Shown: positions 1 to 64,000 of the stretch, in pieces
Layout of the letters: each line of letters opens with the position of its first letter
Position numbering within the stretch: position 1 is the stretch's first letter
Origin: a virus
Lineage: Duplodnaviria > Caudoviricetes
Virus record (IMG/VR): IMGVR_UViG_3300023213_000432
Location: 96,001-160,000 of that record
DNA: 64,000 bases
Strand: one strand, 5' to 3'
Program-made: the position numbers and the translations under genes
Notes under the pieces: model-generated
Seen by the model: only the letters and a program-made list of their open reading frames with translations
Database searches by the model: none
What the model was told of the DNA's origin: nothing

Positions 1-727
1 GTTTAGCCGCAGAATTTCTTTCTCCTTGCCGCGTTGTTCGCTTAGCGAATAGAGCAACGTCCTCATCTGTAAAGAAGTACCGATGACTTTTTCCACGTTT
101 CATATCCGCTACCACTGATTGCGTAATGTTGAATTGATTGGCAATTTCGTACATTGAGACGTTGTCAAGCAATAATTGACGTATCTGTTTAAGTTGTTCA
201 ATTGTGAGTTTAGCTTTACTTCGACTCATTTTGAGGCGTGTTTCTGTTGGGTGACGAAATCCCATCCTGCTTTTACTCAACTTCTGGCGCCGTTCTTCTG
301 ACCATTTTTCACCATCACTACCATCAGTTAAGTTATATCCAGCATTTTTACCATACTTATACGCATTAGTTTGGTAAAAAGATATCCAATATATTTCTGC
401 TTCTTTCATTTCTTTAAAACTGTTCAATTCTTGAACTATGCGGAACTCAAAATTATCTTCTCCGTATTTTAACATCGCTTTGTGAATCAAGTAACGTCCG
501 CTTTCTTTACTATCTAGGCGGACACACTTGCGATGTTCTTTCCATCGCTCGATTAAATTTTCTGTTCTCCCGATGTATATCTTACCATTGATTAAGTTGA
601 ATATCATATACACGTGATATTTGACGCATTCCTTGCATTTTGACTTTTTTCTTTTCAACTGTTCTTGATCAAAATCACCAATCGATTTAATTTGCGAACA
701 ATGCCTGCAAAAGATAACGATGTCCAT
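1..727 (-). CDS. GIY-YIG homing endonuclease (partial, runs off window start)
   Basis: Manual translation: MDIVIFCRHC...YHVYMIFNLINGKIYIGRTENLIERWKEH...KAMLKYGEDNF...GYNLTDG, followed by a NUMOD3-like stretch; not in the ORF track. Confidence 0.85.
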   Translation of the reverse strand, partial: MDIVIFCRHCSQIKSIGDFDQEQLKRKKSKCKECVKYHVYMIFNLINGKIYIGRTENLIERWKEHRKCVRLDSKESGRYLIHKAMLKYGEDNFEFRIVQELNSFKEMKEAEIYWISFYQTNAYKYGKNAGYNLTDGSDGEKWSEERRQKLSKSRMGFRHPTETRLKMSRSKAKLTIEQLKQIRQLLLDNVSMYEIANQFNITQSVVADMKRGKSHRYFFTDEDVALFAKRTTRQGERNSAAK

Positions 728-803
728 ACTTTAATTATATATCAAGTCATACTAAAGTTTCTGGTTCTGTGTTTTTTATTAAAAGAAATGTAGCCCATTA
801 ATA

Positions 804-917
804 ATGGAAGAAGTCCCAGTTTTTGGATATGTAGCTACGTTAATTGCGTTGATTGCAATTATTCTTATGACTAAAAATATTCAGGGCGCAGGGTTAGCAG
901 TTAATTTTTTGGAATAG
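804..917 (+). CDS. 37-aa hydrophobic small protein
   Basis: MEEVPVFGYVATLIALIAIILMTKNIQGAGLAVNFLE; one TM-like segment. Confidence 0.4.
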   Translation: MEEVPVFGYVATLIALIAIILMTKNIQGAGLAVNFLE

Positions 918-1104
918 TAAAACTACCATACAGGGGCGGGTTCCCATCGCCTAACGGCGTGAATTTACTCCAAAAAAACTTCTGTATAACCAGATATAAG
1001 ATTTGGGGCAGGATGATCGCGTTAATTGCTTCCCTCCTTTGTAATTAACGTTGATCCCTCCCCAAAACAACTAACATATATATTTTAAAAAAAAGGAAAT
1101 AAAA

Positions 1105-1383
1105 ATGAAGAAGCTAATGTTAGCATGTATATTAATGCTATTTGGTTGTGCTCATAGCAGATATTCGCTTATCCAAACTAATGAGCACACTTATGAAATT
1201 GATGCGAGTAGGAGAGATGGTAATTTAGCACATATGCGAGCAGAAGCCATCAAGATAGCCACAGATACTTGTTCAGCGTGGAACGAAGGTTGGCAGGTTA
1301 TCTGGGTTGAAGAAAGAGAAAATGATCTTGGCTGGACTTATTTTAAACTAAAATTTCAATGTGTTTCGCACGGTATCAATTGA
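1105..1383 (+). CDS. putative lipoprotein
   Basis: MKK, hydrophobic stretch, lipobox-like LFGC; AAGGA RBS. Confidence 0.65.
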   Translation: MKKLMLACILMLFGCAHSRYSLIQTNEHTYEIDASRRDGNLAHMRAEAIKIATDTCSAWNEGWQVIWVEERENDLGWTYFKLKFQCVSHGIN

Positions 1384-1388
1384 TTGTC

Positions 1389-1622
1389 ATGATGCCTCAA
1401 TATATGATTACTTTTGTTAGTCGTTCCATCACTAAAAGCGAAGGGCATGCGATTGTAGAAGCTAAGAATAAGAAGAAAGCAAAGAAGCGGTTCAAGAAGC
1501 GATTTGGAGAAAGATATAAAGTTAAAGACATTCAAAAGTATGTTGAAGTGGATTTAATGCCCGAACAAATGAGCAAAAAAGATTGCACAAAACGGCAATC
1601 GATCTTTGAAGCATGGTACTGA
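1389..1622 (+). CDS. hypothetical basic protein
   Basis: ORF packed between neighbours; start moved to ATG at 1389. Confidence 0.55.
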   Translation: MMPQYMITFVSRSITKSEGHAIVEAKNKKKAKKRFKKRFGERYKVKDIQKYVEVDLMPEQMSKKDCTKRQSIFEAWY

Positions 1623-1663
1623 TATGTTGTTGATGGGTTAACCATTTCGAAAGGACAAAAATC

Positions 1664-1939
1664 ATGAATAAATTATTAATATTGTTATTGATGGGATGTG
1701 TGCAGTATCATCCTATTGAATACAATCTTCGATCCAATTCCTCAGATAGTAGTAATTATGATCTATCTATGGATGGAAAAGATGATCTTATTGATACTGT
1801 TCGCGCCAATGCTTTTGCTCTTGCCGAAAAAACCTGCAAATATAACAATAAAGTATGGAAACTTACTTCTCTTTCCGAAACCGATAGCAAAGATGGCGCT
1901 CATGTTCATCTAACTTTTATTTGTCAAGGCAATGATTAA
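1664..1939 (+). CDS. putative lipoprotein (similar to 1105..1383)
   Basis: MNKLLILLLMGC lipobox; similar A..A..TC...W pattern to 1105. Confidence 0.6.
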   Translation: MNKLLILLLMGCVQYHPIEYNLRSNSSDSSNYDLSMDGKDDLIDTVRANAFALAEKTCKYNNKVWKLTSLSETDSKDGAHVHLTFICQGND

Positions 1940-2360
1940 ACTTATTGAAATGGCTGCAAAAATTGCTTTACCTACACACATCAACGATCAGCGATCCTTT
2001 TGGGTTGGAAGCGTCGGAATTAGAAAAGATAATGTTTTCGTATTTGCTCGAAATGGTGCAGTTCGTTGTTTAGATTCTGATGATTATCAGGTTATTCCAT
2101 CAGCTCACGCAGAGTTCCGTTTGGGAGCCAAGTTAGGCAAGTATGGAATTGTGTATATCGCAAGAGTGGCCAAAAAAGACGGCAGTTTAGCGATGTCCCG
2201 CCCGTGCGGAGTGTGTCAGGTAAGACTTCGTAGCCTTAAGGTGGAGCGTGCCTATTACTCGATTAATAATTTCCAATATGGTTGTTATTTTGTCCAAGAA
2301 GATAAAGATGTAATCTATCATGAACGACCTCCTCATCGTCAAACCCAACATCCTATCTGA
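1932..2360 (+). CDS. zinc-dependent cytidine/dCMP deaminase-fold protein
   Basis: HAE (SAHAEFRL) and PCxxC (SRPCGVC) motifs. Confidence 0.75.
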   Translation: MIKLIEMAAKIALPTHINDQRSFWVGSVGIRKDNVFVFARNGAVRCLDSDDYQVIPSAHAEFRLGAKLGKYGIVYIARVAKKDGSLAMSRPCGVCQVRLRSLKVERAYYSINNFQYGCYFVQEDKDVIYHERPPHRQTQHPI

Positions 2361-3345
2361 CGTAATAGATACGTCCATAGGAGAGCCACATATTGTTAGG
2401 GAGTGTCTGCTCAAAATCTTTGATCTTACCTATACTCTGCCTAAAGAAAAAGGGATGTGGGAATACCCTAATCCCAAAGGACACCCTGAATTGATTAAGA
2501 TATTAGAGGATAAGTATAATGCACCCATAGTTATTACCAACGGTGCAATGCAAGGGCTGCATGCCGTGTTTCATGCACTTAAATCAATGGGAAAGGTATC
2601 TATCTCTTGGGCAAAACCGTGGTTTCATTGTTTGCCCAAGATAGCTGAGATGAACGGATTGCAGTGGAGCGAAGGAGAGAATGGGGATGCGATTTTGTTG
2701 GTGGCACCACGTAATCCTGATGGTTTTATGCCATCTCCAGAAGAAGTTAAGAAACTTTTCGAGAATTGCAAAGAGCAAGGACGCTATTTGATCCATGACT
2801 CTGTTTATTATTCTCACACCTACCTTCCTGAAACTTATCCTTTAAAACCTGTTGGAGATGTTCAGATCTTTAGCGCTTCTAAGCTTTTAGGTCTTTCGGG
2901 ATTAAGGGTTGGTTGGATCATCTGCCACAACAAAGATTTTTATCACCCTATCGTAGAATATATGGAAGCTATGACGGTGGGCGCCTCTATGCTCTCCCAA
3001 ATTTTCTTGCGAGATTTATTGGAGCGAACGCGCGCCTATCCATATTTGATTCGAAATTTTGAGAGACTTTCTTCTATTGCTTTGGAGAAATCTAAAGCCA
3101 CCCTCAAAGGAGTTGATCCTGAAGTTTTAGAGGTGCCCGAAAATTTTGAGAAGATTAATGGAATGTTTGCATTCTGTAAAACCAATGATATGGGGCGTTT
3201 TGTGAAAGCAAAAGTAAATGTTGCTGATGGTAAGTATTTTGGTATGGAAGGCTACGTTAGAATGAATTTAGCATTTGGAGAAGAGAAAATGAAAGAGATT
3301 GTTAAAAGATTAAACGAGGTAAAAATGTCAATTACCCATGATTAA
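2320..3345 (+). CDS. PLP-dependent aminotransferase class I/II; last codons supplied by the IS end
   Basis: ITNGAMQGL, PRNPDG, IHDSVY, SASK-LLGLSGLRVGW motifs. Excising the element at 3327 gives ...NEVKI* with TGA overlapping the next ATG. Confidence 0.85.
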   Translation: MNDLLIVKPNILSDVIDTSIGEPHIVRECLLKIFDLTYTLPKEKGMWEYPNPKGHPELIKILEDKYNAPIVITNGAMQGLHAVFHALKSMGKVSISWAKPWFHCLPKIAEMNGLQWSEGENGDAILLVAPRNPDGFMPSPEEVKKLFENCKEQGRYLIHDSVYYSHTYLPETYPLKPVGDVQIFSASKLLGLSGLRVGWIICHNKDFYHPIVEYMEAMTVGASMLSQIFLRDLLERTRAYPYLIRNFERLSSIALEKSKATLKGVDPEVLEVPENFEKINGMFAFCKTNDMGRFVKAKVNVADGKYFGMEGYVRMNLAFGEEKMKEIVKRLNEVKMSITHD

Positions 3346-3625
3346 AATCATGGGCTTGTGCGAAGGATACTAGCCAGATTCTTTTGATCAAGACCAAAAT
3401 ATTGTACTAGACACAGATCAGAATAGGAGACGCAAGTCAAATAAAAGAAGATCAAATAGGCAGATCAGGATCGCTATGACGAGACTGGAAAAGATACGCT
3501 ACTGGATGTTTCGCTAGTCTGTAGCCGCATCTCCGTAAGGAGATGCCAATACCTCATCGATAATTGTGAGGTATTAGCTGTGTTTTGCTTATGTCGAAGC
3601 GAGTTGAACAAGCCCTTTACAGGGA
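3327..3625 (+). ncRNA. omegaRNA scaffold (IsrB-type; 3' end approximate)
   Basis: Conserved omegaRNA blocks GATACGCTACTGGATGTTTCGCTAGTCTGTAGC and ATGTCGAAGCGAG; three copies in the window. Confidence 0.75.
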
Positions 3626-3787
3626 AGGTTTTCTGAGGATTTTTCCTTTCTCTCACGAGAGAATAAAGTCCTCGTTTTTACTAAAACAATTCGTCAAGAT
3701 AAGAGATATTGACGTCTTATATGCACAGAATAGGAGAGTTCAATTCCTTCCACGACTAAAATCGTGGGTCTCCTTGAACCAATTTCC
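3327..3787 (+). mobile_element. non-autonomous IsrB-type IS200/IS605 element (omegaRNA plus ends, isrB body missing)
   Basis: Starts GTCAATTACCCATGATTAAAATCATGGG; omegaRNA nearly identical to the 14843 and 18403 copies; keeps the last ~90 nt of isrB and the end hairpin; followed by ATGAA. Confidence 0.9.
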
Positions 3788-4090
3788 ATGAACGCAGAAA
3801 AAGAAAATCAATCCGAATTGGAGCAAGAGTTTCGAGGGCTTGTTGAACGACATTCGCAAGAGATCGAAGAAAAATTGAATGATGCCAATACTGCCATGAA
3901 AGAAGCGATGACACTTTCTGAAAAATATGGCATCCCTTTTCCAGCTAATATATCCCAAATAAGTCAGTCTTATACTCCAAAATCTTTTATAACAAAGTTT
4001 GGTCAATTAGACAGAGAACTAATTGAAGAATTATCGGGTGCCGAGCTTAATGGCTATTACGGTTGGGAACATTCGGACGTTTGTTATTAG
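3788..4090 (+). CDS. hypothetical protein (GWxxSxxC paralogue family)
   Basis: ATG is the ATGAA target motif; the upstream part of the track ORF (3764) lies in the IS end. Confidence 0.65.
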   Translation: MNAEKENQSELEQEFRGLVERHSQEIEEKLNDANTAMKEAMTLSEKYGIPFPANISQISQSYTPKSFITKFGQLDRELIEELSGAELNGYYGWEHSDVCY

Positions 4091-4327
4091 AAAATTTTAT
4101 TAAAAATTTAATAAACTGAAACATAGTTAATAGAAAGGAAATCATGAAAGCCAAAGAAGTTGAGATTGGTTCTCGCGTCTCCAGAGAAGGAGAATCCGGA
4201 ACCATTGTCGGAAACCAACACAAAGATGGCGATGAAATTGTCATTGTGGAGTGGGATGATCGTTATGATGATAACTTTGAGAAAGTTAATGTTAACGATT
4301 TGATCATTCGGCCCAAGAGAACTAAGA

Positions 4328-4460
4328 GTCAATTACCATCAGCACAAGGCTAATAGCTTGTAAGTAGCATTTCTGCTCCTACAATAGGCTGATTGACAAC
4401 AGCCCGATCCGATAGCCCTTGGCTATCAAGATGCTTGAGGACAATATTTCTACTGCCATT
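4328..4460 (-). ncRNA. TnpB reRNA/omegaRNA scaffold (5' end approximate)
   Basis: Overlaps the tnpB 3' end; block GGGCTGT[T/C]GTCAATCAGCCTA is conserved in five elements; ends at TTGAC, with the flank as guide. Confidence 0.65.
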
Positions 4461-5477
4461 CAAGTCTGCATTTAATCTAAATCCACATTGCTTGCAGCAA
4501 AAGTTAGCTTGACTCTTTCGATTAGAGCGACAAATATATCCACATTTGCTACACCTCTGAGAAGTATAGCGAGCATCAATATAAACTATGTTAATACCCT
4601 TAGCGGCACCCTTATAGATCAAGAACTGTTCTAATTGAAAGAAAGACCAATTGTTGAGCAAAGTGCGTTGTTCTTTTCTTAATCGCTTGTTGCGAATCCC
4701 TGTTAGATCCTCTAATACGATAGTGTCTCCTGGATTTAGTTTATCGATAATCTCCTTGCTAATTTGATGGTTAACATCTGCTCGAAACCGTCTCTCCTTT
4801 CGAGATAATTCTCGAAGGTGTCTTTTGGCAGATTTGCTTCCTGTTCGTTGAAGTCTTTTGCGAAGTCTCTGATAGCGGCGCACAACTCGCTTTACCTCTC
4901 CTCCTCCAAAGAATTGATTGTTGGAGGAAACTGCTAGGTTATTAATCCCTCTGTCGATGCCCACAAAAGTTCCAGCAGGTTGAACGTCTTCAATATCCTT
5001 TTCAAAAACGATATGCAGGAAAACTTTCTTTTTGATGATGCAGAGATCTGCGGAAGTATGCTTCCAAGTTTTAAAATATTCTTTGTAAAAGTTTGGAATT
5101 GTAAGCTGATAGCGTTTTCGTCCATTGATGGTCAGCAGAGAAAGTTGTTGAACATCTAAGAATAGCGTATAAGAATTCTTATCTAAACGAATGCTACACA
5201 GATGGGAATGAGGACAAGAATAATAGCGCTTAGGTTTGGAAAAGACTCCTTTGAGAGCCTCGGTAGCTTTCATCCTAGCGGAGATAGCAAGTTGAGAGGG
5301 AAGATAATCACGTGTCGTATAATAGCAAAGATCGTGAAGTTTGACGCCGTTCTTTTCTTTCTTCTCGAAACCTGTTTGAGCCACGAAGTTAAACGCTTTG
5401 GTATAAGCCTCTAAGGTAGGTAAAATCTCAGGAATTGAGATATTAAGTTTGATCTTAGCGGTTCTTACCAACTTCAT
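4350..5477 (-). CDS. tnpB: TnpB RNA-guided endonuclease
   Basis: RuvC-I GIDRG, RuvC-II VLEDL, YTSQRCSKCG...CKQC zinc finger, RuvC-III NADLNGSRNI; catalytic D/E/D intact. Confidence 0.95.
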   Translation of the reverse strand: MKLVRTAKIKLNISIPEILPTLEAYTKAFNFVAQTGFEKKEKNGVKLHDLCYYTTRDYLPSQLAISARMKATEALKGVFSKPKRYYSCPHSHLCSIRLDKNSYTLFLDVQQLSLLTINGRKRYQLTIPNFYKEYFKTWKHTSADLCIIKKKVFLHIVFEKDIEDVQPAGTFVGIDRGINNLAVSSNNQFFGGGEVKRVVRRYQRLRKRLQRTGSKSAKRHLRELSRKERRFRADVNHQISKEIIDKLNPGDTIVLEDLTGIRNKRLRKEQRTLLNNWSFFQLEQFLIYKGAAKGINIVYIDARYTSQRCSKCGYICRSNRKSQANFCCKQCGFRLNADLNGSRNIVLKHLDSQGLSDRAVVNQPIVGAEMLLTSY

Positions 5478-5483
5478 ACTGAT

Positions 5484-5511
5484 TATATAACTACATATTG
5501 ATAGATGTCAA
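5484..5511 (-). promoter_or_regulatory. sigma70-like promoter in the TnpB element left end
   Basis: TTGACA-N16-TATATA (or N18-TATAAT) 6 nt upstream of the tnpB ATG; same motif at 22536. Confidence 0.6.
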
Positions 5512-5822
5512 GAGAAAAAGAAAGGAAAAGACAATTCCTCCCATAGCACAAGGCTATGGGTATCCTTGCCTAAGAGATCATGAAGTTGATGCGGCTTGGG
5601 AAGAGTGTGAAGTTAAATTTGAATCCGCCCGAAATAAAATAGAAGGTGCAGTAGAGGACTTGGAACGAGCCAATAATTTAGCAATCGAATTCGATATTAA
5701 GATTGCAGCTCGGTTTAATAAGATTGATGTTCTGAGTTTGTTGAGCCAGTTAACTGAAGCAGGTTGGTCGCATTCGAGTTTAGAGTGTTAATTATAATTG
5801 TTGAAGAAAAATCTGAAAAATA

Positions 5823-6209
5823 ATGAAGAATTCCATGGAAGACAAACTCAAAGACTTACAGCAAAAATTGAGAGTGCAAAAGGCTGAAATGCGACGTTTA
5901 GAACAAGAGATCCAAAAAGAGCAGTCTCTTGCATGGGACGAAGCCCGCCGCCAAGGATTCGAAAGAATTCGAGAAAAGCATGGCACTACTATCGATGAGA
6001 TCAATGTCAAAATTCAAGTAGCAATATTTGCTTTGAAAGAAGCAAATGCTCTTGCCAAAAAAGCAGGAATACCTTCCTTGACTGGATATTCTTCTTGCGA
6101 AGATACTAATTTTGATGAAGCCGATTTAATATTAATTGGCGAATGTCTTGATTTACGTCTTTTAACAGAAGAGTTGTATAAAGCTGGGGTAGAAAATATT
6201 ACATGGTGA
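5823..6209 (+). CDS. hypothetical coiled-coil protein
   Basis: 128-aa ORF; EANALAKKAGIP segment resembles the paralogue family. Confidence 0.6.
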   Translation: MKNSMEDKLKDLQQKLRVQKAEMRRLEQEIQKEQSLAWDEARRQGFERIREKHGTTIDEINVKIQVAIFALKEANALAKKAGIPSLTGYSSCEDTNFDEADLILIGECLDLRLLTEELYKAGVENITW

Positions 6210-6627
6210 AATAATGGACAACAAAATTAAAACTTTGCGGGCAATCATGAAAATCAAGCGAGCCCTGAAACTTATCAAGGAAGCCGCCACAGATCTCTCA
6301 GATGATCCGGAATTGATAGAAGAATTTTCGGAACTGGAAGAAATGTTAAACAGTGCGGAGGGTCTCCATGATTGATTTGGAACTCGAGTGGCAAAAATTA
6401 GTGGATGTTATGTTCAAGCATGTGGATGGTAAAGAATTCAGTGGGGAGTTGTCTGAGGAAGATGCTAGTGCTTTGCGAGAGATGATCAAGTAGCGAACTG
6501 TGCCCGTCGTAAATACGGAAGAGGAATGGAAGTGTTCTTTTTATTGAATGGGAACGAACTGCGTATATTCATCGAACGAATTGAAAATTGCAATCATAAT
6601 CAAAGATAAATAATCGGAGTATAAACA

Positions 6628-7026
6628 ATGGTAGATACAATGATCTTGCGAAACTTGAAAGACGTATATAACGAAGCTAACTCCACTTGCGAGCATAAGA
6701 GAACCCATCCTCATGGGTGCGATGATTGCGAAGCTAAATGGTGCGATGCTTGTTTTAGATACCATCAAAACCCGATCAATCTTGGATGCAAATTTTCTCA
6801 AATGCTTGCTAAATATGCTATTGATTTGATCAATTTATCCTTGAATAATGATCAAGTATTAAATGGTTTTATTCGGGATCATCATAATCCAATCGTGTAT
6901 AGTCTCAACGAACAAATCAAGAAGTTGGAAAAGCAAAGTGTAGACAAATCAAGCATTATTAGGATGCTTGAAGAGATTGAATTCCTCAAACAGAAGTTAT
7001 CTCGGATTAGGTGCGAAGTTTTATGA
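6628..7026 (+). CDS. hypothetical Cys/His-rich protein
   Basis: 132-aa ORF with GGAG RBS. Confidence 0.6.
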   Translation: MVDTMILRNLKDVYNEANSTCEHKRTHPHGCDDCEAKWCDACFRYHQNPINLGCKFSQMLAKYAIDLINLSLNNDQVLNGFIRDHHNPIVYSLNEQIKKLEKQSVDKSSIIRMLEEIEFLKQKLSRIRCEVL

Positions 7027-7994
7027 TCCTCATCGGTAGCCGAGCCCTAAAACTTCGATGCTCCCAAGCACTCCTTCGTGAGCCGCTTGACTTTGACTGG
7101 ATCTGTACCCAAGAGGAACATGATCAGTGGGTCAAAGAACACTCTCATAAAGTTAATCCAATCAAGATGTATTCTATTGAAGCTAACGGTACTACCAAAC
7201 ATATTGTGGAAGGTTCACCGTGTCTTGAGTTTGAGATTATCAAGACAGGACACAGCACGGAGTTGTTAAAAGAATTGGTGGAGAAGGATCCGGAGACGAT
7301 GGATGCGGTAATGTTTGGGAAAATTCCTTCACTTGATTTGCTTTTTACAATTAAAGATAGTCATAAATTCAAAAAATTCCACATTGACGATCGTATATTT
7401 TGGAAAACAGCTACTGATTGGCATGCCATGAATAGGATAGGTGCCAAAGTTCGGGAAGAACACCGAGAATTTCTTTCTCTTAGAGAGAAGGAAACCTATA
7501 CTAATAGTCTTCCTAAACTGAATATGTCGAAGGTAAACTTTTTCGACGAGACCCAAAATGGGGTGCATATGACTTATCAGCACGACGACATCCACTGTGT
7601 CATTTGTCTATACGACCGTCCCGCCTACACTTATTACCTAAAAGAGGGCAGTGAAGTGCTAACCGACAACAAGAAGTTTTGGGAGTGCTCGGAAGAGATC
7701 CGATTGGCGGGTGTGATGGAAGAGGCAATGGTTTTGGCGATTGAGAGATCTTTGGTAAGTTGTCCCAATGTCCTCATGCCCGATAGGGCGTTTAGGCTGG
7801 CCTTAGCCAAGGTTGCGAGCAGTATCACCAGCGGGGCGTTTAGATCTTATGCTCACCTTCACCTCTTCGAAGCACTGAAAATATACCCGCGAGATTATTG
7901 GGAAAAATTTCAAAAGGCGGTCGAAAATGGCATTGTTCGTCGATATATAATGAATGATGCCAAAAAGATTGAATATAGACAAGATAGCGTTTGA
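7023..7994 (+). CDS. putative Pol-beta-fold nucleotidyltransferase-like phage protein
   Basis: N-terminal hIGSRA...PLDFDW matches the hG[GS]x(9-13)DhD signature. Confidence 0.5.
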   Translation: MILIGSRALKLRCSQALLREPLDFDWICTQEEHDQWVKEHSHKVNPIKMYSIEANGTTKHIVEGSPCLEFEIIKTGHSTELLKELVEKDPETMDAVMFGKIPSLDLLFTIKDSHKFKKFHIDDRIFWKTATDWHAMNRIGAKVREEHREFLSLREKETYTNSLPKLNMSKVNFFDETQNGVHMTYQHDDIHCVICLYDRPAYTYYLKEGSEVLTDNKKFWECSEEIRLAGVMEEAMVLAIERSLVSCPNVLMPDRAFRLALAKVASSITSGAFRSYAHLHLFEALKIYPRDYWEKFQKAVENGIVRRYIMNDAKKIEYRQDSV

Positions 7995-9327
7995 AAATTT
8001 GATTATTGGATCGCTATCATATAGTGATGCTGCAAGAAAATTGGGAATAAATCCTAGTACGATCATTCGATATTGTAAAAAATTCGAAATCAATATTGAC
8101 CACTTCGATCCCTATAAGGATCGCAAAAGCCCACCTAAACTTGAGTTGGCAGGACAAAAATTCAATAGATGGACTGTAATTCGAGAGGTAGAAAAACCCC
8201 GAAATAAACCATCCAATTCTTACTGGGAGTGTCAATGTGATTGTGGCACAATTAGAGTGTTGAGTGGAAATGTGGTTAAGACCGGACATTCAAAGTCGTG
8301 CGGCTGTTTGCGTTCCGAGAAATCTGCCGAAAACATTATAGGATTCCATCCGCAGCAGATTAAATATACTCCTCAAGAGGCAACTGCTCGTCGAGCATTT
8401 AGAAACTACGATGATGGATATTTATCATTCGAAGAATTCTTTGAATTGTCCAAATTTAACTGTCAATATTGCAACATTGTCCCATCTAACTTGGCTAAAT
8501 CAGAAAACTTATCTGACTATTTTATTAAGAATGGAAATTTCGCATACAGCGGTCTTGATAGGGTAGATAGTTCTAAACCACATTGCATTGACAATATTAT
8601 CACTTGTTGTATGTATTGCAATAAGGCTAAAAGTGCATTGGAAATGTCTCAATTTATAAAGCATCTTATCAGAATGATTGGATATCGTTCGTTAATGTGG
8701 TTAGATAGTTATTTGAATGTTATTCCTCCATCCATTATTCATTTGCCAATATTATTCAATAGATCAAATGATTATTTAACACCCTTTGATGGAGATATTG
8801 TTCCTGGGATTATCATTGGCAAATGGACGATTATTGCTGAAGCCGGACCAGATGAGGGCGGTCGAAAACGAATGTGGTGTAGATGCGTGTGTGGTATTGA
8901 AAGATCGGTTGATGCTTATAGTATAGCGAAAGGTACTAGTCGCTCTTGCGGTAGTCCACAATGCTATCAACTATATACCCCGATTATCTACAAAGCCAGA
9001 ACGATTTGGAGTAGTAGATATAAAGACGGTGATTTGATTTTTGAAGATTTTTATACACTCACACAAATGAATTGTAGTTATTGTGGGCGACCGCCATTTC
9101 GCACTGTCTTTGCTAAAGACAGCTCACTATTTACCTACAATGGATTAGACAGAATTGATCCATCTGTAGGACATTTTACATCTAATGTTGTACCTTGTTG
9201 TTATGACTGCAATAAGGCCAAGAATGATCGCACGCTCTCCCAATTTGATCAATGGCTTACCAACATCAATACCCACTTCATCCTATCTGGCAAAGCCGCC
9301 GAATATCTGGCTAAATTTGCATCCTAG
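7954..9327 (+). CDS. HNH (His-Cys box-like) homing endonuclease with duplicated domains
   Basis: Two repeats of [W-x-C-x-CDCG...SCG]+[CxYC...GLDR(V/I)D...H...N(I/V)...CC..CN.AK]; N-terminal HTH. Confidence 0.8.
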   Translation: MMPKRLNIDKIAFENLIIGSLSYSDAARKLGINPSTIIRYCKKFEINIDHFDPYKDRKSPPKLELAGQKFNRWTVIREVEKPRNKPSNSYWECQCDCGTIRVLSGNVVKTGHSKSCGCLRSEKSAENIIGFHPQQIKYTPQEATARRAFRNYDDGYLSFEEFFELSKFNCQYCNIVPSNLAKSENLSDYFIKNGNFAYSGLDRVDSSKPHCIDNIITCCMYCNKAKSALEMSQFIKHLIRMIGYRSLMWLDSYLNVIPPSIIHLPILFNRSNDYLTPFDGDIVPGIIIGKWTIIAEAGPDEGGRKRMWCRCVCGIERSVDAYSIAKGTSRSCGSPQCYQLYTPIIYKARTIWSSRYKDGDLIFEDFYTLTQMNCSYCGRPPFRTVFAKDSSLFTYNGLDRIDPSVGHFTSNVVPCCYDCNKAKNDRTLSQFDQWLTNINTHFILSGKAAEYLAKFAS

Positions 9328-9328
9328 C

Positions 9329-9580
9329 ATGCCCAAGCTCTCCTTCGATGACATTCGCCAACAAGCCGATGCCCTTCTTGACAAGGCTCTTTTTGCCAAG
9401 ACCGAGGAAGAGGCTCATGAGGCATACAATACTTATTTAGCATTTTTGGAAGCAGTTAATTGGACTCCGGCAGAATATGACGCACAAATTGCCAAACGAC
9501 TAGATGAAATAGTCCCACCCGAAAGATGGGAAGAAACCGAAGATCCATTCAAACCTGTTCCTAAGAAAATTCTGAATTAA
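9329..9580 (+). CDS. hypothetical protein
   Basis: Start reassigned to ATG 9329, right after the previous stop. Confidence 0.6.
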   Translation: MPKLSFDDIRQQADALLDKALFAKTEEEAHEAYNTYLAFLEAVNWTPAEYDAQIAKRLDEIVPPERWEETEDPFKPVPKKILN

Positions 9581-9604
9581 TTCATCGATAGAAGAAAGTA
9601 AGTT

Positions 9605-9850
9605 ATGCTCCGTTTTATCTGGTTTTTAATCATGGGCGCGTGGAGATACCCGTGGGAAATAAATGTTCCGTTGCTCCCGTCCCCTCAAAAAATAGAATGC
9701 CCTAATTACGAATGTGGAGCAAAGATATCGTCTCTATGCTCTGATGGAAGATGTCGTTATCATTGTCGTCTAAGATGCGAGTGCGAAAAGAAACCATTAA
9801 TTCAATTTCTGCCAGAACCTAAATCGTATTCCGAACAACCATACCGATAA
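9605..9850 (+). CDS. hypothetical Cys-rich protein
   Basis: ORF in operon-like packing. Confidence 0.5.
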   Translation: MLRFIWFLIMGAWRYPWEINVPLLPSPQKIECPNYECGAKISSLCSDGRCRYHCRLRCECEKKPLIQFLPEPKSYSEQPYR

Positions 9851-9864
9851 ACTTTTAAGGTTTT

Positions 9865-10050
9865 ATGAGCCTATTTTCTAAATATACATTCTATTGCAAT
9901 AACTGTGGCAAAGAACTCAAGATTGAATGGATGAAAATGTTGGGCAGAACCTTTAAGGTTTGTTCAAAAGAATGTATAGATGCTATAGAATTAAAAATTG
10001 CTAGATCGATATTGGGAGAAGAAAACAAAAATAATGAAGAGATCAGATAG
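9865..10050 (+). CDS. small zinc-finger protein (CNNC...CSKEC)
   Basis: CxxC...CSxxC TRASH/MYM-like pattern. Confidence 0.55.
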   Translation: MSLFSKYTFYCNNCGKELKIEWMKMLGRTFKVCSKECIDAIELKIARSILGEENKNNEEIR

Positions 10051-10252
10051 TATTGTCGATACGTTTTGTCGCGCCGGTATTCTTGGTAGTATTTTATCCT
10101 GTGGGTTTTTATATTTAAAATTAGCTGGAACTCTCAGTTGGTCGTATTGGTGGGTGTTTGCACCATTGTGGATTGGCACAGGCATTATTTCTTTAGGGAT
10201 TGGGACTATTTTGTTAGGGTTGTATTTATTTAGAAAAATGTACTGCGAATGA
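10034..10252 (+). CDS. small two-TM membrane protein
   Basis: FLYLKLAGTLSWSYWWVFAPLW hydrophobic motif. Confidence 0.6.
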   Translation: MKRSDSIVDTFCRAGILGSILSCGFLYLKLAGTLSWSYWWVFAPLWIGTGIISLGIGTILLGLYLFRKMYCE

Positions 10253-10261
10253 GGTGATTTA

Positions 10262-10555
10262 ATGGATTGTAAAATCTGCTTACGAGAATACAAAGATCGT
10301 CCTAATGATTTATGCGATTACTATTTGCATTGGCAGAGCTATGTGTATAAATTGGAAGCCAAAGGATTGATTGAAAAACGAGAACCGCCAAAGTTTGCGA
10401 TTGGTGACAGAGTTAAAATTGCAGTTGGAAAAGCTGGAACGATTGAAGATATTTACCCTCGTTCCCGAAGAGCCTCGCAGCATTATAATGTCAGGATTGA
10501 TGATAGAGAATTTACAATAAGAGTGGCTGAATGTGACTTGAGTAGAGTTGAATGA
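10262..10555 (+). CDS. hypothetical protein with KOW/SH3-like C-terminus
   Basis: KFAIGDRVKI...GTI...YNVRID. Confidence 0.55.
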   Translation: MDCKICLREYKDRPNDLCDYYLHWQSYVYKLEAKGLIEKREPPKFAIGDRVKIAVGKAGTIEDIYPRSRRASQHYNVRIDDREFTIRVAECDLSRVE

Positions 10556-10869
10556 AACCTATGACTGAGCAAGATCTTATTGAACAAGAGACCCAAAAGA
10601 TCGTTGATTGTTGTAGCCACCCTGCTGGTTTCGATATTGGCAATGGTGGAATGTTATGTCTTCGTCCTACTGATGAAGCATCTCCGCCCAAGACTTGGGA
10701 AGTAGATTGGAGTGAATGGGAAGATGATCTTTCTAAGTTGAATCAGGCATTCCCATGGCATCATTGCAAAAACTTCGATAACTTAAAAGACGCGGCTCGT
10801 TTCTTCGTGGAGAAAAGACGTTCGATGAAACTTGGATGCGATTATTTGGGCAAGAAAGCTAAGCAGTAG
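10552..10869 (+). CDS. hypothetical protein
   Basis: ATGA-overlapped ORF. Confidence 0.55.
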   Translation: MKPMTEQDLIEQETQKIVDCCSHPAGFDIGNGGMLCLRPTDEASPPKTWEVDWSEWEDDLSKLNQAFPWHHCKNFDNLKDAARFFVEKRRSMKLGCDYLGKKAKQ

Positions 10870-10870
10870 A

Positions 10871-11902
10871 CTAGATATGTTTCCAAGTCCGTCTATGGAC
10901 AATGTGGGCTATTGTTTGATTTGTGCACTTATATTCATCTGCCAAAGCTTGTTGGGTATAATTATTGGTTGCCCATTTGGATCGGATCTCCAAGATATTT
11001 TGTTCGGTTAATCCATATTTGTTTTTGGTTCTTTTTCTTGGACGCTCTTTTGAAGGGAGTATCGCGATACCATGCCTACGAAGTATGTTTTTCACGCTGG
11101 TTGAAGATATGTTATATTCTTTGGCAAGAACTTTCATTTCGATTAAGTGATCGACATATTTAGTTATAAGATCAAGTTCTTGTTCATTGGTTAGGCGACG
11201 GCAATTTAATCCGTTGATTGCTGCTCTTTTGCTTTTAATTCGCTGAATATCTTCTTCGGTAATGATGGAGTGCCCCCTGATCGCTATATAAGTCCCATGA
11301 ATGATACTATGGATAGCGTGGGTATTATATTTAATGGTCAATTCTTCAAAGGGAGTATGTTCGTTGAGATATTCTTGCTGGATTGCAAGACATTCCTCTA
11401 ATGAGAGATCGCATTGTTTGATGTTCATTTGATTGAATTTTTCTTTGTTTGTTTCAATGTATTGCGCTCGGGCTGCTGACATTATCGCAACCGCTTCTGG
11501 TGAGTGTTTTTTTCCAAAGAATGGATTTGCTTTACCAAGGTATTTCTCTTTTTTATGTTTACTCATTTTCTTTTTGGCTTTTTCAGTGTGCTTGTAGCCA
11601 GATGCTCCGTCTCCCCCTTCGGTTATGTTGTATCCGATATTATCATTGCGGGTACCATACATCGCGATATATCGTTTTTCAGCTTCCAAAGCATCGGATT
11701 CTATTTCAAATCTTTCAACCTCTTCTATTTTAAAGTTCTCAAAACCGTATTTGTTTATGGCTCGATGAATATAGCTGTAGTCGTTAGGATCTTGTTTCCG
11801 AGCTGCTGCTTTATGTCCGTTCCATCGCATTCTTATATTATTAGTTTTACCAAAGTAAATTTTATTATTTAATAAATTAGTTATTTTATAGATATACCAC
11901 AT
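10871..11902 (-). CDS. GIY-YIG homing endonuclease with NUMOD3 and HTH domains
   Basis: MWYIYKITNLLNNKIYFGKT...R W H; GYNITEGG; HTEKAKKKMS / NPFFGKKHS NUMOD3. The track start at 12148 overlaps rIIA and was rejected. Confidence 0.88.
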   Translation of the reverse strand: MWYIYKITNLLNNKIYFGKTNNIRMRWNGHKAAARKQDPNDYSYIHRAINKYGFENFKIEEVERFEIESDALEAEKRYIAMYGTRNDNIGYNITEGGDGASGYKHTEKAKKKMSKHKKEKYLGKANPFFGKKHSPEAVAIMSAARAQYIETNKEKFNQMNIKQCDLSLEECLAIQQEYLNEHTPFEELTIKYNTHAIHSIIHGTYIAIRGHSIITEEDIQRIKSKRAAINGLNCRRLTNEQELDLITKYVDHLIEMKVLAKEYNISSTSVKNILRRHGIAILPSKERPRKRTKNKYGLTEQNILEIRSKWATNNYTQQALADEYKCTNQTIAHIVHRRTWKHI

Positions 11903-11938
11903 GATCATACTATATATCATATCGTCTGGAGATTGTTG

Positions 11939-14104
11939 ATGAAAATTGAGTTTGCTGCTCCCAATGTTGAAGCGTCTGATGCATTCGTAGAGCGTATGTT
12001 CTCTATCGGAGATTACGGTGTAGTGTTTGATATTTTGCGCTCTAAACTTTATTCTAACCCAATAGCGTCTATTTGTAGAGAATATGCATCTAATGCGAGA
12101 GACGCAATGCGAGAGTGTGGAAAACCCACTGAACCGATCCAAATCCAACTTCCCAATAGTCTTGATCCAACTTTTAAAGTTAAAGATACGGGCGTTGGTA
12201 TATCTCCTGATCGAATTGAGAACGTTTTTATTAAATATGGATCTAGCACCAAACGAGATACTAATGAACTTTGTGGAGCATTTGGCTTAGGCGCTAAGGT
12301 CGCGTACTCTTACTCATCGGATTTCACCGTCATCACCAACTACAACGGCATCCAATACCATTACTCCTGTATCATCGACGAGACTCGCATCGGTAAGCTC
12401 ATCACCCTCTCCCAAAAACTCACCAAAGAATCCAATGGCACCACTATTTCTGTTCCCGTTCGTGAATCTGATTTCCGAGCCTTTTCCGACTATGTAGAAC
12501 GTGCTTGCCGTCATTGGAATCCGCGCCCCATAATAACCGGCAATTCCAAATTTACATGGATAGACGTCAAAAAAGTCATTGACGGCGCCAACTGGATGAT
12601 GAGTTCCTCTTCTGATTATAATAGCGATCGTGTCAAGTTAATCATCGATGGAATTGAATATCCACTGGATATTAGTGCTCTTAAAGATTATGCGGACAAT
12701 ACCCTAATCAATTCTGCACGCGGAACTATCTATCTTTACTTTGACAATGGATTGCTCAGTCTTTCAGCCAATAGGGAAAATGTTTTTCTTGATAAATCCA
12801 CTCAAAAGAAAATCGCTAAACGTCTCCAAGATGTTAAGTCGGAACTTACCAAAAACATTCAAGTCAAGATCGATAATTTCACCAATCTTTGGGAAGCTTT
12901 ATTATATCGCAACAAAGCCTTATCTGAATCTTTTTATCATCATGACTTTTTAGGTAAATTGACTTGGAAAGGGATGGAACTTAAAGTTGGTAATCTTAAA
13001 GTTGATTGTCCAGTTTATCTTTTCACCAAGGGAAAGTCACAACGATATGGTGCTGATCCGGAAAAGATCACCCGGAGTATGACTCGATTTCTATTGTTGG
13101 AAGAGAAAACTGACATCTATATTAATGATCTCTCTATCAAGGAGCCCTCCACCAAACACATCAAGAAAGCCTTTGAAGACAACAAAGATTTGAAAAATCT
13201 GATGGTTATTTGCCCCACAGATGATGTCAAAGTAGAAGATCTTAACCAATCTATTGGTTTGGATAAGATGAATCCCCAGCTTCTTTCCACTGTTACTCAA
13301 GCTAGTGGAAGGAAATATACTGCCCCATCTTCTCGTTTGTTAGTGTTTAAGAACGATGGTAATCATTTTTATCAAGTAGCCATTAATGACATTGAAACAG
13401 ATGTTAAACCAACTAAAGTGTTGTGTTTGCTTCATAAACAAAATGATCAGTGGTCTTATCAAAAAGAACGGTGGGCGGTCATTAAGGAAGGTAAGCAAAA
13501 TATTTATAATGATATTATGAATAAATTAATCCATTACTTTCGAGATGAGACTTCTTTTTATGGGGTGGATGAGAATGCTCCTAAGGATCGAATTAAAGAA
13601 GAGTTCGGAGGATTCATTTCCTTGGAAGATTTTATTCAAGAACGAGTGATTGATGATAAGAGCATTAATTACCCGGAAATAAAATTTATCAAAAATCATT
13701 GTGGAAACGTGGATGCCGATATGTTAAAGGATTGGGAAGAGTTTAAGTTGATGATTGAGGATCCTAATAGCCTTTTCTTTAAAAGATTGGAATTGCATGC
13801 TAAATTCCAAAAGACATGTAATATGGATGCTTTATTGTTATATCTTTATGAAGCTTTTAATGGGGATATGATGGTAAGTAAAATTAAAAGGTTTGCGGCT
13901 GATCATCCAGAGCTTGACATTATGGCTATGGAGATACAATATGGCAAACAATATCCGTTGCTGAAACATTTGGAAAAATGGGTCGTTGATGGTGATGGTA
14001 AGAGAAAAGGCATAGCACATTATATTAATTTAGTCGATGGTTCTTTAGAACAAGAAAAACAAAAGAAAGAAAAGAAAGAAAAGAAAGAAAAGGAAGACAC
14101 ATGA
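11939..14104 (+). CDS. rIIA: rIIA-like protein (GHKL/Hsp90-like ATPase N-terminus)
   Basis: LYSNPIASICREYASNARDA, VKDTGVGISP, YGSSTKR...GAFGLGAK; directly precedes rIIB. Confidence 0.85.
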   Translation: MKIEFAAPNVEASDAFVERMFSIGDYGVVFDILRSKLYSNPIASICREYASNARDAMRECGKPTEPIQIQLPNSLDPTFKVKDTGVGISPDRIENVFIKYGSSTKRDTNELCGAFGLGAKVAYSYSSDFTVITNYNGIQYHYSCIIDETRIGKLITLSQKLTKESNGTTISVPVRESDFRAFSDYVERACRHWNPRPIITGNSKFTWIDVKKVIDGANWMMSSSSDYNSDRVKLIIDGIEYPLDISALKDYADNTLINSARGTIYLYFDNGLLSLSANRENVFLDKSTQKKIAKRLQDVKSELTKNIQVKIDNFTNLWEALLYRNKALSESFYHHDFLGKLTWKGMELKVGNLKVDCPVYLFTKGKSQRYGADPEKITRSMTRFLLLEEKTDIYINDLSIKEPSTKHIKKAFEDNKDLKNLMVICPTDDVKVEDLNQSIGLDKMNPQLLSTVTQASGRKYTAPSSRLLVFKNDGNHFYQVAINDIETDVKPTKVLCLLHKQNDQWSYQKERWAVIKEGKQNIYNDIMNKLIHYFRDETSFYGVDENAPKDRIKEEFGGFISLEDFIQERVIDDKSINYPEIKFIKNHCGNVDADMLKDWEEFKLMIEDPNSLFFKRLELHAKFQKTCNMDALLLYLYEAFNGDMMVSKIKRFAADHPELDIMAMEIQYGKQYPLLKHLEKWVVDGDGKRKGIAHYINLVDGSLEQEKQKKEKKEKKEKEDT

Positions 14105-14850
14105 ATGTTAAATATTTGATTACTGATAACAGTATTACTGTTCATTTTGATGGACAAACTCACATCGTAGCGCGAGGTGATGCTTTGTCGGAGCGTCTAA
14201 TTGAGGTGCTCCGAAGTGGAAAACATGAAGAAGTTCCTAATTTGGTATCTGCTTCCATGAGAATTACAAACTTTTCCAAAGGAAATTTTACCGTGGAAAA
14301 TGGAGACATCCTAGTTAATGGAATTAAAGCTCCGGATGCTTTGGGTAAAAAGATTGTCAAGTTTGCCAATGAAGGATTACCATATCAACCATTGGTGAAG
14401 TTCGCAGAGCATTTGCAACAAAATCCATCGAGACGATCGGTGGAAGAGTTGTTTATGTTTTTGGAGAAGAATGACCATCCTATTACTCCAGATGGATTAT
14501 TTATTGGATATAAGCGCATTCGTGCTGATTTCAAGGACATTTACTCTGGCACCTTTAACAATACACCGGGTGCGTTGGTGGAAATGGCTCGTCAGGAAGT
14601 GGATGAAGATGCGAATCAGACATGTTCTCGAGGGCTCCATGCCAGTAATTGGGAGTATTGCACCAAGCATTATGCTAGCAAAGATGCCGAGAGTGATGTT
14701 ATTGTAGCTTTGGAAATTGACCCTGCGGATGTTGTGTCGGTACCCGTGGATTATAATAATGCTAAAATGCGTGTTTCTAAGTATCGCGTTATAGAAGTTG
14801 TTAAAGAGCCATATCAAGAGGGCATAGTTATTCGAAAGGTTGGTCAATAA
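14101..14850 (+). CDS. rIIB: rIIB-like protein; stop codon supplied by the IsrB element end
   Basis: ELFMFL...ITPDG.FIGYK.I..DFKD...N.PG..VEM.R..VD....TCSRGLH; TAA lies in GTCAATAA of the element. Confidence 0.88.
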   Translation: MNVKYLITDNSITVHFDGQTHIVARGDALSERLIEVLRSGKHEEVPNLVSASMRITNFSKGNFTVENGDILVNGIKAPDALGKKIVKFANEGLPYQPLVKFAEHLQQNPSRRSVEELFMFLEKNDHPITPDGLFIGYKRIRADFKDIYSGTFNNTPGALVEMARQEVDEDANQTCSRGLHASNWEYCTKHYASKDAESDVIVALEIDPADVVSVPVDYNNAKMRVSKYRVIEVVKEPYQEGIVIRKVGQ

Positions 14851-15145
14851 CCCATGACTAAACTCATGGGCTTGTGCGAAGGGAATCAGTCACTCTCTTT
14901 TGATCAAGTTAAAATATTGTACTAGACACAGATCAGAATAGGAGACGCAAGTCAAATAAAAGAAGATCAAATAGGCAGATCAGGATCGCTAATGACGAGA
15001 CTGGAAAAGATACGCTACTGGATGTTTCGCTAGTCTGTAGCCGCATTTCGTAAGAAATGCCAATATCTCATCGATAATTTTATGAGGTATTCGCTGTGTT
15101 TTGCTTATGTCGAAGCGAGTTGAACAAGGCACGTAAGTGCATTTT
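14843..15145 (+). ncRNA. omegaRNA scaffold upstream of isrB
   Basis: Structured non-coding region conserved across three copies; position 5' of the ORF is typical of IscB/IsrB loci. Confidence 0.8.
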
Positions 15146-16206
15146 TTGAGGAAATAATAGAAATTGGTTCCCGTTATCGATAACCACAAACAACCATTAA
15201 TGCCTTGCTCTGAGAAAAGAGCCAGGAGACTTATGGAGAAAGGTAGCGCTATTTCATATTGGCAGAAAGGTATCTTTTGCATTCGTCTAACTAAAGAACC
15301 TTCTAACCGACAAACACAACCCATTGCTCTTGGGATTGATCCAGGAAGTAAAAGAGAAGGATATACTGTTGCTACTAGAAAAGCAGTAGTATTGAATATT
15401 ACCTCCAATACTCCGGGCTGGATTAAAAAACATATTGATACTCGAAGACAATTACGGAAAAGCCGAAGATATAGAAAAACTCCTTATCGTTCTTGTCGAG
15501 AAAATAGAGCTACTTTGAGGAAAGATCGTGTTCCTCCTTCCACCAAAGCAAGGTGGAATGCTAAATTGCGAATGGTTATTTTTCTTCTGAAAATTATTCC
15601 TATTACCATTATTAATGTAGAAGATGTTGCCGCTTACACTAAGAAAGGACAAGCAAAGTGGAACGTTTCTTTCTCTCCTTTGGAGGTTGGAAAAGTTTGG
15701 TTTTATCAAGAGATAAAAAACCTTGGAGTTCAGCTTCTCAAAACTGAAGGACATCAAACTCAAGAAAAACGAGATCAGCGCGGGTTTCAAAAATCATCTT
15801 CCAAGCTTAGCTATTCTTGGAATGCTCATAACGTAGATAGTCATGTTCTTGCGGAGATGGCGCTAGGAACAGAAATCTTTCCATATTATGGATTGTGGAA
15901 GATAGAATTTTTAGAATTTCATCGAAGACAACTTCACGTTCAGAATCCAATTAAGAATAGCATCAGAAAACAATATGGGACTACTATTTCTATGAAAATG
16001 CCCAGAGGATCTGTCATAAGACATAAAGGTAAGTTCTATTATCTTGGAGGAAGTAGCAAAGGTAGAGTTACTATTCATAGCGTCATTACAGGAAAGAGAA
16101 TTAAGCAATCTGTCAAGAAGGAGAATATTGTTGTTTTATATGCACAGAATAGGAGAGTTCAATTCCTCCCACGATTAAAATCGTGGGTCTCCTTGAACCA
16201 ATTTTC
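14843..16206 (+). mobile_element. IS200/IS605-family OMEGA element carrying omegaRNA and isrB (copy 1)
   Basis: GTCAATAACCCATGACTAAACTCATGGG start, ~320-nt omegaRNA, isrB, end hairpin CCCACGATTAAAATCGTGGG, followed by ATGAA. Confidence 0.92.
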
Positions 16207-16210
16207 ATGA
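15164..16210 (+). CDS. isrB: IsrB (HNH-less IscB-family RNA-guided nickase)
   Basis: PLMP motif, GIDPG (RuvC-I), RRxLRxSRRYRK bridge helix, VED (RuvC-II), HNVDS (RuvC-III); no HNH insert; 348 aa; TTG start with GAGGA RBS. Confidence 0.88.
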   Translation: MVPVIDNHKQPLMPCSEKRARRLMEKGSAISYWQKGIFCIRLTKEPSNRQTQPIALGIDPGSKREGYTVATRKAVVLNITSNTPGWIKKHIDTRRQLRKSRRYRKTPYRSCRENRATLRKDRVPPSTKARWNAKLRMVIFLLKIIPITIINVEDVAAYTKKGQAKWNVSFSPLEVGKVWFYQEIKNLGVQLLKTEGHQTQEKRDQRGFQKSSSKLSYSWNAHNVDSHVLAEMALGTEIFPYYGLWKIEFLEFHRRQLHVQNPIKNSIRKQYGTTISMKMPRGSVIRHKGKFYYLGGSSKGRVTIHSVITGKRIKQSVKKENIVVLYAQNRRVQFLPRLKSWVSLNQFS

Positions 16211-16458
16211 ATCTATTAGACAAGTCTCTTTGGATACCAACTTTATTCGCTAATCGTTTGATGGCAGATTTAGCCAAAAATCATCTTTTGGATCATTTTC
16301 GATGGGAATGCACTATTGTAGTGGATGATGATGGGTATTATATAGTGCGCTTACCAGATAGTTTAAAGCCCGAAGAGTTTTGTCTCGGGCAAAGTTTTTT
16401 GCTGGCATATGCTCATGGATTTTCGGATCGTGGCATGCCAAATTTTAGGGACATTTAA
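16207..16458 (+). CDS. hypothetical protein
   Basis: ATG is the ATGAA target motif; overlaps the isrB stop. Confidence 0.55.
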   Translation: MNLLDKSLWIPTLFANRLMADLAKNHLLDHFRWECTIVVDDDGYYIVRLPDSLKPEEFCLGQSFLLAYAHGFSDRGMPNFRDI

Positions 16459-16477
16459 AAAAGAAAGAAGAAAAAAT

Positions 16478-16864
16478 ATGAAGAATAAAATCAAAGATAA
16501 AATCAAACAATTGACGATCGATGAAAGTAAATGGACGGAAGGAACTTTATATAGTGATGGTTCTTATTGTGCGCTCGGGGCTCTCTGTAAATCTTTAGGT
16601 TATTCCGATCGAAAAATGAAGGGGTGCGCGTTTCCGCGCGATTTAGGAGATTACCCGGAGTGGATGGACAAGATAATCGAGAATGAAGAGTACGAAGATA
16701 TTTTGGGTGATTATCTACCTGATGTAGACGACAATTCTTTTCAGGAAATCGTTCCGGCAATTAATGACGATATGGACTTAGACGTTGAAGAAAAGAAATC
16801 TCTTCTTAGAAATGTTTTCAAGTGGGTTGGAATCGACCTTCACTTCAAAAAATCTAAGAAGTAA
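16478..16864 (+). CDS. hypothetical protein (YCALG motif)
   Basis: Start moved to ATG 16478. Confidence 0.6.
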   Translation: MKNKIKDKIKQLTIDESKWTEGTLYSDGSYCALGALCKSLGYSDRKMKGCAFPRDLGDYPEWMDKIIENEEYEDILGDYLPDVDDNSFQEIVPAINDDMDLDVEEKKSLLRNVFKWVGIDLHFKKSKK

Positions 16865-16889
16865 TCGGATAATTCGGCATTATTTTATA

Positions 16890-17930
16890 ATGTCCGAAAG
16901 GTTAGAAGAAATTAATCCCAAGTTTCGACAACTTACCGATCTCCTTCTCTTTACAGATCGGGTTGATCTTGATCTCTCTAACTTCAAACATCTTTTTCGT
17001 GAAAATCATTCTAAGAATTTAATATACTTCTTAGAACGTTTAGAAAGATCTTTGGAGATTGCATGGGAAAATGGAGAGCAATTTTGGCAGCATCGTTTGT
17101 CTTTCTTGCTTTCTTTGCGAGAGAAGGGATTAATTTCCTGTCTTGATAAGCGTTTAGAAAAACGCTTTGTTACTTTGATGAAACAAAAATCTCAAATTAA
17201 CATCCAATATGATCTTCCTTATTTACAATACTGGACATATTGCAATGTGAAACGACAACGAGGAGAAAATCTTTTCACTGCCAAACAACAACTTATCAGG
17301 TTGCTGGATTATGTTAGTGTGGATAAGATGATCCCCATAATCCTTTCCTTTATTCCCTCAGTCTTTCGCAGTATTAATGAATTTGCGGAAATGATCACTC
17401 ACAAAATTACGCAATCCACTCGTTATTTTGATACCTTGTTGGCTTTAGAAAAACGAGGAATTGAATTTGATTGGATGCCATTATTGGAATTAACCAATGA
17501 AATTATCTTGGTGCGTCCTTATAATGAGAGGAATTGTCGCGCCTTTTTTGTTTTGTTGAACGATTCCTGTATCTTGTCGGAGATCAAAAAACACTATACT
17601 CCTTTACACCGAGAAGGCATTCTAGAAATTTTGGAAGAGTGTGATTATCGACGAATTGAAGAAAACCACCTTCGAAATATCAAAAACTTGATTGAATTGG
17701 ATGAAACTTTGGCGGATGAAATCGTGGAACGATATGCCGATAAATTATATCTTCATCCGATTCATCATAAGAAAGGCAACATCAATAAACTCATTAGAAT
17801 ATTGAAGAAGTTTCCTCAAGCTTCTTCTAAAAGATTATTGTTATATCTTTCTGTTAATGGATTAATGAAAGATATTGAAGAATTGGTTAAGCACCATAAA
17901 GAGCTGGAAGGATTAGTAGCTTTTGTTTGA
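16890..17930 (+). CDS. hypothetical helical protein
   Basis: 346-aa ORF from ATG 16890. Confidence 0.7.
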   Translation: MSERLEEINPKFRQLTDLLLFTDRVDLDLSNFKHLFRENHSKNLIYFLERLERSLEIAWENGEQFWQHRLSFLLSLREKGLISCLDKRLEKRFVTLMKQKSQINIQYDLPYLQYWTYCNVKRQRGENLFTAKQQLIRLLDYVSVDKMIPIILSFIPSVFRSINEFAEMITHKITQSTRYFDTLLALEKRGIEFDWMPLLELTNEIILVRPYNERNCRAFFVLLNDSCILSEIKKHYTPLHREGILEILEECDYRRIEENHLRNIKNLIELDETLADEIVERYADKLYLHPIHHKKGNINKLIRILKKFPQASSKRLLLYLSVNGLMKDIEELVKHHKELEGLVAFV

Positions 17931-17934
17931 GGGC

Positions 17935-17962
17935 TTGACATCGAAATGTAAATGGTTAAAAT
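17935..17962 (+). promoter_or_regulatory. sigma70-like promoter
   Basis: TTGACA(17935)-N16-TAAAAT(17957). Confidence 0.6.
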
Positions 17963-18270
17963 GGGGGTTTAACTCAAATTTTGAAAAATGCATGCAAGGT
18001 GGTGCCTTGCTAGTGGGGCAAGCAGACCCATTAAAACGAGATTAACCCCTCGAAATCTCTGCCGGCTATGAGCACTCAAAAGAGTAAAAGTTCGGCGCCA
18101 AGGGACGTCGATATTATTGATCCGATGCTTTACGAAGGTTACTGCAAAGTGATATAAGTTTAGCAGGAACGATCATATCAAAGCAGACACTATCCAGAAA
18201 CGCAGACATTTGACTTTCGAGTCATTGTCGTCGAAACGGGTTAGATTGCATCCCGATACAACTCTTCAGA
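17963..18270 (+). ncRNA. unclassified structured RNA of about 300 nt
   Basis: ORF-free, GC-richer than flanks, downstream of a promoter; hairpins with UUCG, UACG and GCAA tetraloops on the + strand. Confidence 0.55.
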
Positions 18271-18281
18271 ATTAGGAAATA

Positions 18282-18410
18282 ATGGCACCAACAAAGTTAG
18301 AAGTGGGACAGCGAGTTCGTTGTGTGTTCGCTTATCCGCATAAAGGCAAAACCGGCATTGTCCAGAAAGTAGATGCTATCGGATTAGATATTAAGTGGGA
18401 CGGTCAATAA
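18282..18410 (+). pseudogene. SH3/KOW-like small gene truncated by IsrB element copy 2
   Basis: MAPTKLEVGQRVRCV...LDIKWD-GQ*; excision gives ...IKWD-DENESRCFYAFHRCRQNSNFT* (61 aa). Confidence 0.6.
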
Positions 18411-18700
18411 CCCATGACTAAAATTATGGGCTTGTGCGAAGGATCCTAGTCAGATTCTTTTGATCAAGACTAAAATATTGTACTAGACAAAGAGAGAAGA
18501 AAGGTTATTTAACCAAACGATATTTCAAATAGGCAGATCAGGATCGCTATGACGAGACTGGAAAAGATATGCTACTGGATGTTTCGCTAGTCTGTAGCCG
18601 CATTTCGTAAGAAATGCCGATATTCTATCGATAAATTATAGAATATCCGCTGTGTTTTGCTTATGTCGAAGCGAGTTGAACAAGGCACGTAAGTGCAATT
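18403..18700 (+). ncRNA. omegaRNA scaffold upstream of isrB copy 2
   Basis: Homologous to 14843 and 3327; one internal segment (18490-18530) differs. Confidence 0.8.
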
Positions 18701-19761
18701 TTTTGAGGAAAAGAAACATTGGTTCCCGTCATCGATAACTACAAACAACCATTAATGCCTTGCTCTGAGAAAAGAGCTAGGAAACTTATGGAAAAAGGAA
18801 AGGCTATTTCATATTGGCAGAAAGGTATCTTTTGCATTCGTCTAACCAAAGAACCTTCTAACCGACAAACACAACCCATTGCTCTTGGCATTGATCCTGG
18901 AAGTAAAAGAGAAGGATATACTGTTGCTACTAAGAAAGCAGTAGTTATCAATATCACAACTAATACTCCAGGCTGGATTAAAGATCATGTAGAGACTCGT
19001 AGAAACCTTCGAAGATCTAGAAGATACCGAAAGACTCCTTATCGCTCCTGTCGAGAAAATAGAGCAACTCTTCGAAAAAATCGAGTTCCTCCTTCCACCA
19101 AAGCCAGGTGGAATGCTAAACTGAGAATTATTAAATTCATTCTGAAAATTATTCCTATTACAATCGTTAATGTAGAAGATATTGCCGCTTACACTAAGAA
19201 GGGACAAGCAAAGTGGAATACTTCCTTCTCTCCTTTAGAGGTTGGAAAAACTTGGTTCTATCGTGAGTTAGAAAACTTCGGAGTTCAGCTTCTCAAAACC
19301 AAAGGAACCAAAACTCAAGAAAAACGAGATCAGCGAGATTTTCATAAGCTATCTTCCAAGCTTGATTATTCTTGGAGTGCTCATAACGTGGATAGCCATG
19401 TCCTTGTGGAGATAGCATTGGAATCAGAAATCTCTCCATATTATGGACTATGGAAAATAGAGTTTTTAGAATTTCATCGTAGACAACTTCATGTCCAGAA
19501 TCCAATCAGAGGCAATATCAGAAAACGATATGGAACTACTATTTCTATGAAAATGCCCAGAGGTTCTGTCGTAAAACATAAAGGTAAGTTATATTATCTT
19601 GGTGGAAATAAAAAAGGGAAAGTTTCGCTCCATAGTATCATTACAGGAAAAAGAATTAAACAATCTGTCAAGAAGAGAGATATTGGCGTTTTGTATGCAC
19701 AGAATAGGAGAGTTCAGCTCCTTCCACGATTAAAATCGTGGGTCTCCTTGAGCCTATTTTA
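18403..19761 (+). mobile_element. IS200/IS605-family OMEGA element carrying omegaRNA and isrB (copy 2)
   Basis: Same ends as 14843..16206; followed by ATGAA at 19762. Confidence 0.92.
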
Positions 19762-19762
19762 A
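18719..19762 (+). CDS. isrB: IsrB (copy 2)
   Basis: Same motifs as copy 1 (PLMP, GIDPG, VED, HNVDS), no HNH; similar but not identical to copy 1. Confidence 0.88.
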   Translation: MVPVIDNYKQPLMPCSEKRARKLMEKGKAISYWQKGIFCIRLTKEPSNRQTQPIALGIDPGSKREGYTVATKKAVVINITTNTPGWIKDHVETRRNLRRSRRYRKTPYRSCRENRATLRKNRVPPSTKARWNAKLRIIKFILKIIPITIVNVEDIAAYTKKGQAKWNTSFSPLEVGKTWFYRELENFGVQLLKTKGTKTQEKRDQRDFHKLSSKLDYSWSAHNVDSHVLVEIALESEISPYYGLWKIEFLEFHRRQLHVQNPIRGNIRKRYGTTISMKMPRGSVVKHKGKLYYLGGNKKGKVSLHSIITGKRIKQSVKKRDIGVLYAQNRRVQLLPRLKSWVSLSLF

Positions 19763-22326
19763 TGAAAATGAAAGTAGATGCTTTTATGCCTTCCATCGAT
19801 GCCGCCAAAACTCAAACTTTACTTAAAGATAATTCCGAGTCCTCCATAAAACCTGACCTTCAAGATCGAAAACAATATAAAATCGGAGATCGTGTCAAAC
19901 TTCGGATCAAAGAAAAGCAAGAAGTTTGGGGCACCGTTATCGAGCATAATTCTGCTCATAGTTTGTGTCTTTTTTTGGATGAGGCAATAGACATTGAACA
20001 GAAGAAAAGCTTCAAAACTATAAATCATGAGCGTCAGGAAACTCTTAAGAAATTGGGCATCTCGAATCCAGAGCGCCCTAACTGTTTTTTGTGGGGAGAT
20101 TTTTCCCCTAACTACATTATTGGAACTGACAAAGTTATTGTTTTGGATCGCCTTCTTGACGAAGAAACCATTAATCCGGCAGGTAAATCGATGGACGTTT
20201 TACCAGATTCCATCTTTTTTGATTGTCATAGTAACAGGTTCAGTGGATGCAGGCATGACTCGCAACACGAGCCATCCACTCGAAAAGTATATGCGGCTCT
20301 GAAAATAGATAAAGGAAATCCAGATTTAGTCTATGTTTGCGATCAGCATTTTCAAAATCGAGTTAGCTATAATTGGGAAAATCGTTCTTTAGGTTTTGAA
20401 GGTTTGGTACCATTAGATGTTGGTCCCGCTCCGTCCTATAAATTTGGAGATCGGCTTCAAATTAAGATTAATAACGAGATTGTTTGGGCCACCGTAGTAG
20501 ATGAACGAGGTTCCGGCGCCCATGAACCTCGTCTATCTTATCCGTTATTGCATTTAGATAAACCCAATCCCGCCTCTCATGATTTTATTCCGGAAGATCG
20601 TGTTAAACCTATTTCAGATATGGGTATAAATGTCAATGAGAAAAAGTTTTGGTGGCTTCTCCCTGATAACAAAGTTTTGTATCGTCTTCCTAAAGAACGT
20701 CCATGCACTCCATCTAATCAGCCCACAAAAGAAGGTAAGGGCGATATTGATGGTGCCCAAGTCAAACCACCCGAAGTAAAACAGTTTAAAGAAGGAAGCC
20801 TCGTTAAATATATTGCTGAGAGCGCACAAGTTGGAAGTAATCCAGCCCTGGTTATAGGACAATTATATAAGATTAGGAAAATAGGAAAGAGTATCGATGG
20901 CAGCGATCAAATTTTCTTGAAGGGATTTGATGAAGAAGATATTTGGTGGCGGAAAGAAAGATTTGAATTAATAACTGTTAAGAAAGATGTTCCTGTTGCT
21001 TTAGAGACGCCCACTAAACAAGAAGACAAATGTCAAATTGGAGATCATGTCTCATTGCTCATTGATGGAGTGTATAATACTGGTGGCACGGTAGTGGGTT
21101 TTCAGGATCAAGTTCCATTAATTTGGTTAGATCTTCCTAAACCAGGAAAGTATGGTGGGACAGTTGATTACTATTCCAATAAAGATGTAATTTGTGCTAA
21201 TATCAAAAAGTTAGGCTATGATACAAGTTTGCATCGTTGTTGGATTGCCCATCATTGGCATACCAGGATTCTCAACATTAAACACCTTTATTGGCTGGAT
21301 GCAAACGGCATGCCCTTGAAGTTTGATGATGCTAACTCAACTTTGAAGAATGCGGTAGCACCTCAGCCGCAAGCGAATGAAGTAGTTGATGTTGATAAAG
21401 CTAAATCATTTTCTATTTCCGGCGATGTTTATGGTCCGTATCCTGTCCCAACTACTAATTGGTGGCCGCTTGGAAATCAGTCCAACATCGAACAAAAGCC
21501 CCTTTTCAGCCCGCAGGATATTGAACGTGCCATTAAAACTTTGGAACAAGCATTTGCTATGGGTTTGGCAAAATCAGATCAAAAAGATGCGTTGAATGTT
21601 TTGGATCAAGTGGCTAAAAGATTGGAGCAAAAGGAAGATATTGTAAATACAATAACCAAAACTTATACTTTTTCTCAAGACAATACTTCTAATTGGATGC
21701 CGTTTGTTATAAATGCCGGTGCCAATTCTAAACCCCTTAACTTCAAGTTTGATGGTAAATCATGGAATATTGTTTCGGATGCCCCCATTAATGTTAGTGG
21801 TGGCAAATTAGATCCAGAAGAAAATTTCAAGGTATTTGTTGAAGAGGAAGAACAACCTAACAGCGACGACGAAGCTAAAAAGCGACCCTTTAGCGCTATG
21901 GTTAAAGAAGATGTCATTGATGCTGGATACCGTGTAGTTGCCAATCAACTTACCAAAGGCATTAAAAATGTTTTTCTCCTTGTTCTCAAAGACAAAGGAG
22001 CAGATGATAAGAAAATTACTCTCGTTCGAGAACTATTGGATAGTGAGATCGGCAATGCTTTTGTTTCTATTATCTTGGGATATTGTCTTACTTATATGCC
22101 CAAAGTTAAGGAAGATAAGCGGGCTCAAAAGTTGGCGGGCGAATTCCGCGTAGAAGGGTTATCAACTGCTGGTAATGCTTTGATGAATGTGGTATGGCAA
22201 TATGTTAAGGATTTGCCAGCATCGGAAAAAATAAGAGTGGAAACGAAAGAAGTTCGAGTTTCAGAAGAGGAGATACAAGAAATTGACGAAGTCGGCGAAG
22301 CAAGCGGCAATTGTGCTAATCATTAA
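19762..22326 (+). CDS. large modular protein with several SH3/KOW-like (xxGDRV) units
   Basis: YKIGDRVKL, YKFGDRLQI, FKEGSLVKY, CQIGDHVSL units; exact start uncertain. Confidence 0.7.
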   Translation: MKMKVDAFMPSIDAAKTQTLLKDNSESSIKPDLQDRKQYKIGDRVKLRIKEKQEVWGTVIEHNSAHSLCLFLDEAIDIEQKKSFKTINHERQETLKKLGISNPERPNCFLWGDFSPNYIIGTDKVIVLDRLLDEETINPAGKSMDVLPDSIFFDCHSNRFSGCRHDSQHEPSTRKVYAALKIDKGNPDLVYVCDQHFQNRVSYNWENRSLGFEGLVPLDVGPAPSYKFGDRLQIKINNEIVWATVVDERGSGAHEPRLSYPLLHLDKPNPASHDFIPEDRVKPISDMGINVNEKKFWWLLPDNKVLYRLPKERPCTPSNQPTKEGKGDIDGAQVKPPEVKQFKEGSLVKYIAESAQVGSNPALVIGQLYKIRKIGKSIDGSDQIFLKGFDEEDIWWRKERFELITVKKDVPVALETPTKQEDKCQIGDHVSLLIDGVYNTGGTVVGFQDQVPLIWLDLPKPGKYGGTVDYYSNKDVICANIKKLGYDTSLHRCWIAHHWHTRILNIKHLYWLDANGMPLKFDDANSTLKNAVAPQPQANEVVDVDKAKSFSISGDVYGPYPVPTTNWWPLGNQSNIEQKPLFSPQDIERAIKTLEQAFAMGLAKSDQKDALNVLDQVAKRLEQKEDIVNTITKTYTFSQDNTSNWMPFVINAGANSKPLNFKFDGKSWNIVSDAPINVSGGKLDPEENFKVFVEEEEQPNSDDEAKKRPFSAMVKEDVIDAGYRVVANQLTKGIKNVFLLVLKDKGADDKKITLVRELLDSEIGNAFVSIILGYCLTYMPKVKEDKRAQKLAGEFRVEGLSTAGNALMNVVWQYVKDLPASEKIRVETKEVRVSEEEIQEIDEVGEASGNCANH

Positions 22327-23074
22327 GGATGGATTAATCCTTGGGATTTCTCGAAAAAACGATCCAACCAAATTTTCTCTTATTGGTGGAAAATGCGAAG
22401 TTGGCGAATTACCAGTAGAAGCTGTTCTTCGAGAAACTCTTGAAGAGACCGGCATTGAAGTTCATGATCTCTTAGGCAAGAGATACCCATAGCCTTGTGC
22501 TATGGTAGGAATTGCCATTTACTTTCTTTTTCTCTTGACATCTATCAATAAGTGATTTATATATTAGTACGTTCTTTGAAAATTTGGCGGTTCTATTTCC
22601 ATTGGTTTAATAGCGAAGACACTTCCCGAGTTCAAGAAGGATCTCGAATAGTAATACAGTTGTTCCAATCCTTTTAGATTGGTCTCCGATATAAGAAACT
22701 TAGAACTTAAAAACTTGGATCGTTTAACGATCCCAAGATCATTTCTGGCTATATGCCAGAATGACGGGCTGTCGTCAATCAGCCTATTGTTTCCATTACT
22801 TCGTGATGAGGAACAAGCCATCAGCCTTGTGCTGATGGTAATTGACGGTGGTGCTTTTATCTATGAGCGTGTAGAGCCGAAGGAAAGTCCTGATGGAGAT
22901 GATTTTCGCACGTTTGCTTTCTACGCCACTGCATGGACGGGAGAGCCCAAAAATCTTGAAGGAGGCACAGTTAAATGGTTAACGGCGGCAGAATTGACTT
23001 CCAAAGAAACTGGTGCTTTCCAGAATACAATGCTAAGACACTGGAGCGATTTAGAAAGTTGTATCCGAAAGTAG
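22283..23074 (+). pseudogene. NUDIX hydrolase (136 aa) split by a non-autonomous element
   Basis: Nudix box GGKCEVGELPVEAVLRETLEETG; removing 22466..22846 joins EVH|GGAFIYER in frame. Confidence 0.85.
22466..22846 (+). mobile_element. non-autonomous TnpB-type element (381 bp)
   Basis: TTCAT|GATCTCTTAGGCAAG...TTGACA promoter...GGGCTGTCGTCAATCAGCCTA...CCATCAGCCTTGTGCTGATGGTAATTGAC|; no tnpB ORF. Confidence 0.9.
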
Positions 23075-23113
23075 AATTAAAGTAGAATTTAAGTTTAAAT
23101 AAGAGGAACAAAA

Positions 23114-23590
23114 ATGAAAAAACAACCATTTACGATCGGAGATCGAGTAGGATTTAATGCCATTTTCAAAGATCAGGATACTTATAATGATTGCGATGCA
23201 GGATTTTATGATCTTGCTTTCGATGAGTATTATGATCCGTGTTATGGGGAAGTTATTGAAATAATCGAACCGAGTGACAATCTTATTATCAAGTGGGATG
23301 AAAATGACGACTATATTGACGAGTATAAACCTGAGGACGGCTGGAATGCCAAAGACTTCCTCCCCGAGAAAGAATTAAAAAAGAAATATTCTCATCTGGA
23401 AAAAGAATTCCGAACTATGGAAAAAGCAGTAAAAGCTAAAGTTAAAAAGGCAGCTGTTATCATCAGAGAAGCCAACAAAATGACAAAAGAACACGGTAAA
23501 ACTTTATCAGAATTGTGGGACGTCCGTCGTCCTTTATACGATGCGATGGATAATGCAGGCTGGCACACCTCTTCATTTGATTGTCCATGA
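23114..23590 (+). CDS. hypothetical protein (SH3-like N-terminus; GWxxSxxC paralogue family)
   Basis: GAGGA RBS; ends NAGWHTSSFDCP. Confidence 0.7.
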   Translation: MKKQPFTIGDRVGFNAIFKDQDTYNDCDAGFYDLAFDEYYDPCYGEVIEIIEPSDNLIIKWDENDDYIDEYKPEDGWNAKDFLPEKELKKKYSHLEKEFRTMEKAVKAKVKKAAVIIREANKMTKEHGKTLSELWDVRRPLYDAMDNAGWHTSSFDCP

Positions 23591-24114
23591 GCTTCAAAAA
23601 TAGTTTTTGTTCCTACTGTGGAGTTAAATTCACGGAGCAAATTAAATACCCACGAAAGTGTTTTAGCTGCTATCAGGATACTTATTTTAATCCATTGCCT
23701 GCGACTATCTCTATCCTTCGAGTATTTGATCCAGAGAGCCATGGTTATTATAGAAGATGGGGAGTGCTAATCACCAAACGAAACATTGAGCCACATAAAG
23801 GTAAATTTTGTTTGGTGGGCGGGTTTTTGGAAAATAATGGCGAAACATGGCAAGAAGCCTCGGCTCGGGAAATGCAAGAAGAAATCCAACTATCTCTTGA
23901 TCCTAGCGAATTCAGTTTAGTGGATATTAAAAATTCCACTGCACCTAAAGGAATTTTATTAATTATAAATATGGTGATTACCATTAAAGAATTCGCCCAG
24001 ATCAAGTTTCAGCCTAATAACGAAGTTAGTCAATTACCAATGACTAAAGTCCTTGGCTTGTCGCTCATCCTACCATTGATAGGAGGTTGTTTTTTAATGG
24101 CAACAATAGGCTGA
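23587..24114 (+). CDS. zinc-ribbon NUDIX hydrolase (NudC/ADPRase-like); C-terminus altered by IS
   Basis: CSYCG...CFSC, LVGGFLENNGETWQEASAREMQEE; residues after 24028 come from the element. Confidence 0.8.
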   Translation: MSFKNSFCSYCGVKFTEQIKYPRKCFSCYQDTYFNPLPATISILRVFDPESHGYYRRWGVLITKRNIEPHKGKFCLVGGFLENNGETWQEASAREMQEEIQLSLDPSEFSLVDIKNSTAPKGILLIINMVITIKEFAQIKFQPNNEVSQLPMTKVLGLSLILPLIGGCFLMATIG

Positions 24115-24377
24115 TTGACAACAGCCCTAAATAAAGTTTGGCGTTTCTAATAGCGACCTGTTAAAAACCGTTTGCTTATTCGATCATAAATGATCAAGAA
24201 AGTGCCTTCTAGGTCTCGATTCGCTAAACGTAGATATTAATTTTTAACTCATCTCTTACCTCTTTCTATTTAGATAGCAAAAGATATATAACCACCATGC
24301 TTGAAGTTTTTAAGAAAAAGAAAGAAAAAAGCAATTCCTCCCATGATTAAAATCATGGGCTTCCTTGCTAAGAGATC
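24029..24377 (-). mobile_element. non-autonomous TnpB-type element (349 bp)
   Basis: On the + strand GTCAATTACCAATGACTAAAGTCCTTGG...CCCATGATTAAAATCATGGG...AAGAGATC; near-identical to 31328..31687; flank is GTAAT rather than ATGAA. Confidence 0.88.
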
Positions 24378-24445
24378 GTAATCGATTAATATTGCTTAGT
24401 TCGCTGAACCAAGTCGAGCCTCTACCACCAACTAAAAGGAAATCT

Positions 24446-24736
24446 ATGACCAAACCTCAAATCGGTATGGGCGCTACTATTAACTATGTTTCAGATAAAG
24501 TCCCAGCTACTATTGTAGAAATTCGTTCCAATTGTATTATCTTGCAAGAAGATAAATATACCCGCACCGATAATAACGGTTTCTCCGAAGTACAGGAATA
24601 CACTTACGCGCCTAATCTTGAAGGGTTGCTTTACACCGCCACACTTCGCAAAGACAGAGTATATAGACTTAAGGGTAGTCCCAATATCTATATTACATTG
24701 GGAAAGCGCCGCCGTTATTTCGATTATTCTTTTTAA
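24446..24736 (+). CDS. hypothetical phage protein
   Basis: AAGGA RBS, MTKPQIGMGAT...; the upstream extension in the track comes from IS and repeat sequence. Confidence 0.7.
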   Translation: MTKPQIGMGATINYVSDKVPATIVEIRSNCIILQEDKYTRTDNNGFSEVQEYTYAPNLEGLLYTATLRKDRVYRLKGSPNIYITLGKRRRYFDYSF

Positions 24737-24767
24737 TTTTTGACCAAACCCGCAAAAATCGCGATAT

Positions 24768-25016
24768 ATGCTTATTTTTAAAGATTGTATTACTTATCAA
24801 ATTTTAGAAAAGGAAATCACGATCTTTTCTGACGAAACTGCTTATGGGCGCAATACCGTAGCCGAAATCGATAACTATTATATCTATTGGGGCGCTGAAC
24901 CATGGACAATTTCTACTGCCATCTTATCTTATGAACGACACTATAACCGAGAACTTATGCCCGCCGAACTTCGACAGGTATTATTAGACAACAATTTCAT
25001 TTCTCAAAGGAATTAA
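24768..25016 (+). CDS. hypothetical protein
   Basis: ORF after a TTGACC promoter-like motif. Confidence 0.5.
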   Translation: MLIFKDCITYQILEKEITIFSDETAYGRNTVAEIDNYYIYWGAEPWTISTAILSYERHYNRELMPAELRQVLLDNNFISQRN

Positions 25017-25019
25017 ATC

Positions 25020-25367
25020 ATGAAAAAAACAACAAAGAAAACAAGCAAGACAGCCAATAAAATGCTCAAGAAGACAACCAAGCCAGTCAAAAAGACGGTA
25101 GCAAAGAAAGCTCCCGTCAAAAAGACAAGTAAAAAGGCAGTTGCAGCATCAACAGTGAAGCCAGTTGCCCCTAAAGCGTCTGCTAAGCCCGCTGTGAAAC
25201 GCACCTCCAAAAAAGAAGTTATTACGGCCAAACCCGTTAAGGATAATAGTGGGATGGTGATTATGCGAGGCGTTGATGAACAAGAACAAATGGATACCGA
25301 TGACGGTATTGATTTGACCGCTTCATTGGACGATGGCATGGTCATTTTGACTACCGACGAAGAATAA
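25020..25367 (+). CDS. Lys/Ala/Thr-rich histone H1-like protein with acidic tail
   Basis: KKTTKK/KKAP/AKPA repeats, then EEQMDTDDG. Confidence 0.6.
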   Translation: MKKTTKKTSKTANKMLKKTTKPVKKTVAKKAPVKKTSKKAVAASTVKPVAPKASAKPAVKRTSKKEVITAKPVKDNSGMVIMRGVDEQEQMDTDDGIDLTASLDDGMVILTTDEE

Positions 25368-25458
25368 TCATGGGCATTTCTTATCTTACTTTTGCTGCAA
25401 TTCTGATTTTTGGATTAACTTTCCTCTCGATAATCCTTTGGATTAAATCTAAAGAATA

Positions 25459-26079
25459 ATGCAAGTCCTCAGACTTATCCAACAAAATGGACTATCTTTA
25501 CCTTTTCGTTTAGGGAAGGAGTTAGGACATGGATTAGATGGACAAGTATTTAAGATTGCCGATACCTTGAAACCTGCTAAGGTAGTCAAGTTATGTGCTA
25601 TTTTCGAAAGTGAAGAAACTGATCTTAATATTGACTATCAACAAGTTAGTCAAGTGTTGGATTGCCTTCTGCAAAAAAATCCGCTTGCTTTTGTTCGAAT
25701 ATTTTCTCACGCTAAACTTGGAGAATATTATCGAACCATTTATGGTAATCAACAGCAAAAGTATCTTCTTCATTATTATGTGATGGAACGTCTCCAAGCT
25801 ATTTCCGAAGACGAAAAGAAGGTTTTTCATACTATTCTATCTCATGAAGATCGGGGCATTGAAAAAACCTTCACTATTACAGAATTAGAAAGAACTTTGG
25901 AAGGATTGCATTCGGGGCTTGATTTCTCGATGGACAAGATGAGGAGGTTTCGGTTAAACCTACATGCCGCTCCTATTATTCACAATGATCTTCACCCTCG
26001 GAATATTTTGAAGAATATAGAAGGAAACTATAAATGTATCGATATAGATTGGTGCGAATTAAAGTTTCAACCCACGTGA
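25459..26079 (+). CDS. protein kinase-like (ePK/APH fold) protein
   Basis: LGHGLDGQVF Gly-loop, VVKL, YVMERL, HNDLHPRNIL catalytic loop, IDID. Confidence 0.7.
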   Translation: MQVLRLIQQNGLSLPFRLGKELGHGLDGQVFKIADTLKPAKVVKLCAIFESEETDLNIDYQQVSQVLDCLLQKNPLAFVRIFSHAKLGEYYRTIYGNQQQKYLLHYYVMERLQAISEDEKKVFHTILSHEDRGIEKTFTITELERTLEGLHSGLDFSMDKMRRFRLNLHAAPIIHNDLHPRNILKNIEGNYKCIDIDWCELKFQPT

Positions 26080-26087
26080 TATAGTAG

Positions 26088-26133
26088 GTCAATAACCCAT
26101 GATTAAAATCATGGGCTTGTGCGAAAGGAATCA
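26088..26133 (+). mobile_element. 46-bp remnant of an IsrB-type element (5' end hairpin only)
   Basis: GTCAATAACCCATGATTAAAATCATGGGCTTGTGCGAAAGGAATCA|ATGA; matches the first 46 nt of the 14843 element. Confidence 0.75.
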
Positions 26134-26424
26134 ATGACCAAAGATAAAAATAAAGTAGATTTGACACTGTTGAAAAAGTTAGTGATTGAATTGGAGGCTT
26201 CTCTTACCACTGCGGAAGGAGTTGTTGAAACGGATCATAATGGATATTTCGTGGAAATGTCTAAAGGAGCCGGATTAGCCGCAGGAGTCATGCAAGAAGC
26301 GTCTATGTTAATTATGGATATTTACGGAGTGGTTCAATCTAAGCAGGGCGGTGTCTCTGTCAAAGAAAGTTTTTTTGGTGATTTGCTTGGAAAGTTTAAA
26401 GGCGGAATTGGAGGTTCTAATTGA
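26134..26424 (+). CDS. hypothetical protein
   Basis: ATG immediately after the remnant, which supplies AAGGA. Confidence 0.65.
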   Translation: MTKDKNKVDLTLLKKLVIELEASLTTAEGVVETDHNGYFVEMSKGAGLAAGVMQEASMLIMDIYGVVQSKQGGVSVKESFFGDLLGKFKGGIGGSN

Positions 26425-26657
26425 TGTTACCATCTGTTAAGCATTTGTTTTTGGTGATTCCTTTAATGGCTCTATTAACCTTTACTAACACGTTCATTGG
26501 GTTTGTGTGTGGTAGTTTTGTGGATATGCAATTGGAATACAGGGGCGTCAATAAGTTTGTCGCTTTGTTTTGTAGCGTTCTGACTGTTTGTGGAGTGTAT
26601 GTTTTTATGATAGGCAATCATCGAATTCGGAATTTGATTGGTTCGTTAGACCGTTAG
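26424..26657 (+). CDS. small membrane protein
   Basis: Two hydrophobic segments. Confidence 0.5.
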   Translation: MLPSVKHLFLVIPLMALLTFTNTFIGFVCGSFVDMQLEYRGVNKFVALFCSVLTVCGVYVFMIGNHRIRNLIGSLDR

Positions 26658-26674
26658 CTATTGGGGCAGTTAAA

Positions 26675-27247
26675 ATGAGAAAATTATTAGCACTGGCATG
26701 CTTGTTAATGGCATGTGCTGCGGACAATAAAAAGGTAATTGTTATTCCGCCGCCCACGGTAACTGAATCGCCAACTCCTCCGTCTATGACCGTAATTGAA
26801 CGGGGCGAAGATTGGTCGATTGAAGTTCTTAATGGTTGGGAGAAGGTTGGGATCACTACTATTCCAACGAATTCTGCTGGAATGCAATTTGTCAATAAGG
26901 AGCAAAAAATTGGCTTAGCTGTAGTTAGAGAAGTTTTGCCTACTCATATCTCAAATGAGGAATTAGCGTTTGGATTTGAATTGTATTTGAAATCAAAGGA
27001 CATTGGCATCGATGATCTTCGTAATGTTAAACTGAATGACAGATCTTTTATTTTGATAGAATTTCATGCTATTCCCCATCAGTTTGGAGAAACAATACAA
27101 GTTCAAGCATGGATGTCGGCTGAAGATAAAGTAACTTATACTATGATATGTGGGTCTGTCATCACTAATCAACAGACACCTGAGCTTTGCAATCAGATGG
27201 TTTCCACCTTTAAAGTGGATAACAAAGATGGCATTGTTCAGCCCTGA
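26675..27247 (+). CDS. putative lipoprotein (PsbP/DcrB-like fold possible)
   Basis: MRKLLALACLLMAC lipobox; Pro-rich linker. Confidence 0.6.
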   Translation: MRKLLALACLLMACAADNKKVIVIPPPTVTESPTPPSMTVIERGEDWSIEVLNGWEKVGITTIPTNSAGMQFVNKEQKIGLAVVREVLPTHISNEELAFGFELYLKSKDIGIDDLRNVKLNDRSFILIEFHAIPHQFGETIQVQAWMSAEDKVTYTMICGSVITNQQTPELCNQMVSTFKVDNKDGIVQP

Positions 27248-27258
27248 TATTTAGAATA

Positions 27259-28089
27259 ATGGATAAAGTTCTTCTAATCGATGGACTAAATATGGTTCAT
27301 CGGACTTCTCATGTTAAGTTGGACATGGATAAGACTTCGGAAGATGCCGACAAAATTGACTATACGCCTATCTATACTTTTTTTCGTAGCCTTCGTTCCT
27401 TGATTGAATTATTTTCTCCTGACAAATGTTTTTTTGTTCTCGAAGGACATGCCAAGTTTCGCTACGATCTTTTTGCGGATTATAAAGCTAATCGACTGAT
27501 CAAACTCGGTTCCAAAACCAAAGAAGAAGTTTATGCGTATGCCGATGAGATAGTTCGGCTCCTTCTCATGCTTCCAATTACAGTGTGTCGGGCAAGCAAC
27601 TATGAAGCAGACGATGTAATCGGCAGTTTATCTGAAAATATGAAGAATGAGGAACTAACAATAGTTTCGACTGATAGTGATTATATTCAATTGCTTCAAC
27701 GTGGATATCCTAAGATTAGCATCTATAATCCGATCCGAAAGGAATTCATGGAAGCACCTCCCCAAAATTATATCGCTCTCAAAAGCCTTCGAGGTGATAA
27801 ATCAGACAATATACCTCGATTAGTTTCAGATAGAAAAGCCGAGTCATTTTGTGAAAATCCTGCTCTATTTAAAAAATGGATGTCAATTGAAGAGAACAGG
27901 GCAACGCTTGCTATTAATAAGCAATTGATAGAATTTGCTTCCGTTCCAATGGAAGAAATAGAATTCAAGGAAGGGCAACGGGATTTTAAAATCCTTAAAG
28001 AAGAATTTAAAAAAATGGAATTTGAGAGCATCACTAATAACAAGTCGTGGGATAAATTTGAAATCACTTTTAATTGCCTAAGGTATTGA
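27259..28089 (+). CDS. 5'-3' exonuclease / T4 RNase H-like FEN
   Basis: LIDGLN, FR...YKANR, EADDVIG, IVSTDSDYIQL, GDKSDNIP. Confidence 0.9.
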   Translation: MDKVLLIDGLNMVHRTSHVKLDMDKTSEDADKIDYTPIYTFFRSLRSLIELFSPDKCFFVLEGHAKFRYDLFADYKANRLIKLGSKTKEEVYAYADEIVRLLLMLPITVCRASNYEADDVIGSLSENMKNEELTIVSTDSDYIQLLQRGYPKISIYNPIRKEFMEAPPQNYIALKSLRGDKSDNIPRLVSDRKAESFCENPALFKKWMSIEENRATLAINKQLIEFASVPMEEIEFKEGQRDFKILKEEFKKMEFESITNNKSWDKFEITFNCLRY

Positions 28090-28090
28090 T

Positions 28091-28474
28091 ATGTTGATCT
28101 TATCGCCTTCGCCAAATTCTATCCCCGTTCCATCCAATCAAAACTTGGAATACTTCGCTTTGACGTATGGCAAACGCGGTGTCATTATGTGTGTTCGAGA
28201 TCGATCTAAGGCTCTGATGGAAGTCAAACAATTGCAACGGTGGAGCACAGAGTATAGCCCAATATCTGCTCATTGGGAAGGCTGGGGAAATGTCATCATT
28301 CCTGAAGCGGAAAGAATCCAATACTTAAGAGCTATTGAACGGGATGCCCAAGTCCATCGTGCTTATATTGATGGCGGCAACTATAATATTCCCATTGGAT
28401 TAAAACGATGGGTAGAAACTTATGAGCCCGAATATCAGGAATTGGGAAAGTTGAAAGTTTTCGATTATTATTGA
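28091..28474 (+). CDS. hypothetical protein
   Basis: Tightly packed ORF. Confidence 0.55.
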   Translation: MLILSPSPNSIPVPSNQNLEYFALTYGKRGVIMCVRDRSKALMEVKQLQRWSTEYSPISAHWEGWGNVIIPEAERIQYLRAIERDAQVHRAYIDGGNYNIPIGLKRWVETYEPEYQELGKLKVFDYY

Positions 28475-28489
28475 AAGGGAAAGTAAATC

Positions 28490-28876
28490 ATGTCTAAGGA
28501 AATCATTATGTGCTGTTTATCTTGCGAGCGAAATCAAAAAACGGGCAAGTTTTGTCAGGATTGTGGAGGTGCGCTTACCAAGAGAACGCCGCCACTGTTA
28601 GAGGAAGCATTTGCTAAGTTGGTCAAAGAAATTACTCCCAAAATCAAAGCGGAACTCGATCAAGCTAATGATCACCTTTGCAATGCTATGCATATTGCTA
28701 ATCAAGAGGGCGTGCCATTTTATGATCGAGCAGACGATACAGTTTTTATTCCTGAAAGTTTCTACCTCAAACATAATGTGAGTGGAAAGATTGTGGAAAA
28801 ACTTATACCTCAAATATTCGAATATGACATTGAGGGCAAGTTTGAAGGCTGGATTAGTTCAAGCGATAGGTGTTAA
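28490..28876 (+). CDS. zinc-ribbon protein (GWxxSxxC paralogue family)
   Basis: CLSC...FCQDCG; ends EGWISSSDRC. Confidence 0.65.
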   Translation: MSKEIIMCCLSCERNQKTGKFCQDCGGALTKRTPPLLEEAFAKLVKEITPKIKAELDQANDHLCNAMHIANQEGVPFYDRADDTVFIPESFYLKHNVSGKIVEKLIPQIFEYDIEGKFEGWISSSDRC

Positions 28877-28878
28877 AC

Positions 28879-29328
28879 ATGAAGAAAAATACAATAAAAA
28901 AATCAACCAAAAGGACCACAAAAAGAAAAGTTAAGAAAACCGAACCCTTCAAATATTTTTGGGGTTCCGACAAAGACATAATTGAATTTGATCCCTCCGA
29001 AATCAAAGAAGCGGGCGTGCTTCTTTCCACCAATAACTCCGGTGGAGATTGGTGGTTAGATTACAAAGATGAAGCAGGATTAAAATCAGAAGGATGGAAA
29101 GTTAATATAGTTGATCGACTCGGACGACATGCAGCTCATGCCTTTCTTCCCAATGCTGATATTCAAAAAGCATTAATATCTTTTCGAATAGCGACCAAAT
29201 ATACCGGTAAAGAATTAGGATGTGGTTGTTGCGGAGTGCCATTTTCTTTTACGCAACATGATGATAAAGGGAAGTTGGTGGAAAGTTGGAGACCATCCTA
29301 TCCAAGTGAAGGAGATGACTACATATGA
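28879..29328 (+). CDS. hypothetical protein
   Basis: STNNSGGDWW...GCGCCG motif. Confidence 0.65.
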   Translation: MKKNTIKKSTKRTTKRKVKKTEPFKYFWGSDKDIIEFDPSEIKEAGVLLSTNNSGGDWWLDYKDEAGLKSEGWKVNIVDRLGRHAAHAFLPNADIQKALISFRIATKYTGKELGCGCCGVPFSFTQHDDKGKLVESWRPSYPSEGDDYI

Positions 29329-29789
29329 AGAAACCAGTTAAACCATCCACTCCACAACAACCTATTAAACCACAGGAGTATCATACGGTAGTTCATAATC
29401 TAGCTCCCTTTCATTATGGTAGAGCAACATATACCTTTGAAGAGCTATCCAGTAAACTTCCTTCCAACGTTGATCCCAAGTCTTTGAAGTTTGAATCAGT
29501 TTATGTTGATGGTAATGATTACTACGGTAGTGGCGATTATTATTTTACGATCCACTATGTCTGTCAAGAAAAAAATACTCGCTATGTTAGCGATTGTAAA
29601 AAATATGATAAAGACCTCATTAAGTATGAGAAGAAAGTAGAACAGCATAAGAAAGATTTGCTTAAATATGAAGAAGAAATGGTAGCCTTTACTGCCTGGG
29701 AAAAGGAAGATAATGCAAAGAAAGAGCTCGAAGAATTAAAGAAGTTGGAGAAACGGATTGCTCAGCTGAAGAAAAAGGTAAAGTCTTGA
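29325..29789 (+). CDS. hypothetical coiled-coil protein
   Basis: ATGA overlap. Confidence 0.6.
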   Translation: MKKPVKPSTPQQPIKPQEYHTVVHNLAPFHYGRATYTFEELSSKLPSNVDPKSLKFESVYVDGNDYYGSGDYYFTIHYVCQEKNTRYVSDCKKYDKDLIKYEKKVEQHKKDLLKYEEEMVAFTAWEKEDNAKKELEELKKLEKRIAQLKKKVKS

Positions 29790-30433
29790 AATATTTTCTG
29801 GATTGTGAGTTCAATGAACGTGGATATGAACATCGGATCGAACTGATCTCGATTGCCTTGGTGCGAGAGGATGGCGAGGAATACTATGCGGTAGCTAGAG
29901 ATGGTTGGGATCCTTGCCATTGCGATGGTTGGTTAATGGCTAATGTTTTGCCGTATCTCTCCAAGGATGGCAGGGTGGATGATGTATCTGATTTGATTGT
30001 CCAAATGTATTATGGCATGAAAGTAGATCCTCGTATTCCTTGGGCAAGCAGAACCTGGATTCGAAATGGTATCCTTGATTTCATTGCTCCCGATGAACAT
30101 CCTGAGTTCATTGGATTTTTTTCCGATTACGACTGGGTGCTCTTTTCCCAACTCTTCGGGCGAATGGTAGATCTTCCTCCACACTTCCCCAAGTATTGTC
30201 TCGACATCAAGCAGATGATGGTTGCCAAAGGTCTCCAAAAGAGCGATTTACCCAAGCAAGAAGAAACACAGCATAATGCTTTGGCAGACGCTCGGCATAT
30301 GAGACGAATGTATCAAGCTATTGTAGAAAAGGCGTCAATTACCATCAGCACAAAGGCTGATGGCTTGTCCCTAATTATTGCTAATCGAGACATTAACTCC
30401 CCTGATTTACCAGATCAGGATCATAGTCGTTAG
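29786..30433 (+). CDS. DEDDh 3'-5' exonuclease (Rv2179c/RNase AS-like); tail extended by IS
   Basis: FLDCEF, YDWVLF, HNALADAR; the ancestral stop EKA* overlapped the ATG now at 30754. Confidence 0.85.
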   Translation: MKYFLDCEFNERGYEHRIELISIALVREDGEEYYAVARDGWDPCHCDGWLMANVLPYLSKDGRVDDVSDLIVQMYYGMKVDPRIPWASRTWIRNGILDFIAPDEHPEFIGFFSDYDWVLFSQLFGRMVDLPPHFPKYCLDIKQMMVAKGLQKSDLPKQEETQHNALADARHMRRMYQAIVEKASITISTKADGLSLIIANRDINSPDLPDQDHSR

Positions 30434-30753
30434 GCTGATTGACGACAGCCTAACCTGGGTAGCATATAGCATCCAAGAAGTGTTGAGGTTCTCTAAATAG
30501 CGATCATAACCGTCTCTCTTTCCAAATAAAGGAAAGTGCCTTTAATCTCGATCATCTCAACTGGTCTAACCTATTGTTTTTTTATTCCTCAAAGGATTGA
30601 TTGAGGAAACCTGTTAACATTAACTCTTTCTGCTATAACTTAGATAGCAAAATAATATATAACCTTTATTTTAAGGTTGTCAAGAGAAAAAAGAAAGAAA
30701 AATGGCCATTCCTCCCATAGCACAAGGCTATGGGTATCTTTGCCTAAGAGATC
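30334..30753 (-). mobile_element. non-autonomous TnpB-type element (420 bp)
   Basis: On the + strand GTCAATTACCATCAGCACAAAGGCTGATGG...CCCATAGCACAAGGCTATGGG...AAGAGATC|ATGAA. Confidence 0.9.
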
Positions 30754-31017
30754 ATGAAAAAGTTTATCATCCATAGAGACTCCATTATTGAAGTGGAATG
30801 CACTCAACTCATGCCCGCTGACGATCCATCCGTGGCTTGGCTTCCCAAAGAGGAATATAAAGCTAGAATTGAAGCACCATCTACCTTGTTTGAAAAAGTT
30901 AATAACAAATTAGAAAAACCAAAATGGTATAGTTTTGCTTTTTACGATACTTTAGAACAAGCTAAAGAGGCAGCAGCCAGCGATATTCGAGTAGTGTTGG
31001 AACGTAAACAAGATTAA
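30754..31017 (+). CDS. hypothetical protein
   Basis: ATG is the ATGAA target motif. Confidence 0.65.
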   Translation: MKKFIIHRDSIIEVECTQLMPADDPSVAWLPKEEYKARIEAPSTLFEKVNNKLEKPKWYSFAFYDTLEQAKEAAASDIRVVLERKQD

Positions 31018-31111
31018 ACATGGTACCAACTTCGTTGAAGAAGACATTAAAAAGCAAATAAAAATTATAATATTATGTTTATGAAAATTCAAGACATAGG
31101 AGATTAAACAA

Positions 31112-31728
31112 ATGACAACACGATTTCAAGTTGGAGATTACGTTTTGCGGATGGAAGCAGATTTTTCAAGCGGCATATTAGTGCATGGCGGTATTTATCA
31201 AATTGCCGGCGTTATTAATGATCCTCGGACTATTAAGTTGATAGGGTTTGGGGGAGTTGGGATGTCCATAGGTTTAAATTGATTAAATCTCCCTACGCTC
31301 AATCTTGTCCTTGTGGCATCCATTGGAGTCAATTACCAATGACTAAAGTCCTTGGCTTGTCGCTCATCCTACCATAAGCAGGAGGTTATTTTTTAATGGC
31401 AACAATAGGCTGATTGACAGCAGCCCTTAATAAAGTTTGGCGTTTCTAATAGCGACCCTTTAAAAAAACCGTTTGCTTATTCGATCATAAATGATCGAGT
31501 TAAGTGCCTTCTAGGTCTCGATTCGCTAAACATAGGATAATAGCTTTCTAACTCATCTCTTACCTCTTTCTGTTACATTTGGGTAGCAAAAGATATATAA
31601 CCACCATTCTTGGAAGTTTTTTAGAAAAAGAAAGAAAAAGCAATTCCTCCCATGATTAAAATCATGGGCTTCTTTGCTAAGAAGATCGTGAATGCCCTCA
31701 ACATATTCAAGAAGTAAAAGCTTTCTAA
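31112..31728 (+). pseudogene. small SH3-like/Cys-tail gene, frameshifted and IS-interrupted
   Basis: MTTRFQVGDYV...; frameshift near the G-run at 31244-31253; excision joins CPCGIHWS|ECPQHIQEVKAF*. Confidence 0.55.
31328..31687 (-). mobile_element. non-autonomous TnpB-type element (360 bp)
   Basis: Near-identical to 24029..24377; followed by GTGAA. Confidence 0.9.
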
Positions 31729-32117
31729 ATAAAGAAATAACGTAGATCTTCTATTCGGCAATCGAACTTAGGAGCAAATTCTTTAGCATCCGCTAAAGTT
31801 GGAAATAAAATATCTCCAAAGTTATGGGCATGCATCATCCCCTTTCCTTTGATATGCATCAGCCAAAGGTAATGTCCTAGTTCATGAGCCGCAGTAGTTT
31901 GAAATACAATATCAGTTTTTAACCGATTTGGGATAAGGAATAATTCTCGGACATTATTAGCTCGATATAAACATAGTCCCAGCACTTTGGTTTTGTAGTA
32001 GCCGTCCCATTTGACTACTTCAGGATGTTCAGGGTAGGCTCGAGTTATTAGTCCATCTTTTCCAAAAGTATTGCGATTAGTATTTGTTAAATCAAAGTAA
32101 ATATCAATTTTAAACAT
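31725..32117 (-). CDS. matrixin-like zinc metallopeptidase
   Basis: AHELGHYLWLMH (HExGHxLxLxH) followed by a Met-turn-like GMM. Confidence 0.6.
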   Translation of the reverse strand: MFKIDIYFDLTNTNRNTFGKDGLITRAYPEHPEVVKWDGYYKTKVLGLCLYRANNVRELFLIPNRLKTDIVFQTTAAHELGHYLWLMHIKGKGMMHAHNFGDILFPTLADAKEFAPKFDCRIEDLRYFFI

Positions 32118-32135
32118 CCCATTAGTGAAATGTTC

Positions 32136-32330
32136 CTATATTCTGGCTGCTTGCCAAATTAGTTGTCGTTCCCCGAAAGTGAAATTGATGTCCGCATGAA
32201 GTGTTTCTAAGTAGGTATATGGTAGAGAATAATCAGGCTGATGGAATAAAAACTTAGGCGGGAGTAATCGAATGCCTGAACGATATAAGAAATAGTAGAT
32301 GTTAGCTACGAGTTTCCGGAGCCATTTCAT
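32136..32330 (-). CDS. hypothetical protein
   Basis: Short ORF co-oriented with neighbours. Confidence 0.4.
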   Translation of the reverse strand: MKWLRKLVANIYYFLYRSGIRLLPPKFLFHQPDYSLPYTYLETLHADINFTFGERQLIWQAARI

Positions 32331-32631
32331 TAAACTATACCAAATTAATCAATTGCGATGAATATATACATCATTGGAACGCCACAAACAGGACGTTCTA
32401 CATTGGCAATTACGATCTGTGATTAAATAGTGGGCGCTCCTATAAAGAAAGTCCTGAAGAAACTTCAATCAGGAAGTTCATCGAACATTGCATCGACTAA
32501 TTGATCGAATACTTTCTTGGAATAATCTTCTATGTCAGCCTCATTCTGATCTTCTGCTGCTAACTTTTTGATTAAAGTATTTTGTTTGGTTTCCAAAATA
32601 AGTTGTTGAAGTTTTTGTTTTCTAGGTTTGT

Positions 32632-33912
32632 TCATTGTTCAAATTTCCTTTCAATAAGTTGGGCAATCAAAATTAATATTTCTGCAACGCCTCGCACCAT
32701 CTTTGGAATAGATCTAACTTCTGTCCTTAACTCATTAAGTGGGGCTCGAACCTCTATCGGTATTGCTGGTAACTCAAGCCAACCTGTTTCATCTAATTGT
32801 TTGAGTTTATCTCTTAAAGCATAGAGATTAATCAGTTCTGTGAAAAAACTTTTATAGTGATTTCGGATAGCCTGATCTTCTTTTTTGATAGCAGCTTCTA
32901 GCGCTGATTTATTGGAGTGGGAAGGGGACGCTCTCATTAACTGTTTGGCTGCATTGGTTGCATCTATTATCGGTTGTAATTCCGCGGGCGGATTTTTCTT
33001 GATTGATTTTTGTTTATCGCTTTTAAGGCTTGCTAATCGTTGAGTTAAATGAATAATATAACTAGATAAAGTACTTTGAGCTTTCTCTTCTCTAAGTTTC
33101 TTGGCTCTTTCTATAACTACACTCATTCGTTTTTCTTCTCTGGCAGTCGGATCTTCAGTGCCCCTTTCCTTTTCTGTTCTCCCATACCAACTCTTTTGAC
33201 GACTTCGAGATTTAATACGATACTCTTCTCTACGAACTGGATCCTCCATAATCATTCGATAATTGTGTCGAGATGTCTCGATTAGTCTTTGATATTCGGG
33301 ACTGTTTTTGGCGAACTTTCGGAGCCATTTGATTTGGTCAAGATATTTGCTTCGAGCCCGGAGCAATTGTTCAATTTTATCTCCCGTGAAATGAAGTTTG
33401 GTATCTCCACGATCTATTGCGTCTTGATTAAGATCTTTGGCAATCTCTAATTTTTTTAAAGCGCTAACGTCAATATCGCCCACAGCGGATTGAAAACGAT
33501 CGTTAGCGTCTTCTACCATATTAGCCAAGAGTTCTCGGAATTTAACCGGATCAAATTCTTCATCAAATCCTTGTTCGGGGGACACATTCAAATATTCATT
33601 ACTCTGAATGCGCTCGTACCTGGTTTCCAAAGTATTGACGAGATCCCCCAAATTTTGCATACCTTCTTCGGAAAGGCTTTCGATACTAATTTTCAACGCT
33701 TCAACCAACTCTTTATAGCCTGATAAGAAAGTTTCAAATTGCTCAAAAAGTTCTTCATCCCGAATGTCGTATTGTTCGGCTTTTGCCAATAGTTCTTGTT
33801 GTGTGGCGGCAAAGCGAACAATCTGGTAATCCCAGTGAGCATCTGCACTAAAATTAGTAATAATTGTGCATAATTGTGCAATTTTGTCAAGTTCGTAAGT
33901 AATCGTTTGCAT
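32632..33912 (-). CDS. hypothetical helical/coiled-coil protein
   Basis: 426-aa ORF. Confidence 0.75.
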   Translation of the reverse strand: MQTITYELDKIAQLCTIITNFSADAHWDYQIVRFAATQQELLAKAEQYDIRDEELFEQFETFLSGYKELVEALKISIESLSEEGMQNLGDLVNTLETRYERIQSNEYLNVSPEQGFDEEFDPVKFRELLANMVEDANDRFQSAVGDIDVSALKKLEIAKDLNQDAIDRGDTKLHFTGDKIEQLLRARSKYLDQIKWLRKFAKNSPEYQRLIETSRHNYRMIMEDPVRREEYRIKSRSRQKSWYGRTEKERGTEDPTAREEKRMSVVIERAKKLREEKAQSTLSSYIIHLTQRLASLKSDKQKSIKKNPPAELQPIIDATNAAKQLMRASPSHSNKSALEAAIKKEDQAIRNHYKSFFTELINLYALRDKLKQLDETGWLELPAIPIEVRAPLNELRTEVRSIPKMVRGVAEILILIAQLIERKFEQ

Positions 33913-33932
33913 TACATGTTATATCTCAAATT

Positions 33933-35045
33933 ATGGCTATTAGATTAAGTAATACAACCATTGATCAAAAATTATATGGTTATAGCATTCGACGCCTTGA
34001 TGATTGTAGCAACGCTAAAATAACTGATAAAGTAATGTGGTCGTGTTTAAATTGCGGACATGCATGGAAAACAACTATACGCAAAATTGTGTGGAAAGAA
34101 ACGGGTTGTCCCCAATGCGCCGGTAATATTAAATTATCTAATGCAATAATTGATCAAAGATTAATTAATAGAGACATTCGAAGAATTGGTGATTATGTTA
34201 ATGCTAATAGTAAGATTGAATGGCAATGTTTAAATTGTAAATATATGTGGATCACAACACCCAGAAGTGTTGTGGATCTTAAAACTGGATGTCCATTTTG
34301 TGCAGGCAATTTACGATTAACAAATCAAATAATTGATCAGAAATTAATTGGGCGGAATATCCAAAGAATTGAAAATTATAATGGCGCTCATTTAAAAATA
34401 CTTTGGAATTGCATGACTTGTAATTATGAGTGGAGCGCAACACCTGGCCACATTCTTAATGGTGGTCGTGGGTGTCCTCGATGTGCTAATAATATTCGCT
34501 TGACCAACGAAATAATAGATCAAAGATTGATTAATAGGTCAATCAAGAGGATCGGCGAATATTATAACTCCTGCACCAAAATTGACTGGCAATGTTTGAC
34601 ATGTATGCATCGCTGGAAAGCGTTGCCACCTAATGTTGTTAGTCTCGAAAAGGGATGTCCAAAATGTAGTACCATAGGTATCAATGAAGCGTTAATGATC
34701 AGTATTTTTCATCAATATAATTTAGAATTTGAACCCCATTATTCTATTAGAAATATAGATAATGTAGAGCGCAATCTTATTTTTGATACCTATTTCCCTC
34801 TAATAAAATTGGCCATTGAATATAATGGAAAACAACATTATATTCCAACAGGGTTTTTCAATAGTGATAATCCTGAAGAAGAGTTTAAAAAACAGCAAGA
34901 AAGAGATGAATATAAAAGATTATTCTGTAAGAGAAATTCAATCCAATTAATAGAAATTGATGGTAGAAAATTCTACAATGAAAGACTCAAAAAGTATCTA
35001 ATATATGATGTGGTGCCCATGATAAAGGAAATGGGTATTAAATGA
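33933..35045 (+). CDS. tandem zinc-ribbon repeats plus PD-(D/E)XK (Vsr/DUF559-like) endonuclease
   Basis: Four W-x-C-xx-C...W...GCPxC repeats; FDTYFP..KLAIEYNGKQHY. Confidence 0.78.
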   Translation: MAIRLSNTTIDQKLYGYSIRRLDDCSNAKITDKVMWSCLNCGHAWKTTIRKIVWKETGCPQCAGNIKLSNAIIDQRLINRDIRRIGDYVNANSKIEWQCLNCKYMWITTPRSVVDLKTGCPFCAGNLRLTNQIIDQKLIGRNIQRIENYNGAHLKILWNCMTCNYEWSATPGHILNGGRGCPRCANNIRLTNEIIDQRLINRSIKRIGEYYNSCTKIDWQCLTCMHRWKALPPNVVSLEKGCPKCSTIGINEALMISIFHQYNLEFEPHYSIRNIDNVERNLIFDTYFPLIKLAIEYNGKQHYIPTGFFNSDNPEEEFKKQQERDEYKRLFCKRNSIQLIEIDGRKFYNERLKKYLIYDVVPMIKEMGIK

Positions 35046-35929
35046 GCATCAAACCACCATTCCCTTACTTTGGTTCAAAACGACAAGTTGCCGACACAAT
35101 TTGGCAGGGTTTGGGACAGATTTCCAACTATGTAGAACCCTTTGCAGGAAGTTTAGCGGTCTTATTGGCCAATTCATCAATTCCCAAAATCGAAACTGTT
35201 AATGACAAAAATTGCTTTGTCTCTAATTTCTGGCGAGCTGTCTCTAATAATCCCGACACTATTATTCAGTATGCTGATTACCCTATTCATGAAGATACTT
35301 TGCATGCTCGCCATCAATGGTTAGTTTCTTCTGCAACAGATGAGTTCCGCAAAAAGATGAATTCAGATCCTAACTATTATGATGCCAAAATCGCAGGATA
35401 TTGGATATGGGGTATGGGAGCCTCTATTGGTAATAATTGGCTTAACACAAAAGGATTAAAAGCTACTCCATTATTATCTTCAGCTGGTGGCGGTATTCAT
35501 GGTCTTACATACAATATTAGGGAACAATTCAATATACTTCAAAAACGATTGCGGCGGGTCAGAGTATGTTGCGGCGATTGGAAGAAAATTTTAACGCCAT
35601 CTATTACTTATTCTAATAAGGGGCTAGCATCCAAAGATATTACAGCGGTCTTTTTAGACCCACCATATATTCAACTGGGTCGCGACCAAGTCTATCAAGA
35701 GGATAATGACGTCTTCAAGAATGTAGTGAATTGGGCTATTGAGAATGGCGATAATCCTCGAATGAGAATTGCTGTTTGTGGATATGAAGGAGATCATGGC
35801 TTCCCCAATACTTGGCGAGAGTATGCTTGGAAAGCAAATGGTGGAATGGGTAATCTAGGAAACGATCGTGGCAAGGATAATGCTAATAGAGAAAAAATAT
35901 GGTTTAGTTCTAATTGTCTCGAAGTTTAA
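35042..35929 (+). CDS. D12-class DNA adenine methyltransferase (Dam-like)
   Basis: PFPYFGSKR, YVEPFAGS, FLDPPY. Confidence 0.88.
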   Translation: MSIKPPFPYFGSKRQVADTIWQGLGQISNYVEPFAGSLAVLLANSSIPKIETVNDKNCFVSNFWRAVSNNPDTIIQYADYPIHEDTLHARHQWLVSSATDEFRKKMNSDPNYYDAKIAGYWIWGMGASIGNNWLNTKGLKATPLLSSAGGGIHGLTYNIREQFNILQKRLRRVRVCCGDWKKILTPSITYSNKGLASKDITAVFLDPPYIQLGRDQVYQEDNDVFKNVVNWAIENGDNPRMRIAVCGYEGDHGFPNTWREYAWKANGGMGNLGNDRGKDNANREKIWFSSNCLEV

Positions 35930-36513
35930 TGTTCGTATTGAATAATTACTTCTTCTAATTTCTGACCTATGTGATCTAATGTATTGGCAATGGCTTTTTG
36001 CCCGCCCTCTTTAGTTTCTTGTTGTAGATTTACAATTTCAGCAATCATCTCTGTTAATAGGACGATGGGATTGGGGGCGCCCCACAAAAGTTGTTTAATA
36101 CTTTTTCGCAAATTATAGAGACGAGGCACTATTCTTTCAAAACTTGATAATTTGGTCGGATCAATGTTCCTACTAAGATTGGTTTTAGTATCAGCAATCT
36201 GTTGTCGAAGTTTTACAGATAATCCTTCCAATGTATTCGAGCGCATCTGTTGTTTTTTCTGCTCCCATTTCTTCTCTTCAAGTTGTTGTAGTTTTTCAGG
36301 ATCCACGCGCTCATACCATTTACGCTGACGTTCTTTCAATCCTTCGCGGTGTTTTTCCATTGCTTCAGGATTTGTTTTACGAATCTCTTGTTCAATGAGG
36401 TAGCGTTCTTTTCTTTTGGCAGGATCTTCCACCAATCCAAGATCCAATGCTTCGTTCTCAAAATCAGTAGCGAGCCTCAATAGATAATCAACGTACCCCA
36501 TAAGAACATACAA
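35926..36513 (-). CDS. hypothetical protein
   Basis: 195-aa ORF; RQRKWY segment resembles RQKSWY in 32632. Confidence 0.6.
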   Translation of the reverse strand: MYVLMGYVDYLLRLATDFENEALDLGLVEDPAKRKERYLIEQEIRKTNPEAMEKHREGLKERQRKWYERVDPEKLQQLEEKKWEQKKQQMRSNTLEGLSVKLRQQIADTKTNLSRNIDPTKLSSFERIVPRLYNLRKSIKQLLWGAPNPIVLLTEMIAEIVNLQQETKEGGQKAIANTLDHIGQKLEEVIIQYEH

Positions 36514-36542
36514 TTTTATTCACGAGCACCAAAGGAAGCTAT

Positions 36543-37724
36543 ATGCAAGTCATTTACTACGATGATAATATGCCATACAAATTTAGTAAAAGTCTATTTC
36601 TAGCCGGCCCTTCACTTCGCGCTGGACAAGAAGGCACTTCGTGGCGCAAAGATGCCCTTCAAATTTTACAGGACATTGGATACGACGGAATTGTATTTTG
36701 TCCTGAGACTCGCGATGGTGTTTTTGATGAAAACGTAGATCATGAGAAAATCATTGGTTGGGAAGATCAGTATCTCAATATTGCTGATGTTATTGTTTTT
36801 TGGGTGCCAAGAGATCTTTCTTTTGATAAGAATGGCACGCTTAAATTACCGGGTTTAACTACTAACGTAGAATTTGGGCGTTACGAAAATTCTGGCAAAA
36901 TCGTTTTTGGTGCTCCCGAAGATGCAGAAAAGGTTTCTTATCTAAAGCATTATGCAGAAAAATATAGCGTGCCTGTCTGTTCTACTCTCACAGAAACACT
37001 GGAAGTTGCTTTGAAAAGAATTGGTGAGGGAGCAGAACGGTCTCTCGGAGAACGTTATATTCCCCTTCATCTTTGGAATAATTCTTCCTTTCAAGACTGG
37101 TATCAATCCCAGACAAAAGCAGGTAATCGTTTAGAAACTGCTCAACTTCTTTATACTTTCCGTCCAAACCATAAAGATATATTTCTTTGGATATTGAAAG
37201 TAAATGTTTGGATCAATTCCGAGCAACGTTTTAAAAGCAACGAATTTGTCCTATCAAGAAGTGATATTAGTTCTGTTTTGATGTGGAAGCCTCACGAAGA
37301 TTTAATGCAATCCGAAATTGTTTTGGTGCGAGAGTTCCGATCTCCTGCTGTTACGGAGGACGGGTTTATCCATGAACTTCCCTCGGGTTCTTCTCGAAAA
37401 GATATGGAACCAAAGGAGAATGCTCTTCATGAAATTCAAGAAGAAACGGGAATTGTTATTGATCAAAGCCGCCTTCAATTTCATGAAGCTCGACAATTAG
37501 CTGGGACTCTTTCCGCTCATAAGTCGCATCTCTATTCTGTGAAATTAACCGAAGAAGAAATAAGTTGGCTCAAATCTCAAAAGAACGTTTCTCGAGGTGT
37601 TGAAAAAGATAGTGAAAAAACGTGGATTGAAGTGATGGAGTTGCGCGATATTTTGAAAAATGAGTTCGTGGATTGGAGCAATTTGGGAGAAATTTTGTCG
37701 GTAGTATTTGCCCTAAGAAATTAA
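36543..37724 (+). CDS. nucleoside 2-deoxyribosyltransferase-like domain fused to a NUDIX domain
   Basis: N-terminal LFLAGPS...SWR..ALQIL...WE...ADVIVFWVPR...TNVEFG; C-terminal ELPSGS...ALHEIQEETG. Confidence 0.75.
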   Translation: MQVIYYDDNMPYKFSKSLFLAGPSLRAGQEGTSWRKDALQILQDIGYDGIVFCPETRDGVFDENVDHEKIIGWEDQYLNIADVIVFWVPRDLSFDKNGTLKLPGLTTNVEFGRYENSGKIVFGAPEDAEKVSYLKHYAEKYSVPVCSTLTETLEVALKRIGEGAERSLGERYIPLHLWNNSSFQDWYQSQTKAGNRLETAQLLYTFRPNHKDIFLWILKVNVWINSEQRFKSNEFVLSRSDISSVLMWKPHEDLMQSEIVLVREFRSPAVTEDGFIHELPSGSSRKDMEPKENALHEIQEETGIVIDQSRLQFHEARQLAGTLSAHKSHLYSVKLTEEEISWLKSQKNVSRGVEKDSEKTWIEVMELRDILKNEFVDWSNLGEILSVVFALRN

Positions 37725-38057
37725 ATGTTTAAATCTCAAGATTATATATATTTGGGGTATGATTCAAAAACAGATCAATTTCGATACGAAACCACTATCG
37801 TGGATGATGATTTTACTGAAATAGTTATCGCTGCCGCCTCCGCTGATGCTATAAGAGCCGTTGTACGAGCCGCTGTCTTGATCGATGTTTATTCTCGAAG
37901 AAATCTCAACGTAGCTGGTAACTTAGCGTTATTAATGCAATACGTAGAAAATAAGTTATGGATGGATATTAAACAGCAAATTGAAGAGTATCAGAAATTT
38001 GTTCCCGCATATCCAAAATACCATGACCAAGTGATGGACTATCTAATATTTATGTGA
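37725..38057 (+). CDS. paralogue family A member 1
   Basis: Shared IDxYSRRNLNVAGNL...YHDQVMDYLIF. Confidence 0.75.
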   Translation: MFKSQDYIYLGYDSKTDQFRYETTIVDDDFTEIVIAAASADAIRAVVRAAVLIDVYSRRNLNVAGNLALLMQYVENKLWMDIKQQIEEYQKFVPAYPKYHDQVMDYLIFM

Positions 38058-38287
38058 GGATCATAAACGCATTTTTCAGCATCTTGATATGCTGGACGAT
38101 GACAATCTAATTGGCACTGAAAGAAAGTTTTTATTTAAGTGTGAAGATTGTGAAATGATTGTAAGTGCATCCTTTTCTACTGAAGAAGATTTTATAAAGA
38201 TTGCTGAAAATTTATTAGATCTTACATGCCAATGTGAAGGAATTATGAAAGTTTTACGAGATTAATTATTAAAAAATTGAGGTAAAT

Positions 38288-39004
38288 ATGAAAGGCGCCA
38301 TTTACGTTTCTAAATCAGAGAACGCAAAAATTGCAGGCTCCAATCCCATTGATTGCACTTATGTTTCTATTAAACGAAGTTGCCCCGACACTTGCTCACT
38401 ACGAGATAATAAAACGTGTTATGCGGAAAATGGGCATGTGGGTTTTACCGTTCAAAAGTTAGATCATCGGGCTCGTGGATTGTCAGCATTGCAAGTAGCT
38501 AGGGCGGAAGCCAAAGCCATTGATGATGCTTATAAAGGGAAAGAATTTCCTAAAGGCAGAAATTTGCGCCTTCATGTTTCGGGAGATAGTCGCACCATTA
38601 AAGGTACTAGATTGCTTAACAAAGCTATTCAACGCTGGAAACAGCGCGGTGGCGGTAGTTGTTGGTCCTATACTCATGCTTGGAAACGGGTACCGAGAAT
38701 AGAATGGAAAGATGTCAGTATCTTGGCTTCCATCGAACGAGTAGAAGAAGCATTGGAAGCCCGAAAACAAGGATACGCTCCCGCTTTAGTAGTGCCAGAA
38801 CATATTAGTGATAAGTCCTATAAACTGCCCAATTCAGAAATCAAATGGATACCTTGCGTAGCACAAACAAGAAACATACCATGTTCTGATTGTAAATTAT
38901 GTTTTAATGCAGATAGGTTGTTTGAGGGTGGATTTGGAATTACATTTGCGGTGCATGGGGCAAGAAAAAATTCTTTGAAAAGACATTTACAGGTTCTTCA
39001 ATGA
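38288..39004 (+). CDS. GP88-like / radical-SAM-related phage protein
   Basis: SCPDTC...CYA, LRLHVSGD, WSYTHAW, PC..Q....C..CKLC; family assignment from memory. Confidence 0.5.
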   Translation: MKGAIYVSKSENAKIAGSNPIDCTYVSIKRSCPDTCSLRDNKTCYAENGHVGFTVQKLDHRARGLSALQVARAEAKAIDDAYKGKEFPKGRNLRLHVSGDSRTIKGTRLLNKAIQRWKQRGGGSCWSYTHAWKRVPRIEWKDVSILASIERVEEALEARKQGYAPALVVPEHISDKSYKLPNSEIKWIPCVAQTRNIPCSDCKLCFNADRLFEGGFGITFAVHGARKNSLKRHLQVLQ

Positions 39005-39122
39005 GATGTATATTAATGATGATTATGTGTTCTGGATGTTATACGTTTAGTTATAGCGAGAACCGATGTGTTCGTTCAGGCTATTATGAAATGAGTGATG
39101 GCAAAATGGTTCCTATGTATCG

Positions 39123-39386
39123 ATGCACTTCAACAGGCGATATATGACTATCATTCAGTGGCAAGTTTGTATTTCTGATTGGAGTCTGGATGCCAAGCAT
39201 TATACGAAACCGATCCCAGACACTGGAAAGATTGATCATCGAACTGTTCGGGCAAAAACATTCGATACAGAACGAGAAGCTATTAAATATGCAGAGAAAT
39301 ATCTAAAAGATCGAGAAGACATTGAATGGTTAGCTAGTTTAGAGGTTAAGAAATGCACGACGGAAATAATCAAAAAATTGAAATAA
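39123..39386 (+). CDS. hypothetical protein
   Basis: ORF in operon. Confidence 0.45.
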   Translation: MHFNRRYMTIIQWQVCISDWSLDAKHYTKPIPDTGKIDHRTVRAKTFDTEREAIKYAEKYLKDREDIEWLASLEVKKCTTEIIKKLK

Positions 39387-40735
39387 ATATAAGAACTAAA
39401 GAAGAACGAAATAGCCTACGAGAAGATATGTTTTTAGAACGTAACGGCATGCGTGGCGCTCCTAAAATGGAACTTGCGCTTAGTAATGCTCTTGATCTTC
39501 TTGACGAGAAGGACAAGAAAATCGCAGCTTCGAATTTCAAATTAGCTCATCTCGAAAGTGTATTGCGGGCAATTAGTCAGTGGGATATGATCAATCCGCC
39601 GAACCCAGATACATTGGCAGACGGCACATGGTTGCGGTCACTCATTGATGAAGCGTCCAATGTTCTCAGTGATAATGCTGATGAAATCGCCGCTTTGAAA
39701 GAAGATCTAGCCGATGATGTTGCATACGAGAGGCGCATTAGTGAGTTGTCGGATGCTCTTTTGCGAAAAACTTTGAAAGAAAAATGGAATCTTCTTTGGG
39801 GCCCGGAACTAGAAGATCTAGGAGCGGTTTTCGATCGTTTGCACGTCCGTATCGCTAAGCTCGAAGCTGATCTCAAAACAAAAGCAGATGAGATTGCAGC
39901 CCATGATGGCTTGTGTGACGCTATAGGCGCACAACCGTATCTTTTGGCGCGCATCAAGCAGCTCGAAAGTGTATTGGAAAAGGCGGACGTCATCCGTGAT
40001 TTAGTGCTCGAAGCTGCACCCTTGACGTGGGCAGTTGGCACGCAGTTCGAAGAACATGCGTATTGTTGGGAGAAAGAAATCACGAGCGCTAACGAAGCAT
40101 ATGACCAAGTCCGCGCCTTCGAGCGGAAGACTACGGAGGGGCACACAGGGAATCCTAAGGCGGTCACTAGGAAAGAACCTGAGTCTGTTCCATCACCGTA
40201 CATGGAACCCTCTCGTCCGGCAGAGGCTCCATCAGAGCCGGGCTCCCTTCGGGGAAAGAATGTGTGCCCGACATGTAGTCGCACCATCGGCAGTATCGGA
40301 CACCTTTATAGCGAATGTGAACGGGACTTCGAGCGCGCAGAGGGACAAGACGGCGAGATCAAGGCGGGGCAGCAAGAGCCCGAGTCCGTTCCACAAAGAT
40401 CCCTCTCGCCACGCAATACGCACGATTTCCTCGCACGCATCGTTTGGGACAAAAGTGAGCAGGAATGGCAGCTCTACGCTTTTCGAGATAGCGGCGATTA
40501 CGCATGGTTGTCCCCAGACGAAGATCACCAAGAAATTATATGCATATTTTCGACCAGCGCAGGACACACTTCGTACAAAAAGTTTTCGGATGCATTGAAG
40601 GCGGTGCGTGATTGGATTTTTTCAAGAGACCGATGCGTTGATCATGCAGCCGCCGGAAAAGTATCATCAGCCGATAATCGTACTAGCATTGCCGTTGAGG
40701 GTCATGGAGATGAATGGAAATATACGGGCGATTAA
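39353..40735 (+). CDS. GC-rich mosaic hypothetical protein
   Basis: 460-aa ORF with coiled coils and repeated EPESVP; lines sampled at 52-67% GC. Confidence 0.6.
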   Translation: MHDGNNQKIEINIRTKEERNSLREDMFLERNGMRGAPKMELALSNALDLLDEKDKKIAASNFKLAHLESVLRAISQWDMINPPNPDTLADGTWLRSLIDEASNVLSDNADEIAALKEDLADDVAYERRISELSDALLRKTLKEKWNLLWGPELEDLGAVFDRLHVRIAKLEADLKTKADEIAAHDGLCDAIGAQPYLLARIKQLESVLEKADVIRDLVLEAAPLTWAVGTQFEEHAYCWEKEITSANEAYDQVRAFERKTTEGHTGNPKAVTRKEPESVPSPYMEPSRPAEAPSEPGSLRGKNVCPTCSRTIGSIGHLYSECERDFERAEGQDGEIKAGQQEPESVPQRSLSPRNTHDFLARIVWDKSEQEWQLYAFRDSGDYAWLSPDEDHQEIICIFSTSAGHTSYKKFSDALKAVRDWIFSRDRCVDHAAAGKVSSADNRTSIAVEGHGDEWKYTGD

Positions 40736-40757
40736 TTTTACAGAATAAAGGTGCAAT

Positions 40758-41216
40758 ATGACAGATACATCAATTTGTGAGTATCCATTAAATACCGGTG
40801 ACGATGGATTTAGCATCGATGGAGTAATGTGTGGCCAACCAGCAACATGGATTTCGTGCATTCCATTTTCGAACACGCCCACTTGTGATGCACATAAGTG
40901 TCGATGCAGAAAACCTATTGATATACAGTCAAATAGAAATAATACAGAACCGGAAAAATCTCAACAGCTTGTCGATGCATTTTCAAAAAAGTATCCCGCG
41001 CTAGGCGAATCCATTGCGATTATTCTTCATTTTGCTCGCGAACAAACGATTGAGGAATGTGCCAAAATTTGCGACACGAAAGAGGCAGAGGAGTGCAATC
41101 TTATTAATTATCATGGATCGGTTGCGCTAGACGCTCAGGGCATAGAGCATCGGACAGCATCGAATTGTGCAGGATCTCTTGCTCGTCAAATCCGTGCGCT
41201 AAAGAATAGTAAATGA
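40758..41216 (+). CDS. hypothetical protein
   Basis: AAGGT RBS; Cys-rich N-terminus. Confidence 0.55.
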   Translation: MTDTSICEYPLNTGDDGFSIDGVMCGQPATWISCIPFSNTPTCDAHKCRCRKPIDIQSNRNNTEPEKSQQLVDAFSKKYPALGESIAIILHFAREQTIEECAKICDTKEAEECNLINYHGSVALDAQGIEHRTASNCAGSLARQIRALKNSK

Positions 41217-41452
41217 TATGGTTTGTTTATATTCTCAAATGCGCCGATAATTCTTATTATTGCGGAATTACTAATGACCTTGACAAACGTCTCAAAGCGC
41301 ATAATAATGGAACTGCCAGCAAATATACACGAGGCAGATTGCCCGTTAAATTTGTTAAAATTTGGGCAGTAACAAACAAATCTGCCGCCCTGAAATTAGA
41401 AGCCAAAATTAAAAAGTTGCCCAAGAATAAAAAACTTTCTTTTATCATCTGA
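41213..41452 (+). CDS. small GIY-YIG nuclease (UPF0213/SLX1-like)
   Basis: WFVYILKCADNSYYCGITNDLDKRLKAHNNG...KYTRGR. Confidence 0.85.
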   Translation: MIWFVYILKCADNSYYCGITNDLDKRLKAHNNGTASKYTRGRLPVKFVKIWAVTNKSAALKLEAKIKKLPKNKKLSFII

Positions 41453-41491
41453 TATAGAGAACCTATCAACACAACCAAAAGGAAAATTAAC

Positions 41492-42172
41492 ATGAATGAC
41501 AATCTAACAGCAATTGCAGTAATTCTCGATCAATCGGGCTCTATGGGCAGCGTTTGCACCGACACTATCGGTGGCTTTAATAACTTTTTAACAGAACAGA
41601 AAAAGTTAGACGGGAAAGCCTTTCTTACATTATGCACTTTTTCCGATACTTATCAGTTGGTGCATAATTATGTTCCATTGAATGATGTTCCCGAATTAAC
41701 TACAGAAACGTATAGTCCGAGTGGATGGACAGCGCTTTTGGATGCGGTAGGAGCAACCGTAAATAGTCTCAAAAAGAAAATTGCTTCTATGCAAGAAGCA
41801 GATCAGCCAAAGAAGGTTGTTTTCGTGATTTTGACCGACGGACAAGAAAATGCGAGTGTCGAATACAAGCGTGCTCAGATCAAGAGTATGTTGGAAGAAC
41901 AACAAAGTAAGCATAATTGGCAAATAATTTTTCTTGGCGCAAATTTTGATAGTTTCGCAGAAGGGGCAAGTATTGGTGTTGCGGGTAGTAGTTTTAATTA
42001 TACCTCCAATTCCCGTGGAACTCAAAGAACTTACAGCGCCATTTCCGATTCAATCGGAGCTTATCGTTTTTCCAAATCAGCTTCTATGGATATGAATGCT
42101 TTTGCGGATTTGGACAAGGATAATCTGGCAGGAGCATCTATGATTATTCCGAAGGGCAAAGATACTAAATGA
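41492..42172 (+). CDS. von Willebrand factor A domain protein
   Basis: VILDQSGSM MIDAS, TALLDA, ILTDGQEN. Confidence 0.85.
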   Translation: MNDNLTAIAVILDQSGSMGSVCTDTIGGFNNFLTEQKKLDGKAFLTLCTFSDTYQLVHNYVPLNDVPELTTETYSPSGWTALLDAVGATVNSLKKKIASMQEADQPKKVVFVILTDGQENASVEYKRAQIKSMLEEQQSKHNWQIIFLGANFDSFAEGASIGVAGSSFNYTSNSRGTQRTYSAISDSIGAYRFSKSASMDMNAFADLDKDNLAGASMIIPKGKDTK

Positions 42173-42615
42173 GGATTATTAAAACTGTTAATAAAGCAGT
42201 TGAAGAAACTGATAATATATTTTGTAACAAATGTGGTAAATCTTGCTATAGCGAGGTTGCTTATGGTGGATTGATTGGAGCCAAAGTGAAAGGTGGATAT
42301 TGTTCTAAATTCATCGGAGACGGCGACAATTATCAATTCGACATTTGCGAAAAATGTTTTAAAGAATATGCTGACACTTTTGTTATACCAGCAAAGGTAG
42401 GTAATTTTTATTTTCCCGAAGAAGCAGAACAAGCTCAAAAAGATGTGCAAGCTTCTCTCAATCAACTCAAAAATGCTCTTCAAGAGACGGCAGAAACCAT
42501 TAAAGATCGTTTGGGAATTAATGAGGGATTTGTTAAGTTTGACGACAGCTTGGAAAATAATAAAGAAAAAGTTAAACAGATAGTGATGGGTTGGTTGGAA
42601 AAGGACAAGAAATAA
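42169..42615 (+). CDS. hypothetical zinc-binding protein
   Basis: CNKCG...DICEKCF. Confidence 0.6.
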   Translation: MRIIKTVNKAVEETDNIFCNKCGKSCYSEVAYGGLIGAKVKGGYCSKFIGDGDNYQFDICEKCFKEYADTFVIPAKVGNFYFPEEAEQAQKDVQASLNQLKNALQETAETIKDRLGINEGFVKFDDSLENNKEKVKQIVMGWLEKDKK

Positions 42616-42620
42616 AAATC

Positions 42621-42938
42621 ATGATTTCTTCTTTAATTGAAGGTATTAAATTCAATATCAAAAAATATGATTATATTTTGATTTTTCAAGCCACCACCCC
42701 GGTGATGGGTTTCGATGAGGAAAAGAAGACTCAATATAAATATGATCTGGTAATGTCAGATTTAACTTTGTATGCCAGCACTTCTCAAATGCAAATGGAA
42801 ACGGCTCTGTGTCATTGGGGGCGAGCCTATGTCAGCGAAGACGGTGTTAAAGTATTGATTGGGGTAATTCGAGATCATTTCAAGAATTTGCCAATAAAAG
42901 ATTTGGCGGATGTAACGAAGACAGTAATTAGTAATTGA
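42621..42938 (+). CDS. hypothetical protein
   Basis: ORF in operon. Confidence 0.55.
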   Translation: MISSLIEGIKFNIKKYDYILIFQATTPVMGFDEEKKTQYKYDLVMSDLTLYASTSQMQMETALCHWGRAYVSEDGVKVLIGVIRDHFKNLPIKDLADVTKTVISN

Positions 42939-43017
42939 CAAGTGGTGAAGTGTGGATATGAAAGGTGTGGGTCTAGTACTAGTCCCCGGTAGTTTTAGTT
43001 AGAAGAACATCGTCAAT

Positions 43018-43040
43018 TATTGCTCAGTTCGCTGAGACTC
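43018..43040. repeat. dispersed hairpin repeat TATTGCTCAG-TTCG-CTGAGACTC
   Basis: 23/23 identical to 46450..46472; related copies at 24381..24407, 51249..51268 and 51708..51726. Confidence 0.75.
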
Positions 43041-43113
43041 TGCTGGACTTGGGTATTCTATGATACAGTAGAATTTTTTTATTGGGGGTGGGTACTATTA
43101 TAGATCGCGTAAT

Positions 43114-43452
43114 ATGTTTCGATCTTGCAGTATTACATCCAGATCTAACATACCTGTAATTAGTCAAGAGAGACCGAATTATGAGTATGAAGTTACTATC
43201 GTGGATGATGATTTTTTTGAAACCAAAACTGTTTTTGCCAACGTCGCTACTGAGGCAGCCGCCATCGCATTGATCGATATTTACTCTCAAAAAAATCTCA
43301 ACGTAGCTGGCAATCTAGCGTTGTTGATGCGATATGTAGAACATAATTTTCCAGCGTTAGATATTAACTTGCAAATCAGGGCATACCAAAATAATATTCC
43401 TGAATATTCAAAATACCATGATCAAGTAATGGGTTATCTGGTGTTTTTATGA
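43114..43452 (+). CDS. paralogue family A member 2
   Basis: IDIYSQKNLNVAGNL...YHDQVMGYLVFL. Confidence 0.75.
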   Translation: MFRSCSITSRSNIPVISQERPNYEYEVTIVDDDFFETKTVFANVATEAAAIALIDIYSQKNLNVAGNLALLMRYVEHNFPALDINLQIRAYQNNIPEYSKYHDQVMGYLVFL

Positions 43453-43476
43453 AAGTTATTAGATATTAGTAAAAAA

Positions 43477-43806
43477 ATGTTTCGATCTTTTAATTATAAA
43501 TACTTTGGATATAACGGTGAAAAACTTCATCGATATCAAGTTATCATTGTGGATGATGATTTTATTGAAACTGCCACCGTGTTTGCCGTCGCTCCCGGAA
43601 GCATCGCCACTGAAGCCGCTGCCCTGATCGATATTTATTCTCGAAGAAATCTTAATGTGGCTAGTAACTTGGCACTGTTGATGCAATATACAGAACATGT
43701 ATGTCCATGGATAGATATTAAGTGGCAAATCGAGTGTTATCAAAAAGAAATTCCTGAATACCAGAAATACCACGATCAAATAATGGATTATTTAATATTT
43801 TTGTGA
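43477..43806 (+). CDS. paralogue family A member 3
   Basis: IDIYSRRNLNVASNL...YHDQIMDYLIFL. Confidence 0.75.
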   Translation: MFRSFNYKYFGYNGEKLHRYQVIIVDDDFIETATVFAVAPGSIATEAAALIDIYSRRNLNVASNLALLMQYTEHVCPWIDIKWQIECYQKEIPEYQKYHDQIMDYLIFL

Positions 43807-43827
43807 AGCGCGATATGGCAAACAAGC

Positions 43828-43856
43828 CTTGACAGTTTTCTTGTTGGGTGTTATAT
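43828..43856 (+). promoter_or_regulatory. sigma70-like promoter
   Basis: TTGACA-N17-TATATA. Confidence 0.55.
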
Positions 43857-43879
43857 AGATGTTCATGAGGGCAAGATAA

Positions 43880-44269
43880 ATGCCGTTTGATAACAATTTT
43901 TATTATCCACATTATGATCCTAGAGTTCGTGTTTCTAGTTTCGCTGATAACCAAGATGTAGATCTTATTGTTGGGAAAATGCTCCGGCAATTGTTACCAT
44001 TTGACGGTCAGCAATTAAATGATAAAACAGTTCTAGCCATGCAAAGTATTGTTGAGCAGTCGGTTTATGACATTTCTCGTCTTGGTGGAAACGGTGATTA
44101 CGTTCGTGGCGTTGCTGATAAACTATCTTTTAACGGACGTCCAATAAGTTATTGGCTTTCATATCTTGGTGTTGATATTCGGCGTGTTTATAACTCTCCA
44201 ATCCAAGAATCCCCAGAGGATACTTATTGCTTGAAGTGCGATAAGGAGTGTCCTTGCGAGTGTAAGTAA
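43880..44269 (+). CDS. hypothetical protein
   Basis: 129-aa ORF with C-terminal CLKC..ECPCEC. Confidence 0.6.
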   Translation: MPFDNNFYYPHYDPRVRVSSFADNQDVDLIVGKMLRQLLPFDGQQLNDKTVLAMQSIVEQSVYDISRLGGNGDYVRGVADKLSFNGRPISYWLSYLGVDIRRVYNSPIQESPEDTYCLKCDKECPCECK

Positions 44270-44326
44270 AGAAAAATTAAATTGTCTCAAATTATTTTAG
44301 AATAACATCATTTAAGGGAAATTGAA

Positions 44327-45823
44327 ATGAGTTTAACCATCGAAGTTTTACCATCCAATAAAATATTTTCTGAGTTAGAAAACAATACTACCAGTTTCTT
44401 CCATCTATTATCAGAACTTGTTGATAACTCAATTGCTGCTATGGTGGATGGGTTATGCAGCATCTCTATAGAGATTGTTGCAGATTGGTCGAGCAAAAAG
44501 AAATTTTATGAGACAGGACAAATTATTGTTCATGATGATGCTGGCGGTATCTCTAGATCGGAAATCGGACAAGCTATTTCACCAGCAGCAAACGCTTGTA
44601 AAAACCCAAATTCTCTTAATAGGCATGGTATAGGCGGTAAAATAACTATTATGTCTGTAGGCACTAAATTAGACGAGAAATCGGGATTTTTAACAGGAGT
44701 TGAAATTACCACAAAAACAAAGTCGGACGACCAGATTACCAAAATTGATCAGATTGGATTTGGAAAAATCCCTTACTCTACTATCAATGATAATAACATT
44801 TTTCCTAAAGGACATGGAACAAGAATTACAATCAAAAATTTAAAACCGATCGTTTATTGTAGAAAATCGGATTATACACAAATCATAATTCCATTATTGG
44901 GACATAGGTATCAACTTTATTTGAATGGCTCCTTAAACAAGAAGGTAAAAATAACCCTCAAACTATTGGATATGGATAGTAACCCAATTGTAAATGCGAA
45001 GGGCAATCTCCAAGTATTCGAAATTGTTCCGATAACACCGGTTTTTCAAGGCGGCTCACCTATTTTAGATACGGTTTTGCACCCTAACAAAGACAACAAA
45101 AAAGGTTGGAGAGCACATATGAGATTTGGGTGGAGTCCAAGCAAAGAGGCATTGGCCGAAATTGGAACTGATAAAGATCAATGTAGATTATTTGTCAAAA
45201 AGAATTCTCCATATTATATCGACAATCGAAAAATAGATCTTATTACGAATGGTGTGGTAATTTGTCAGGTTGGATATGATTGGTTATCACCATTTAAAGG
45301 AGAAGAAACCATTGAAAGAGATTGGCGCGGTAACAGCCCAAGGCTAATTATTACTCTTGAAAATGGTTTCCAAACCACCATCACAAAAGATGCTTTCGTT
45401 GATGATGATAATTTAAAAACACTCAAGAAAATAGTTCTTGAGCGTATTAAGAAATATGCCAATACTGATAAAAGTAGGATAAAAGAAAGCGAAGAAGAGA
45501 CAAAGAATAGAGTAGAGGCTATGTTGTTGGAGACCTGTGAAAATGTTAAAAGAGAGCCCACCATCGGAAGTTATGGGCTTAGGGCTGATTTTTCACTAAA
45601 AAAGAAAGGGGCACCTCAAATCTGGGAATGTAAAATACAACAAGCTAGCGTTTCAGATGTAATACAACTAGTAGGATATCTAAAGCTTGATGGCTGTTTA
45701 AATGGCAAATTGATAGCGCCAGATTTTAGCGACAATGCCAGAAACCTTGTGAAAGATTGCTCAGACATTTTCGGAGTAAACGTAGAATTAACTTCCTATA
45801 AAGATCTCGGACTTCAACTATAA
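44327..45823 (+). CDS. GHKL (MORC/HATPase_c_3) ATPase fused to a C-terminal PD-(D/E)XK nuclease-like domain
   Basis: LSELVDNSIAA, VHDDAGGIS, NRHGIGGK, GHGTRITI; C-terminal RADF...IWECK......QLVGY. Confidence 0.75.
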   Translation: MSLTIEVLPSNKIFSELENNTTSFFHLLSELVDNSIAAMVDGLCSISIEIVADWSSKKKFYETGQIIVHDDAGGISRSEIGQAISPAANACKNPNSLNRHGIGGKITIMSVGTKLDEKSGFLTGVEITTKTKSDDQITKIDQIGFGKIPYSTINDNNIFPKGHGTRITIKNLKPIVYCRKSDYTQIIIPLLGHRYQLYLNGSLNKKVKITLKLLDMDSNPIVNAKGNLQVFEIVPITPVFQGGSPILDTVLHPNKDNKKGWRAHMRFGWSPSKEALAEIGTDKDQCRLFVKKNSPYYIDNRKIDLITNGVVICQVGYDWLSPFKGEETIERDWRGNSPRLIITLENGFQTTITKDAFVDDDNLKTLKKIVLERIKKYANTDKSRIKESEEETKNRVEAMLLETCENVKREPTIGSYGLRADFSLKKKGAPQIWECKIQQASVSDVIQLVGYLKLDGCLNGKLIAPDFSDNARNLVKDCSDIFGVNVELTSYKDLGLQL

Positions 45824-45827
45824 TAAA

Positions 45828-47708
45828 ATGAAATTTTATCATCTTCTTTTCTTCTTCCTCACCAGTTGCGGAGCCCTCACCCTCTTCTCTCCCGTTCCTG
45901 CTCCCATCCAGCCTCGCCCTATCCAATATCTTTCGGGCTCCTCTTTTCATCCCGAAATTACCAATGGGCTTTCTAACGAAGACCGCGGCACTTACTATCA
46001 CTTTGATGAAGGGATTCAGTGGCTTCCCACTGATGTTATGCTTTCATTGAAACGTCCCTCTTCTAACGTGTTTAAGGTAATGGATGAATTACTGTTAGCT
46101 AAGCCAGAACGTTTTGGTCTTCTCCCCAATTACATTGATGTGCTTTATCCTAACCAACTTAATCCACAAGCGGACATCCCTTTAGGAATTACTATTTCCA
46201 CCAACACCGATTATGTTCCTATGTCCGGAATATCATGCAGCTCATGTCATACTACCATTATTTCTAATTCCGAAGGACATTTCTTCTTAGTTGATGGGGC
46301 TCCTTCTCGTTTTGCGGTAGATCGTTTCGTGGCGGAAATGGTCAAATCTTTGGCGGCTACTTTGGCTAATCCAGTAGAATTTGAAGCCTTTTATGAGCGC
46401 TTTAAAGCTCGTCTTCATTTTGGAATGGGGGAAAGTTATGATCGATTAATATTGCTCAGTTCGCTGAGACTCAAAGATCATCCTGACCTTAAGGCTCTAG
46501 CTCCAGTAGTAGAAAAAGCCTTTAATACCAATGATTGTCAAGAATTGCAAACCAAACTTTCTACTATTTCTAATCCCATTACCTATCGTTTTCAGCGTTT
46601 TACAACCCTTGATTCTGCCTATCCAACTTATGCTATGCTTGGCAATCAACAGGGAATGTATTTCTATTTGGTCAAGCGTTTCATCTTCTTGTTGGAACAA
46701 ACGAAATATGGAACGGCTGACAAAGATTCTTTGGTGGCAGAAAGTGGATTGGGGCGAGCTAACCCATGGAGTGTAGCAAAGAAACTCATCTCCGATAAAT
46801 ATTTCCATCTCAAAAACGCAGTCCATGTAGAAGGTGGGCCAGTAAGCACTCCCTATATGTGGGATTATGATCGCCAAACTTGGGTCTTTTGGAGCGGAAC
46901 CACTAACTCTATGCTGGAACGCAATTTGGCTCAATGCACTACTCTTTTGACCGATTTTAATGAGAAAACTTACGAGACCACCTGCTCCGTCAAGAAACTT
47001 CAGGACATTTCTTATTATGCTCAAAAAATTCAAGCTCCCAAGTGGCCCGAAGCAATTTTAGGCAGCATCGATACCGATAAAGCTAATAAGGGCAAAATCA
47101 TCTTTCAGGATAAATGTTTAAATTGCCATGATCCCAAAGCTTCTTATACTCTCACCGGAACCGCTTCTTATACCTATATAAGTGTTGGAACTGATCCTAA
47201 CTATATTCAAGGACAACTGGAATTAATTAATAAGAAAGATATTTTTACTGGTATGATTGCACCATGGATTAATCATGTAAAGGAAGTAGCCGCCCTTCAA
47301 ATAGAAGGTTTAATTTATATAGATTTGTTAAATTATGAGAATGGAAGATTGCCAGCTACATGGCGCAGTCCAGAGTTGAATCGAATCGAAGCGAAACCAC
47401 TTGCTGGTGTCTGGGCTACTGCACCTTATCTTCATAATGGAAGCGTGCCCACTATTTGGGATTTATTGCAACCAGTGGATCAGCGCCCCCATCGATTTCA
47501 TATTGGCGGGTTTGTTTATGATACCAAAAAGCTTGGATATATTGGAGATGAGAATTTGCCGGATGGATTTGAGTTCGAGGTAAATTGTTTGCATTGTCAA
47601 GGGAATAGCAATCAAGGACATGAATTTGGTACCGAGCTAAGTTCGGAAGATAAATGGAACTTGATTGAATTTCTCAAGTCCTATAATAATGAGACAACAT
47701 TTAAATGA
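45828..47708 (+). CDS. exported di-haem cytochrome c, RoxA-like (CCP/MauG superfamily)
   Basis: Lipobox FFLTSC; CSSCH (46236) and CLNCH (47115); PLAGVWATAPYLHNGSVPTIWDLL motif. Confidence 0.8.
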   Translation: MKFYHLLFFFLTSCGALTLFSPVPAPIQPRPIQYLSGSSFHPEITNGLSNEDRGTYYHFDEGIQWLPTDVMLSLKRPSSNVFKVMDELLLAKPERFGLLPNYIDVLYPNQLNPQADIPLGITISTNTDYVPMSGISCSSCHTTIISNSEGHFFLVDGAPSRFAVDRFVAEMVKSLAATLANPVEFEAFYERFKARLHFGMGESYDRLILLSSLRLKDHPDLKALAPVVEKAFNTNDCQELQTKLSTISNPITYRFQRFTTLDSAYPTYAMLGNQQGMYFYLVKRFIFLLEQTKYGTADKDSLVAESGLGRANPWSVAKKLISDKYFHLKNAVHVEGGPVSTPYMWDYDRQTWVFWSGTTNSMLERNLAQCTTLLTDFNEKTYETTCSVKKLQDISYYAQKIQAPKWPEAILGSIDTDKANKGKIIFQDKCLNCHDPKASYTLTGTASYTYISVGTDPNYIQGQLELINKKDIFTGMIAPWINHVKEVAALQIEGLIYIDLLNYENGRLPATWRSPELNRIEAKPLAGVWATAPYLHNGSVPTIWDLLQPVDQRPHRFHIGGFVYDTKKLGYIGDENLPDGFEFEVNCLHCQGNSNQGHEFGTELSSEDKWNLIEFLKSYNNETTFK

Positions 47709-47926
47709 ATTTCTGCGATTTTTGTCCTTGTGAATCTTGTAAGTTTGGAGACAAACATCTCTCGCACGCCCAAACAGATGATGGTAAATGGATCTGCGAC
47801 GTATGCTGGCGTTATGAAATTTGTATGGAAACCAAGATGGCATTACTTGGAAAACATGATGGGCCTTGTGATAATTTGGATTGTGAGCACCGACCTAAAT
47901 TGATAACAGAATGGAAAAAATTATGA
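47705..47926 (+). CDS. small Cys-rich zinc-binding protein
   Basis: CDFCPCESC...CDVCWRYEIC...PC...CEHRP. Confidence 0.55.
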   Translation: MNFCDFCPCESCKFGDKHLSHAQTDDGKWICDVCWRYEICMETKMALLGKHDGPCDNLDCEHRPKLITEWKKL

Positions 47927-48129
47927 TTAAATCATCGAAACAGATTACTCCAGAAATAATTGAATCTTATATTGCTGAAATGGAATTAGAAGTGAAACGT
48001 AGAAAAAAATTGAGTTCTTCTTGGAAAAAAGGTAAACCGCCTATGATTTTCGATGGCAATGACTTAGCTATTAATACTTATGAAGAAATGATTAGAGTTC
48101 TTAAGACGCTGATTGATAATAAGACATGA
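47911..48129 (+). CDS. hypothetical protein
   Basis: Packed ORF. Confidence 0.5.
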   Translation: MEKIMIKSSKQITPEIIESYIAEMELEVKRRKKLSSSWKKGKPPMIFDGNDLAINTYEEMIRVLKTLIDNKT

Positions 48130-48147
48130 AGCGATTTAGGAATTGGA

Positions 48148-48585
48148 ATGTTTGATATTGAACAAATCATCGATAAATTAAATATCGCTAAAGAGGATAC
48201 TCCTGAGCAAAGAGAAGCAAAAATTGAAGCCGTCCTTGGCGTTTCTATTGAGAAGATGAGGCAAGCCTTGGAAAAGAAAATCCAAGAGCAAGCTGATAAG
48301 TTAGTGCCTGATTTGATTAATGTGGCGCCATATGGAGATTATGGCAACCTAATAGAAGACAGTGATAAAATTATTGGGTTTCTCAAAGAAGAGGCGTCCC
48401 AAGCTAAAAACTGGAAAATTACTGCCATTACTCTAGATGGAGGGGAACGTCTTGGAGAAAGTGATGGTTTCGGATTTAGTTTTGTCAATACTGCGGTAGA
48501 TGAAGGAGATCTTTTATACGGACGTGTATTTGTGGGAGGCGGCGGGGAAATTAGACATGTGATGGTATATGTGGATGATATATAA
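48148..48585 (+). CDS. hypothetical protein
   Basis: 145-aa ORF. Confidence 0.6.
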   Translation: MFDIEQIIDKLNIAKEDTPEQREAKIEAVLGVSIEKMRQALEKKIQEQADKLVPDLINVAPYGDYGNLIEDSDKIIGFLKEEASQAKNWKITAITLDGGERLGESDGFGFSFVNTAVDEGDLLYGRVFVGGGGEIRHVMVYVDDI

Positions 48586-48603
48586 GATTTGGAAGGAAGA
48601 TTC

Positions 48604-48867
48604 ATGAAATTTATCGAGTTAAAGTTCGAACGACATCCACTGGGCATAGACGGTGTTCAAGCACGCGTGACGTTTGCCAATGGCTATGGCGCCTCCGTCA
48701 TTAAGTACCCGTATTCATATGGTGCCGAAGAAGGGTTGTATGAACTCGCGGTTTTCGGCAAGGACGGACAACTTACCTACGACACGCCGATCACTGATGA
48801 CGTGATTGGGTATCTCACGCCGGAAGAAGTTGAGGAACTTCTCGATCGAATCGAGGACTTATCATGA
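48604..48867 (+). CDS. conserved phage hypothetical protein
   Basis: FANGYGASVI...LYELAV...TPITDDVIGYLT; GC-richer than flanks. Confidence 0.65.
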   Translation: MKFIELKFERHPLGIDGVQARVTFANGYGASVIKYPYSYGAEEGLYELAVFGKDGQLTYDTPITDDVIGYLTPEEVEELLDRIEDLS

Positions 48868-49901
48868 AATCTATTCATTATTTAGTGCTTGGCTTATTGT
48901 TGCTGATTGGGTGTCCCGGAGAAGTTGTTAATCCTGATGGCGGTAGCTTGGGCGATGCTATGGATGTAGTAGATGCGGGAATGGAAGCAGATGCATCTGG
49001 AGATAGTCAGGTGAAAGATGTGATAAGTGAAGGGGACGGAGGATTGAATTTTGATTTCTGGTCTTGTGGCAACGAGCCCATTTCATATCACGATGGCCCG
49101 GTCATGGTTGAACCAATTAAAATTTTTGTATTATGGTATGGCAATTGGATTAATAACAATAAAACGGTGCCAATTGTCGAACAATTTATCATTGACCTTA
49201 ATGGAAGTCCGTGGTTTAGCACCACTTCTACCTACTATGAAACTCTTCCTATAGATATGATTGCTCCTGCTCAGGGCGTTATGGGACGTGCCTATGCTAC
49301 CAACAATTTGATTTTAACCAAAAGTGTTTTTATTAGCAGCGCCACTCATGGAAACAATCTTTCAATGTCAGATGTGTTCGCTATTGTTACAGATGCAATT
49401 AATGACCAATCTGTTCCAAATGATCCTACAGCGGCGTATTTAGTTTTGACTAGTTCTGATATTAACCAATATGATGGATTTGAGAGCGCCTGTCAAGCAT
49501 ATTGTGGTTTTCATAACCATAAAATTTACAACGCTGTAGATGTCAAATTTGCATGGATTGGAGATCCTGCTCGTTGCTTAGATGTATGTTCAGCAAAATC
49601 CAAATATGACCTTTATGGTATTTCTCATTCGCCGAACTTTGATTGGAGTGCAGACGCTATGGTTTCTGTGATTGCGCATGAACTGACAGAAATAATTACA
49701 GACTATGCTTACGATACAGCTCCAGCATGGACAGATAGATATGGATGGGAAAATGCAGATAAAGGCGCATGGACATTTGGACAAGTCTATAAAACTGATA
49801 GCGGATCAGTTGCTAATGTTCATTTAGGTGATCGAGATTATCTACTTCAACAGAATTGGACATTGTTTGATGGCGGGCAAGGATGTGCATTGCATCCATA
49901 G
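48864..49901 (+). CDS. EXORDIUM/phosphate-induced protein 1 (Phi-1)-like lipoprotein
   Basis: Lipobox LLIGC; YHDGPVM...VLWYG.W, YLVLTSSD, YCGFH, SPN.D..AD.M.SVIAHEL.E..TD, EN.DK..W.FG, YLLQQNW. Confidence 0.78.
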   Translation: MKSIHYLVLGLLLLIGCPGEVVNPDGGSLGDAMDVVDAGMEADASGDSQVKDVISEGDGGLNFDFWSCGNEPISYHDGPVMVEPIKIFVLWYGNWINNNKTVPIVEQFIIDLNGSPWFSTTSTYYETLPIDMIAPAQGVMGRAYATNNLILTKSVFISSATHGNNLSMSDVFAIVTDAINDQSVPNDPTAAYLVLTSSDINQYDGFESACQAYCGFHNHKIYNAVDVKFAWIGDPARCLDVCSAKSKYDLYGISHSPNFDWSADAMVSVIAHELTEIITDYAYDTAPAWTDRYGWENADKGAWTFGQVYKTDSGSVANVHLGDRDYLLQQNWTLFDGGQGCALHP

Positions 49902-49975
49902 AATTATGCAAATGAACAAATGCACGTCGTATCCAAATGAAGAATTCTGATATTGGCATATCATTTTTAGCCCAA

Positions 49976-51061
49976 TTACAATTCAATACAACAAGGAACA
50001 ACATTATTTATAATATGTTTTTGATTATTATCAAATCTATCTAATCCGTTATAATGGTATATACTATGGTTATTTTTATACCTTTTAACGATATTGGAAT
50101 TAATTGCAGGTTTTCCGCAATACCAACAATCTAATTGCGAGAGCATGTAAAATTGTTCTACAGTTAAATCTCCATCATTGTATCCAACAGATATAAATAT
50201 ACGATTAGCTAACGTTATTAATGGATGCCGCTTTCTAATCGGACAATATGGACATCGTTGGCCGCAAGATCTAGTTGCGCCTTCTTTGAGATGCCCTAAA
50301 CCCTTAATGCAGGGGCTGCCACAATCACATATGCAATTTACCCATGTTTTCTTGTTTTTCCTAAAAGTAGAAAGCACTGTCAAACTGCCATATTTATTTG
50401 AAACATCGTTAATATTAGGTGATATCTTTGTTGGAATGGTAATACCTTGATTTTCAGCGTATTGTAATAATTGGGCAGTTTTAGGACATGCATTAGATTT
50501 CTTTTTACAAAAATTATTTACTTGAATAATCCATTGAATAAATTCTTCCTGACTTTTTTCAGCTTTTGCTCGATTGCAATTAATGCAGGCAGATACAACG
50601 TTATCTAAATTATGTGGCTTGAAACTATTTATCCTATCTAAACCATTGTATATAAACATTCCATTTTCGATGGAGAATTGAGATGATGTCTCAGCGCTTG
50701 GGGTTGAAAATGAATTCCATTTATTGGAAGGTGATTTACCACAGTAAAAACAATTTTGTTGAGATAGTAGATAAAACATCTCAAAAGTTAAATTTCCGTC
50801 TTGATAATTTGTTCTGAAAATTGTTTTAGCGGATGTAATAATAGGATCTTGTTTTCTACTGGTGCTGAATTGGCACCCGCGCCCGCAAGAACCAATTCTT
50901 GCAAGTTTCCAATCCCCGAGGCGCACAATTTTATCAATACCGCATGCACACCGAATCTTAATTGCACTTATTTTATGTCCTCTGTTGTCATAAAGAATAT
51001 GTTCTGTCTCTACGATTTCGCAGCTTTTGTATTTTTCTCCAACAGAACCCAATAATTCCAT
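49976..51061 (-). CDS. HNH homing endonuclease with duplicated domains (paralogue of 7954..9327)
   Basis: CFYCG...NGLDRINS...H..DNVVSACINCNRAK; second copy ends PCCIEL, possibly truncated; start moved to ATG 51061. Confidence 0.78.
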   Translation of the reverse strand: MELLGSVGEKYKSCEIVETEHILYDNRGHKISAIKIRCACGIDKIVRLGDWKLARIGSCGRGCQFSTSRKQDPIITSAKTIFRTNYQDGNLTFEMFYLLSQQNCFYCGKSPSNKWNSFSTPSAETSSQFSIENGMFIYNGLDRINSFKPHNLDNVVSACINCNRAKAEKSQEEFIQWIIQVNNFCKKKSNACPKTAQLLQYAENQGITIPTKISPNINDVSNKYGSLTVLSTFRKNKKTWVNCICDCGSPCIKGLGHLKEGATRSCGQRCPYCPIRKRHPLITLANRIFISVGYNDGDLTVEQFYMLSQLDCWYCGKPAINSNIVKRYKNNHSIYHYNGLDRFDNNQKHIINNVVPCCIEL

Positions 51062-51339
51062 ATTCAATGATATATCACATATTAAAGGCATAAAACAACA
51101 TATTATCAACAACAAGGGAGTTTAGTTCATTTAGAAGAACGCGACAATAGCATTGTCGATGTGCTGGGAGCGTAGCCCAGAACTTCCACTAACTCGCGCT
51201 TATCTCACTTGTTGAGGTAAGTAGATCGAGTAAAAATTATGGCAATTGATTGCTCGGTACGCCGAGACCGCCACTAGTAGAACACAGACTGGTGGCACTG
51301 CCGAACACTTGATATAGTTGTACTATAGAGAGGAAACTA

Positions 51340-51618
51340 ATGCAACAACTTAGAATTATCATGGAAGCCAACGAGAACGGACTATTGACTGCTGCAAATA
51401 CTAACGTCTATTTGGATGATGAGCGGATTGGACTTATTCAAGACATCAAAATTCATGCAGATGTTTTCAAATCATCTCCTCAAGTAGAAATTACCTTTCC
51501 TATAATTTTACCGGATAATCACCCCTTAAACGATCAGGTAGCTTATTATACTGGAGCACTTTCTGTTTTTCCCAATGTTTTGGTAATGGTTAAAGCGAAT
51601 GAAGATATTCGCCCATAG
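51340..51618 (+). CDS. hypothetical protein
   Basis: GAGGA RBS. Confidence 0.65.
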   Translation: MQQLRIIMEANENGLLTAANTNVYLDDERIGLIQDIKIHADVFKSSPQVEITFPIILPDNHPLNDQVAYYTGALSVFPNVLVMVKANEDIRP

Positions 51619-51769
51619 GAATGTATGAATTAGTGAATCGACATTTCCATGCAGATTATTGCCGAGTAGGGAAGCATCCACAGAAATGCAATCATGCACT
51701 AGAATTATATTGCTCAGTATGCTGAGGCGTGCCTCCTGAGTAAATATAGCAACACGGAAGACAATAAAG

Positions 51770-52105
51770 ATGTTTAAATCCTATAGCTGGAAATATCTGG
51801 ATTATGACTCAAAAACAGATCAATGGCGATACGAAATCACTATCATGGATGTTGATTTTACTGAACCCGTTGCCGCCTCGGCCATCACAGCTGACTGGAC
51901 CATCAACGACATCGCCGACGCCCTGATCGATATTTACTCTCGAAGAAATCTCAATGTGGCTGGCAATTTAGTATTGTTTATGCAATATGTAGAAAATAAA
52001 TGGCCATGGCGAGATATTAAACGGCAAATTAAATGGTATCAGAAATACGTTCCCGGATATCAAAAATATCATGATCAAGTAATGGACTATCTAATATTTA
52101 TGTGA
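51770..52105 (+). CDS. paralogue family A member 4
   Basis: IDIYSRRNLNVAGNL...YHDQVMDYLIFM. Confidence 0.75.
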   Translation: MFKSYSWKYLDYDSKTDQWRYEITIMDVDFTEPVAASAITADWTINDIADALIDIYSRRNLNVAGNLVLFMQYVENKWPWRDIKRQIKWYQKYVPGYQKYHDQVMDYLIFM

Positions 52106-52117
52106 TAAAGAAGAAAA

Positions 52118-52465
52118 ATGTTTAGATTTTATGATTGGAAATGTTTTGAATCTATTTATGAAACAGAAAAATCGCAATATGAAATTACTATCGTGGATGA
52201 TGATTTTATTGAAATCGAAATGATCAGCGTGGGCTTAAGAGGCAATGGTTCTCTCACCGATATCATCGCCACTTTTCACGCTATAATCAATACTTATTCT
52301 CGAAGAAATCTCAATGTAGCTGGAAACCTAGTTTTGTTGATGCAGTTTATAGAACATAAATGGCCATCTATGGATATTAAATGGCAAATTGAGATTTGCC
52401 AGCAATTCATTTCAGAGTATCGGGAATACCATGATCAAGTAATGGATTATTTAATATTTTGGTGA
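52118..52465 (+). CDS. paralogue family A member 5
   Basis: INTYSRRNLNVAGNL...YHDQVMDYLIFW. Confidence 0.75.
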   Translation: MFRFYDWKCFESIYETEKSQYEITIVDDDFIEIEMISVGLRGNGSLTDIIATFHAIINTYSRRNLNVAGNLVLLMQFIEHKWPSMDIKWQIEICQQFISEYREYHDQVMDYLIFW

Positions 52466-52479
52466 TAAAGAAGAAAAAG

Positions 52480-52520
52480 ATGTTTAAATCCTATAGCTGG
52501 AAATATCTGAGTTATACTTA
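52480..52520 (+). pseudogene. 5' stub of a sixth family A copy
   Basis: ATGTTTAAATCCTATAGCTGGAAATATCTG is identical to the start of 51770, then stops. Confidence 0.6.
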
Positions 52521-52543
52521 AAAAACGTTCAGCCTCTATACAA

Positions 52544-53143
52544 ATGATGGAAAGAAAGACTCTTAATCTTGGCGGGATCGTTGATTATGATCCTAATTTT
52601 TTGTCTCAAGAAGTAGCTGATGGACTGTTTGTTGCCTTACTTAAAGCTGTAAATTGGGAGCAGCATTACTATACAAACTACAAAACGGGCGCCAAACTTC
52701 CAGTTCCGCGCCACACAGCTTGGTATGCTGATAGTCCCAAAATGGCATATTCTTATTCCGGGATCACTGAAAAAGTTCAGCCATGGCTTCCATCTCTTCT
52801 CGATCTTAGATCCCAGATAGAAAACATTACAGGAGCTACCTACAATAGTGTTCTTCTTAACTTATATCGTAATGGTCGAGACAGTGTTGGGATGCACGCT
52901 GACAATGAAAAGGAATTGGGTATTGATGCTAATATTGCTTCGGTATCATTGGGCGTTACTCGTCTTTTCCAAATGCGCCAAATAGATGGTGCTGATTATG
53001 AACAATATCTTCTAACCCATGGCTCTTTATTAATCATGAGCGGCACCACTCAACATCATTTTAAACATAGTGTTCCCAAAGATCCAAACGTTACCGAACC
53101 ACGGATTAATCTAACATTTAGAAAGTTCTTAAATGACTCCTAA
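52544..53143 (+). CDS. alkB: AlkB-family 2OG-Fe(II) dioxygenase (ALKBH2/3-like)
   Basis: YNSVLLNLYRNGRDSVGMHADNE, IASVSLG, HSVPK, RINLTFR. Confidence 0.9.
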   Translation: MMERKTLNLGGIVDYDPNFLSQEVADGLFVALLKAVNWEQHYYTNYKTGAKLPVPRHTAWYADSPKMAYSYSGITEKVQPWLPSLLDLRSQIENITGATYNSVLLNLYRNGRDSVGMHADNEKELGIDANIASVSLGVTRLFQMRQIDGADYEQYLLTHGSLLIMSGTTQHHFKHSVPKDPNVTEPRINLTFRKFLNDS

Positions 53144-53576
53144 TCAACTCTATCAACGCACACCCATTCATACCGAAACCTTTCTCAGTATCCTCAAAGC
53201 TAATTGGCACCACTACAATCATATTCCTGAAATTCATGGCGATCTTCCTCCGGCTGATCCCAACAAAAAAATAGAGGTTCGCTACTACAAAGACTTTCAT
53301 TTCGATATGCGTCGCTATTGGGCATTAGCCTCGGTTTGGTTCGAGGGTAAGCCAGTAATGGTTATTCAAAATGCAGGACGAGAAGGCGATGATCATTCCA
53401 AACGTTTTATTACCGACAAGGGTCAATATCAGCTGATGATTGAATATTTAGCTACCCTTCAAAAATCGGACGAATTTATTTCTGAACCAGATTTAGTTTC
53501 TCCTAATGAAGAAGTTAAAAATCTAACCAGTTTTTATGGCAATGAGTTGGATGGAATATTTGATTATCATCGCTAA
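53133..53576 (+). CDS. hypothetical protein
   Basis: Overlapping packed ORF. Confidence 0.65.
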   Translation: MTPNQLYQRTPIHTETFLSILKANWHHYNHIPEIHGDLPPADPNKKIEVRYYKDFHFDMRRYWALASVWFEGKPVMVIQNAGREGDDHSKRFITDKGQYQLMIEYLATLQKSDEFISEPDLVSPNEEVKNLTSFYGNELDGIFDYHR

Positions 53577-53637
53577 ATTGAGTTATGTCATTTTGGCACC
53601 CAAGACTTTCAACAAATTATAATTGAAGGAAAAATAG

Positions 53638-54087
53638 ATGGCTTCCGCAAAACACGCTAATAAATTGCTCAACACATATTTGGAGAACCAAGATTATGAG
53701 GAATCTTGGGCTCTAATCCGATCCGTCATTCAAAATGATAACGACATCAATGCCAAATATGATCTATTGTGTCTCTTGATGAATGGCAACACTATGGAAC
53801 TTATCATAGACAATTTGCAAAGGCAGCTATGTCATATTTATCTTTCCGATAAGAACATCGAAGCCTATCTTGACAAGGCAGTTCAATTTAATCCTTTGTT
53901 GGGATATGTGAGCATTGAAGCTAGATCCCGGCGCGACATGAAAAATGAAAGCTCTTTGTGTATTGGTATTCCCGTTACTCGAAAGAGTGATATTGATAAG
54001 CAATGTGAGGAGGCGGAGCGGATTATGACTACTGTGAAGGAAGTCTTAACTATGATGTTGGTAGAAAGTAGAACAATTCCTGTATGA
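53638..54087 (+). CDS. hypothetical protein
   Basis: AAGGA RBS. Confidence 0.6.
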   Translation: MASAKHANKLLNTYLENQDYEESWALIRSVIQNDNDINAKYDLLCLLMNGNTMELIIDNLQRQLCHIYLSDKNIEAYLDKAVQFNPLLGYVSIEARSRRDMKNESSLCIGIPVTRKSDIDKQCEEAERIMTTVKEVLTMMLVESRTIPV

Positions 54088-54245
54088 TTATTAAACGAAA
54101 TTTATTGCTCCGTGCCAAACCAGAAAATCTTAAAAGATTGGCAAAATGGCTTGGAATTGAGGATAAGGAACTAACCCATCAACAATTGGTTCATTTTGTT
54201 GATAAGAAGATTAATAAAGGACAGTATTTCTTTGACATATGTTGA

Positions 54246-55310
54246 TTAGTCTAATCCGAGGGCTTTCATTTTTTTTCTTAATGTACCAATCGTCGTCCCT
54301 AGCAATTTGGCCATTTCTTTACAGTTAGATGTTTTCGACATTTCTTTTAACACTTCTTTGTTTGGCAAAAATACTCTTTGTTTTTTTGAAACCTGTTCAT
54401 ATAATCCATTTAATTTTAATCTCTTGGTAATGGCGTCTGCACTTATTCCAGTAATTTGAGAAACTCGCCTAATATTGCTTTTATTAATCATATTTACTAA
54501 ATCAACATTGGACGGCCAAGTAATGATGGTTCCTTTACGTGGTTTGAAATATTCGCCTCTACCACTTTGGTATTTTGGGTTCGTATTGACATATGCTATA
54601 ATGTCATCAGATATTTTCTTTTTGCGTGGCAAAAAAAGAGTCGCTTCTGGGTAATAGCACCATTTCAAAAATTTTTGACATTCTGTTCCAGAAATCGTCA
54701 CAGTATATTGATCATGTTTCGGAATAATCATTCCACCGCCATTTTTAAGGGTTGTTATTTTCATTTTCTTGACAGATTTTGTGTAAAAATTACTTCTAAA
54801 CCCCAGTCTTTGTAAGCAAAGCGCTATGCTTACGATGAAATTTTTGCTGGCACCAACAATATAACAGGAGGGGTATTTGTTTCTATTACGCTTATATAAT
54901 CCTAACGATCCATCTCCGTCAATGCACCCTCGAATAAAATCTGGTAAATATTGTTCTGGGACATTTGGAAATTCAATAGTAAGAGTTTTGTTAATGATGC
55001 ACCCTTTTGATATTAACCATTCTGATATGCGTTTATCACATAATCGTAATCTGAAATATTCAGGTCGATTTTTAGATGTTGATTGCACAGATAATTGTGG
55101 GCTTATCACGTCTCTAATTTTTTCTAACCAATCTTTATCGCACGAATTAATTTGGTTTGCTATACTGACACCATTTTTAAAAACACAACCATCTGTAAAA
55201 TAAACACCAAGCAAGTAATATGAAATAGCGTCTTCATTAAAGAATGCCGAATAGTTATGAGAATACTTTTGTCGATAAGATTTTTTGATATGTTCCATAT
55301 AAAGATGCAT
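54246..55310 (-). CDS. LAGLIDADG homing endonuclease
   Basis: YLLGVYFTDGCV and FIRGCIDGDGSL helices; C-terminal HTH-like region. Confidence 0.88.
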   Translation of the reverse strand: MHLYMEHIKKSYRQKYSHNYSAFFNEDAISYYLLGVYFTDGCVFKNGVSIANQINSCDKDWLEKIRDVISPQLSVQSTSKNRPEYFRLRLCDKRISEWLISKGCIINKTLTIEFPNVPEQYLPDFIRGCIDGDGSLGLYKRNRNKYPSCYIVGASKNFIVSIALCLQRLGFRSNFYTKSVKKMKITTLKNGGGMIIPKHDQYTVTISGTECQKFLKWCYYPEATLFLPRKKKISDDIIAYVNTNPKYQSGRGEYFKPRKGTIITWPSNVDLVNMINKSNIRRVSQITGISADAITKRLKLNGLYEQVSKKQRVFLPNKEVLKEMSKTSNCKEMAKLLGTTIGTLRKKMKALGLD

Positions 55311-55321
55311 ATCTATGCATA

Positions 55322-55885
55322 ATGTGGATGGAAAAATACGCGATTTTGTTTAAAAAAATTGCTCAATTTGAGGCATTAGCCAAAAATTATGCTGACAATT
55401 TTCGTGTCTGGGGCCCTTATTCTAAATCTAATGGAAGACAAATAGTTGTTGTTATTGATCAGAACGGAAATCGTCGGACTGTCAGTTATCCAAAATGGCT
55501 CTTAGAATGTCATCTTGGCAAACCTTTAGGGGACTTAACAGTAGATCATTTGGATTTTGACTTTACTAACAATGATATTAATAATTTACGCGTAATAGAT
55601 CGGGCAACTCACTCCGCCGATGACAGTCGAAGGGTTCGGCTCATTAAATTAAAATGTGCTTGGTGCAAAAAAGAATTCGAGCGTTCTCCTCGCCTTTTAC
55701 GAGACAAATCCAAAAAAGGCAAACGTGGTGGATTTTGTTCTCGCTCCTGTGCGGCTAAATATAGTCGTGCCCTTCAACTCGGCAAAATTGACAAACTTCC
55801 CGTCCAGCCCTACGTGGAAAGCGAATATTATCGAAGAAAAAATGTTCAAGCTTTCCTCGATTATTTGATCGCCAAATACGCTTAA
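55322..55885 (+). CDS. HNH endonuclease with C-terminal zinc ribbon
   Basis: TVDHLDFDFTNNDINNL; CAWCKKEF...FCSRSC. Confidence 0.7.
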   Translation: MWMEKYAILFKKIAQFEALAKNYADNFRVWGPYSKSNGRQIVVVIDQNGNRRTVSYPKWLLECHLGKPLGDLTVDHLDFDFTNNDINNLRVIDRATHSADDSRRVRLIKLKCAWCKKEFERSPRLLRDKSKKGKRGGFCSRSCAAKYSRALQLGKIDKLPVQPYVESEYYRRKNVQAFLDYLIAKYA

Positions 55886-55980
55886 TTTTCTTTTGTCCCT
55901 TGACATCTTTATTCAAAGACTTATACTTCAAACTTAATTCGAGGCAATTACGTCTCACAATCCAAACGGAGTTCAATTAA

Positions 55981-56304
55981 ATGACAACTATTAATACGTC
56001 AAACGACAATAATACCAATGATAACAACGACATTCAGAACATGATCCAAACGGCTCAAAAAGTCTGGGATGCCACCAACGAAATCGTCAGCAACATGGAT
56101 GACAAGGATCATATTTCCCTTCAAGTTCTAGCTAGCAAAGTTAGCAAAGCAGTTTCTATGGAGCCCAAGACGGTTTTTGGTTTTGTGGATCATTTCGTCC
56201 GCAATTCTACCACGGCTTTTATTTCCCCCGGTAAGTCCGGCGGTGTTCGTAAAGGTGCAAGACCAGTTAAGGTGGTTAAGCCCGCTAAGAAATCCACGAA
56301 GTAA
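55981..56304 (+). CDS. hypothetical basic (possibly DNA-binding) protein
   Basis: Follows TTGACA-N16-TATACT at about 55900; GKSGGVRKG tail. Confidence 0.6.
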   Translation: MTTINTSNDNNTNDNNDIQNMIQTAQKVWDATNEIVSNMDDKDHISLQVLASKVSKAVSMEPKTVFGFVDHFVRNSTTAFISPGKSGGVRKGARPVKVVKPAKKSTK

Positions 56305-56328
56305 ATCTTAACTCTTCGATATAGAGTT

Positions 56329-56486
56329 TGAAGCAGTTTAACAAGCCCCTTACGGGGAAGGTTTTCTGAGGATTTTTCCTTTCTCTCACGAGAGAATAAA
56401 GTCCTTGTTTTTCTATGAACAATTCCTCAAAAGGAGAATTCAATTCTTCCCACGGCTAAAGTCGTGGTCTCTTCGAACCATTTTTC
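56329..56486 (+). mobile_element. 3' remnant of a non-autonomous IsrB-type element
   Basis: Aligns to about 3595..3787, including the GAGGATTTTTCCTTTCTCTCACGAGAGAATAAAGTCC insert; followed by ATGAG. Confidence 0.8.
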
Positions 56487-56813
56487 ATGAGTAATCGAGA
56501 AATTCTGTCCAAACTTCTTAAGAATTGGGCGCAGGATCATGATGTTAATTATAAAATTGCTGATCCTGATCCCACAGAAGAGGGCTTAAAAAAGACTGGC
56601 GGTTATCTAACTTGGGTTATTCGAAATGGACATATCAATCTGGATTTAGTGTCTCTTTTGGATAGGTTAGAAATTTTTCTAATTAATCGAGAAAAACACG
56701 CTTCTACAGCCGGATTGTTTTGCCAGAAATGTGGAACTTATTGTCCTTTGTCTGCGCCTAATCAGGAAGATGGTGGTTTTGTCTGTTATTCTTGCCGACA
56801 TCGACCTTACTAA
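56487..56813 (+). CDS. hypothetical zinc-finger protein
   Basis: FCQKCG...FVCYSCR; ATG is the target motif. Confidence 0.65.
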   Translation: MSNREILSKLLKNWAQDHDVNYKIADPDPTEEGLKKTGGYLTWVIRNGHINLDLVSLLDRLEIFLINREKHASTAGLFCQKCGTYCPLSAPNQEDGGFVCYSCRHRPY

Positions 56814-56841
56814 TTTTACCTCTTTTGCACTTGTCAAACAC

Positions 56842-57255
56842 ATGAAAATTCTCAAACAGCGCTATAGAACTGACTGTGTTCCTACCTGTATTGCCATGAT
56901 TACCGATGTTTCTCATCGGAAAGCCATGGAGGCTACTCACCCATTTCATTTCAAAGGTATGGATTGGCGCACTGATGATCATGAAGCTGTCCATGCTTTG
57001 AAGAGGTTAGGCTGGAGAGCCAAAACCAGTTTGATCACTTTGCTCACCAAAATTAAACGCCCTGCTTTGATTATGGTGGAAGGCAAAGTTAGTTTTCGAA
57101 TAAGTGGAACGCTTTTTGATAGTGAAGACCATTGTTTTGCTTGGAATCCGAAGACTCGAGAACTAATTGATCCGTCCTTTGGAATAGGGATAGATCGAAG
57201 ATCCTTTCGGGCGTTCAAAGGGCAAGTAGCTATTGAGATTAGTCCTCGCCATTAA
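56842..57255 (+). CDS. C39-like cysteine peptidase-fold protein
   Basis: Q...DCVPTCIAM...H(CFAW) pattern. Confidence 0.45.
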   Translation: MKILKQRYRTDCVPTCIAMITDVSHRKAMEATHPFHFKGMDWRTDDHEAVHALKRLGWRAKTSLITLLTKIKRPALIMVEGKVSFRISGTLFDSEDHCFAWNPKTRELIDPSFGIGIDRRSFRAFKGQVAIEISPRH

Positions 57256-57282
57256 AAAATTTTTTGTTTTCTGGTCGAAAGT

Positions 57283-57846
57283 TTGGCTAAACTATTACTC
57301 AAATTCCATCAAGATATAGTGGTTGAAAAATTAGAAGTCGAGAAGAGATATTTAGTAGAGTTGCCATCTTCTTGGAGAGACTTAGCATCTATGTTTGATG
57401 GCTTGGTGGATGTAAAAAGGATTAAGCAGATTTATCTTCGTCCTGATAGTAGCGGAATATCTTCAAGAATAAGAAAAACAGTCCAAGGTTTGTTGGGCAA
57501 GATTCAAATCGTATATCATGCCAATCAAAAAGAATTCGTGGAAGCTGGAGTGCATAAAGAAACGGAACACCAAATTTCCAAAGAAGAATATGAAAAAGCA
57601 CTAGAAAAAAGGCATCCCGATAAAGTAGTGATTGAAAAGACACGTTTTGTCTTTAATTATCATGATCAGTGTTTTGAACTAGATTTATTCAAAGGAGCAT
57701 TGGGCGGATTGGCGATTTTGGAGCTGGAGTTATCCGATCAAAATCAGAAAGTAGAATTGCCGCCTTTCTTGAAGGTAATTGAAGAAATAACAGAGGATCG
57801 CAGATTTAGTAACTTTCAATTAGCCACTAAGGAGCTGCACAAATGA
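57283..57846 (+). CDS. CYTH-domain (adenylate cyclase/triphosphatase-like) protein
   Basis: EVEKRYLV, IKQIYL, RIRK, IEKTR, FELDLF, LELE. Confidence 0.85.
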   Translation: MAKLLLKFHQDIVVEKLEVEKRYLVELPSSWRDLASMFDGLVDVKRIKQIYLRPDSSGISSRIRKTVQGLLGKIQIVYHANQKEFVEAGVHKETEHQISKEEYEKALEKRHPDKVVIEKTRFVFNYHDQCFELDLFKGALGGLAILELELSDQNQKVELPPFLKVIEEITEDRRFSNFQLATKELHK

Positions 57847-57911
57847 ATTGTCGTCCAAAAGAAGTCAAGCGCCCGGTCAAGGGTTGCCAATAATCCAATA
57901 TAAAGACTATT

Positions 57912-57939
57912 GTCAATTACCAATGACTAAAGTCCTTGG
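57912..57939. mobile_element. solo right end of the TnpB-type family
   Basis: GTCAATTACCAATGACTAAAGTCCTTGG, identical to the ends at 24029 and 31328. Confidence 0.8.
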
Positions 57940-58027
57940 AAACTGAACCGGTCAAGGATCGGCTCCCGCTGGAAACGGGCTGGTACCCGTCATAGGGTAT
58001 GGGATGCAAGCTCTCCGGTTTCCGCCA
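57938..58027 (+). tRNA. tRNA-Sec-like 8/4 cloverleaf with GGA (Ser) anticodon (allo-tRNA-like)
   Basis: 8-bp acceptor GGAAACTG/CGGTTTCC plus GCCA; 6-bp D stem CCGGTC/GATCGG; loop CT-GGA-AA; long V arm GTACCC/GGGTAT; 4-bp T stem GGGA/TCTC with TGCAAGC loop. Confidence 0.78.
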
Positions 58028-58042
58028 ACGTTGCACTTTAAG

Positions 58043-58088
58043 GTCAATTACCCATGATTAAAATTATGGGCTTCCTTGCTTAGAGATC
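58043..58088. mobile_element. 46-bp minimal element (both ends sharing one hairpin)
   Basis: GTCAATTA-CCCATGATTAAAATTATGGG-CTTCCTTGCTTAGAGATC|ATGAT. Confidence 0.8.
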
Positions 58089-58190
58089 ATGATCTTTCAA
58101 TAATTTCGCATTACATCAAATATAATATTCGAGAGGTGCCCCACTAAACTAATATTCCCTCTAACTATTTACTTTGATGTGGAGATCGCT

Positions 58191-58523
58191 ATGGGCACGC
58201 CAAAATTGAAAGACCCAAATTTTTCGTTCGATGAGGAAGAACTTGATGTCCCGCTTGACATTCAAGATATTATTACCGTGTGTCGAGAATATAGCAAATT
58301 AGGATGGCATCTTCAGCGCCAAATAGAGGCAATATTAGAATTTGGAAATGTGGAAGAAGCTATTAAAATGGGACAGGTTAAAAAAGAAGCTCTGCCCCAC
58401 ATTAAGGAGTTTTTAATGGTAATATCTAATACGCACTATTTCGGTGATGCTGCTTATCAGGCTCATGATTGTATTTTTTTGATCGAACGATATCAGGATA
58501 ACCAAATATCAAGCCTCAACTAA
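58191..58523 (+). CDS. hypothetical protein
   Basis: GGAG RBS, ATG 58191. Confidence 0.65.
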   Translation: MGTPKLKDPNFSFDEEELDVPLDIQDIITVCREYSKLGWHLQRQIEAILEFGNVEEAIKMGQVKKEALPHIKEFLMVISNTHYFGDAAYQAHDCIFLIERYQDNQISSLN

Positions 58524-59027
58524 ATGATTTTTATTTACATTCTTCTTACTTTTGCCTCTGCTTTTTTTCTAACTACTTTGTTTGGGTATTTGGCGCATTG
58601 GATTATGCATAAACGTTGGTCTGGAAGGTTATATCAAGCCCATTATACACATCACCAAGTCTTATATCCTCCTGAGGATATGTATTCCGATAAATATCGA
58701 GAAGCTGGGATTGATGATAGCGGCAAATTATTTATTTTGCTTTTCCTTCCTATTATTCTGGTCATTTTGGCGTTTGGGTGGTTCAAAGTGATACCTCTAT
58801 GGGCAGCTATTCTAACAGTGATAGAGATGGGATTGATTGGATATTTGCATGATTTTTGGCACGAAAAGTTTCATTTATCTAATACTTGGTGGAAGAAATT
58901 TAAGTGGTTTCAACATCTAACTCAACTTCATTATATACATCATATTGAAACTTCAAAAAATCTGGGGATATTTAATTTTTGGTGGGATAGAGTGTTTAAA
59001 AGTTATCACGGAAAATTTGATGAGTAA
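58524..59027 (+). CDS. sterol desaturase / fatty acid hydroxylase-family membrane di-iron enzyme
   Basis: His boxes HWIMH, HYTHH, HDFWH, HYIHH; TM helices; NLG....WWD.VF. Confidence 0.85.
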   Translation: MIFIYILLTFASAFFLTTLFGYLAHWIMHKRWSGRLYQAHYTHHQVLYPPEDMYSDKYREAGIDDSGKLFILLFLPIILVILAFGWFKVIPLWAAILTVIEMGLIGYLHDFWHEKFHLSNTWWKKFKWFQHLTQLHYIHHIETSKNLGIFNFWWDRVFKSYHGKFDE

Positions 59028-59039
59028 GGAGTATAAGTA

Positions 59040-59387
59040 ATGGCAACGTTAATCCTCGCAGACCTATGCATCAATTGCGGAGCGTGTTTTGGCCCTGAAG
59101 TATGTCCTAACGATGCAATTACGGATGGCTCTGATGTTGGAATAGATGCCTTCTATATTCACCCAAACAAATGTGATGAGTGTGTGGGGTTTTATTCTTT
59201 TGCTAATTGCCAAACTTATTGTCCCGTAGAAGGCTGTATCATTCCCGATCCCAACATCGTTGAAGACGAAGATACTCTTATTCAACGAGCTTTGTCTTTA
59301 CATCCCAATAATGAAGAACTGAAAACCCGATTTGATAGTGGCGACTTTCCATCTTTGAAACGCAAACTCCCCATCGTTAAAAATTAA
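59040..59387 (+). CDS. YfhL-family 2x[4Fe-4S] ferredoxin
   Basis: CINCGAC...CPNDAI...IHPNKCDECVG....CQTYCPVEGCIIPDP. Confidence 0.88.
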   Translation: MATLILADLCINCGACFGPEVCPNDAITDGSDVGIDAFYIHPNKCDECVGFYSFANCQTYCPVEGCIIPDPNIVEDEDTLIQRALSLHPNNEELKTRFDSGDFPSLKRKLPIVKN

Positions 59388-60413
59388 TTACTGTGGCGTC
59401 CAAGCATTGGTCGATGAATTGAATAACCAAGTATCGTTGTAATCTTCATCATCTTTGATTCCGCCGAACAATACCGTTCGAGCCGAAAAGACATCATATG
59501 CCATTTGAGCATAGGCTCTTCGCAGAGGCACAGTTCCTGATGGAAGAATTTGCGTCCAAGTATTATTTGTAGGATTGAATACCCAAGTTTCTGCGTTATA
59601 TCCTTGGGCAGTGATTCCTCCAAACAGAATGAATAAGTTATTCCCGCTATCATACACCATGTTTGCCCCATATCTTCCGCTGGGCACCGAACTCGATAAC
59701 CCCAAATTGACACCAAGCCAAAAAGTTCCGTCAAACTGCCAAGTATCTGTCAAAAGTTCCGTTGGACCAGCACCGCCAAAAAGCAAAGTGATCGATGGGC
59801 TGCTAGCTTGAGCATGGTGCAATCTTTTGCTAGGAGCATTGGGTGGGTTCAACAAAGTCCAAGTGTTATTAGAGTGAGTCCAAGCCCACGTGCCAGCAGT
59901 ATAAGTGTTATTGGTTTGTCCGCCAAATAAGATCGCCTTCCCTATTCCAGACTGGTAAGATAGTTTAGCTGACTTTCGACTAACAGGATTAACAATAGCT
60001 CCTGTTCCATTATTAACCAGGCTCCAAGTTCCAGTAAAAGACCAAGTGTCTTGCAATGGATTTAGTTCAGCATTAGCTCCACCGAACAAAATGAGACTAG
60101 TTCCATCAAAAGACATAGAGCCATCGAACCTTCCCGATGGACCAACAATTTCATTTAATAGCACCCAGACAGAACCGTTCCAAAACCAACTGTCATTCAA
60201 AACACCATCGTTGGTGTTGTTTGTGGTTTTTCCTCCGAAAAGAACTGTTCCGATTCCCGGAAGATAGTCCATCATCCCTTGCCAACGAGGCGGAGGAGAA
60301 AAACTAAGTCCAATTCCGGGGAAAAGATCTAACCCAGATCCACTTGGGCCACCACCGGGAGGTGCGGGCGAATAAATTCCGGGTGGGAAGGTGAAGAAAA
60401 AAAGAAACATCAC
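59388..60413 (-). CDS. Kelch-repeat beta-propeller protein
   Basis: Repeated LFGG...(L/Y)NDTW.F...W units. Confidence 0.85.
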   Translation of the reverse strand: MMFLFFFTFPPGIYSPAPPGGGPSGSGLDLFPGIGLSFSPPPRWQGMMDYLPGIGTVLFGGKTTNNTNDGVLNDSWFWNGSVWVLLNEIVGPSGRFDGSMSFDGTSLILFGGANAELNPLQDTWSFTGTWSLVNNGTGAIVNPVSRKSAKLSYQSGIGKAILFGGQTNNTYTAGTWAWTHSNNTWTLLNPPNAPSKRLHHAQASSPSITLLFGGAGPTELLTDTWQFDGTFWLGVNLGLSSSVPSGRYGANMVYDSGNNLFILFGGITAQGYNAETWVFNPTNNTWTQILPSGTVPLRRAYAQMAYDVFSARTVLFGGIKDDEDYNDTWLFNSSTNAWTPQ

Positions 60414-60425
60414 CCTACCTAAAAA

Positions 60426-62324
60426 TTAGACACAGTCATAACCAGTTATAGTTACTGATTCAAGGGTTCCAGAAGCGCCCGCGGCTGCAAATTCTAAGGT
60501 CATGGCAGTTGCAGCGGAACCGACAATATTAAGACCGCTGATATTAAGGCTGCGAACGTCATTAGAGATAGCCGATAAATACTGGCTCCATAGAATAGTT
60601 CCGGTTCCTGTTACGCCATCACGCAAATTAACTAAAGTAGCAGCGTTGGTAGCAGTACCCGCAAAGCTAGCAGAAACGCTAGTGCAGACATGTCTAACAC
60701 CTGCCGCTCCTGCTGCCTTGGTTGCAGTCGCTTGAGTAGCCGCAGATGGTGTGCTAACTACTGTCCAGTTACCAGGTAACACAGTAAGTTCTGCGCCAGT
60801 GGAACTGAAAGCTGATAAATTAGCCGCTGCACCCGATCGAGCCCGATCCATATTGGTGCCATTGAATAACGCTGGATTTTCTGCCACGATATTAACCGCC
60901 GGCATAGCATCGGCAGTAGCAGAACGTTCAATGTAGTAGAGTTGTGATGCCGGATCATAAAGAGCTTCTTCTTCAATGCCGATACCATCTGGTAAGAAAC
61001 CGTTAGTGCCGGGGCCCAGTACCGAATGTTGATCCCATTCAACTGTCGAGTTTTGAGCGTGTGAAAATTGAGTTGCAATTTGGAGTGGAACAGTTGTAGA
61101 ACCAACAGTATAGGTTGCTGATACATAGTTGGTTTCTGGATTGGATCCAACTCGATCAAGAATAACTTTCTGTCCGGGAATTAGGGTAGTTGGCGCGCTA
61201 TTAAGCGTAAGAGTGGTGCTATTAGCAGCCAAAGGATTATTGGAAATAGTTCCGCTTCCCTTACCTTTAGCATTAACGTTACGGGCTCTATCGAATTGGA
61301 AACCAGAAAGCACGCTTCCATTTGCTAATGGGTTGCCATTCCATTCGTATTCAGCCGCAATTGCAGTACCGTTGCCAGAAGCACCATCAAGTTCGCCACC
61401 TGCGGAACGTTCTAATTCGGCTAAGTTGGCATTTGTGTTAAACAAATAAGTCATTGATGCTGACAAACCAGTCAAAGCAATGTTATTACCTGCACCAGCA
61501 TCGCGAGCAACGTTATAGTGAAACCAGCTAAGTGTTTCGTTGCCCGTATGGTTAGCTTTAAAGACGGCGGTAATTGAAGTGCCGCTTGGAACTGCACTGA
61601 CGAAAATGTTTTCTGGATTGGTTCCACCCACCGCGACATAATCACCAATTTTTATGTTTGTCGTGGATGTAACAGTAATAGTTTGGGGCGAGTTGCCGCC
61701 GGTGATAGCGCCTTGATTGATAGTTGTGCTAAAAGGTATTGCAAATTGAGAGCTACCAGCGGTAAGACCCGAGGCTGGCTGACCGTCAAACGCCGTTGAA
61801 CGTTGGCGATCATAGCCCCCTGAGTTAATACCGTTGAGATTAGAACACGGATTAAGAATAGCTGTTGGGCCCGATACATCTAATTGAAATGCCGTGCCAC
61901 TAGGGACTTGGTTATCAGCATTACGACCTTGCGTTGTGCCAACAACATTTACACCGTCTCCAATCTTGATTGGAATTGGGTTATTATTAGCAAGAACCGC
62001 ATTACCTTGCGATAATTGAACGGGAATAGGATTATTTGCTGCTAATACTGAACCACTTTGGGATAATTGACTTGGAATGGGATTGCTAGCAGATAACACT
62101 GCGTTGCTTTGAGATAGCTGAGCCGGAATAGGATTATTAGCTGCTAAAACTGCGTTGCTTTGGGACAATTGAGCTGGAAGTGGATTGGTCGCTGTAATAT
62201 CACCACCATCCGTATCCAAAGATCCAATACGAACCTTGATTACTGGAATTTTATACGCACCAATGTCCTCGGTTGCGATATTATCACCACCAGCTCCTGG
62301 ATTAATCCTTGTATTATCACTCAT
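60426..62324 (-). CDS. Gly/Ala/Asn/Thr-rich probable virion (tail/fibre) protein
   Basis: Beta-rich composition; four 17-aa repeats near the N-terminus. Confidence 0.55.
   Translation of the reverse strand: MSDNTRINPGAGGDNIATEDIGAYKIPVIKVRIGSLDTDGGDITATNPLPAQLSQSNAVLAANNPIPAQLSQSNAVLSASNPIPSQLSQSGSVLAANNPIPVQLSQGNAVLANNNPIPIKIGDGVNVVGTTQGRNADNQVPSGTAFQLDVSGPTAILNPCSNLNGINSGGYDRQRSTAFDGQPASGLTAGSSQFAIPFSTTINQGAITGGNSPQTITVTSTTNIKIGDYVAVGGTNPENIFVSAVPSGTSITAVFKANHTGNETLSWFHYNVARDAGAGNNIALTGLSASMTYLFNTNANLAELERSAGGELDGASGNGTAIAAEYEWNGNPLANGSVLSGFQFDRARNVNAKGKGSGTISNNPLAANSTTLTLNSAPTTLIPGQKVILDRVGSNPETNYVSATYTVGSTTVPLQIATQFSHAQNSTVEWDQHSVLGPGTNGFLPDGIGIEEEALYDPASQLYYIERSATADAMPAVNIVAENPALFNGTNMDRARSGAAANLSAFSSTGAELTVLPGNWTVVSTPSAATQATATKAAGAAGVRHVCTSVSASFAGTATNAATLVNLRDGVTGTGTILWSQYLSAISNDVRSLNISGLNIVGSAATAMTLEFAAAGASGTLESVTITGYDCV
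61971..62174 (-). repeat. four tandem 51-bp (17-aa) coding repeats
   Basis: (A/S/V)QLSQ(S/G)(N/G)(A/S)VL(A/S)xxNPIP x4. Confidence 0.85.
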
Positions 62325-62390
62325 AATCTGTCCTTCTTGTTAGCAATTGTTTGAATTTTGCCCATATGGCAAAATGCGAATTTATGCCGA

Positions 62391-62699
62391 TTACTTAAGT
62401 CTCCCGCCCATCTGCCGATATACAAACATGGTAGTTCCATATGGCTCTTCTTGCTTTTTCCAGTAAGGCTTAACTGCCTTTTTAGCTTTTTCCCAAATGT
62501 GCTTATCCAGAACAGCAGGTGGAGGATTTAGTGGATTATCCCAATCTTTACTCATTTTGGCAAGATAAGCCCGATCTTCTTCATTCAGCCATGTTAGTTC
62601 ATCTGCTTTAACACTTTGAGGTTCATGTTGAGAATAGTGATATTCTGACACTTTAATTAGAAACTTTTCTGCCAATTTGAATATTTTTTCAAAACTCAT
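62391..62699 (-). CDS. hypothetical phage protein
   Basis: HIWEKAKKAV...PYG....VYRQMGG. Confidence 0.65.
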   Translation of the reverse strand: MSFEKIFKLAEKFLIKVSEYHYSQHEPQSVKADELTWLNEEDRAYLAKMSKDWDNPLNPPPAVLDKHIWEKAKKAVKPYWKKQEEPYGTTMFVYRQMGGRLK

Positions 62700-62715
62700 A
62701 ATTTGATGCCCAACT

Positions 62716-63036
62716 ATGGATAGTCAATTAACCTACACGTATCGCTTAAAATCTAAGGGAAGAGATTATTACGATGTTTATTCCTTTGGAGCCAGAGTCG
62801 TGCCTTGGGATGTCCCTAAAAATCTGTTAGATGTTCATATTGCTCATTATTCGGGAGATGGTACGAAATTAGCGATTACTAATTTTTGGGTTGATATTAC
62901 TGAGGACTTAACTATCCAATGGTTGCCTTATCGAAGAGTTGCGACTGATAGTGGCTATAATTATGATACCACCAACATTCCATCTGATGTCAAAGAATTC
63001 GCAGAGAGGATAGTCAAAAATTTAGCATTCTGGTGA
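62716..63036 (+). CDS. hypothetical protein
   Basis: 106-aa ORF. Confidence 0.55.
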   Translation: MDSQLTYTYRLKSKGRDYYDVYSFGARVVPWDVPKNLLDVHIAHYSGDGTKLAITNFWVDITEDLTIQWLPYRRVATDSGYNYDTTNIPSDVKEFAERIVKNLAFW

Positions 63037-63040
63037 AAAT

Positions 63041-63640
63041 ATGAAACAATTTATAATAGGGTCAGACGAAGTAGGTTATGGAAGTTATGCGGGGCCGATT
63101 GTTGTCTGTGCCATCAAAGCTTCTTTCGATTGGAAAATTGAAGGACTACGAGATAGCAAAAAACTTTCTCCCAAAAAACGAGAAGTTATATGTGAAAAAC
63201 TTAATGCTCTTATTGTCAATCAAGAAATCAAATTTGCTTTAGCTCAACGAGACAATCTTCATATCGATCGAGTAGGAATTGCAGTCGCTTTGAAGGAATG
63301 TTATGTGGAGTGTTTCCGTCAGCTTTATGATAAGCAGTCTTCTATTATTGTGGATGGCAATTTAAAGTTTAGTGGATTGGGAATTGATGATTACGACATC
63401 AAAAGTATAATTAAAGCAGACGATAGTGTTCCTATGGTGATGGCAGCCTCTTGTTGGGCCAAGGTATATCGTGATGCGTTATTAGTAAAACTTCATGAGC
63501 AATACCCTATCTATGATTGGAAGTCGAATAAGGGGTATGGCACTCCCAAGCACAAAGCAGCCTTAGAACAATATGGAGTCTCACCGTTTCACAGAATGAG
63601 CTACGCACCTATGAAAAATATGAAGCATGTTCAAAATTAA
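63041..63640 (+). CDS. rnhB: ribonuclease HII
   Basis: GSDEVGYGSYAGP, LRDSKKLS, VDGN, KADD....VMAAS..AKVYRD, NKGYGT..H, HRMSY. Confidence 0.92.
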   Translation: MKQFIIGSDEVGYGSYAGPIVVCAIKASFDWKIEGLRDSKKLSPKKREVICEKLNALIVNQEIKFALAQRDNLHIDRVGIAVALKECYVECFRQLYDKQSSIIVDGNLKFSGLGIDDYDIKSIIKADDSVPMVMAASCWAKVYRDALLVKLHEQYPIYDWKSNKGYGTPKHKAALEQYGVSPFHRMSYAPMKNMKHVQN

Positions 63641-64000
63641 ACAACTCAAAAATTTTACTAGTAAAGAAATCGCTCAAGTAAGCCGCCTTACTAACTATGC
63701 GGAAGATGGTGGCGGTAGTTATATGCTTCAAACTCAAATTAAAAAAAGAAAAGAGCGCCCAATTACTTGTGCAGTTCTTTATTATCGATGTGAGAAAATT
63801 ATTGGCTGGGCTACTGTAGAAAAAAATTGTGGCGATGTTTTGTATTGTGTTTTTGTGGCACCCGTATATCGTCGCAAAGGAATCGGTAGTAAGTTGCTTA
63901 AAAAGGCTAAAGAAATTGCCAAAATTCGGTTTCCTTTAGCATATTCGTCACCTATAGCGTGGCCGTGGGATGATAGGGGAAGAACTTTTTATGTTAAGAC
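63627..64000 (+). CDS. GNAT acetyltransferase (partial, runs off window end)
   Basis: Manual translation: ...VFVAPVYRRKGIGSKLL...; not in the ORF track. Confidence 0.75.
   Translation, partial: MFKIKQLKNFTSKEIAQVSRLTNYAEDGGGSYMLQTQIKKRKERPITCAVLYYRCEKIIGWATVEKNCGDVLYCVFVAPVYRRKGIGSKLLKKAKEIAKIRFPLAYSSPIAWPWDDRGRTFYVK

What the first reader, a model, noticed from the sequence alone, without database searches (positions are those of the whole stretch)
3327..58088. One IS200/IS605 end family shared by IsrB and TnpB, in about 12 copies from full length to 46 bp
Seen in sequence: every copy has GTCAAT(T/A)ACC plus a hairpin at one end and a hairpin end abutting [A/G]TGA[A] at the other (3327, 4328, 14843, 18403, 22466 inverted, 24029, 26088, 30334, 31328, 56329, 57912, 58043). 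The hairpin CCCATGATTAAAATCATGGG starts the IsrB-type elements and also serves as the left-end hairpin of the TnpB-type elements at 24029 and 31328. Established: IsrB/IscB guides lie 5' of the scaffold with a 3' TAM (NTGA/ATGAA types are known); TnpB guides lie 3' with a 5' TAM. Inference: both nucleases would take their guide from the same flank and target the same empty junction (flank+ATGAA, or TTCAT+flank on the other strand). One transposase specificity would then serve two unrelated RNA-guided nucleases, giving the phage about eight guides against insertion-free alleles of its own genes, usable for homing or competition between phages. No tnpA is in the window.
Basis: partly seen in the sequence, partly recalled or inferred. 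Interest (0 to 1): 0.82.

Follow-up and report, generated by a model that had tools for sequence, protein, structure and literature searches.

The report
IsrB/TnpB transposon network in phage
A huge-phage genome is densely colonised by one network of IS200/IS605-type transposons, some carrying the RNA-guided nickase IsrB, some the nuclease TnpB and many only a guide RNA, all with the same kind of ends; the mechanism is already known from bacteria, and only the phage setting and the copy density are unusual.

Summary
GTCAATWACC occurs 11 times in the window (0.24 expected), and I could delimit 12 elements there and 20 in the 198.6-kb virus contig.

There are three classes:
- A: IsrB plus a HEARO-like omega RNA that starts exactly at GTCAAT.
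- B: TnpB.
- C: ORF-less, TnpB-type.

All end ...TTGAC on the transposon top strand. All abut NTGA on the other side (ATGA in 13 of 17 delimited copies; GTGA or GTAA for class C).

Supporting points:
- ORF-less copies keep the omega-RNA folds, with compensatory changes.
- Three ORF-less A copies share one internal deletion, so they moved as guide-only elements.
- The IsrB paralogs are old and under purifying selection (dN/dS about 0.2).
- Eight of 13 ATGA-flanked copies sit exactly on a gene start codon (P = 2e-5).
- An intact IS608-like TnpA lies 50 kb upstream of the window, in an element with different termini.

It was already shown experimentally for Geobacillus (Meers et al. 2023; IscB TAM TTCAT).

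I found no empty allele and no expression data, so homing between phages remains inference. Verdict: new member of a known kind, moderate interest.

The parts
3327..3787 (+). Class A, ORF-less (461 bp): complete IsrB-type omega-RNA scaffold plus LE. The guide side is the 3' end of an aminotransferase gene. ATGAA at 3788 is the start of the next ORF.
   Evidence: (HEARO model 1-211, 23.3 bits)
4328..5579 (-). Class B, full length (1252 bp): TnpB ORF 4350-5477 (-), RE ...GGTAATTGAC at 4328, LE hairpin, and an inward 12/12 sigma-70-like promoter at 5511-5482.
   Evidence: (PF07282, PF01385)
14843..16206 (+). Class A, full length (1364 bp): omega RNA from 14843 to about 15150, IsrB ORF 15164-16210 whose TGA stop is the TGA of the flanking ATGA. 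It sits directly after rIIB.
   Evidence: RRXRR E 4e-40; 8DMB IsrB E 2e-33
18403..19761 (+). Class A, full length (1359 bp): omega RNA plus IsrB ORF 18719-19762. The ATG at 19762 starts an 854-aa gene.
   Evidence: (24.8 bits)
22466..22846 (+). Class B, ORF-less (381 bp), inverted relative to all the others (TnpB-sense strand is +). It keeps the LE hairpin, a promoter-like box, the omega 3' core and the RE.
   Evidence: (I1, I4)
24029..24377 (-). Class C, ORF-less (349 bp): RE hairpin CCAATGACTAAAGTCCTTGG, TnpB-type omega core, LE hairpin CCCATGATTAAAATCATGGG, flank GTAAT. It sits after a NUDIX gene.
26088..26133 (+). 46-bp fragment equal to the first 46 nt of a class A RE/omega start. It is followed by ATGACC, the start of a 96-codon ORF.
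30334..30753 (-). Class B, ORF-less (420 bp) with an 11/12 promoter (30683-30654), the omega core and the RE. It sits between an RNase H gene and an 87-codon ORF that starts at the flanking ATG.
31328..31687 (-). Class C, ORF-less (360 bp), flank GTGAA.
   Evidence: (D14, D16)
56329..56486 (+). LE-side remnant of the ORF-less class A element (short-specific tail plus LE hairpin). The flank ATGAG starts an ORF.
   Evidence: (D17)
57912..57939 (-). Solo class C RE (28 bp).
58043..58088 (+). 46-bp single-hairpin mini element: 10-nt RE tail, A-type hairpin and a 19-nt B/C-type LE tail, flank ATGAT.

Best explanation
The window is part of a huge-phage genome that carries a network of IS200/IS605-superfamily (OMEGA) elements. 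The elements share the end features that a Y1 HUH TnpA reads: subterminal hairpins, a 19-nt LE spacer, an RE that ends TTGAC, and insertion 3' of TTCAT-like motifs on the top strand.

Likely mechanism, by analogy with IS608 and the Geobacillus ISGst network:
1. TnpA excises the top strand and pastes it into single-stranded DNA 3' of TCAT/TCAC/TTAC.
2. Each element transcribes an omega RNA whose guide is the DNA just outside its RE. For IsrB elements this depends on read-through from the upstream phage gene. For TnpB-type elements it comes from a promoter inside the LE.
3. IsrB (a nickase, 3' TAM NTGA) or TnpB (5' TAM TTCAT) then attacks the element-free junction, which is flank plus ATGA. Recombinational repair copies the element back, or copies it into an element-free co-infecting phage.
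4. ORF-less copies are guide-only satellites that would borrow the nuclease in trans.
5. Copies survive mainly where the ATG of ATGA is a gene's start codon, so genes are not broken.

Shown here: the architecture, the shared ends, omega-RNA fold conservation, intact catalytic motifs, purifying selection on IsrB, spread of ORF-less derivatives, the start-codon bias, and a TnpA in the same genome.

Inferred: mobilisation by that or any single TnpA, expression, nuclease activity and TAMs, and homing.
For: Motif and copies.

Nucleases:
- IsrB: only RRXRR in Pfam, no HNH. Best solved relative is DtIsrB 8DMB, E 1.8e-33, with GIDPGSK / EDV / HNVDSH aligned.
- TnpB: PF07282 and PF01385. Cas12f/TnpB structures match down to E 8e-30, with EDL and NADLN motifs aligned.

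Omega RNAs:
- RF02033 HEARO aligns over its full length (1-211) starting exactly at GTCAA at 3327, 14843 and 18403 (22.8-24.8 bits).
- 27 of 76 consensus pairs show compensatory changes across 10 copies, ORF-less ones included.
- For the TnpB-type 3' core, 10 of 23 pairs show compensatory changes.

Spread and selection:
- Three ORF-less A copies share one deletion and one 90-nt tail at different loci.
- TnpBs of B1 and B4 are only 35% identical yet have near-identical ends.
- IsrB paralogs: dN/dS 0.17-0.23.

End logic:
- TAM TTCAT and TEM TTGAC differ at positions 3 and 5, as Meers et al. report for ISGst.
- The last base of the 4 nt 5' of each hairpin pairs with the last base of its TAM or TEM: A:T in A and B LEs, G:C in C LEs and in all REs.
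- An intact TnpA (HUH, KQYIENQ; IS608 TnpA E 7e-37) lies at genome 45.4 kb. Its LE follows the IS608 AAAG/TTAC rule, and its RE hairpin core CACGACTTTAGTCGTG nearly equals the A-type LE hairpin.

Context:
- Inward promoters 12/12 and 11/12 in B-type LEs.
- 8 of 13 ATGA flanks are gene starts, against 11% of all ATGA sites, P = 1.9e-5.
- The same IsrB clade, with GTCAATAACC...ATGA ends, occurs on other huge phage-like contigs.
- Precedents: Meers 2023; NTGA TAM.
Against: - No empty site or excision junction was seen.
- Copies are old (12-23% DNA divergence, dS 0.4-0.5) and several are truncated, so current mobility is unproven.
- The only TnpA found sits in an element whose TAM/guide (TTAC/AAAG) and RE tail differ from classes A, B and C.
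- Hairpin sequences differ between classes A, B and C, so a single TnpA may not bind them all.
- HEARO scores are far below Rfam's gathering score (83 bits).
- IsrB only nicks, so homing needs conversion of the nick into a break.
- The ORF-less B/C elements share only about 100-130 nt with the omega region of the TnpB copy, so use in trans is uncertain.
- The TnpB of B4 is interrupted near its 5' end.
Confidence: 0.75

Rival explanations
1. Mostly fossil elements. The copies are old insertions inherited vertically with the phage lineage. The shared ends reflect common descent and recombination between elements, and neither transposition nor homing operates today.
For: Copies differ by 12-23% and dS between IsrB genes is 0.4-0.5. 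There are truncated and solo ends. The B4 TnpB is interrupted. No empty allele was found. The resident TnpA element has different termini.
Against: All four IsrB genes are intact, with dN/dS about 0.2. Omega-RNA helices are kept by compensatory changes even in ORF-less copies. Consensus promoters are retained. Ends stay conserved although the TnpB cargo has diverged to 35% identity. This pattern is expected for function, not for drift.
Confidence: 0.15
2. Two or more separate transposase specificities. IsrB-type and TnpB-type elements are mobilised by different TnpAs. The common GTCAAT...ATGA termini reflect a general constraint of this IS200/IS605 branch rather than shared mobilisation.
For: The hairpins of A, B and C differ in sequence. 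GTCAA plus a hairpin is the consensus start of HEARO RNAs in general and occurs in IsrB elements of unrelated contigs.
Against: Class C combines a distinct RE hairpin with the A-type hairpin at its LE. The 58043 mini element fuses an A-type hairpin to a B/C-type LE tail. The RE guide CAAG and the TEM TTGAC are identical in A, B and C. In Geobacillus one TnpA handles ends with different TAM/guide pairs.
Confidence: 0.12
3. Domesticated system. The phage uses IsrB, TnpB and the dispersed guides for its own benefit (excluding related phages, starting recombination-dependent replication, or regulating neighbouring genes), with transposition no longer relevant.
For: There is long-term purifying selection on IsrB. 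The elements sit at gene starts. The IsrB clade recurs on huge phage-like contigs, while the best hits in 185,579 bacterial species genomes were about 40% identical.
Against: Guides match only each element's own flank; no second target with a TAM exists in the contig. Complete transposon ends are retained. Selfish homing explains the same facts without any benefit to the phage. The peptide-pattern search of bacterial genomes has limited sensitivity.
Confidence: 0.08

Closest known systems
ISGst1-5 network of Geobacillus stearothermophilus (Meers et al. 2023, 10.1101/2023.03.14.532601)
   Same: Several IS605-type families carrying TnpB or IscB, plus ORF-less PATEs, share similar LE and RE. The IscB omega RNA is bounded by the RE and the TnpB omega RNA ends at the RE. 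The TAM of the IscB element is TTCAT. TAM and TEM differ at positions 3 and 5. Most copies lack tnpA and depend on one TnpA in trans.
   Different: Here the host replicon is a huge phage, not a bacterial chromosome. The Cas9-like nuclease is the HNH-less nickase IsrB. Copies are old and diverged rather than near-identical. Most sit exactly on gene start codons. Mobilisation by the resident TnpA is not shown.
Desulfovirgula thermocuniculi IsrB with its omega RNA (PDB 8DMB; PMC9581776)
   Same: About 350 aa, PLMP/RRXRR N-terminus, split RuvC without HNH, an omega RNA of about 300 nt 5' of the gene with a 5' guide, and a TAM of NTGA that matches the ATGA flank here.
   Different: The alignment covers residues 2-277 (E 1.8e-33) and the C-terminal TAM-reading part does not align. 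The omega RNA has extra or other stem-loops. Activity was not tested.
IS608 / ISHp608 of Helicobacter pylori (TnpA structures 2A6M, 2VJV)
   Same: The contig's TnpA is its close homologue (E 7e-37), with HUH and the catalytic Tyr. The 19-nt LE spacing and the roughly 8-10-nt RE spacing match. The TnpA element uses the AAAG/TTAC guide and cleavage pair.
   Different: Classes A, B and C use TCAT/TCAC and TGAC cleavage motifs with guides GAGA/GATA/GAAG and CAAG.
Phage-borne tnpB of cyanophage A-1(L) (10.64898/2026.02.14.705889), and 'non-restorative transposon homing' into co-infecting phages (review PMC13565253)
   Same: An OMEGA nuclease on a phage genome, and the concept of RNA-guided homing between co-infecting phages.
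   Different: A-1(L) has a single tnpB identical to host copies. Here there are 4 IsrB genes, at least 3 TnpB genes, 1 TnpA and more than 10 ORF-less derivatives, with no close bacterial counterpart found.

Membership tests
IS200/IS605 superfamily element | Subterminal imperfect hairpins at both ends, no terminal inverted repeats | tested here: met
   LE and RE hairpins are present in every full and ORF-less copy.
IS200/IS605 superfamily element | Insertion next to a specific 4-5-nt motif at the LE, without target-site duplication | tested here: met
   ATGA in 13 of 17 copies and GTGA or GTAA in class C. The flanks carry no duplication.
IS200/IS605 superfamily element | Mobilisation by a Y1 HUH TnpA | not testable with these tools
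   An intact TnpA lies in the contig at 45.4 kb, but in an element with other termini. No excision product was seen.
IsrB (OMEGA nickase) | PLMP/RRXRR N-terminal domain and split RuvC, without an HNH insertion, about 350 aa | tested here: met
   Pfam gives RRXRR only. 8DMB IsrB matches at E 1.8e-33 with the D, E and H..D motifs aligned, while IscB chains match only the N-terminus.
IsrB (OMEGA nickase) | Omega RNA of about 300 nt directly upstream, starting at the transposon end, with the guide outside the element | tested here: met
   A conserved structured region of 300-320 nt runs from GTCAAT to the ORF, with 27 of 76 pairs showing compensatory change.
IsrB (OMEGA nickase) | Guide- and TAM-dependent nicking | not testable with these tools
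   Only the ATGA flank is consistent with the NTGA TAM.
HEARO RNA (Rfam RF02033) | Score at or above the Rfam gathering threshold (83 bits) | tested here: not met
   22.8-24.8 bits, E 0.2-0.6, although the alignment covers the full model (1-211) and starts at GTCAA. I therefore call it HEARO-like, a divergent IsrB omega RNA.
TnpB (IS605 OrfB) | RuvC D-E-D and a zinc ribbon | tested here: met
   PF01385 and PF07282. EDL and NADLN align to Cas12f/TnpB structures. GIDRG is read in the sequence.
TnpB (IS605 OrfB) | Omega RNA overlapping the 3' end of the gene and ending at the RE | tested here: inconclusive
   The last 100-130 nt hold three helices, with 10 of 23 pairs covarying. There are no RNA data and no Rfam match.
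PATE-like non-autonomous IS605 derivative | Both ends present, no protein gene, several copies | tested here: met
   ORF-less A, B and C copies of 349-461 bp; A and C each occur at three or more loci.
IStron (group I intron fused to IS605) | A group I intron ribozyme at the LE side | tested here: not met
   No intron family was found at the gathering or E-value thresholds.

The most novel reading that the evidence does not exclude
A lineage of IsrB elements resident in huge phages, together with TnpB elements and guide-only satellites, works as a set of RNA-programmed homing endonucleases between co-infecting phages. Each element nicks or cuts the element-free allele at a gene start (flank plus ATGA) and is copied in by recombination-dependent replication. 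Selection on this drive, not transposition bursts, would then have kept four diverged IsrB genes intact. This would be a natural RNA-guided gene drive among viruses, with guide-only parasites of the drive.
Probability: 0.35. Interest if true: 0.7.

Novelty: new member of a known kind. Interest (0 to 1): 0.45.

Why it matters
Phage-borne TnpB has been noted in the literature. In the papers I could search, the full architecture has not been dissected for a phage: TnpA, IsrB, TnpB and guide-only derivatives with common ends.

This contig offers a compact natural system for three tests:
- whether one TnpA serves Cas9-like and Cas12-like ancestors at once;
- whether a nickase can drive homing in a virus;
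- whether guide-only elements parasitise nucleases in trans.

Two points here may go beyond the Geobacillus work. First, elements are retained exactly on ATGA start codons. Second, the paralogs are old and under purifying selection.

For genome annotation, the finding explains many short 'intergenic' repeats and the altered 3' ends of genes such as rIIB.

Tried and rejected
- **Rfam at gathering thresholds:** no family in the window. The region 53.5-58.4 kb gave nothing at E <= 1.
- **Cultured phages (INPHARED):** no DNA match to window 1-25000. rIIA finds only distant relatives below 40% identity.
- **Relatives of the 854-aa flanking protein:** none in IMG/VR and none in the 394-kb relative, so gene-order comparison for empty sites was not possible.
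- **Exact-pattern scans:** the A-type RE is absent from other viral contigs and from metagenome contigs. The predicted empty site of the 3327 copy is absent from metagenome contigs. The window's own or near-identical records may have been left out of these scans.
- **IsrB in bacterial species genomes:** no close relative. The first scan gave nothing and the alignment-based scan gave at most about 40% identity, so no host was inferred.
- **Sequencing runs:** one DNA run (subsurface metagenome, share 0.09) and no RNA holder listed. Laying its contigs gave low-depth pieces, no joints, an occupied junction at 19761/19762, and one A-type RE with a flank that is not in this contig. This says nothing for or against empty alleles.
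- **Longer assembly:** a 327-kb contig carrying the same IsrB proteins could not be fetched.
- **Trans targets:** no second site with a TAM for any guide.
- **The 103-nt GC-rich spacer at 57940-58042:** folding z-score -0.07.
- **IStron reading:** rejected, because no group I intron was found.

Full report
**Setting.** The window is bases 96001-160000 of a 198,652-bp IMG/VR virus record (39% G+C; CheckV completeness 46%, which implies a genome of about 400 kb). Phage character is supported by rIIA and rIIB, by several free-standing HNH, GIY-YIG and LAGLIDADG endonuclease genes, and by small co-oriented ORFs. No close cultured relative exists.

**The observation.** GTCAATWACC occurs 11 times in the window against 0.24 expected, and 18 times in the contig. 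A further copy has GTCAATCACC. The hairpin CCCATGATTAAAATCATGGG and its near variants occur at 9 places, with none expected.

Using the conserved other end (hairpin, then 19 nt, then [A/G]T[G/A]A), I delimited 17 elements and 3 fragments.

**Three classes.**
- Class A carries IsrB on the + strand. There are four full copies of about 1360 bp, two of them in the window. Pfam finds only RRXRR and no HNH. The best solved relative is DtIsrB (8DMB, E 1.8e-33) with the RuvC motifs aligned, whereas IscB chains match only the N-terminus.
- The 300-320 nt between GTCAAT and the IsrB ORF align over the whole Rfam HEARO model, starting at its first base (GUCAA...). The scores are only 23-25 bits, well below the gathering score of 83. 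Across 10 copies, including three from other viral contigs, 27 of 76 consensus pairs show compensatory changes.
- Class B carries TnpB on the - strand (4350-5477; PF07282 and PF01385; Cas12f/TnpB structures down to E 8e-30). Its RE reads ...hairpin-GGTAATTGAC on that strand.
- Class C has no ORF. It has a third RE hairpin and a TnpB-type omega core, and its LE hairpin is identical to the A-type hairpin.
- The last 100-130 nt of B and C elements share three helices, with 10 of 23 pairs covarying.

**ORF-less derivatives.** Three short A elements (3327-3787 and genome 73379 and 75938), plus the remnant at 56329, share the same internal deletion and a private 90-nt tail. They keep every omega-RNA helix. 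They therefore spread as guide-only elements.

The short B elements keep an inward promoter that matches the sigma-70 consensus in 12/12 or 11/12 positions, followed by the omega core and the RE.

The three 46-bp copies are heterogeneous. One is an RE fragment, and two are single-hairpin fusions of an RE tail with an LE tail.

**End logic.** The following is written on the transposon top strand, which is the window's - strand for 18 of the 20 copies.
- The LE starts right after TTCAT (variants NTCAT; TTCAC, ATCAC or ATTAC for class C). It has a 19-nt spacer before the hairpin.
- The RE ends hairpin + 8 nt ...TTGAC.
- TAM TTCAT and TEM TTGAC differ at positions 3 and 5, exactly as Meers et al. 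describe for the Geobacillus elements.
- The 4 nt 5' of the hairpins are GAGA (A), GATA (B) and GAAG (C) at the LE, and CAAG at every RE. Their last base pairs with the last base of the cognate TAM or TEM: A:T in A and B, G:C in C and in all REs. That is the guide and cleavage-site covariation expected from the IS608 mechanism. Applying the IS608 rule here is my inference.

**TnpA.** None lies in the window. One intact gene lies at contig 45433-45786, next to a TnpB. It has HUH and KQYIENQ, and it matches ISHp608 TnpA at E 7e-37.
- Its element starts CTTAC|GATCTC, has a 19-nt spacer and the guide AAAG. That is the IS608 TTAC/AAAG pair, not TCAT.
- Its RE hairpin core CACGACTTTAGTCGTG is almost the A-type LE hairpin.
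- In Geobacillus, one TnpA excises ends with different cognate TAM/guide pairs. Trans-mobilisation is therefore plausible but not shown, and the cognate enzyme could lie in the missing half of the phage genome or in the host.

**Where the elements sit.** Eight of 13 ATGA-flanked elements lie exactly 5' of an ATG that opens an ORF of at least 75 codons, with an in-frame stop within 60 nt upstream. Only 11% of all ATGA sites on that strand meet this test (P = 1.9e-5).
- Examples are the positions after the aminotransferase gene, after rIIB and after RNase H.
- The upstream gene takes its stop from the element's first 20-50 nt. Two full IsrB ORFs end in the flanking ATGA itself.
- Eighteen of 20 copies have the same orientation. 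As a result, IsrB omega RNAs are co-directional with the upstream phage gene, as Meers et al. noted for iscB.

**Age and selection.** The four IsrB genes differ by 12-15% in DNA, with dS 0.40-0.48 and dN/dS 0.17-0.23. The TnpBs of B1 and B4 are only 35% identical, yet their ends are nearly the same. The ends and the nucleases therefore look selected, not merely young.

**Distribution.** IsrB proteins 58-71% identical, in elements that begin GTCAATAACC and end next to ATGA, occur on other huge phage-like contigs. These include one of 394 kb (directly before rIIA) and one of 412 kb (two copies), among others. The best matches in 185,579 bacterial and archaeal species genomes were about 40% identical, found with a pattern-based search of limited sensitivity.

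**Comparison with what is known.**
- Meers et al. 2023 showed one TnpA mobilising IS605-type elements that carry TnpB or IscB, plus PATEs. They showed that the IscB omega RNA is bounded by the RE, that the IscB element has TAM TTCAT, and that both nucleases cut the donor joint.
- DtIsrB nicks next to NTGA.
- Homing of such elements into co-infecting phages has been proposed in a 2026 review.
- Single phage-borne tnpB genes are known.

What is added here is a dense, fully delimited phage-borne instance that includes IsrB, guide-only satellites, start-codon placement, and old copies under purifying selection.

**What is missing.** There is no empty allele, no excision junction and no expression data. 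No guide has a second target in the contig.

**Verdict.** I rate it a new member of a known kind, of moderate interest.

Noticed in passing
window 37725-38057, 43114-43452, 43477-43806, 51770-52105, 52118-52465: A family of roughly 110-aa paralogous ORFs. The 5' and 3' blocks are conserved at the DNA level (69-86%) and the middle is variable. They show up as repeat families D1-D3, D7 and D9.
   Followed up: no
window 7954-9327 (+), 10871-12148 (-), 33933-35045 (+), 54246-55310 (-): Free-standing homing-endonuclease-like genes: two HNH, one GIY-YIG plus NUMOD3, and one LAGLIDADG. The GIY-YIG ORF lies antisense and overlaps the listed start of rIIA.
   Followed up: no
window 57940-58042: A 103-nt GC-rich segment enclosed between a solo class C RE (57912-57939) and a 46-bp mini element (58043-58088). 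It has no Rfam match and no unusual fold stability. It could be captured cargo or ordinary phage DNA.
   Followed up: partly
genome 171963-173183 (L005) and 191369-192568: A fourth class B element has RE GGTGATTGAC, and its TnpB frame is interrupted near the 5' end. A further TnpB at 191-192 kb has unrelated ends.
   Followed up: partly
L002/L012 (IMG/VR contig of 394 kb): In a distantly related huge phage (rIIA 40% identical), its single IsrB element sits directly before the rIIA start codon. In this window an IsrB element sits directly after rIIB. That contig has no TnpA.
   Followed up: partly
window 18403 (run X1, record 3): A contig from a subsurface metagenome carries an A-type RE and omega start joined to a 95-nt flank that is absent from this 198.6-kb contig. 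It is a further copy, either in the unsampled part of the phage or in another genome.
   Followed up: partly
window 4144-4327 and 5580-5790: In silico removal of the TnpB element 4328-5579 fuses two short frames into one 139-codon open frame, so this copy may split a small gene rather than sit between genes.
   Followed up: no
window 51116-51189; 61970-62173: tRNA-Ala (anticodon AGC) next to a 379-aa minus-strand ORF. Three tandem 51-nt units lie inside a 632-aa minus-strand ORF (D10).
   Followed up: no

Follow-up and report, generated by a model that had tools for sequence, protein, structure and literature searches.

IsrB is the least studied OMEGA nuclease, and we know of no demonstration of the way in which nicking, as opposed to double-strand cleavage, secures the retention or homing of a transposon. 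The transposon type was first described in bacteria, the IscB1 of Kapitonov, Makarova and Koonin 2016 being IsrB (PMC4810608). Its representative in Microcystis aeruginosa NIES-843, ISC1-1_MA, has 5′-GTCA termini and an N|ATGA target, with empty sites that place 5′-GT in the element, and its 3′ terminus and target are common to tnpB elements in the opposite orientation (PMC4810608). DtIsrB uses the TAM NTGA and IsrB nicks the non-target strand at a position 8–11 nt upstream; K2IsrB, described in the same paper (Hirano et al. 2022), comes from a viral metagenome (PMC9581776). For IscB, the omegaRNA is bounded by the RE and the elements are oriented as the upstream gene; there are also protein-less elements (PATEs), and TnpA works in trans (Meers et al. 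2023; 10.1101/2023.03.14.532601). In cyanophage Mic1, a host IsrB element is inserted at ATGA (PMC11237433). RRXRR genes are also present in the Microcystis phages Ma-LMM01 and MaMV-DC, Bacillus phage AgentSmith and a 485-kb uncultured phage.

The window analysed here, 64,000 nt of IMG/VR record IMGVR_UViG_3300023213_000432 (positions 96,001 to 160,000), contains two complete isrB loci 2,196 bp apart, as the first-pass annotation had reported. These are very probably non-autonomous transposons of the IS200/IS605 superfamily, ISC1 (IsrB) type, residing in a huge T4-like phage. Each consists of an omegaRNA gene of ~300 nt followed by isrB:

14843–16206, plus strand: whole element F2, 1,364 bp, with limits set by homology among seven copies
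15164–16210, plus strand: isrB of F2, 348 aa, TTG start; the final three bases of the adjoining ATGA form its TGA stop
18403–19761, plus strand: whole element F3, 1,359 bp, delimited by copy homology
18719–19762, plus strand: isrB of F3, 347 aa, TTG start; its stop TAA spans the boundary between element and ATGA

DNA homology between F2 and F3 begins exactly at GTCAAT (14843 and 18403) and stops just 5′ of ATGA (16207 and 19762). The proteins are 84% identical in a gapless alignment, and the omegaRNAs differ as well, the divergent segment near 18490–18530 being real. Because the flanks are unrelated and the divergence is high (dS about 0.46), F2 and F3 are separate insertions with different guides, as had been proposed; the same observations rule out tandem duplication of a single insertion.

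The virus record (198.6 kb, 46% complete) carries a wider family: four intact isrB elements (F1–F4), three omegaRNA-only minis, several remnants of 46–100 nt, three or four tnpB elements and one tnpA, with about 20 termini of the family in 198 kb. Ends are identical across the four full elements, the three minis and several remnants, whose flanks are unrelated, and the copies show 85–88% DNA identity. One mini lies in the window:

3327–3787, plus strand: mini M3, comprising the scaffold and the last ~105 nt of the element, without isrB (copy alignment)

M3 is followed by ATGA (3788–3791), the start codon of a 100-aa ORF. M3 and the two minis outside the window have one deletion junction in common, which indicates that minis spread after the deletion. 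The tnpB elements begin with GTCAAT(T/C)ACC and end with ...GAGATC|ATGA—the same ends as those of the isrB elements, in the opposite orientation relative to the gene. The single Y1 transposase gene of the record (tnpA; PF01797, E = 2.8e-42) sits in a tnpA–tnpB element with hairpins that are like those of the isrB elements, but different; the one TnpA would be the candidate mobilizer of the isrB elements, although its own element ends differently, adjoining GTAA (TTAC) and not ATGA.

Both proteins are IsrB and not IscB, in agreement with the earlier assignment. RRXRR (PF14239) was the Pfam match for both ORFs (E = 4e-40 and 3.5e-41), accompanied by a weak RuvC match, and Pfam returned no HNH family in either ORF, even at E ≤ 1; the 68-residue linker between RuvC-II (E153) and RuvC-III (H222) contains no cysteine. 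The PLMP domain, the RuvC motifs and the arginine-rich helix, which the first reading had recognized, are all present in both ORFs. P11-L12-M13-P14 occurs in each, with P14 invariant and L12 nearly so across 41 homologues (model pLDDT >90 for the domain), and D59, E153, D154, H222, D225 and H227 are invariant in the same set; D59, E153, H222 and D225 align with AVDPG, TEDV and HANDA of DtIsrB. DtIsrB (8DMB) was the top sequence match (E = 1.8e-33 with a single sequence, 1.9e-47 with a profile) and the best fold match of the AlphaFold model (pLDDT 82; E = 2e-25, TM 0.74/0.78, all 348 columns), whereas target coverage was lower for IscB structures (TMt 0.5–0.6). The DtIsrB–omegaRNA complex has in common with the phage system a protein of ~350 aa, PLMP, a RuvC domain divided by an arginine-rich bridge helix, the absence of HNH and a ~300-nt upstream omegaRNA with a 5′ guide. 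In contrast, the two proteins are only 28% identical in the structural alignment, and the phage omegaRNA has extra insertions relative to the HEARO model. The fold alignment spans the whole phage protein, including its putative C-terminal TAM-interacting domain. Among the 41 homologues R312 does not vary and Q315 belongs to the consensus, with the R-x-x-Q spacing of R323/Q326, which read the NTGA TAM in DtIsrB; both are candidate TAM-reading residues, placed by motif spacing only (the sequence alignment ends at residue 293). Pairwise comparison of the four isrB copies gave dN/dS of 0.17–0.23 and dS of 0.40–0.48. The ratio of about 0.2 indicates purifying selection, and no copy is a recent transposition product, given a dS of about 0.45 between all of them.

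Upstream of the two ORFs, the omegaRNA scaffolds were delimited as follows:

14843–15147, plus strand: omegaRNA scaffold of F2, beginning at GTCAAT and closing with a hairpin and a U-run (GGCACGTAAGTGCATTTTTT, 15128–15147)
18403–18704, plus strand: omegaRNA scaffold of F3, of the second subtype, delimited by HEARO and copy alignments

The Rfam HEARO model (IscB/IsrB omegaRNA) aligns over its full length 5′ of both ORFs (14843–15125 and 18403–18681), with scores (22.8 bits for F2, 24.8 bits for F3) that are far under the gathering score of 83. In an alignment of ten sequences (seven element copies and three relatives), 24 of 76 predicted scaffold pairs showed a compensatory change. The scaffolds fall into two subtypes, one made up of F3 and F4 and the other of F1, F2 and the minis; the M3 scaffold is a mosaic of both, which points to exchange between copies.

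The sequences that adjoin the elements on either side are the following:

14823–14842, plus strand: guide-donating flank of F2, CATAGTTATTCGAAAGGTTG, made up of the rIIB-like gene's final 20 nt, directly 5′ of the scaffold
16207–16210, plus strand: ATGA, candidate TAM and TnpA target for F2 (TCAT on the opposite strand)
18383–18402, plus strand: guide-donating flank of F3, ATTAGATATTAAGTGGGACG, at the end of a 42-aa ORF (18282–18410)
19762–19765, plus strand: ATGA, candidate TAM for F3, adjoining the 3′ end of the element

The flanks quoted in the first-pass annotation (...TTCGAAAGGTTG and ...AAGTGGGACG) are correct. That of F2 is unique within the virus record, and a search of the record found no second match adjoining NTGA for any guide. 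The ATG behind F2 is the first ATG of a downstream 83-aa ORF and the one behind F3 is the first ATG of an 854-aa ORF.

ATGA stands directly 3′ of all seven elements, of the remnants and of the relatives L009 and L010. It fits the published IsrB TAM NTGA and is the candidate TAM here. In four of the seven elements, an ORF of at least 80 aa has the flanking ATG as its first ATG (five elements at a length of 74 aa or more), and only 9.3% of ATGA sites overall hold such a position. Every isrB-type copy is oriented in sense with the phage genes. There are no terminal inverted repeats and no target-site duplication in the flanks, and the subterminal hairpins, CCCATGACTAAACTCATGGG at the 5′ end and CCCACGATTAAAATCGTGGG at the 3′ end, are similar; the ends fit the ISC1 group of the IS200/IS605 superfamily. 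The first 19 nt of the elements contain stop codons in all three frames.

Bases were assigned to element or target by copy comparison and by the published ISC1-1_MA empty sites (PMC4810608). At five of seven sites, the upstream ORF lacks its own stop, and plain removal of the element predicts gene overlaps of 14–68 nt, which are rare in the genome of the phage; this weighs against the preferred reading. If the G were assigned to the flank and the element began at TCAAT, stop/start overlaps of the form GGATGA would arise again at five sites. This start was rejected, because all 20 of 20 termini have the G regardless of the base before it, HEARO begins with GUCAA and the ISC1-1_MA empty sites put 5′-GT in the element (PMC4810608).

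Like the phage elements, ISC1-1_MA and the TnpB element IS605B-1_MA start with GTCA, insert at N|ATGA without target duplication and have subterminal hairpins, and they too pair an IsrB element with an oppositely oriented TnpB-only element of common 3′ terminus and target. ISC1-1_MA depends on TnpA in trans, and its likeness to the phage elements rests on ends and architecture. It resides in a cyanobacterial chromosome and not in a huge T4-like phage, its copies are ~97% identical in DNA (85–88% here), and the phage, unlike ISC1-1_MA, has omegaRNA-only minis and 46-nt remnants. In ISGst1-5 of Geobacillus stearothermophilus, one TnpA serves several TnpB and IscB families whose ends are similar, the donor joint is the target of the guide RNAs, and a single motif is read by both transposase and nuclease (TTCAT, compared with the candidate TCAT here); as in the phage, there are protein-less derivatives (PATE), and the IscB elements point the same way as the gene upstream of them. 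That system, however, uses an IscB with HNH that makes double-strand breaks in a bacterium, whereas the phage has the nickase IsrB. RRXRR proteins of GenBank phages are only 29–46% identical to the phage IsrB; the other IsrB-like phages carry a single copy (AgentSmith has two matching places), compared with four intact copies, minis, TnpB elements and TnpA here. The end architecture and the presence of IsrB genes in a few phages are known already, and the present elements are clearly a new example in an unusual host, not a new system.

The phage context is provided by the gene that precedes F2:

14101–14850, plus strand: rIIB-like gene, 249 aa, which runs into F2 and ends on a TAA of the element (...KVGQ, then stop)

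It is a homologue of rIIB (PHROG 609, E = 3e-67), the name that the first-pass annotation had given it, and its closest relatives in IMG/VR and metagenome contigs are 56–61% identical. A rIIA homologue (PHROG match) is also near F2. Host contamination is ruled out, as rIIA and rIIB flank the first copy. In the closest relative of the phage, a 480-kb virus record that is complete, the gene order rIIA – rIIB – ... – homologue of the 381-aa ORF is preserved, without isrB. No empty site was found at the nucleotide level for any copy: megablast of window positions 12000–22500 against GenBank phages and an exact-pattern search of IMG/VR for the reconstructed F2 empty site each gave zero matches, and the rIIB-like protein led to no relative closer than the 56–61% given above. 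A search of the 480-kb relative for homologues of four flanking ORFs, meant to fix their native ends, found none. Only the gene upstream of M3 does have a homologue there, which agrees with the boundary used. Given that no empty site was found, insertion is deduced from the comparison of copies and from synteny at 56% protein identity.

On the basis of published work on IsrB, IscB and TnpB, we infer nicking and homing by these elements in the following steps. TnpA would transfer the elements in single-stranded form to positions 3′ of TCAT, the gene strand reading ATGA there. Transcription running on from the phage gene upstream would yield an RNA in which the first ~16–20 nt of flank serve as the guide, followed by the scaffold, and the IsrB–omegaRNA complex would bind the same flank wherever ATGA directly adjoins it. 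Flank and ATGA would be joined only in an element-less copy of the genome, either an excision product or a co-infecting relative; occupied sites would be immune, since there the element stands between the guide match and the TAM. Repair of the nick from the element-bearing copy by recombination-dependent phage replication would restore the element or copy it in (homing), and the minis could use IsrB in trans. Since a T4-like phage relies on recombination to replicate, nicks should easily be turned into recombination events; the suggestion in the first-pass annotation that homing during phage replication is a fitting task for a nickase appears reasonable. We tentatively extend this proposal to a joint reading, which we consider possible although not probable: the phage may keep its own complete OMEGA system of one TnpA, four IsrB nickases, at least three TnpB nucleases and at least eight guide-only RNAs, all with a common type of end and a common target, ATGA at start codons; the IsrB clade involved may be confined to huge phages. 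The proteins would serve the guide-only copies in trans, driving at least a dozen loci into co-infecting relatives or excised sites, and the elements would be harmless in operons through stops in three frames and an ATGA that acts as TAM, IsrB stop and start codon of the next gene (translational coupling).

The elements might instead be more than passengers, having been recruited by the phage as a trans-acting network of IsrB, TnpB and guide-only RNAs that nicks or cuts insertion-free co-infecting relatives (marker exclusion, as a weapon in competition) and drags flanking phage genes into the progeny. Such a role would be in keeping with the four diverged isrB copies kept under purifying selection, the retention of own guides by at least three minis, the density of termini (about 20 in 198 kb) and the placement of elements at the starts of genes, a location that causes little damage. 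Close relatives of the IsrB clade (53–70% identity) are, moreover, on viral or very large contigs, compared with only 45–49% identity for the best match in 185,579 representative prokaryote genomes. We nevertheless regard recruitment as improbable: each guide targets its own insertion site only, which is what a selfish element needs, no guide matches elsewhere, and the pattern is the same as in the bacterial ISC1/IS605B families (PMC4810608). The benefit to the phage is an assumption, and homing and exclusion are not separable by sequence.

At the other extreme, the copies could be old, immobile relics with open genes that have lost transposition and homing in the phage. None of the copy pairs is recent (dS 0.40–0.48), many remnants are decayed, no tnpA with matching ends was found in the virus record and the HEARO scores are low. 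A dN/dS of about 0.2, invariant catalytic residues and compensatory changes in the omegaRNA argue for function, however, and the spread of minis after their common deletion and the exchange between copies seen in the M3 mosaic also speak against immobility, making this the most doubtful of the readings considered. Non-autonomous ISC1-type transposons that home by IsrB nicking would remain the preferred interpretation.

No new mechanism is revealed by these elements; rather, the phage offers a natural test bed, in which four diverged IsrB/omegaRNA pairs with known native targets are available for cross-loading, guide-only minis for testing action in trans, and TnpB elements, whose ends are the same, for comparing nickase and nuclease directly. 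IS200/IS605 elements can apparently multiply inside a virus and, through insertion at start codons, leave its densely arranged genes unharmed. Two smaller traces of the family lie farther along the window, each followed by ATGA:

26088–26133, plus strand: remnant of 46 nt, the first 46 nt of the omegaRNA end, with TAG directly before it and ATGA (26134–26137) after it
56429–56486, plus strand: decayed 3′ end of a mini-type element, with ATGA (56487–56490) after it

Both loci encode IsrB, as the first-pass annotation had argued in preference to IscB. Pfam searches matched RRXRR in both ORFs (E about 1e-40) and, with a cut-off as loose as E≤1, no HNH family. The closest solved relative by sequence was DtIsrB (8DMB; E 1.8e-33 for the single sequence and 1.9e-47 for a profile), whereas matches to IscB chains were limited to the N-terminal 115–156 residues. 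An AlphaFold2 model made with 41 homologues (mean pLDDT 82) also had 8DMB as its top structure match (E 2e-25, TM 0.74/0.78, all 348 columns), with lower target coverage against IscB structures. The PLMP motif occupies residues 11–14; it is missing from database gene calls because these start at Met24, and all four isrB copies of the record have a TTG start. D59, E153/D154, H222 and D225 are invariant in the 41 homologues and line up with the corresponding DtIsrB motifs, and the 68 residues between RuvC-II and RuvC-III include no cysteine. In DtIsrB, TAM positions G3 and A4 are read by the residues of an R-x-x-Q motif (PMC9581776); judging by the spacing of this motif alone, R312 and Q315 may be their counterparts.

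DNA similarity between the two isrB elements of the window, F2 and F3, begins exactly at GTCAATAACCC (14843 and 18403) and stops just 5′ of ATGA (16207 and 19762), and the flanks beyond these limits are unrelated. The elements therefore measure 1,364 bp (F2) and 1,359 bp (F3) and lie 2,196 bp apart; their proteins are 84% identical without gaps. The coordinates and sizes annotated earlier, and the flanks quoted with them, all proved correct. The window spans bases 96001–160000 of a 198,652-bp IMG/VR virus record (46% complete according to CheckV), and a search across this record placed both elements in a larger family.

Elements and genes of the family (window coordinates, unless marked as record or G000:C1 coordinates, which are those of the whole record)
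15164–16210, + strand: isrB ORF of F2, 348 aa
18719–19762, + strand: isrB ORF of F3, 347 aa
Record 65133, 110843, 114403 and 167253: four intact isrB elements
Record 73379, 75938 and 99327 (the last is M3, window 3327–3787): three minis without the gene, each made up of the omegaRNA plus the final ~105 nt
26088–26133: one of several remnants, some of just 46 nt
24029–24382, 31328–31691 and G000:C1:94032–94391: gene-less repeats of about 360 nt, 91–94% alike
G000:C1:44384–45816 (locus L008 449–1884), minus strand: tnpA–tnpB element, tnpA overlapping a 364-aa tnpB

All three minis have one deletion junction in common and therefore spread after the deletion arose. Pairwise dN/dS among the four isrB genes is 0.17–0.23 at dS 0.40–0.48; these are old copies, kept under purifying selection. 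The record has about 20 instances of the terminus GTCAAT(A/T/C)ACC with its hairpin, of which 18 lie on the + strand; this terminus also opens three tnpB elements that carry their genes on the minus strand and have ...GAGATC|ATGA at the other end. A tnpB element at 4328–5584 (gene 4350–5477, minus strand) starts with GTCAATTACC and ends with ...GAGATC|ATGA; it seems to split a phage gene, since its removal fuses an upstream 69-aa ORF (4144–4353) in frame with EVDAAWEE... (ORF 5498–5791). Each of the gene-less repeats opens with GTCAATTACC and closes with a hairpin and CTTCTTTGCTAAGAGATC, after which comes GTGA or GTAA; they are probably guide-RNA-only derivatives of tnpB elements. A 46-nt element (58043–58088) has a single hairpin onto which both termini have collapsed (GTCAATTACC–hairpin–CTTCCTTGCTTAGAGATC), and ATGA again follows; comparable micro-elements of 46–52 nt lie at G000:C1:53779–53827 and 54750–54795. 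The record contains a single Y1 transposase gene, tnpA (PF01797, E 2.8e-42; 131 aa). The hairpins of its tnpA–tnpB element (CCAACGAC...GTCGTTGG and TCACGACTTTAGTCGTGA) are similar to the isrB-element hairpins, but its end, ...GGAGATC, abuts GTAA (TTAC on the other strand), with an ATGA start codon 21 nt beyond.

Upstream of each isrB, the Rfam model of the IscB/IsrB omegaRNA (HEARO) aligns end to end at 22.8 and 24.8 bits, far below its gathering score of 83; support for the omegaRNA therefore comes from position and conservation. In a scaffold alignment of seven copies of the record and three relatives on other viral contigs, RNAalifold predicted 76 pairs, with compensatory changes in 24. At its 3′ end, each scaffold closes with a short hairpin plus a U-run, some 15 nt upstream of the TTG start codon. 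The divergent omegaRNA segment pointed out earlier is real, and the alignment shows that it separates two scaffold subtypes. M3 combines parts of both, a mosaic that suggests exchange between copies.

ATGA lies directly 3′ of all seven isrB-type elements, of the remnants and of the relatives at loci L009 and L010. In four of the seven elements, a downstream ORF of 80 aa or more has its first ATG in this flanking ATGA (five elements if the limit is 74 aa); among the 1,443 ATGA sites of this strand, just 9.3% are ORF starts of this kind. Each of the three frames meets a stop codon in the opening 19 nt of the element, and the TGA within the flanking ATGA is the isrB stop in 5/6 intact copies examined (here and in relatives), the TAA stop of the sixth straddling the boundary between element and ATGA. 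Across the whole record, no guide matches a second site adjacent to NTGA; hence none of the occupied sites is a self-target. At five of the seven sites (window 14843 and 18403; G000:C1:65133, 73379 and 75938), the upstream ORF lacks its own stop codon and terminates at the TAA of the element (...GQ* or ...CQ*). If the element is simply taken out at these five sites, the predicted overlap with the next gene is unusually long, 14–68 nt; just some 10% of the ATGA starts of this genome show such overlaps.

F2 adjoins the 3′ end of a rIIB homologue (PHROG 609, E 3e-67), with rIIA close upstream (PHROG 612, E 2.6e-82). The rIIB homologue has 249 aa (14101–14850); in comparison with loci L014 and L033–L041, every relative at 54–61% identity has 50–100 extra residues beyond the point at which the isrB element starts here, forming an acidic tail that ends ...YPYEDE.... 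Searches for relatives found no empty site at the nucleotide level for the copies. The closest relative, a complete 480-kb virus record with a 56% identical rIIB protein, shares the gene order rIIA–rIIB–...–homologue of the 381-aa ORF and lacks isrB entirely. Its counterpart of the aminotransferase-like gene upstream of M3 ends ...KRLNSLKE*, and removal of M3 yields ...KRLNEVKI* with a canonical ATGA stop/start overlap, which supports the element boundaries used. Close relatives of the IsrB clade (53–70% identity, at least 120 clusters) are partly on viral or very large contigs, and the best matches among 185,579 representative prokaryote genomes are no more than 45–49% identical, which hints at a phage-associated lineage.

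The anatomy of the elements fits published OMEGA biology step by step. In IscB-type elements, the omegaRNA side is the right end defined by TnpA, orientation is shared with the upstream gene, and one TnpA serves several element families and protein-less derivatives; because the motif recognised by the transposase is also that of the nuclease, the donor joint is cut by the nuclease and the element is then regained by recombination (10.1101/2023.03.14.532601). Here, the upstream phage gene would supply the guide from its end, the target would be this flank plus ATGA in any element-free genome copy, and the cut would be a + strand nick, which should suffice to start copying in a T4-like phage with recombination-dependent replication. 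The same architecture was described by Kapitonov, Makarova and Koonin in 2016 for ISC1-1_MA of Microcystis, with 5′-GTCA termini, insertion at N|ATGA (proved by empty sites), and a 3′ terminus and target common to a TnpB-only element of opposite orientation (PMC4810608). IsrB-family genes in phages are rare but already on record: they occur in four phages among 50,697 GenBank records, cyanophage Mic1 carries a host-derived IsrB element inserted at ATGA (PMC11237433), and K2IsrB comes from a viral metagenome (PMC9581776). What is new here is the host, a huge T4-like phage, along with how many and how diverse the copies are, and the fact that one viral genome combines tnpA, tnpB and guide-only derivatives.

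Two neighbouring features were also observed. An ORF-free stretch of 350 nt (17931–18281) lies behind a strong sigma-70-like promoter (TTGACA-16-TAAAAT, 17935–17962); the fold of its RNA beats 100/100 shuffles (z −2.8), and no Rfam family matched at E≤1. A GIY-YIG homing-endonuclease-like ORF (10871–12148, minus strand; PHROG 314, E 1.4e-32) adjoins and overlaps the start of rIIA, a putative second, protein-guided kind of selfish nuclease near the RNA-guided ones.

Follow-up and report, generated by a model that had tools for sequence, protein, structure and literature searches.

The gap between two genes of a phage genome, preceded by a promoter-like sequence, raises the question of whether it encodes a functional RNA and, if so, whether this RNA acts on the message that follows it or on its own. 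An earlier note had proposed that a promoter-driven structured RNA of ∼300 nucleotides (nt) without a recognisable family is encoded here, and this is supported by covariation among relatives, by a promoter position that is kept in them, and by the lack of any match in Rfam. The gap lies in what we call the window, which is the whole stretch of DNA analyzed (64,000 nt) and corresponds to bases 96001 to 160000 of a 198,652-bp IMG/VR virus record with a CheckV completeness of 46%. The genes rIIA (11933 to 14104) and rIIB (14101 to 14850) are located shortly upstream of the structured RNA, a 327-kb contig encodes the same proteins as the 198,652-bp record, and the contigs carrying relatives are 412 to 462 kb long, which together indicate a huge T4-like phage.

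The gap and its neighbouring genes

The interval is free of open reading frames (ORFs), as the earlier note had stated (none longer than 40 amino acids [aa] in any frame between the stop codon at 17930 and the ATG at 18282), and it is indeed enriched in GC (0.44 to 0.45, versus 0.31 to 0.36 in the flanks). The sigma-70-type promoter that had been read from the letters is also present, on the plus strand at 17935 to 17962 (TTGACA-N16-TAAAAT, an 11/12 match), with its first base 5 nt past the stop codon of the upstream gene; transcription would be expected to start at about 17967 to 17971. Taken alone, the promoter match is no better than chance, as matches to the promoter consensus number 4 versus 3.9 expected locally and 25 versus 20.9 expected genome-wide. 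Folding energy alone is likewise weak evidence, with MFE folds compared to shuffled sequences yielding z values of −2.1 to −2.8 for the window and −0.6 for the homologue in contig L002. What does rise above chance is conservation and covariation across relatives. The stretch is single copy: a blastn search against its own genome matched only itself, and no other similar stretch is found in the 198-kb record.

Upstream of the RNA lies a gene for a protein of 346 aa (plus strand, 16890 to 17930, with an ATG at 16890 and the ORF open from a TTG at 16785). Its product has 43 homologues, mostly of 346 aa, and could be assigned to no known family, its only Pfam match being below threshold. The Atlas model of this protein is an alpha-solenoid, with ARM/HEAT/PPR-like structure neighbours (TM 0.5 to 0.59). 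In most relatives, the 346-aa gene is preceded by an adenylosuccinate synthetase gene and followed by Fe-S assembly and RlaP genes.

On the downstream side, the RNA is followed by a small ORF of 42 aa (plus strand, ATG at 18282, end at 18410) with a Shine-Dalgarno (SD) sequence, AGGAAA, from 18274. On the plus strand, neither the window nor L002 has a terminator-like site in the stretch that separates the RNA from the ORF after it. The small ORF carries a repeat similar to the SH3-like repeats of the 854-aa protein described below. We also considered whether it is homologous to the ORFs of 63 to 76 aa that follow the 346-aa gene in relatives and rejected this, since the identity is 17 to 21%. 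After the small ORF come an IsrB-type element and then a gene for a protein of 854 aa (plus strand, 19762 to 22326). This protein contains several SH3-like repeats (YKxGDRxxV..W.TVV) and a C-terminal domain of ∼120 to 150 aa that is common to more than 700 representative proteins of 121 to 3226 aa and belongs to no Pfam or PHROG family. Atlas look-ups of the 346-aa and 854-aa proteins yielded no function for either.

Homologues and a conserved fold

A blastn search of the stretch against the INPHARED phages gave no match, a search of IMG/VR for related loci with both flanking proteins found no relatives, and a word-seeded protein search with the 854-aa protein returned only the protein itself, the relatives of which were recovered only by an exhaustive HMMER search. 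Homologues of the RNA were located through synteny with the upstream 346-aa gene, in three contigs (L002, L015, and L019) from three sequencing runs, two of which belong to one series. All three are members of the closest cluster of 346-aa protein homologues (56% identity), and each has a gap of 420 to 445 nt between the 346-aa gene and a gene for a protein of 865 to 873 aa, which directly follows the RNA and is the orthologue of the 854-aa ORF of the window. The gap aligns with window positions 17987 to 18262; between the RNA and the next gene, these contigs have neither an IsrB element nor a small ORF. Together, they represent one second lineage. Across the core of the RNA (17990 to 18254), its identity to the window is ∼65%, the same level as for the flanking protein genes (64.5 to 66% between the lineages).

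The position of the promoter is kept in all four sequences, in which TTGACA-N16-TA[A/G]A[A/T]T begins 2 to 5 nt past the stop codon of the 346-aa gene; in L002, L015, and L019 it reads TTGACA-N16-TAGATT and begins 2 nt past the stop codon, and the substitutions in L015 and L019 are confined to the spacer, leaving the hexamers unchanged. The other end of the RNA is equally regular in its surroundings, with an SD sequence and an ATG 20 to 30 nt past the last conserved block (CAUCCCG) in four of four sequences. Between promoter and core, the RNAs of the relatives carry ∼105 extra nt that form a separate closed 5′ domain (5079 to 5182 in L002, with counterparts in L015 and L019), closed by CGAAGGA/UCCUUCG; the window RNA is without it. 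Within this extra domain is CUCACCUCCUU, a sequence similar to the 3′ end of 16S rRNA (an anti-SD sequence), and in the MFE fold the anti-SD-like CACCUCCUU is part of the domain-closing helix.

Beyond these contigs, the search for further members was negative. Distant contigs with the 346-aa gene (L003 to L007) or with an 854-like gene (L016 and L017) have no gap and no RNA. Scanning viral contigs with five DNA patterns yielded nothing, or chance matches in coding regions; two patterns gave no match in metagenome contigs, and of two patterns used on genome contigs one gave no match and the other a single chance match, which scored less than 5 bits with the covariance model. This model (R1) scores 280 to 331 bits on the four members, and a search with it of the collected loci (17, then L019) and of the phage's own record found no members beyond the four. 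As known, the family thus has four copies in two lineages. Among the sequencing runs listed as containing the stretch there is no RNA run; a single DNA run, from a subsurface metagenome, shares a minor fraction of its words, which says nothing about expression or habitat. A literature search found nothing on this RNA.

Alignments of three and four sequences (A7 and A8) underlie a consensus fold calculated with RNAalifold, which comprises 13 helices and 76 pairs over a core at 17990 to 18254 on the plus strand. In this fold, 95 to 96% of the cells are standard pairs, and 21 to 22 of the 76 pairs have changed on both sides. As a control that keeps the relatedness of the sequences, the pairing partners were slid by 1 to 3 columns, whereupon only 29 to 45% of the cells were paired and 0 to 3 pairs had changed on both sides; in a shuffle control, 6 to 8 pairs had changed on both sides, and none of 500 shuffles attained the observed value. 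Base pairs are therefore kept through compensatory substitutions beyond the controls, with the qualifications that the sequences used for the test are also those from which the structure was derived and that, since there are four sequences from only two lineages, no single pair is formally statistically significant. The covariation check that the earlier note had proposed, carried out on these four homologues from two lineages, thus supports a conserved plus-strand fold. Conservation is higher in unpaired columns (74%) than in paired ones (60.5%), and the invariant loop and junction blocks include GGU, CCCAU, UAACC, AAGG, GAA, AUAA, GGAAC, CAAA, and UUCG. The strand is indicated by the 6 to 11 G-U pairs per sequence, which would be A-C mismatches on the minus strand. 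By comparison of these sequences, positions 17990 to 18254 encode an evolutionarily conserved structured RNA of ∼265 to 275 nt, on the plus strand.

The predicted architecture starts with a hairpin (helix 1, 17990 to 18014; GCAAGGU-GGU-GCCUUGC plus a GC/GU extension) in which the GGU loop is invariant, 3 pairs have changed on both sides, and pairing is 100%. Helix 2 is a candidate closure of the domain, formed by GGG at 18015 to 18017 and CCC at 18252 to 18254, with CCCAU at 18027 to 18031 as an alternative partner; it is invariant on both sides, so covariation says nothing about it. The same holds for helix 5 (18037 to 18052; CGAG-AUUAACCC-CUCG), the stem of which is invariant and so offers no covariation for or against it. 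This hairpin lies within a 21-nt block, AACGAGAUUAACCCCUCGAAA, that is identical in the window, L002, and L019 and has two loop changes in L015. Helix 6 (18074 to 18085; ACUC-AAAA-GAGU) exists in three stem versions in three sequences (ACUC/GAGU, GUUC/GAAC, and ACC/GGU). Helix 7 (18092 to 18111; UCGGCGCC-AAGG-GACGUCGA) presents an invariant AAGG loop within a CAAGGGA block, with 2 pairs changed on both sides and 96 to 97% pairing.

Two long arms make up the remainder of the fold. The first (helices 8 to 10, 18113 to 18178) is interrupted by a conserved internal loop, in which UUAYGAAR faces AUAAGU, and ends in a hairpin, which is followed by an invariant GGAAC within CAGGAACG; 6 of its pairs have changed on both sides, and the stem of helix 10 is kept while its loop differs (window, GCAA; relatives, UUCG). 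In the second (helices 11 to 13, 18183 to 18249), the UUCG end loop at 18216 to 18219 is invariant, as are a flanking CAAAG and a GAAACGG within the 3′ side. Here, 7 pairs have changed on both sides, and helix 13 of L019 shows additional changes from G-C to G-U and from U-G to U-A.

The helices that had been read from the window alone fared unequally in this comparison. Four of them show compensatory change in the relatives, namely, GCAAGG/CCTTGC (17994 to 18010), ACTC-AAAA-GAGT (18074 to 18085), TTACT-GCAA-AGTGA (18139 to 18153), and TGACT-UUCG-AGTCA inside GAC/GTC (18201 to 18233), whereas about half, together with a pseudoknot, fail it. GAGATT/AATCTC has one pair broken in each relative lineage and competes with the invariant CGAG/CUCG hairpin of helix 5, and the pseudoknot proposed between its loop and GGGGTT at 17964 to 17969 would use nucleotides that lie at or before the expected transcription start and have no counterpart in the relatives. 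GCCGGCT/AGTTCGGC is displaced by the covarying hairpin at 18092 to 18111, and the supposed CTT-UACG-AAG tetraloop hairpin reads UAUG in the relatives and falls into the conserved internal loop of the first arm. CGGG/CCCG is ambiguous, as it is one of several possible pairings among invariant G runs and C runs; several such runs allow alternative pairings, among which four sequences cannot decide.

Comparison with known RNAs and the leader reading

To place the RNA among known families, the window was compared with Rfam 15 (4,227 models, including RNase P, tmRNA, SRP, 6S, riboswitches, group I and II introns, GOLLD, ROOL, and HEARO). At the gathering score, the whole window gave no match, and, as predicted by the earlier note, no family was matched even at an E value of ≤10, be it with the stretch, where a search of 17930 to 18290 gave chance-level hits only (Rubella_3 with 12.8 bits and WT1-AS_7 with 6.2 bits), or with the L002 homologue, which gave none. 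The hallmarks of tmRNA are absent, too: ARAGORN finds no tmRNA, and its only match in the window is a tRNA-Ala at 51116 to 51189. The anticodon of this tRNA is AGC, which is unusual, as Ala tRNAs of bacteria and phages normally have UGC or GGC.

Few large RNAs combine many conserved helices with conserved junction nucleotides, and those that have been characterised are mostly ribozymes, riboswitches, or scaffolds of ribonucleoproteins. Comparative genomics has uncovered large orphan RNAs in bacteria and phages, such as GOLLD, ROOL, raiA, and HEARO, which the RNA described here resembles in length, in its many helices, in the conserved nucleotides of junctions and loops, in its covarying stems, and in being carried by a phage. 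It differs from them in that their models give no match at an E value of ≤10, in being much rarer (four copies in two lineages), and in standing directly before an ORF without a terminator. With riboswitches and other structured leaders (T-box, cobalamin, and ribosomal-protein leaders) it shares its place between a promoter and an SD sequence with ATG, on the same strand and in every member, and junction nucleotides that are more conserved than stems. It matches none of the known classes, however, no conserved terminator/antiterminator or SD-sequestering alternative is visible, and the downstream genes are not known for a metabolic function from which a ligand could be guessed. The four sequences are thus a candidate for a new family without detectable relation to any Rfam family, although, if the RNA is a structured 5′ leader, it would be of an already known kind. 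Such a family would come from poorly explored huge phages and would have a defined promoter, a defined strand, and a 13-helix model; its rarity limits the claim for now.

Our preferred explanation, to which we give not quite an even chance, is that this is a new structured 5′ leader RNA that acts in cis. In all four sequences, it is located between a promoter and a co-oriented start codon without a terminator of its own, and because the promoter is conserved, a terminator is absent, and SD sequence and ATG follow within 20 to 30 nt, the RNA is physically the 5′ leader of the next gene. A host-type (sigma-70-like) promoter directly after the 346-aa gene would transcribe it, and the transcript would fold into ∼13 helices, with a 5′ hairpin domain and two long arms arranged around conserved junctions. 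It would lead the gene of 865 to 873 aa in the relatives and, in the window, the small ORF, followed by the IsrB element and then the 854-aa gene. Once folded, the leader might determine how stable the downstream message is or how it is translated, possibly through a ligand or a protein that it binds.

Several observations speak against a leader. From the RNA to the start codon, the two lineages show no sequence conservation, and no shared alternative pairing that hides the SD sequence or forms a terminator was seen in the four sequences. The RNA of the window precedes a different ORF, and a 1.36-kb insertion separates it from the 854-aa gene. L016 and L017 have an orthologue of the 854-aa gene, and L003 to L007 have one of the 346-aa gene, all without the RNA, which is therefore an accessory and not a fixed regulator of either gene. 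The lack of a conserved expression platform, the difference in the downstream ORF, and the dispensability of the RNA for the orthologues of both neighbours make a trans-acting RNA a serious rival, albeit one that we regard as rather doubtful. According to this alternative, a stable, stand-alone RNA with its own promoter would be processed from the 5′ end of the transcript, perhaps to work as a scaffold, a decoy, or a ribozyme that the phage employs on, or against, its host, and it would stand before an ORF only by coincidence. In size and complexity, with 13 helices and conserved junctions and loops, it is closer to the large orphan RNAs than to typical leaders, its 3′ flank is not conserved, an insertion before the 854-aa gene is tolerated, and the RNA is absent beside orthologous genes of related phages; in addition, the extra 5′ domain of the relatives suggests a modular RNA. 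However, the RNA is followed by neither a terminator nor any other defined 3′ end, every one of the four members has an ORF with an SD sequence that begins 20 to 30 nt past it, and nothing points to processing or to a partner protein.

A more far-reaching reading can also be entertained, which we consider rather doubtful. The four sequences might be the first known representatives of a novel class of large phage RNAs with a complex fold and a specific biochemical activity, be it as a riboswitch for an unrecognised signal, as a ribozyme, or as a protein-binding scaffold or decoy. Huge phages might then use such an RNA early in infection, either to interfere with the host or to time the production of a large protein that is associated with the virion or directed at the host.

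Remaining alternatives and the neighbouring IsrB element

Apart from the leader and a trans-acting RNA, the locus might have no RNA function at all, being a DNA-level site (for protein binding, as an origin, or as a packaging signal) or conserved merely through recent common descent, with a coincidental fold. We judge this improbable. The energy z-scores, from −0.6 to −2.8, are modest, there are only two lineages, and related sequences alone can exceed a shuffle control, but at 65% identity 21 to 22 pairs have changed on both sides while the fold as a whole retains 95 to 96% pairing, which is not seen when the partners are slid. Moreover, tetraloops have been swapped and kept, and the G-U asymmetry indicates one transcribed strand.

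A relic or cargo of a mobile element would be a further explanation, either as a degenerate group I intron, as the guide scaffold of an OMEGA-type system (IscB/IsrB/TnpB), or as a nonautonomous mini element. It is slightly more improbable still, and largely refuted already. In its favour, no fewer than 17 elements of the genome share one left end, the distance to the IsrB element downstream is 150 nt, and the RNA is patchily distributed at a junction of gene modules. Against this stand its single copy in the 198-kb record and its occurrence in L002, L015, and L019, where the syntenic site is the same and IsrB is missing from it. An intron was rejected because the flanking ORFs are complete, leaving no exons to join; the 346-aa protein ends where its 43 homologues end, and the downstream ORFs have their own SD sequence and ATG. 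The RNA does resemble the group I introns of T4-like phages in size, phage setting, and helices capped by UUCG or GNRA loops, but its flanking genes are separate and complete, it has its own promoter between them, and no intron model matches at an E value of ≤10. The HEARO/omega RNA of IscB and IsrB (RF02033) is likewise structured, similar in length, and located just upstream of a protein gene; in contrast to it, the RNA studied here is single copy, lies outside the element, and is present in relatives without IsrB at the site, and the HEARO model has no match in 17930 to 18290 even at an E value of ≤10. It is not one of the mini insertion elements of this genome either, since their end motif (GTCAATWACC) is absent from 17935 to 18281 and blastn matches the stretch only to itself. 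Finally, a hidden small protein-coding gene is very improbable, for there are short ORFs (40 aa at 17923 to 18045 in the window and 78 aa at 5051 to 5287 in L002), but the shared block TGCATGCA is read in different frames in the two and the peptides are unrelated, every frame contains stops, and the substitutions compensate for one another instead of being synonymous.

The element next to the RNA is the second of two copies in the window, both of which encode RRXRR proteins of 347 to 348 aa without HNH (IsrB type) and each of which has a weak HEARO/omega-RNA match (14843 to 15125 and 18403 to 18681). Copy 2 (plus strand, 18403 to 19761) consists of an omega-RNA-like scaffold at 18403 to 18681, where the HEARO match is weak (24.8 bits), and of isrB at 18719 to 19762, the product of which has the RRXRR domain (PF14239) and no HNH domain; copy 2 is 84% identical to copy 1. 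The ends of the elements were set by comparing the two copies, and the left end at 18403 is fixed by a left-end motif, GTCAATWACC..ATGACTAAA, that occurs 17 times in 198 kb, 16 times on the plus strand, with differing, unrelated upstream flanks. Its positions in the window are 3327, 14843, 18403, 24029, 26088, 31328, 57912, and 58043, the others being outside. The element therefore begins ∼150 nt past the conserved core, and the structured RNA is not part of it. The load of IS200/IS605-type (OMEGA) elements is unusually heavy for a phage.

The insertion of copy 2 cuts the small ORF, the last two codons and stop of which (ORF at 18282 to 18410) are supplied by the left end of the element. If copy 2 spans 18403 to 19761 (1,359 nt), its excision would leave the small ORF open in the same frame for another ∼22 codons, which would overlap with the beginning of the 854-aa gene. 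ATGAA follows both IsrB copies, where it completes the isrB stops (TCA-TGA in copy 1 and TAA in copy 2), and after copy 2 it also supplies the ATG of the 854-aa gene. This sequence resembles the NTGA target-adjacent motif that has reportedly been observed for an IsrB.

No promoter scoring more than 9/12 was found between the leader and the IsrB guide, which points to the leader promoter as the likely source of the transcript that would contain guide and omega RNA, and the IsrB element is probably transcribed together with the leader. If the leader promoter does feed the IsrB guide and omega RNA, the locus would provide a concrete example of how a guide derived from the flank of an element is transcribed. 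The left end of copy 1 (14843) overlaps the last codons of rIIB, the ORF of which ends at 14850; the rIIB match nonetheless reaches the end of the PHROG profile.

Follow-up and report, generated by a model that had tools for sequence, protein, structure and literature searches.

Does a 90-base segment in a 345-bp gap between two plus-strand phage genes encode a genuine tRNA and, if so, of which kind and with what role? The question is raised by the 64 kb stretch of phage DNA analyzed here (the window), which is part of a 198,652-bp record from IMG/VR (G000 in coordinates below; CheckV completeness estimate 46%) and in which the initial annotation had read a non-canonical 8/4 tRNA, likened to allo-tRNAs, with a serine GGA anticodon.

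Structure of the Candidate Gene

The 90 bases at 57938–58027 draw as a cloverleaf matching that first description (Table 1). All 8 + 4 pairs of the acceptor and T stems are standard, the linker between acceptor stem and D arm is AA, and the GC content (0.56–0.60) forms a local peak vs. approximately 0.38 in the flanks.

Table 1. Coordinates of the candidate tRNA gene, its parts, its neighbors and related features (window positions unless a locus or G000 is given).
Feature	Position	Strand	Details and basis
8/4 tRNA-Ser(GGA) gene, including G73 and encoded CCA	57938..58027	+	Sequence; leave-one-out model R2; family covariation
Acceptor stem	57938-57945 with 58016-58023	+	8 bp, GGAAACUG with CGGUUUCC, one U-G
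D arm	57948-57962	+	6-bp stem (one G-U), 3-nt loop AAG
Anticodon arm	57964-57980	+	Loop CUGGAAA; stem of 4 bp plus U-C mismatch at 27:43
Anticodon GGA	57971..57973	+	Sequence; family members have GGA, UGA, CGA or GCU there
Variable arm	57981-57999	+	5-bp stem, 6-nt loop
T arm	58001-58015	+	4-bp stem GGGA/UCUC, loop UGCAAGC
G73; CCA	58024; 58025-58027	+	Sequence
CYTH-domain protein gene, upstream	57283..57846	+	Homologues named CYTH/PF01928; synteny
Downstream ORF (orf58191), no assigned function	58191..58523	+	tblastn synteny with L013, L014, L015
Sigma-70-like promoter match, weak	57884..57913	+	TTGCCA, 18 nt, TATTGT; 9/12 consensus matches
28-bp IS200/IS605-type end module	57912..57939	+	Terminus GTCAATTA and 8-bp hairpin with TAAA loop
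46-bp mini-element	58043..58088	+	GTCAATTA terminus, hairpin, tail of the other IS end, ending ...AGATCATGA
Motifs and the RRXRR genes that follow them	14843, gene near 15167; 18403, gene near 18722; G000 65133/65460; G000 167253/167574		
Canonical 7/5 tRNA-Ser(GGA) adjoining tRNA-Cys	L013:10628-10716; L014:11624-11715; L015:12426-12515		

The expectation that standard scanners may miss such a gene was borne out for ARAGORN and for the Rfam covariance models. ARAGORN gave no plus-strand call of the candidate, either by default or with thresholds relaxed down to 60%; Rfam returned no match to it at gathering scores, and neither RF00005 nor the tRNA-Sec model RF01852 matched at E ≤ 10, on 801 or on 106 bases. 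The canonical tRNA class was rejected for the candidate on the missing RF00005 match and the missing plus-strand ARAGORN call. The only ARAGORN call in the window is a doubtful tRNA-Ala(AGC) elsewhere, at 51116–51189, with no Rfam tRNA match at gathering score; it may be a further tRNA of non-canonical form or simply a miscall.

The minimum free energy fold of the candidate recovers four helices out of five, those of the acceptor, D, anticodon and variable arms, with a non-significant z-score of –1.28; in a 211-nt context an IS hairpin is preferred and the acceptor stem is not formed. The case for more than chance is carried by homology (leave-one-out score and covariation), not by thermodynamic folding alone.

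A Family of 8/4 Serine tRNAs in Phages

Homologues were collected from IMG/VR with a pattern drawn from four sequences, in which only GGAA..AA, the T arm and TTCCGC were fixed, while the anticodon, the D, anticodon and variable stems and acceptor pairs 5–8 were left free. The scan yielded at least 118 loci, many of them on contigs >100 kb, with 104 distinct sequences among the matches listed, all with serine anticodons (CGA 34, GCT 31, TGA 21 and GGA 18, plus one alignment-shifted GCT). G73 is not independent evidence for the family, being fixed by the search pattern. Aligned with MAFFT, the sequences show pairing in 91.9% of cells, with a covariation score of 0.657 vs. 0.178 for shuffles and 0.06–0.14 for slid partners.

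A first covariance model (R1) gave 261 matches in 100 loci, and a second (R2) was built from the best 150 of these (131 distinct), none of them from this window. Applied to the candidate as a leave-one-out model, R2 scores 76.6 bits (E 9.6e-17), matching its entire length and on the plus strand only; this is its sole match in the window, with a score in the middle of the family range. The canonical tRNA-Ser(GGA) genes of related megaphages score only 32–34 bits on the 8/4 model of the family. For the best 150 of the 261 matches, pairing holds in 93% of cells, changes on both sides are seen in 27 of 28 pairs, and the covariation score reaches 0.73 (vs. 0.20 for shuffles and 0.09–0.17 for slid partners). 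Across the family, covariation is strong in the acceptor, D, anticodon and variable stems, and T-stem cells are 100% paired in the alignment. The eighth acceptor pair itself covaries (GC 48, UA 37, AU 23, CG 22 and one unpaired or other, in the 131 distinct members), and thus the 8/4 split is real. D loops are mostly 3–5 nt long in the family, the candidate lying at the short end. The 131 distinct sequences of the best 150 have the anticodons CGA (41), GCT (34), GGA (32) and TGA (24) and no others; within the 100 loci, three phages (L026, L044 and L052) each have all four isoacceptors in 8/4 form. Taken at the level of sequence, a real, structurally intact and well-formed 8/4 serine tRNA gene in a phage is thereby confirmed: fold, covariation and leave-one-out match bear out the proposal of an authentic 8/4 tRNA that has GGA as its anticodon and carries serine identity marks, as well as its location in a phage.

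Two features that the initial annotation had singled out as atypical, the T loop and the T-C pair of the anticodon stem, turn out to be family norms. At 27:43, where the candidate has a mismatch, 87 of 131 members form no pair, and 9 of 105 sequences have a T loop of the TGCAAG type. Two further non-Watson-Crick pairs kept in the candidate are likewise shared: U7-G66 is the form that this pair most often takes (85/131) and G50-U64 is nearly universal (122/131). The candidate A52-U62 is a compensated variant of G-C. In the D and T loops, G55 always occurs with A18 (13/13) and U55 mostly with G18 (Fisher 8e-13, relatedness ignored); the candidate carries A18, G19, G55 and C56. This A18/G55 switch fits a changed 18:55 tertiary contact between the D loop and the T loop. 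T-loop positions 54 and 60 also covary, as A..A (ATCGAGA, ATCAAGA) or T..T (TTCGAGT, TGCAAGT), and together with the restriction of G55 to A18 this pairing suggests altered elbow contacts.

Within phage loci, family members are located inside tRNA arrays. The same pattern, scanned against 185,579 bacterial and archaeal species genomes, found 87 stretches only, most of them within dense tRNA arrays, with carriers including Myxococcales/Polyangia, Nocardia, Roseibium, Verrucomicrobiota, Planctomycetota and Saprospiraceae. Since the bacterial stretches are few and mostly in arrays, the family is mainly a feature of phages and of tRNA arrays. In the bacterial loci that we inspected (L136–L222), the 8/4 tRNA-Ser mostly belongs to arrays that can reach 32 tRNA genes per 8 kb.

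Genomic Setting and Related Megaphages

The CYTH-domain protein encoded upstream of the candidate has relatives, 60–68% identical, on contigs of 400–490 kb; they were found by a word-index protein search, and four of these loci were compared. A related-locus search of viral contigs with the CYTH protein returned nothing, and a 99%-identical protein (P0001) was not traceable to a contig. The common gene order is HNH, two small ORFs, CYTH, a variable interval, the orf58191 homologue, FA hydroxylase and Fer4; in the window, too, the FA_hydroxylase and Fer4 genes (by Pfam) come after orf58191. The CYTH gene and orf58191 are thus the conserved left and right anchors of what is, in the relatives of approximately 400 kb, a tRNA-rich interval of 3.6–6 kb with many tRNA genes, vs. 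345 bp here.

The interval of the relatives includes a canonical pair of tRNA-Cys and tRNA-Ser(GGA) and, as revealed by nhmmer with the candidate as query, full-length look-alikes that ARAGORN does not call. These have the same architecture with anticodons CGA or GCT and show compensating changes in the D, anticodon and acceptor stems. Close relatives at the DNA level were found neither by blastn in the phage collection nor as exact 24–25-mers in IMG/VR, and an exact 25-mer of the tRNA had no match in metagenome contigs (in all of these collections the records of the source genome itself may be masked). Within the 198-kb record, model R1 detected no second 8/4 copy.

Several other features were observed in these phages. 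Two of the related loci contain a full bacterial class A RNase P RNA (RF00010, 276–278 bits) directly upstream of the CYTH gene (L015:9629–9977 and L014:8719–9053), with no such match in the window. ARAGORN called a tmRNA with the tag ANDNNAFVQMPLAA at G000 23279–23637, outside the window, and family loci L056 and L090 likewise have a tmRNA (RF00023). A 769-aa ORF with a Cas12f1-like TNB domain lies at L013:10836–13145, between the canonical tRNA-Ser(GGA) and an 8/4 tRNA-Ser(GCT).

Insertion Sequence Ends Flanking the Gene

The candidate is bracketed by ends of IS200/IS605-type elements. On its left, the last two G of the 28-bp module are G1 and G2 of the tRNA; the module matches, at 100% identity, the left ends of MITE-like repeats at window positions 24029 and 31328 and at G000 94032 and 34413 (minus strand), and it aligns with the left end of a phage TnpB element (window 4333–5585). 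On its right, the 46-bp mini-element starts 15 nt past CCA, as established by alignments with MITE and TnpB-element ends and by self-BLAST. Both kinds of IS end thus flank the tRNA in the order and orientation found in the MITE-like repeats and the TnpB element. The MITE-like repeats themselves are 360 bp long (window 24029–24380 and 31328–31690, G000 94032–94390 and a partial copy at G000 34337–34415 on the minus strand), are 91–94% identical to each other and have IS200/IS605-type ends of both kinds; the sequence between these is related to the terminal regions of the TnpB element.

The phage record is rich in such elements, with four TnpB genes, one Y1 TnpA gene at G000 45421–45840 on the minus strand, and four RRXRR (IscB/IsrB-like) genes. 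The RRXRR genes encode 349–377 aa, and each lies approximately 320 nt downstream of a GTCAATAACCCATGA...TAAA hairpin motif; the region between motif and gene is probably their guide (omega) RNA. In metagenomes, motif and hairpin occur approximately 100–230 nt ahead of IscB genes whose products have RRXRR and HNH domains, and this position before RRXRR and IscB genes identifies the motif GTCAATTA as the guide-adjacent end of IS200/IS605-family elements. A phage promoter and a CRISPR-like solitary repeat were both considered for this motif and rejected, as it is the terminus of TnpB and IscB/IsrB-type elements. A tblastn search with the phage TnpB proteins found almost none beside the motif in metagenomes, where IscB genes stand instead, and the TnpB-like gene adjoining the 8/4 tRNA in L013 has ends unrelated to the motif.

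Most simply, the end remnants around the candidate are debris of the many such elements of this phage, and the simplest reading of the short interval is that IS insertions and deletions shrank it and left the candidate gene. Because the IS end abuts the gene and overlaps G1G2, the native 5' leader was replaced and the native promoter was possibly lost. The sigma-70-like match directly upstream of the IS end, in a region where the total of such matches is not above that of shuffles, is only a hint of a promoter for the tRNA.

The gene could accordingly be a recently silenced relic, intact in structure but deprived of promoter and leader as IS-mediated rearrangements shrank the region, and making no contribution to translation. 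Contraction of the interval to 345 bp, from 3.6–6 kb with several tRNAs in relatives, replacement of the leader by an IS end up to G1G2 and the weakness of the sole promoter-like site all point this way. We nevertheless consider it unlikely: every stem pair is standard apart from the family-typical 27:43, the hallmark wobbles are retained, and the gene is co-oriented with both of its neighbors, so that read-through transcription could serve the tRNA.

Similarly improbable, in our estimate, is that the 177-bp stretch 57912–58088 is a working unit, either a PATE/MITE-like mini-transposon with the tRNA as cargo, movable by Y1 TnpA (and compatible with a functional tRNA), or the first hairpin of an IscB/IsrB-type guide RNA fused to the tRNA. 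The order and orientation of both ends, the Y1 transposase gene in the genome and the perfect identity of the left 28 bp to four other copies speak for such a mini-transposon. Yet both self-BLAST and the covariance model find the tRNA and the composite only once in the 198-kb record, IS ends are absent around the homologous 8/4 tRNAs in the equivalent interval of relatives, and none of 100 metagenomic loci with the end motif has an adjoining 8/4 tRNA; in other words, neither copies nor an empty site nor a recurrent association indicative of mobility was seen in the record, the relatives or these 100 loci. The extra internal GTCAATTA terminus also fits two separate remnants better. PATE/MITE-like derivatives of IS200/IS605 elements (TnpA/TnpB/IscB) share the terminal motif and the subterminal hairpins with the flanks of the candidate, which differs in being present in one copy with no sign of movement; we know of none that carries a tRNA. 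The IS-end bracket would matter only if mobile and, were a chimeric transcript true, an RNase P cut at G1 would set the 3' end of the upstream RNA.

Comparison With Known tRNA Classes

The paper to which the initial annotation had referred for 8/4 tRNAs (Mukai et al., 2017, Nucleic Acids Res 45:2776, PMC5389517) proves to be the right reference and describes (8/4) tRNA-Ser in bacteriophages. From this description we infer that the candidate belongs to the same lineage, as a further member of the published kind. In common with phage and bacterial (8/4) tRNA-Ser, it has a 12-bp branch of 8-bp acceptor and 4-bp T stems, a long variable arm with G73 (the published kind allows G73 or U73) as SerRS identity elements, a tRNA-Sec-like D arm (a long, covarying 6-bp stem with a very short loop) and a serine anticodon, and such tRNAs are likewise phage-borne and found among tRNA genes. 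It differs in its D loop, a pyrimidine-free triloop vs. the tetraloop given in that description, in the UGCAAG subtype of its T loop and in its bracket of IS200/IS605-type ends.

The likeness to allo-tRNAs (8/4 and 9/3 forms, described from Acidobacteria and others) stands in part. The 8/4 division of a 12-bp branch, serine identity and a tRNA-Sec-like D arm are shared, whereas most allo-tRNAs, as characterized in the same source, have non-serine anticodons and a longer anticodon stem, as compared with the cognate serine anticodon and 4–5 bp stem of the candidate. The longer anticodon stem and Y20 by which an (8/4) tRNA-Ser would count as an allo-tRNA are both lacking here. On account of its serine anticodon, the lack of a lengthened anticodon stem and the missing D-loop pyrimidine, we therefore file the candidate as (8/4) tRNA-Ser rather than as a core allo-tRNA.

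Like the candidate, bacterial tRNA-Sec (selC, RF01852) has G73, an 8-bp acceptor stem, a long variable arm and a D stem of 6 bp that ends in a short loop; it is serylated by SerRS, as is predicted for the candidate. A tRNA-Sec identity was rejected on the GGA (not UCA) anticodon, the T stem of 4 instead of 5 bp and the failure of RF01852 to match, and the anticodon stem is not longer either. The canonical class II tRNA-Ser of megaphages has the same anticodon and anticodon loop, a long variable arm and G73, and also lies in the interval downstream of CYTH; it differs in its 7/5 stems, its G18G19 D loop and its TTCGAAT or TTCAAAT T loop, and it is called by both ARAGORN and Rfam.

Predicted Function

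The reading that we favor, with a probability of roughly 0.8, is that the phage gene works and encodes a serine tRNA with an 8/4 cloverleaf, where expression, processing, charging and decoding are all predicted from sequence. The gene would be transcribed on the plus strand together with its neighbors, or from the weak upstream promoter, and the transcript would be trimmed by RNase P at G1 and by 3' nucleases to the encoded CCA. Serine charging would be performed by a host or phage seryl-tRNA synthetase via the long variable arm, G73 and the acceptor end (G1-C72/G2-C71/A3-U70). The anticodon plays no part in recognition by SerRS, which relies on the long variable arm together with features of the acceptor end and the discriminator. 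As the stacked acceptor/T helix still has 12 bp (8 + 4 vs. 7 + 5), EF-Tu and the ribosome would be expected to accept the tRNA, and its GGA anticodon would decode UCC and UCU, which together make up 44% of the serine codons in the long ORFs of this phage (UCC 15%, UCU 29%). [quoted passage not shown]

The latter reports, along with the non-canonical shape and the enrichment in phages, would suit an RNA that has the shape of a tRNA but acts outside translation, for example as a regulator or as a decoy for (or an escape from) host tRNA nucleases. A non-translational role, one of the possibilities raised at the outset, is disfavored, and we rate it slightly below the two IS-related readings. The four serine anticodons are strictly conserved (131 of 131 distinct members among the best matches), some phages have complete sets of all four isoacceptors, the anticodon loop is that of a standard tRNA-Ser, and escape from nucleases would leave decoding possible. 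Strict serine anticodons, complete isoacceptor sets and the array context thus indicate ordinary decoding.

The least probable reading, a chance fold or a minus-strand part of an IS guide RNA (omega RNA), to which the weak folding z-score and the location between IS ends (the usual place of guide-RNA scaffolds) lend some color, can be dismissed: family covariation and the leave-one-out match contradict a chance fold, and the guide-RNA reading was rejected on the plus-strand-only match of the covariance model and the worse minus-strand fold (three G-U pairs turn into A-C mismatches; –28.3 vs. –34.5 kcal/mol), with homologues in other phages also lacking the IS ends.

Implications for Phage tRNA Annotation

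Taken alone, the candidate is one further serine tRNA in a large phage, with a fold that is unusual for a tRNA but common among large phages. The failure of standard finders extends to the family as a whole: ARAGORN calls only 23 of the 106 family sequences tested (the candidate included) and misses the other 83, while at Rfam gathering thresholds more than 100 tRNAs were called in ten family loci with none of the 17 8/4 family members among them, even though some of these stand between called tRNAs. Since the finders miss the 8/4 family, phage tRNA counts, and the codon supply inferred from them, are biased against serine. The practical value of the finding lies accordingly in annotation, in bringing to view serine tRNAs of large phages that standard finders overlook.
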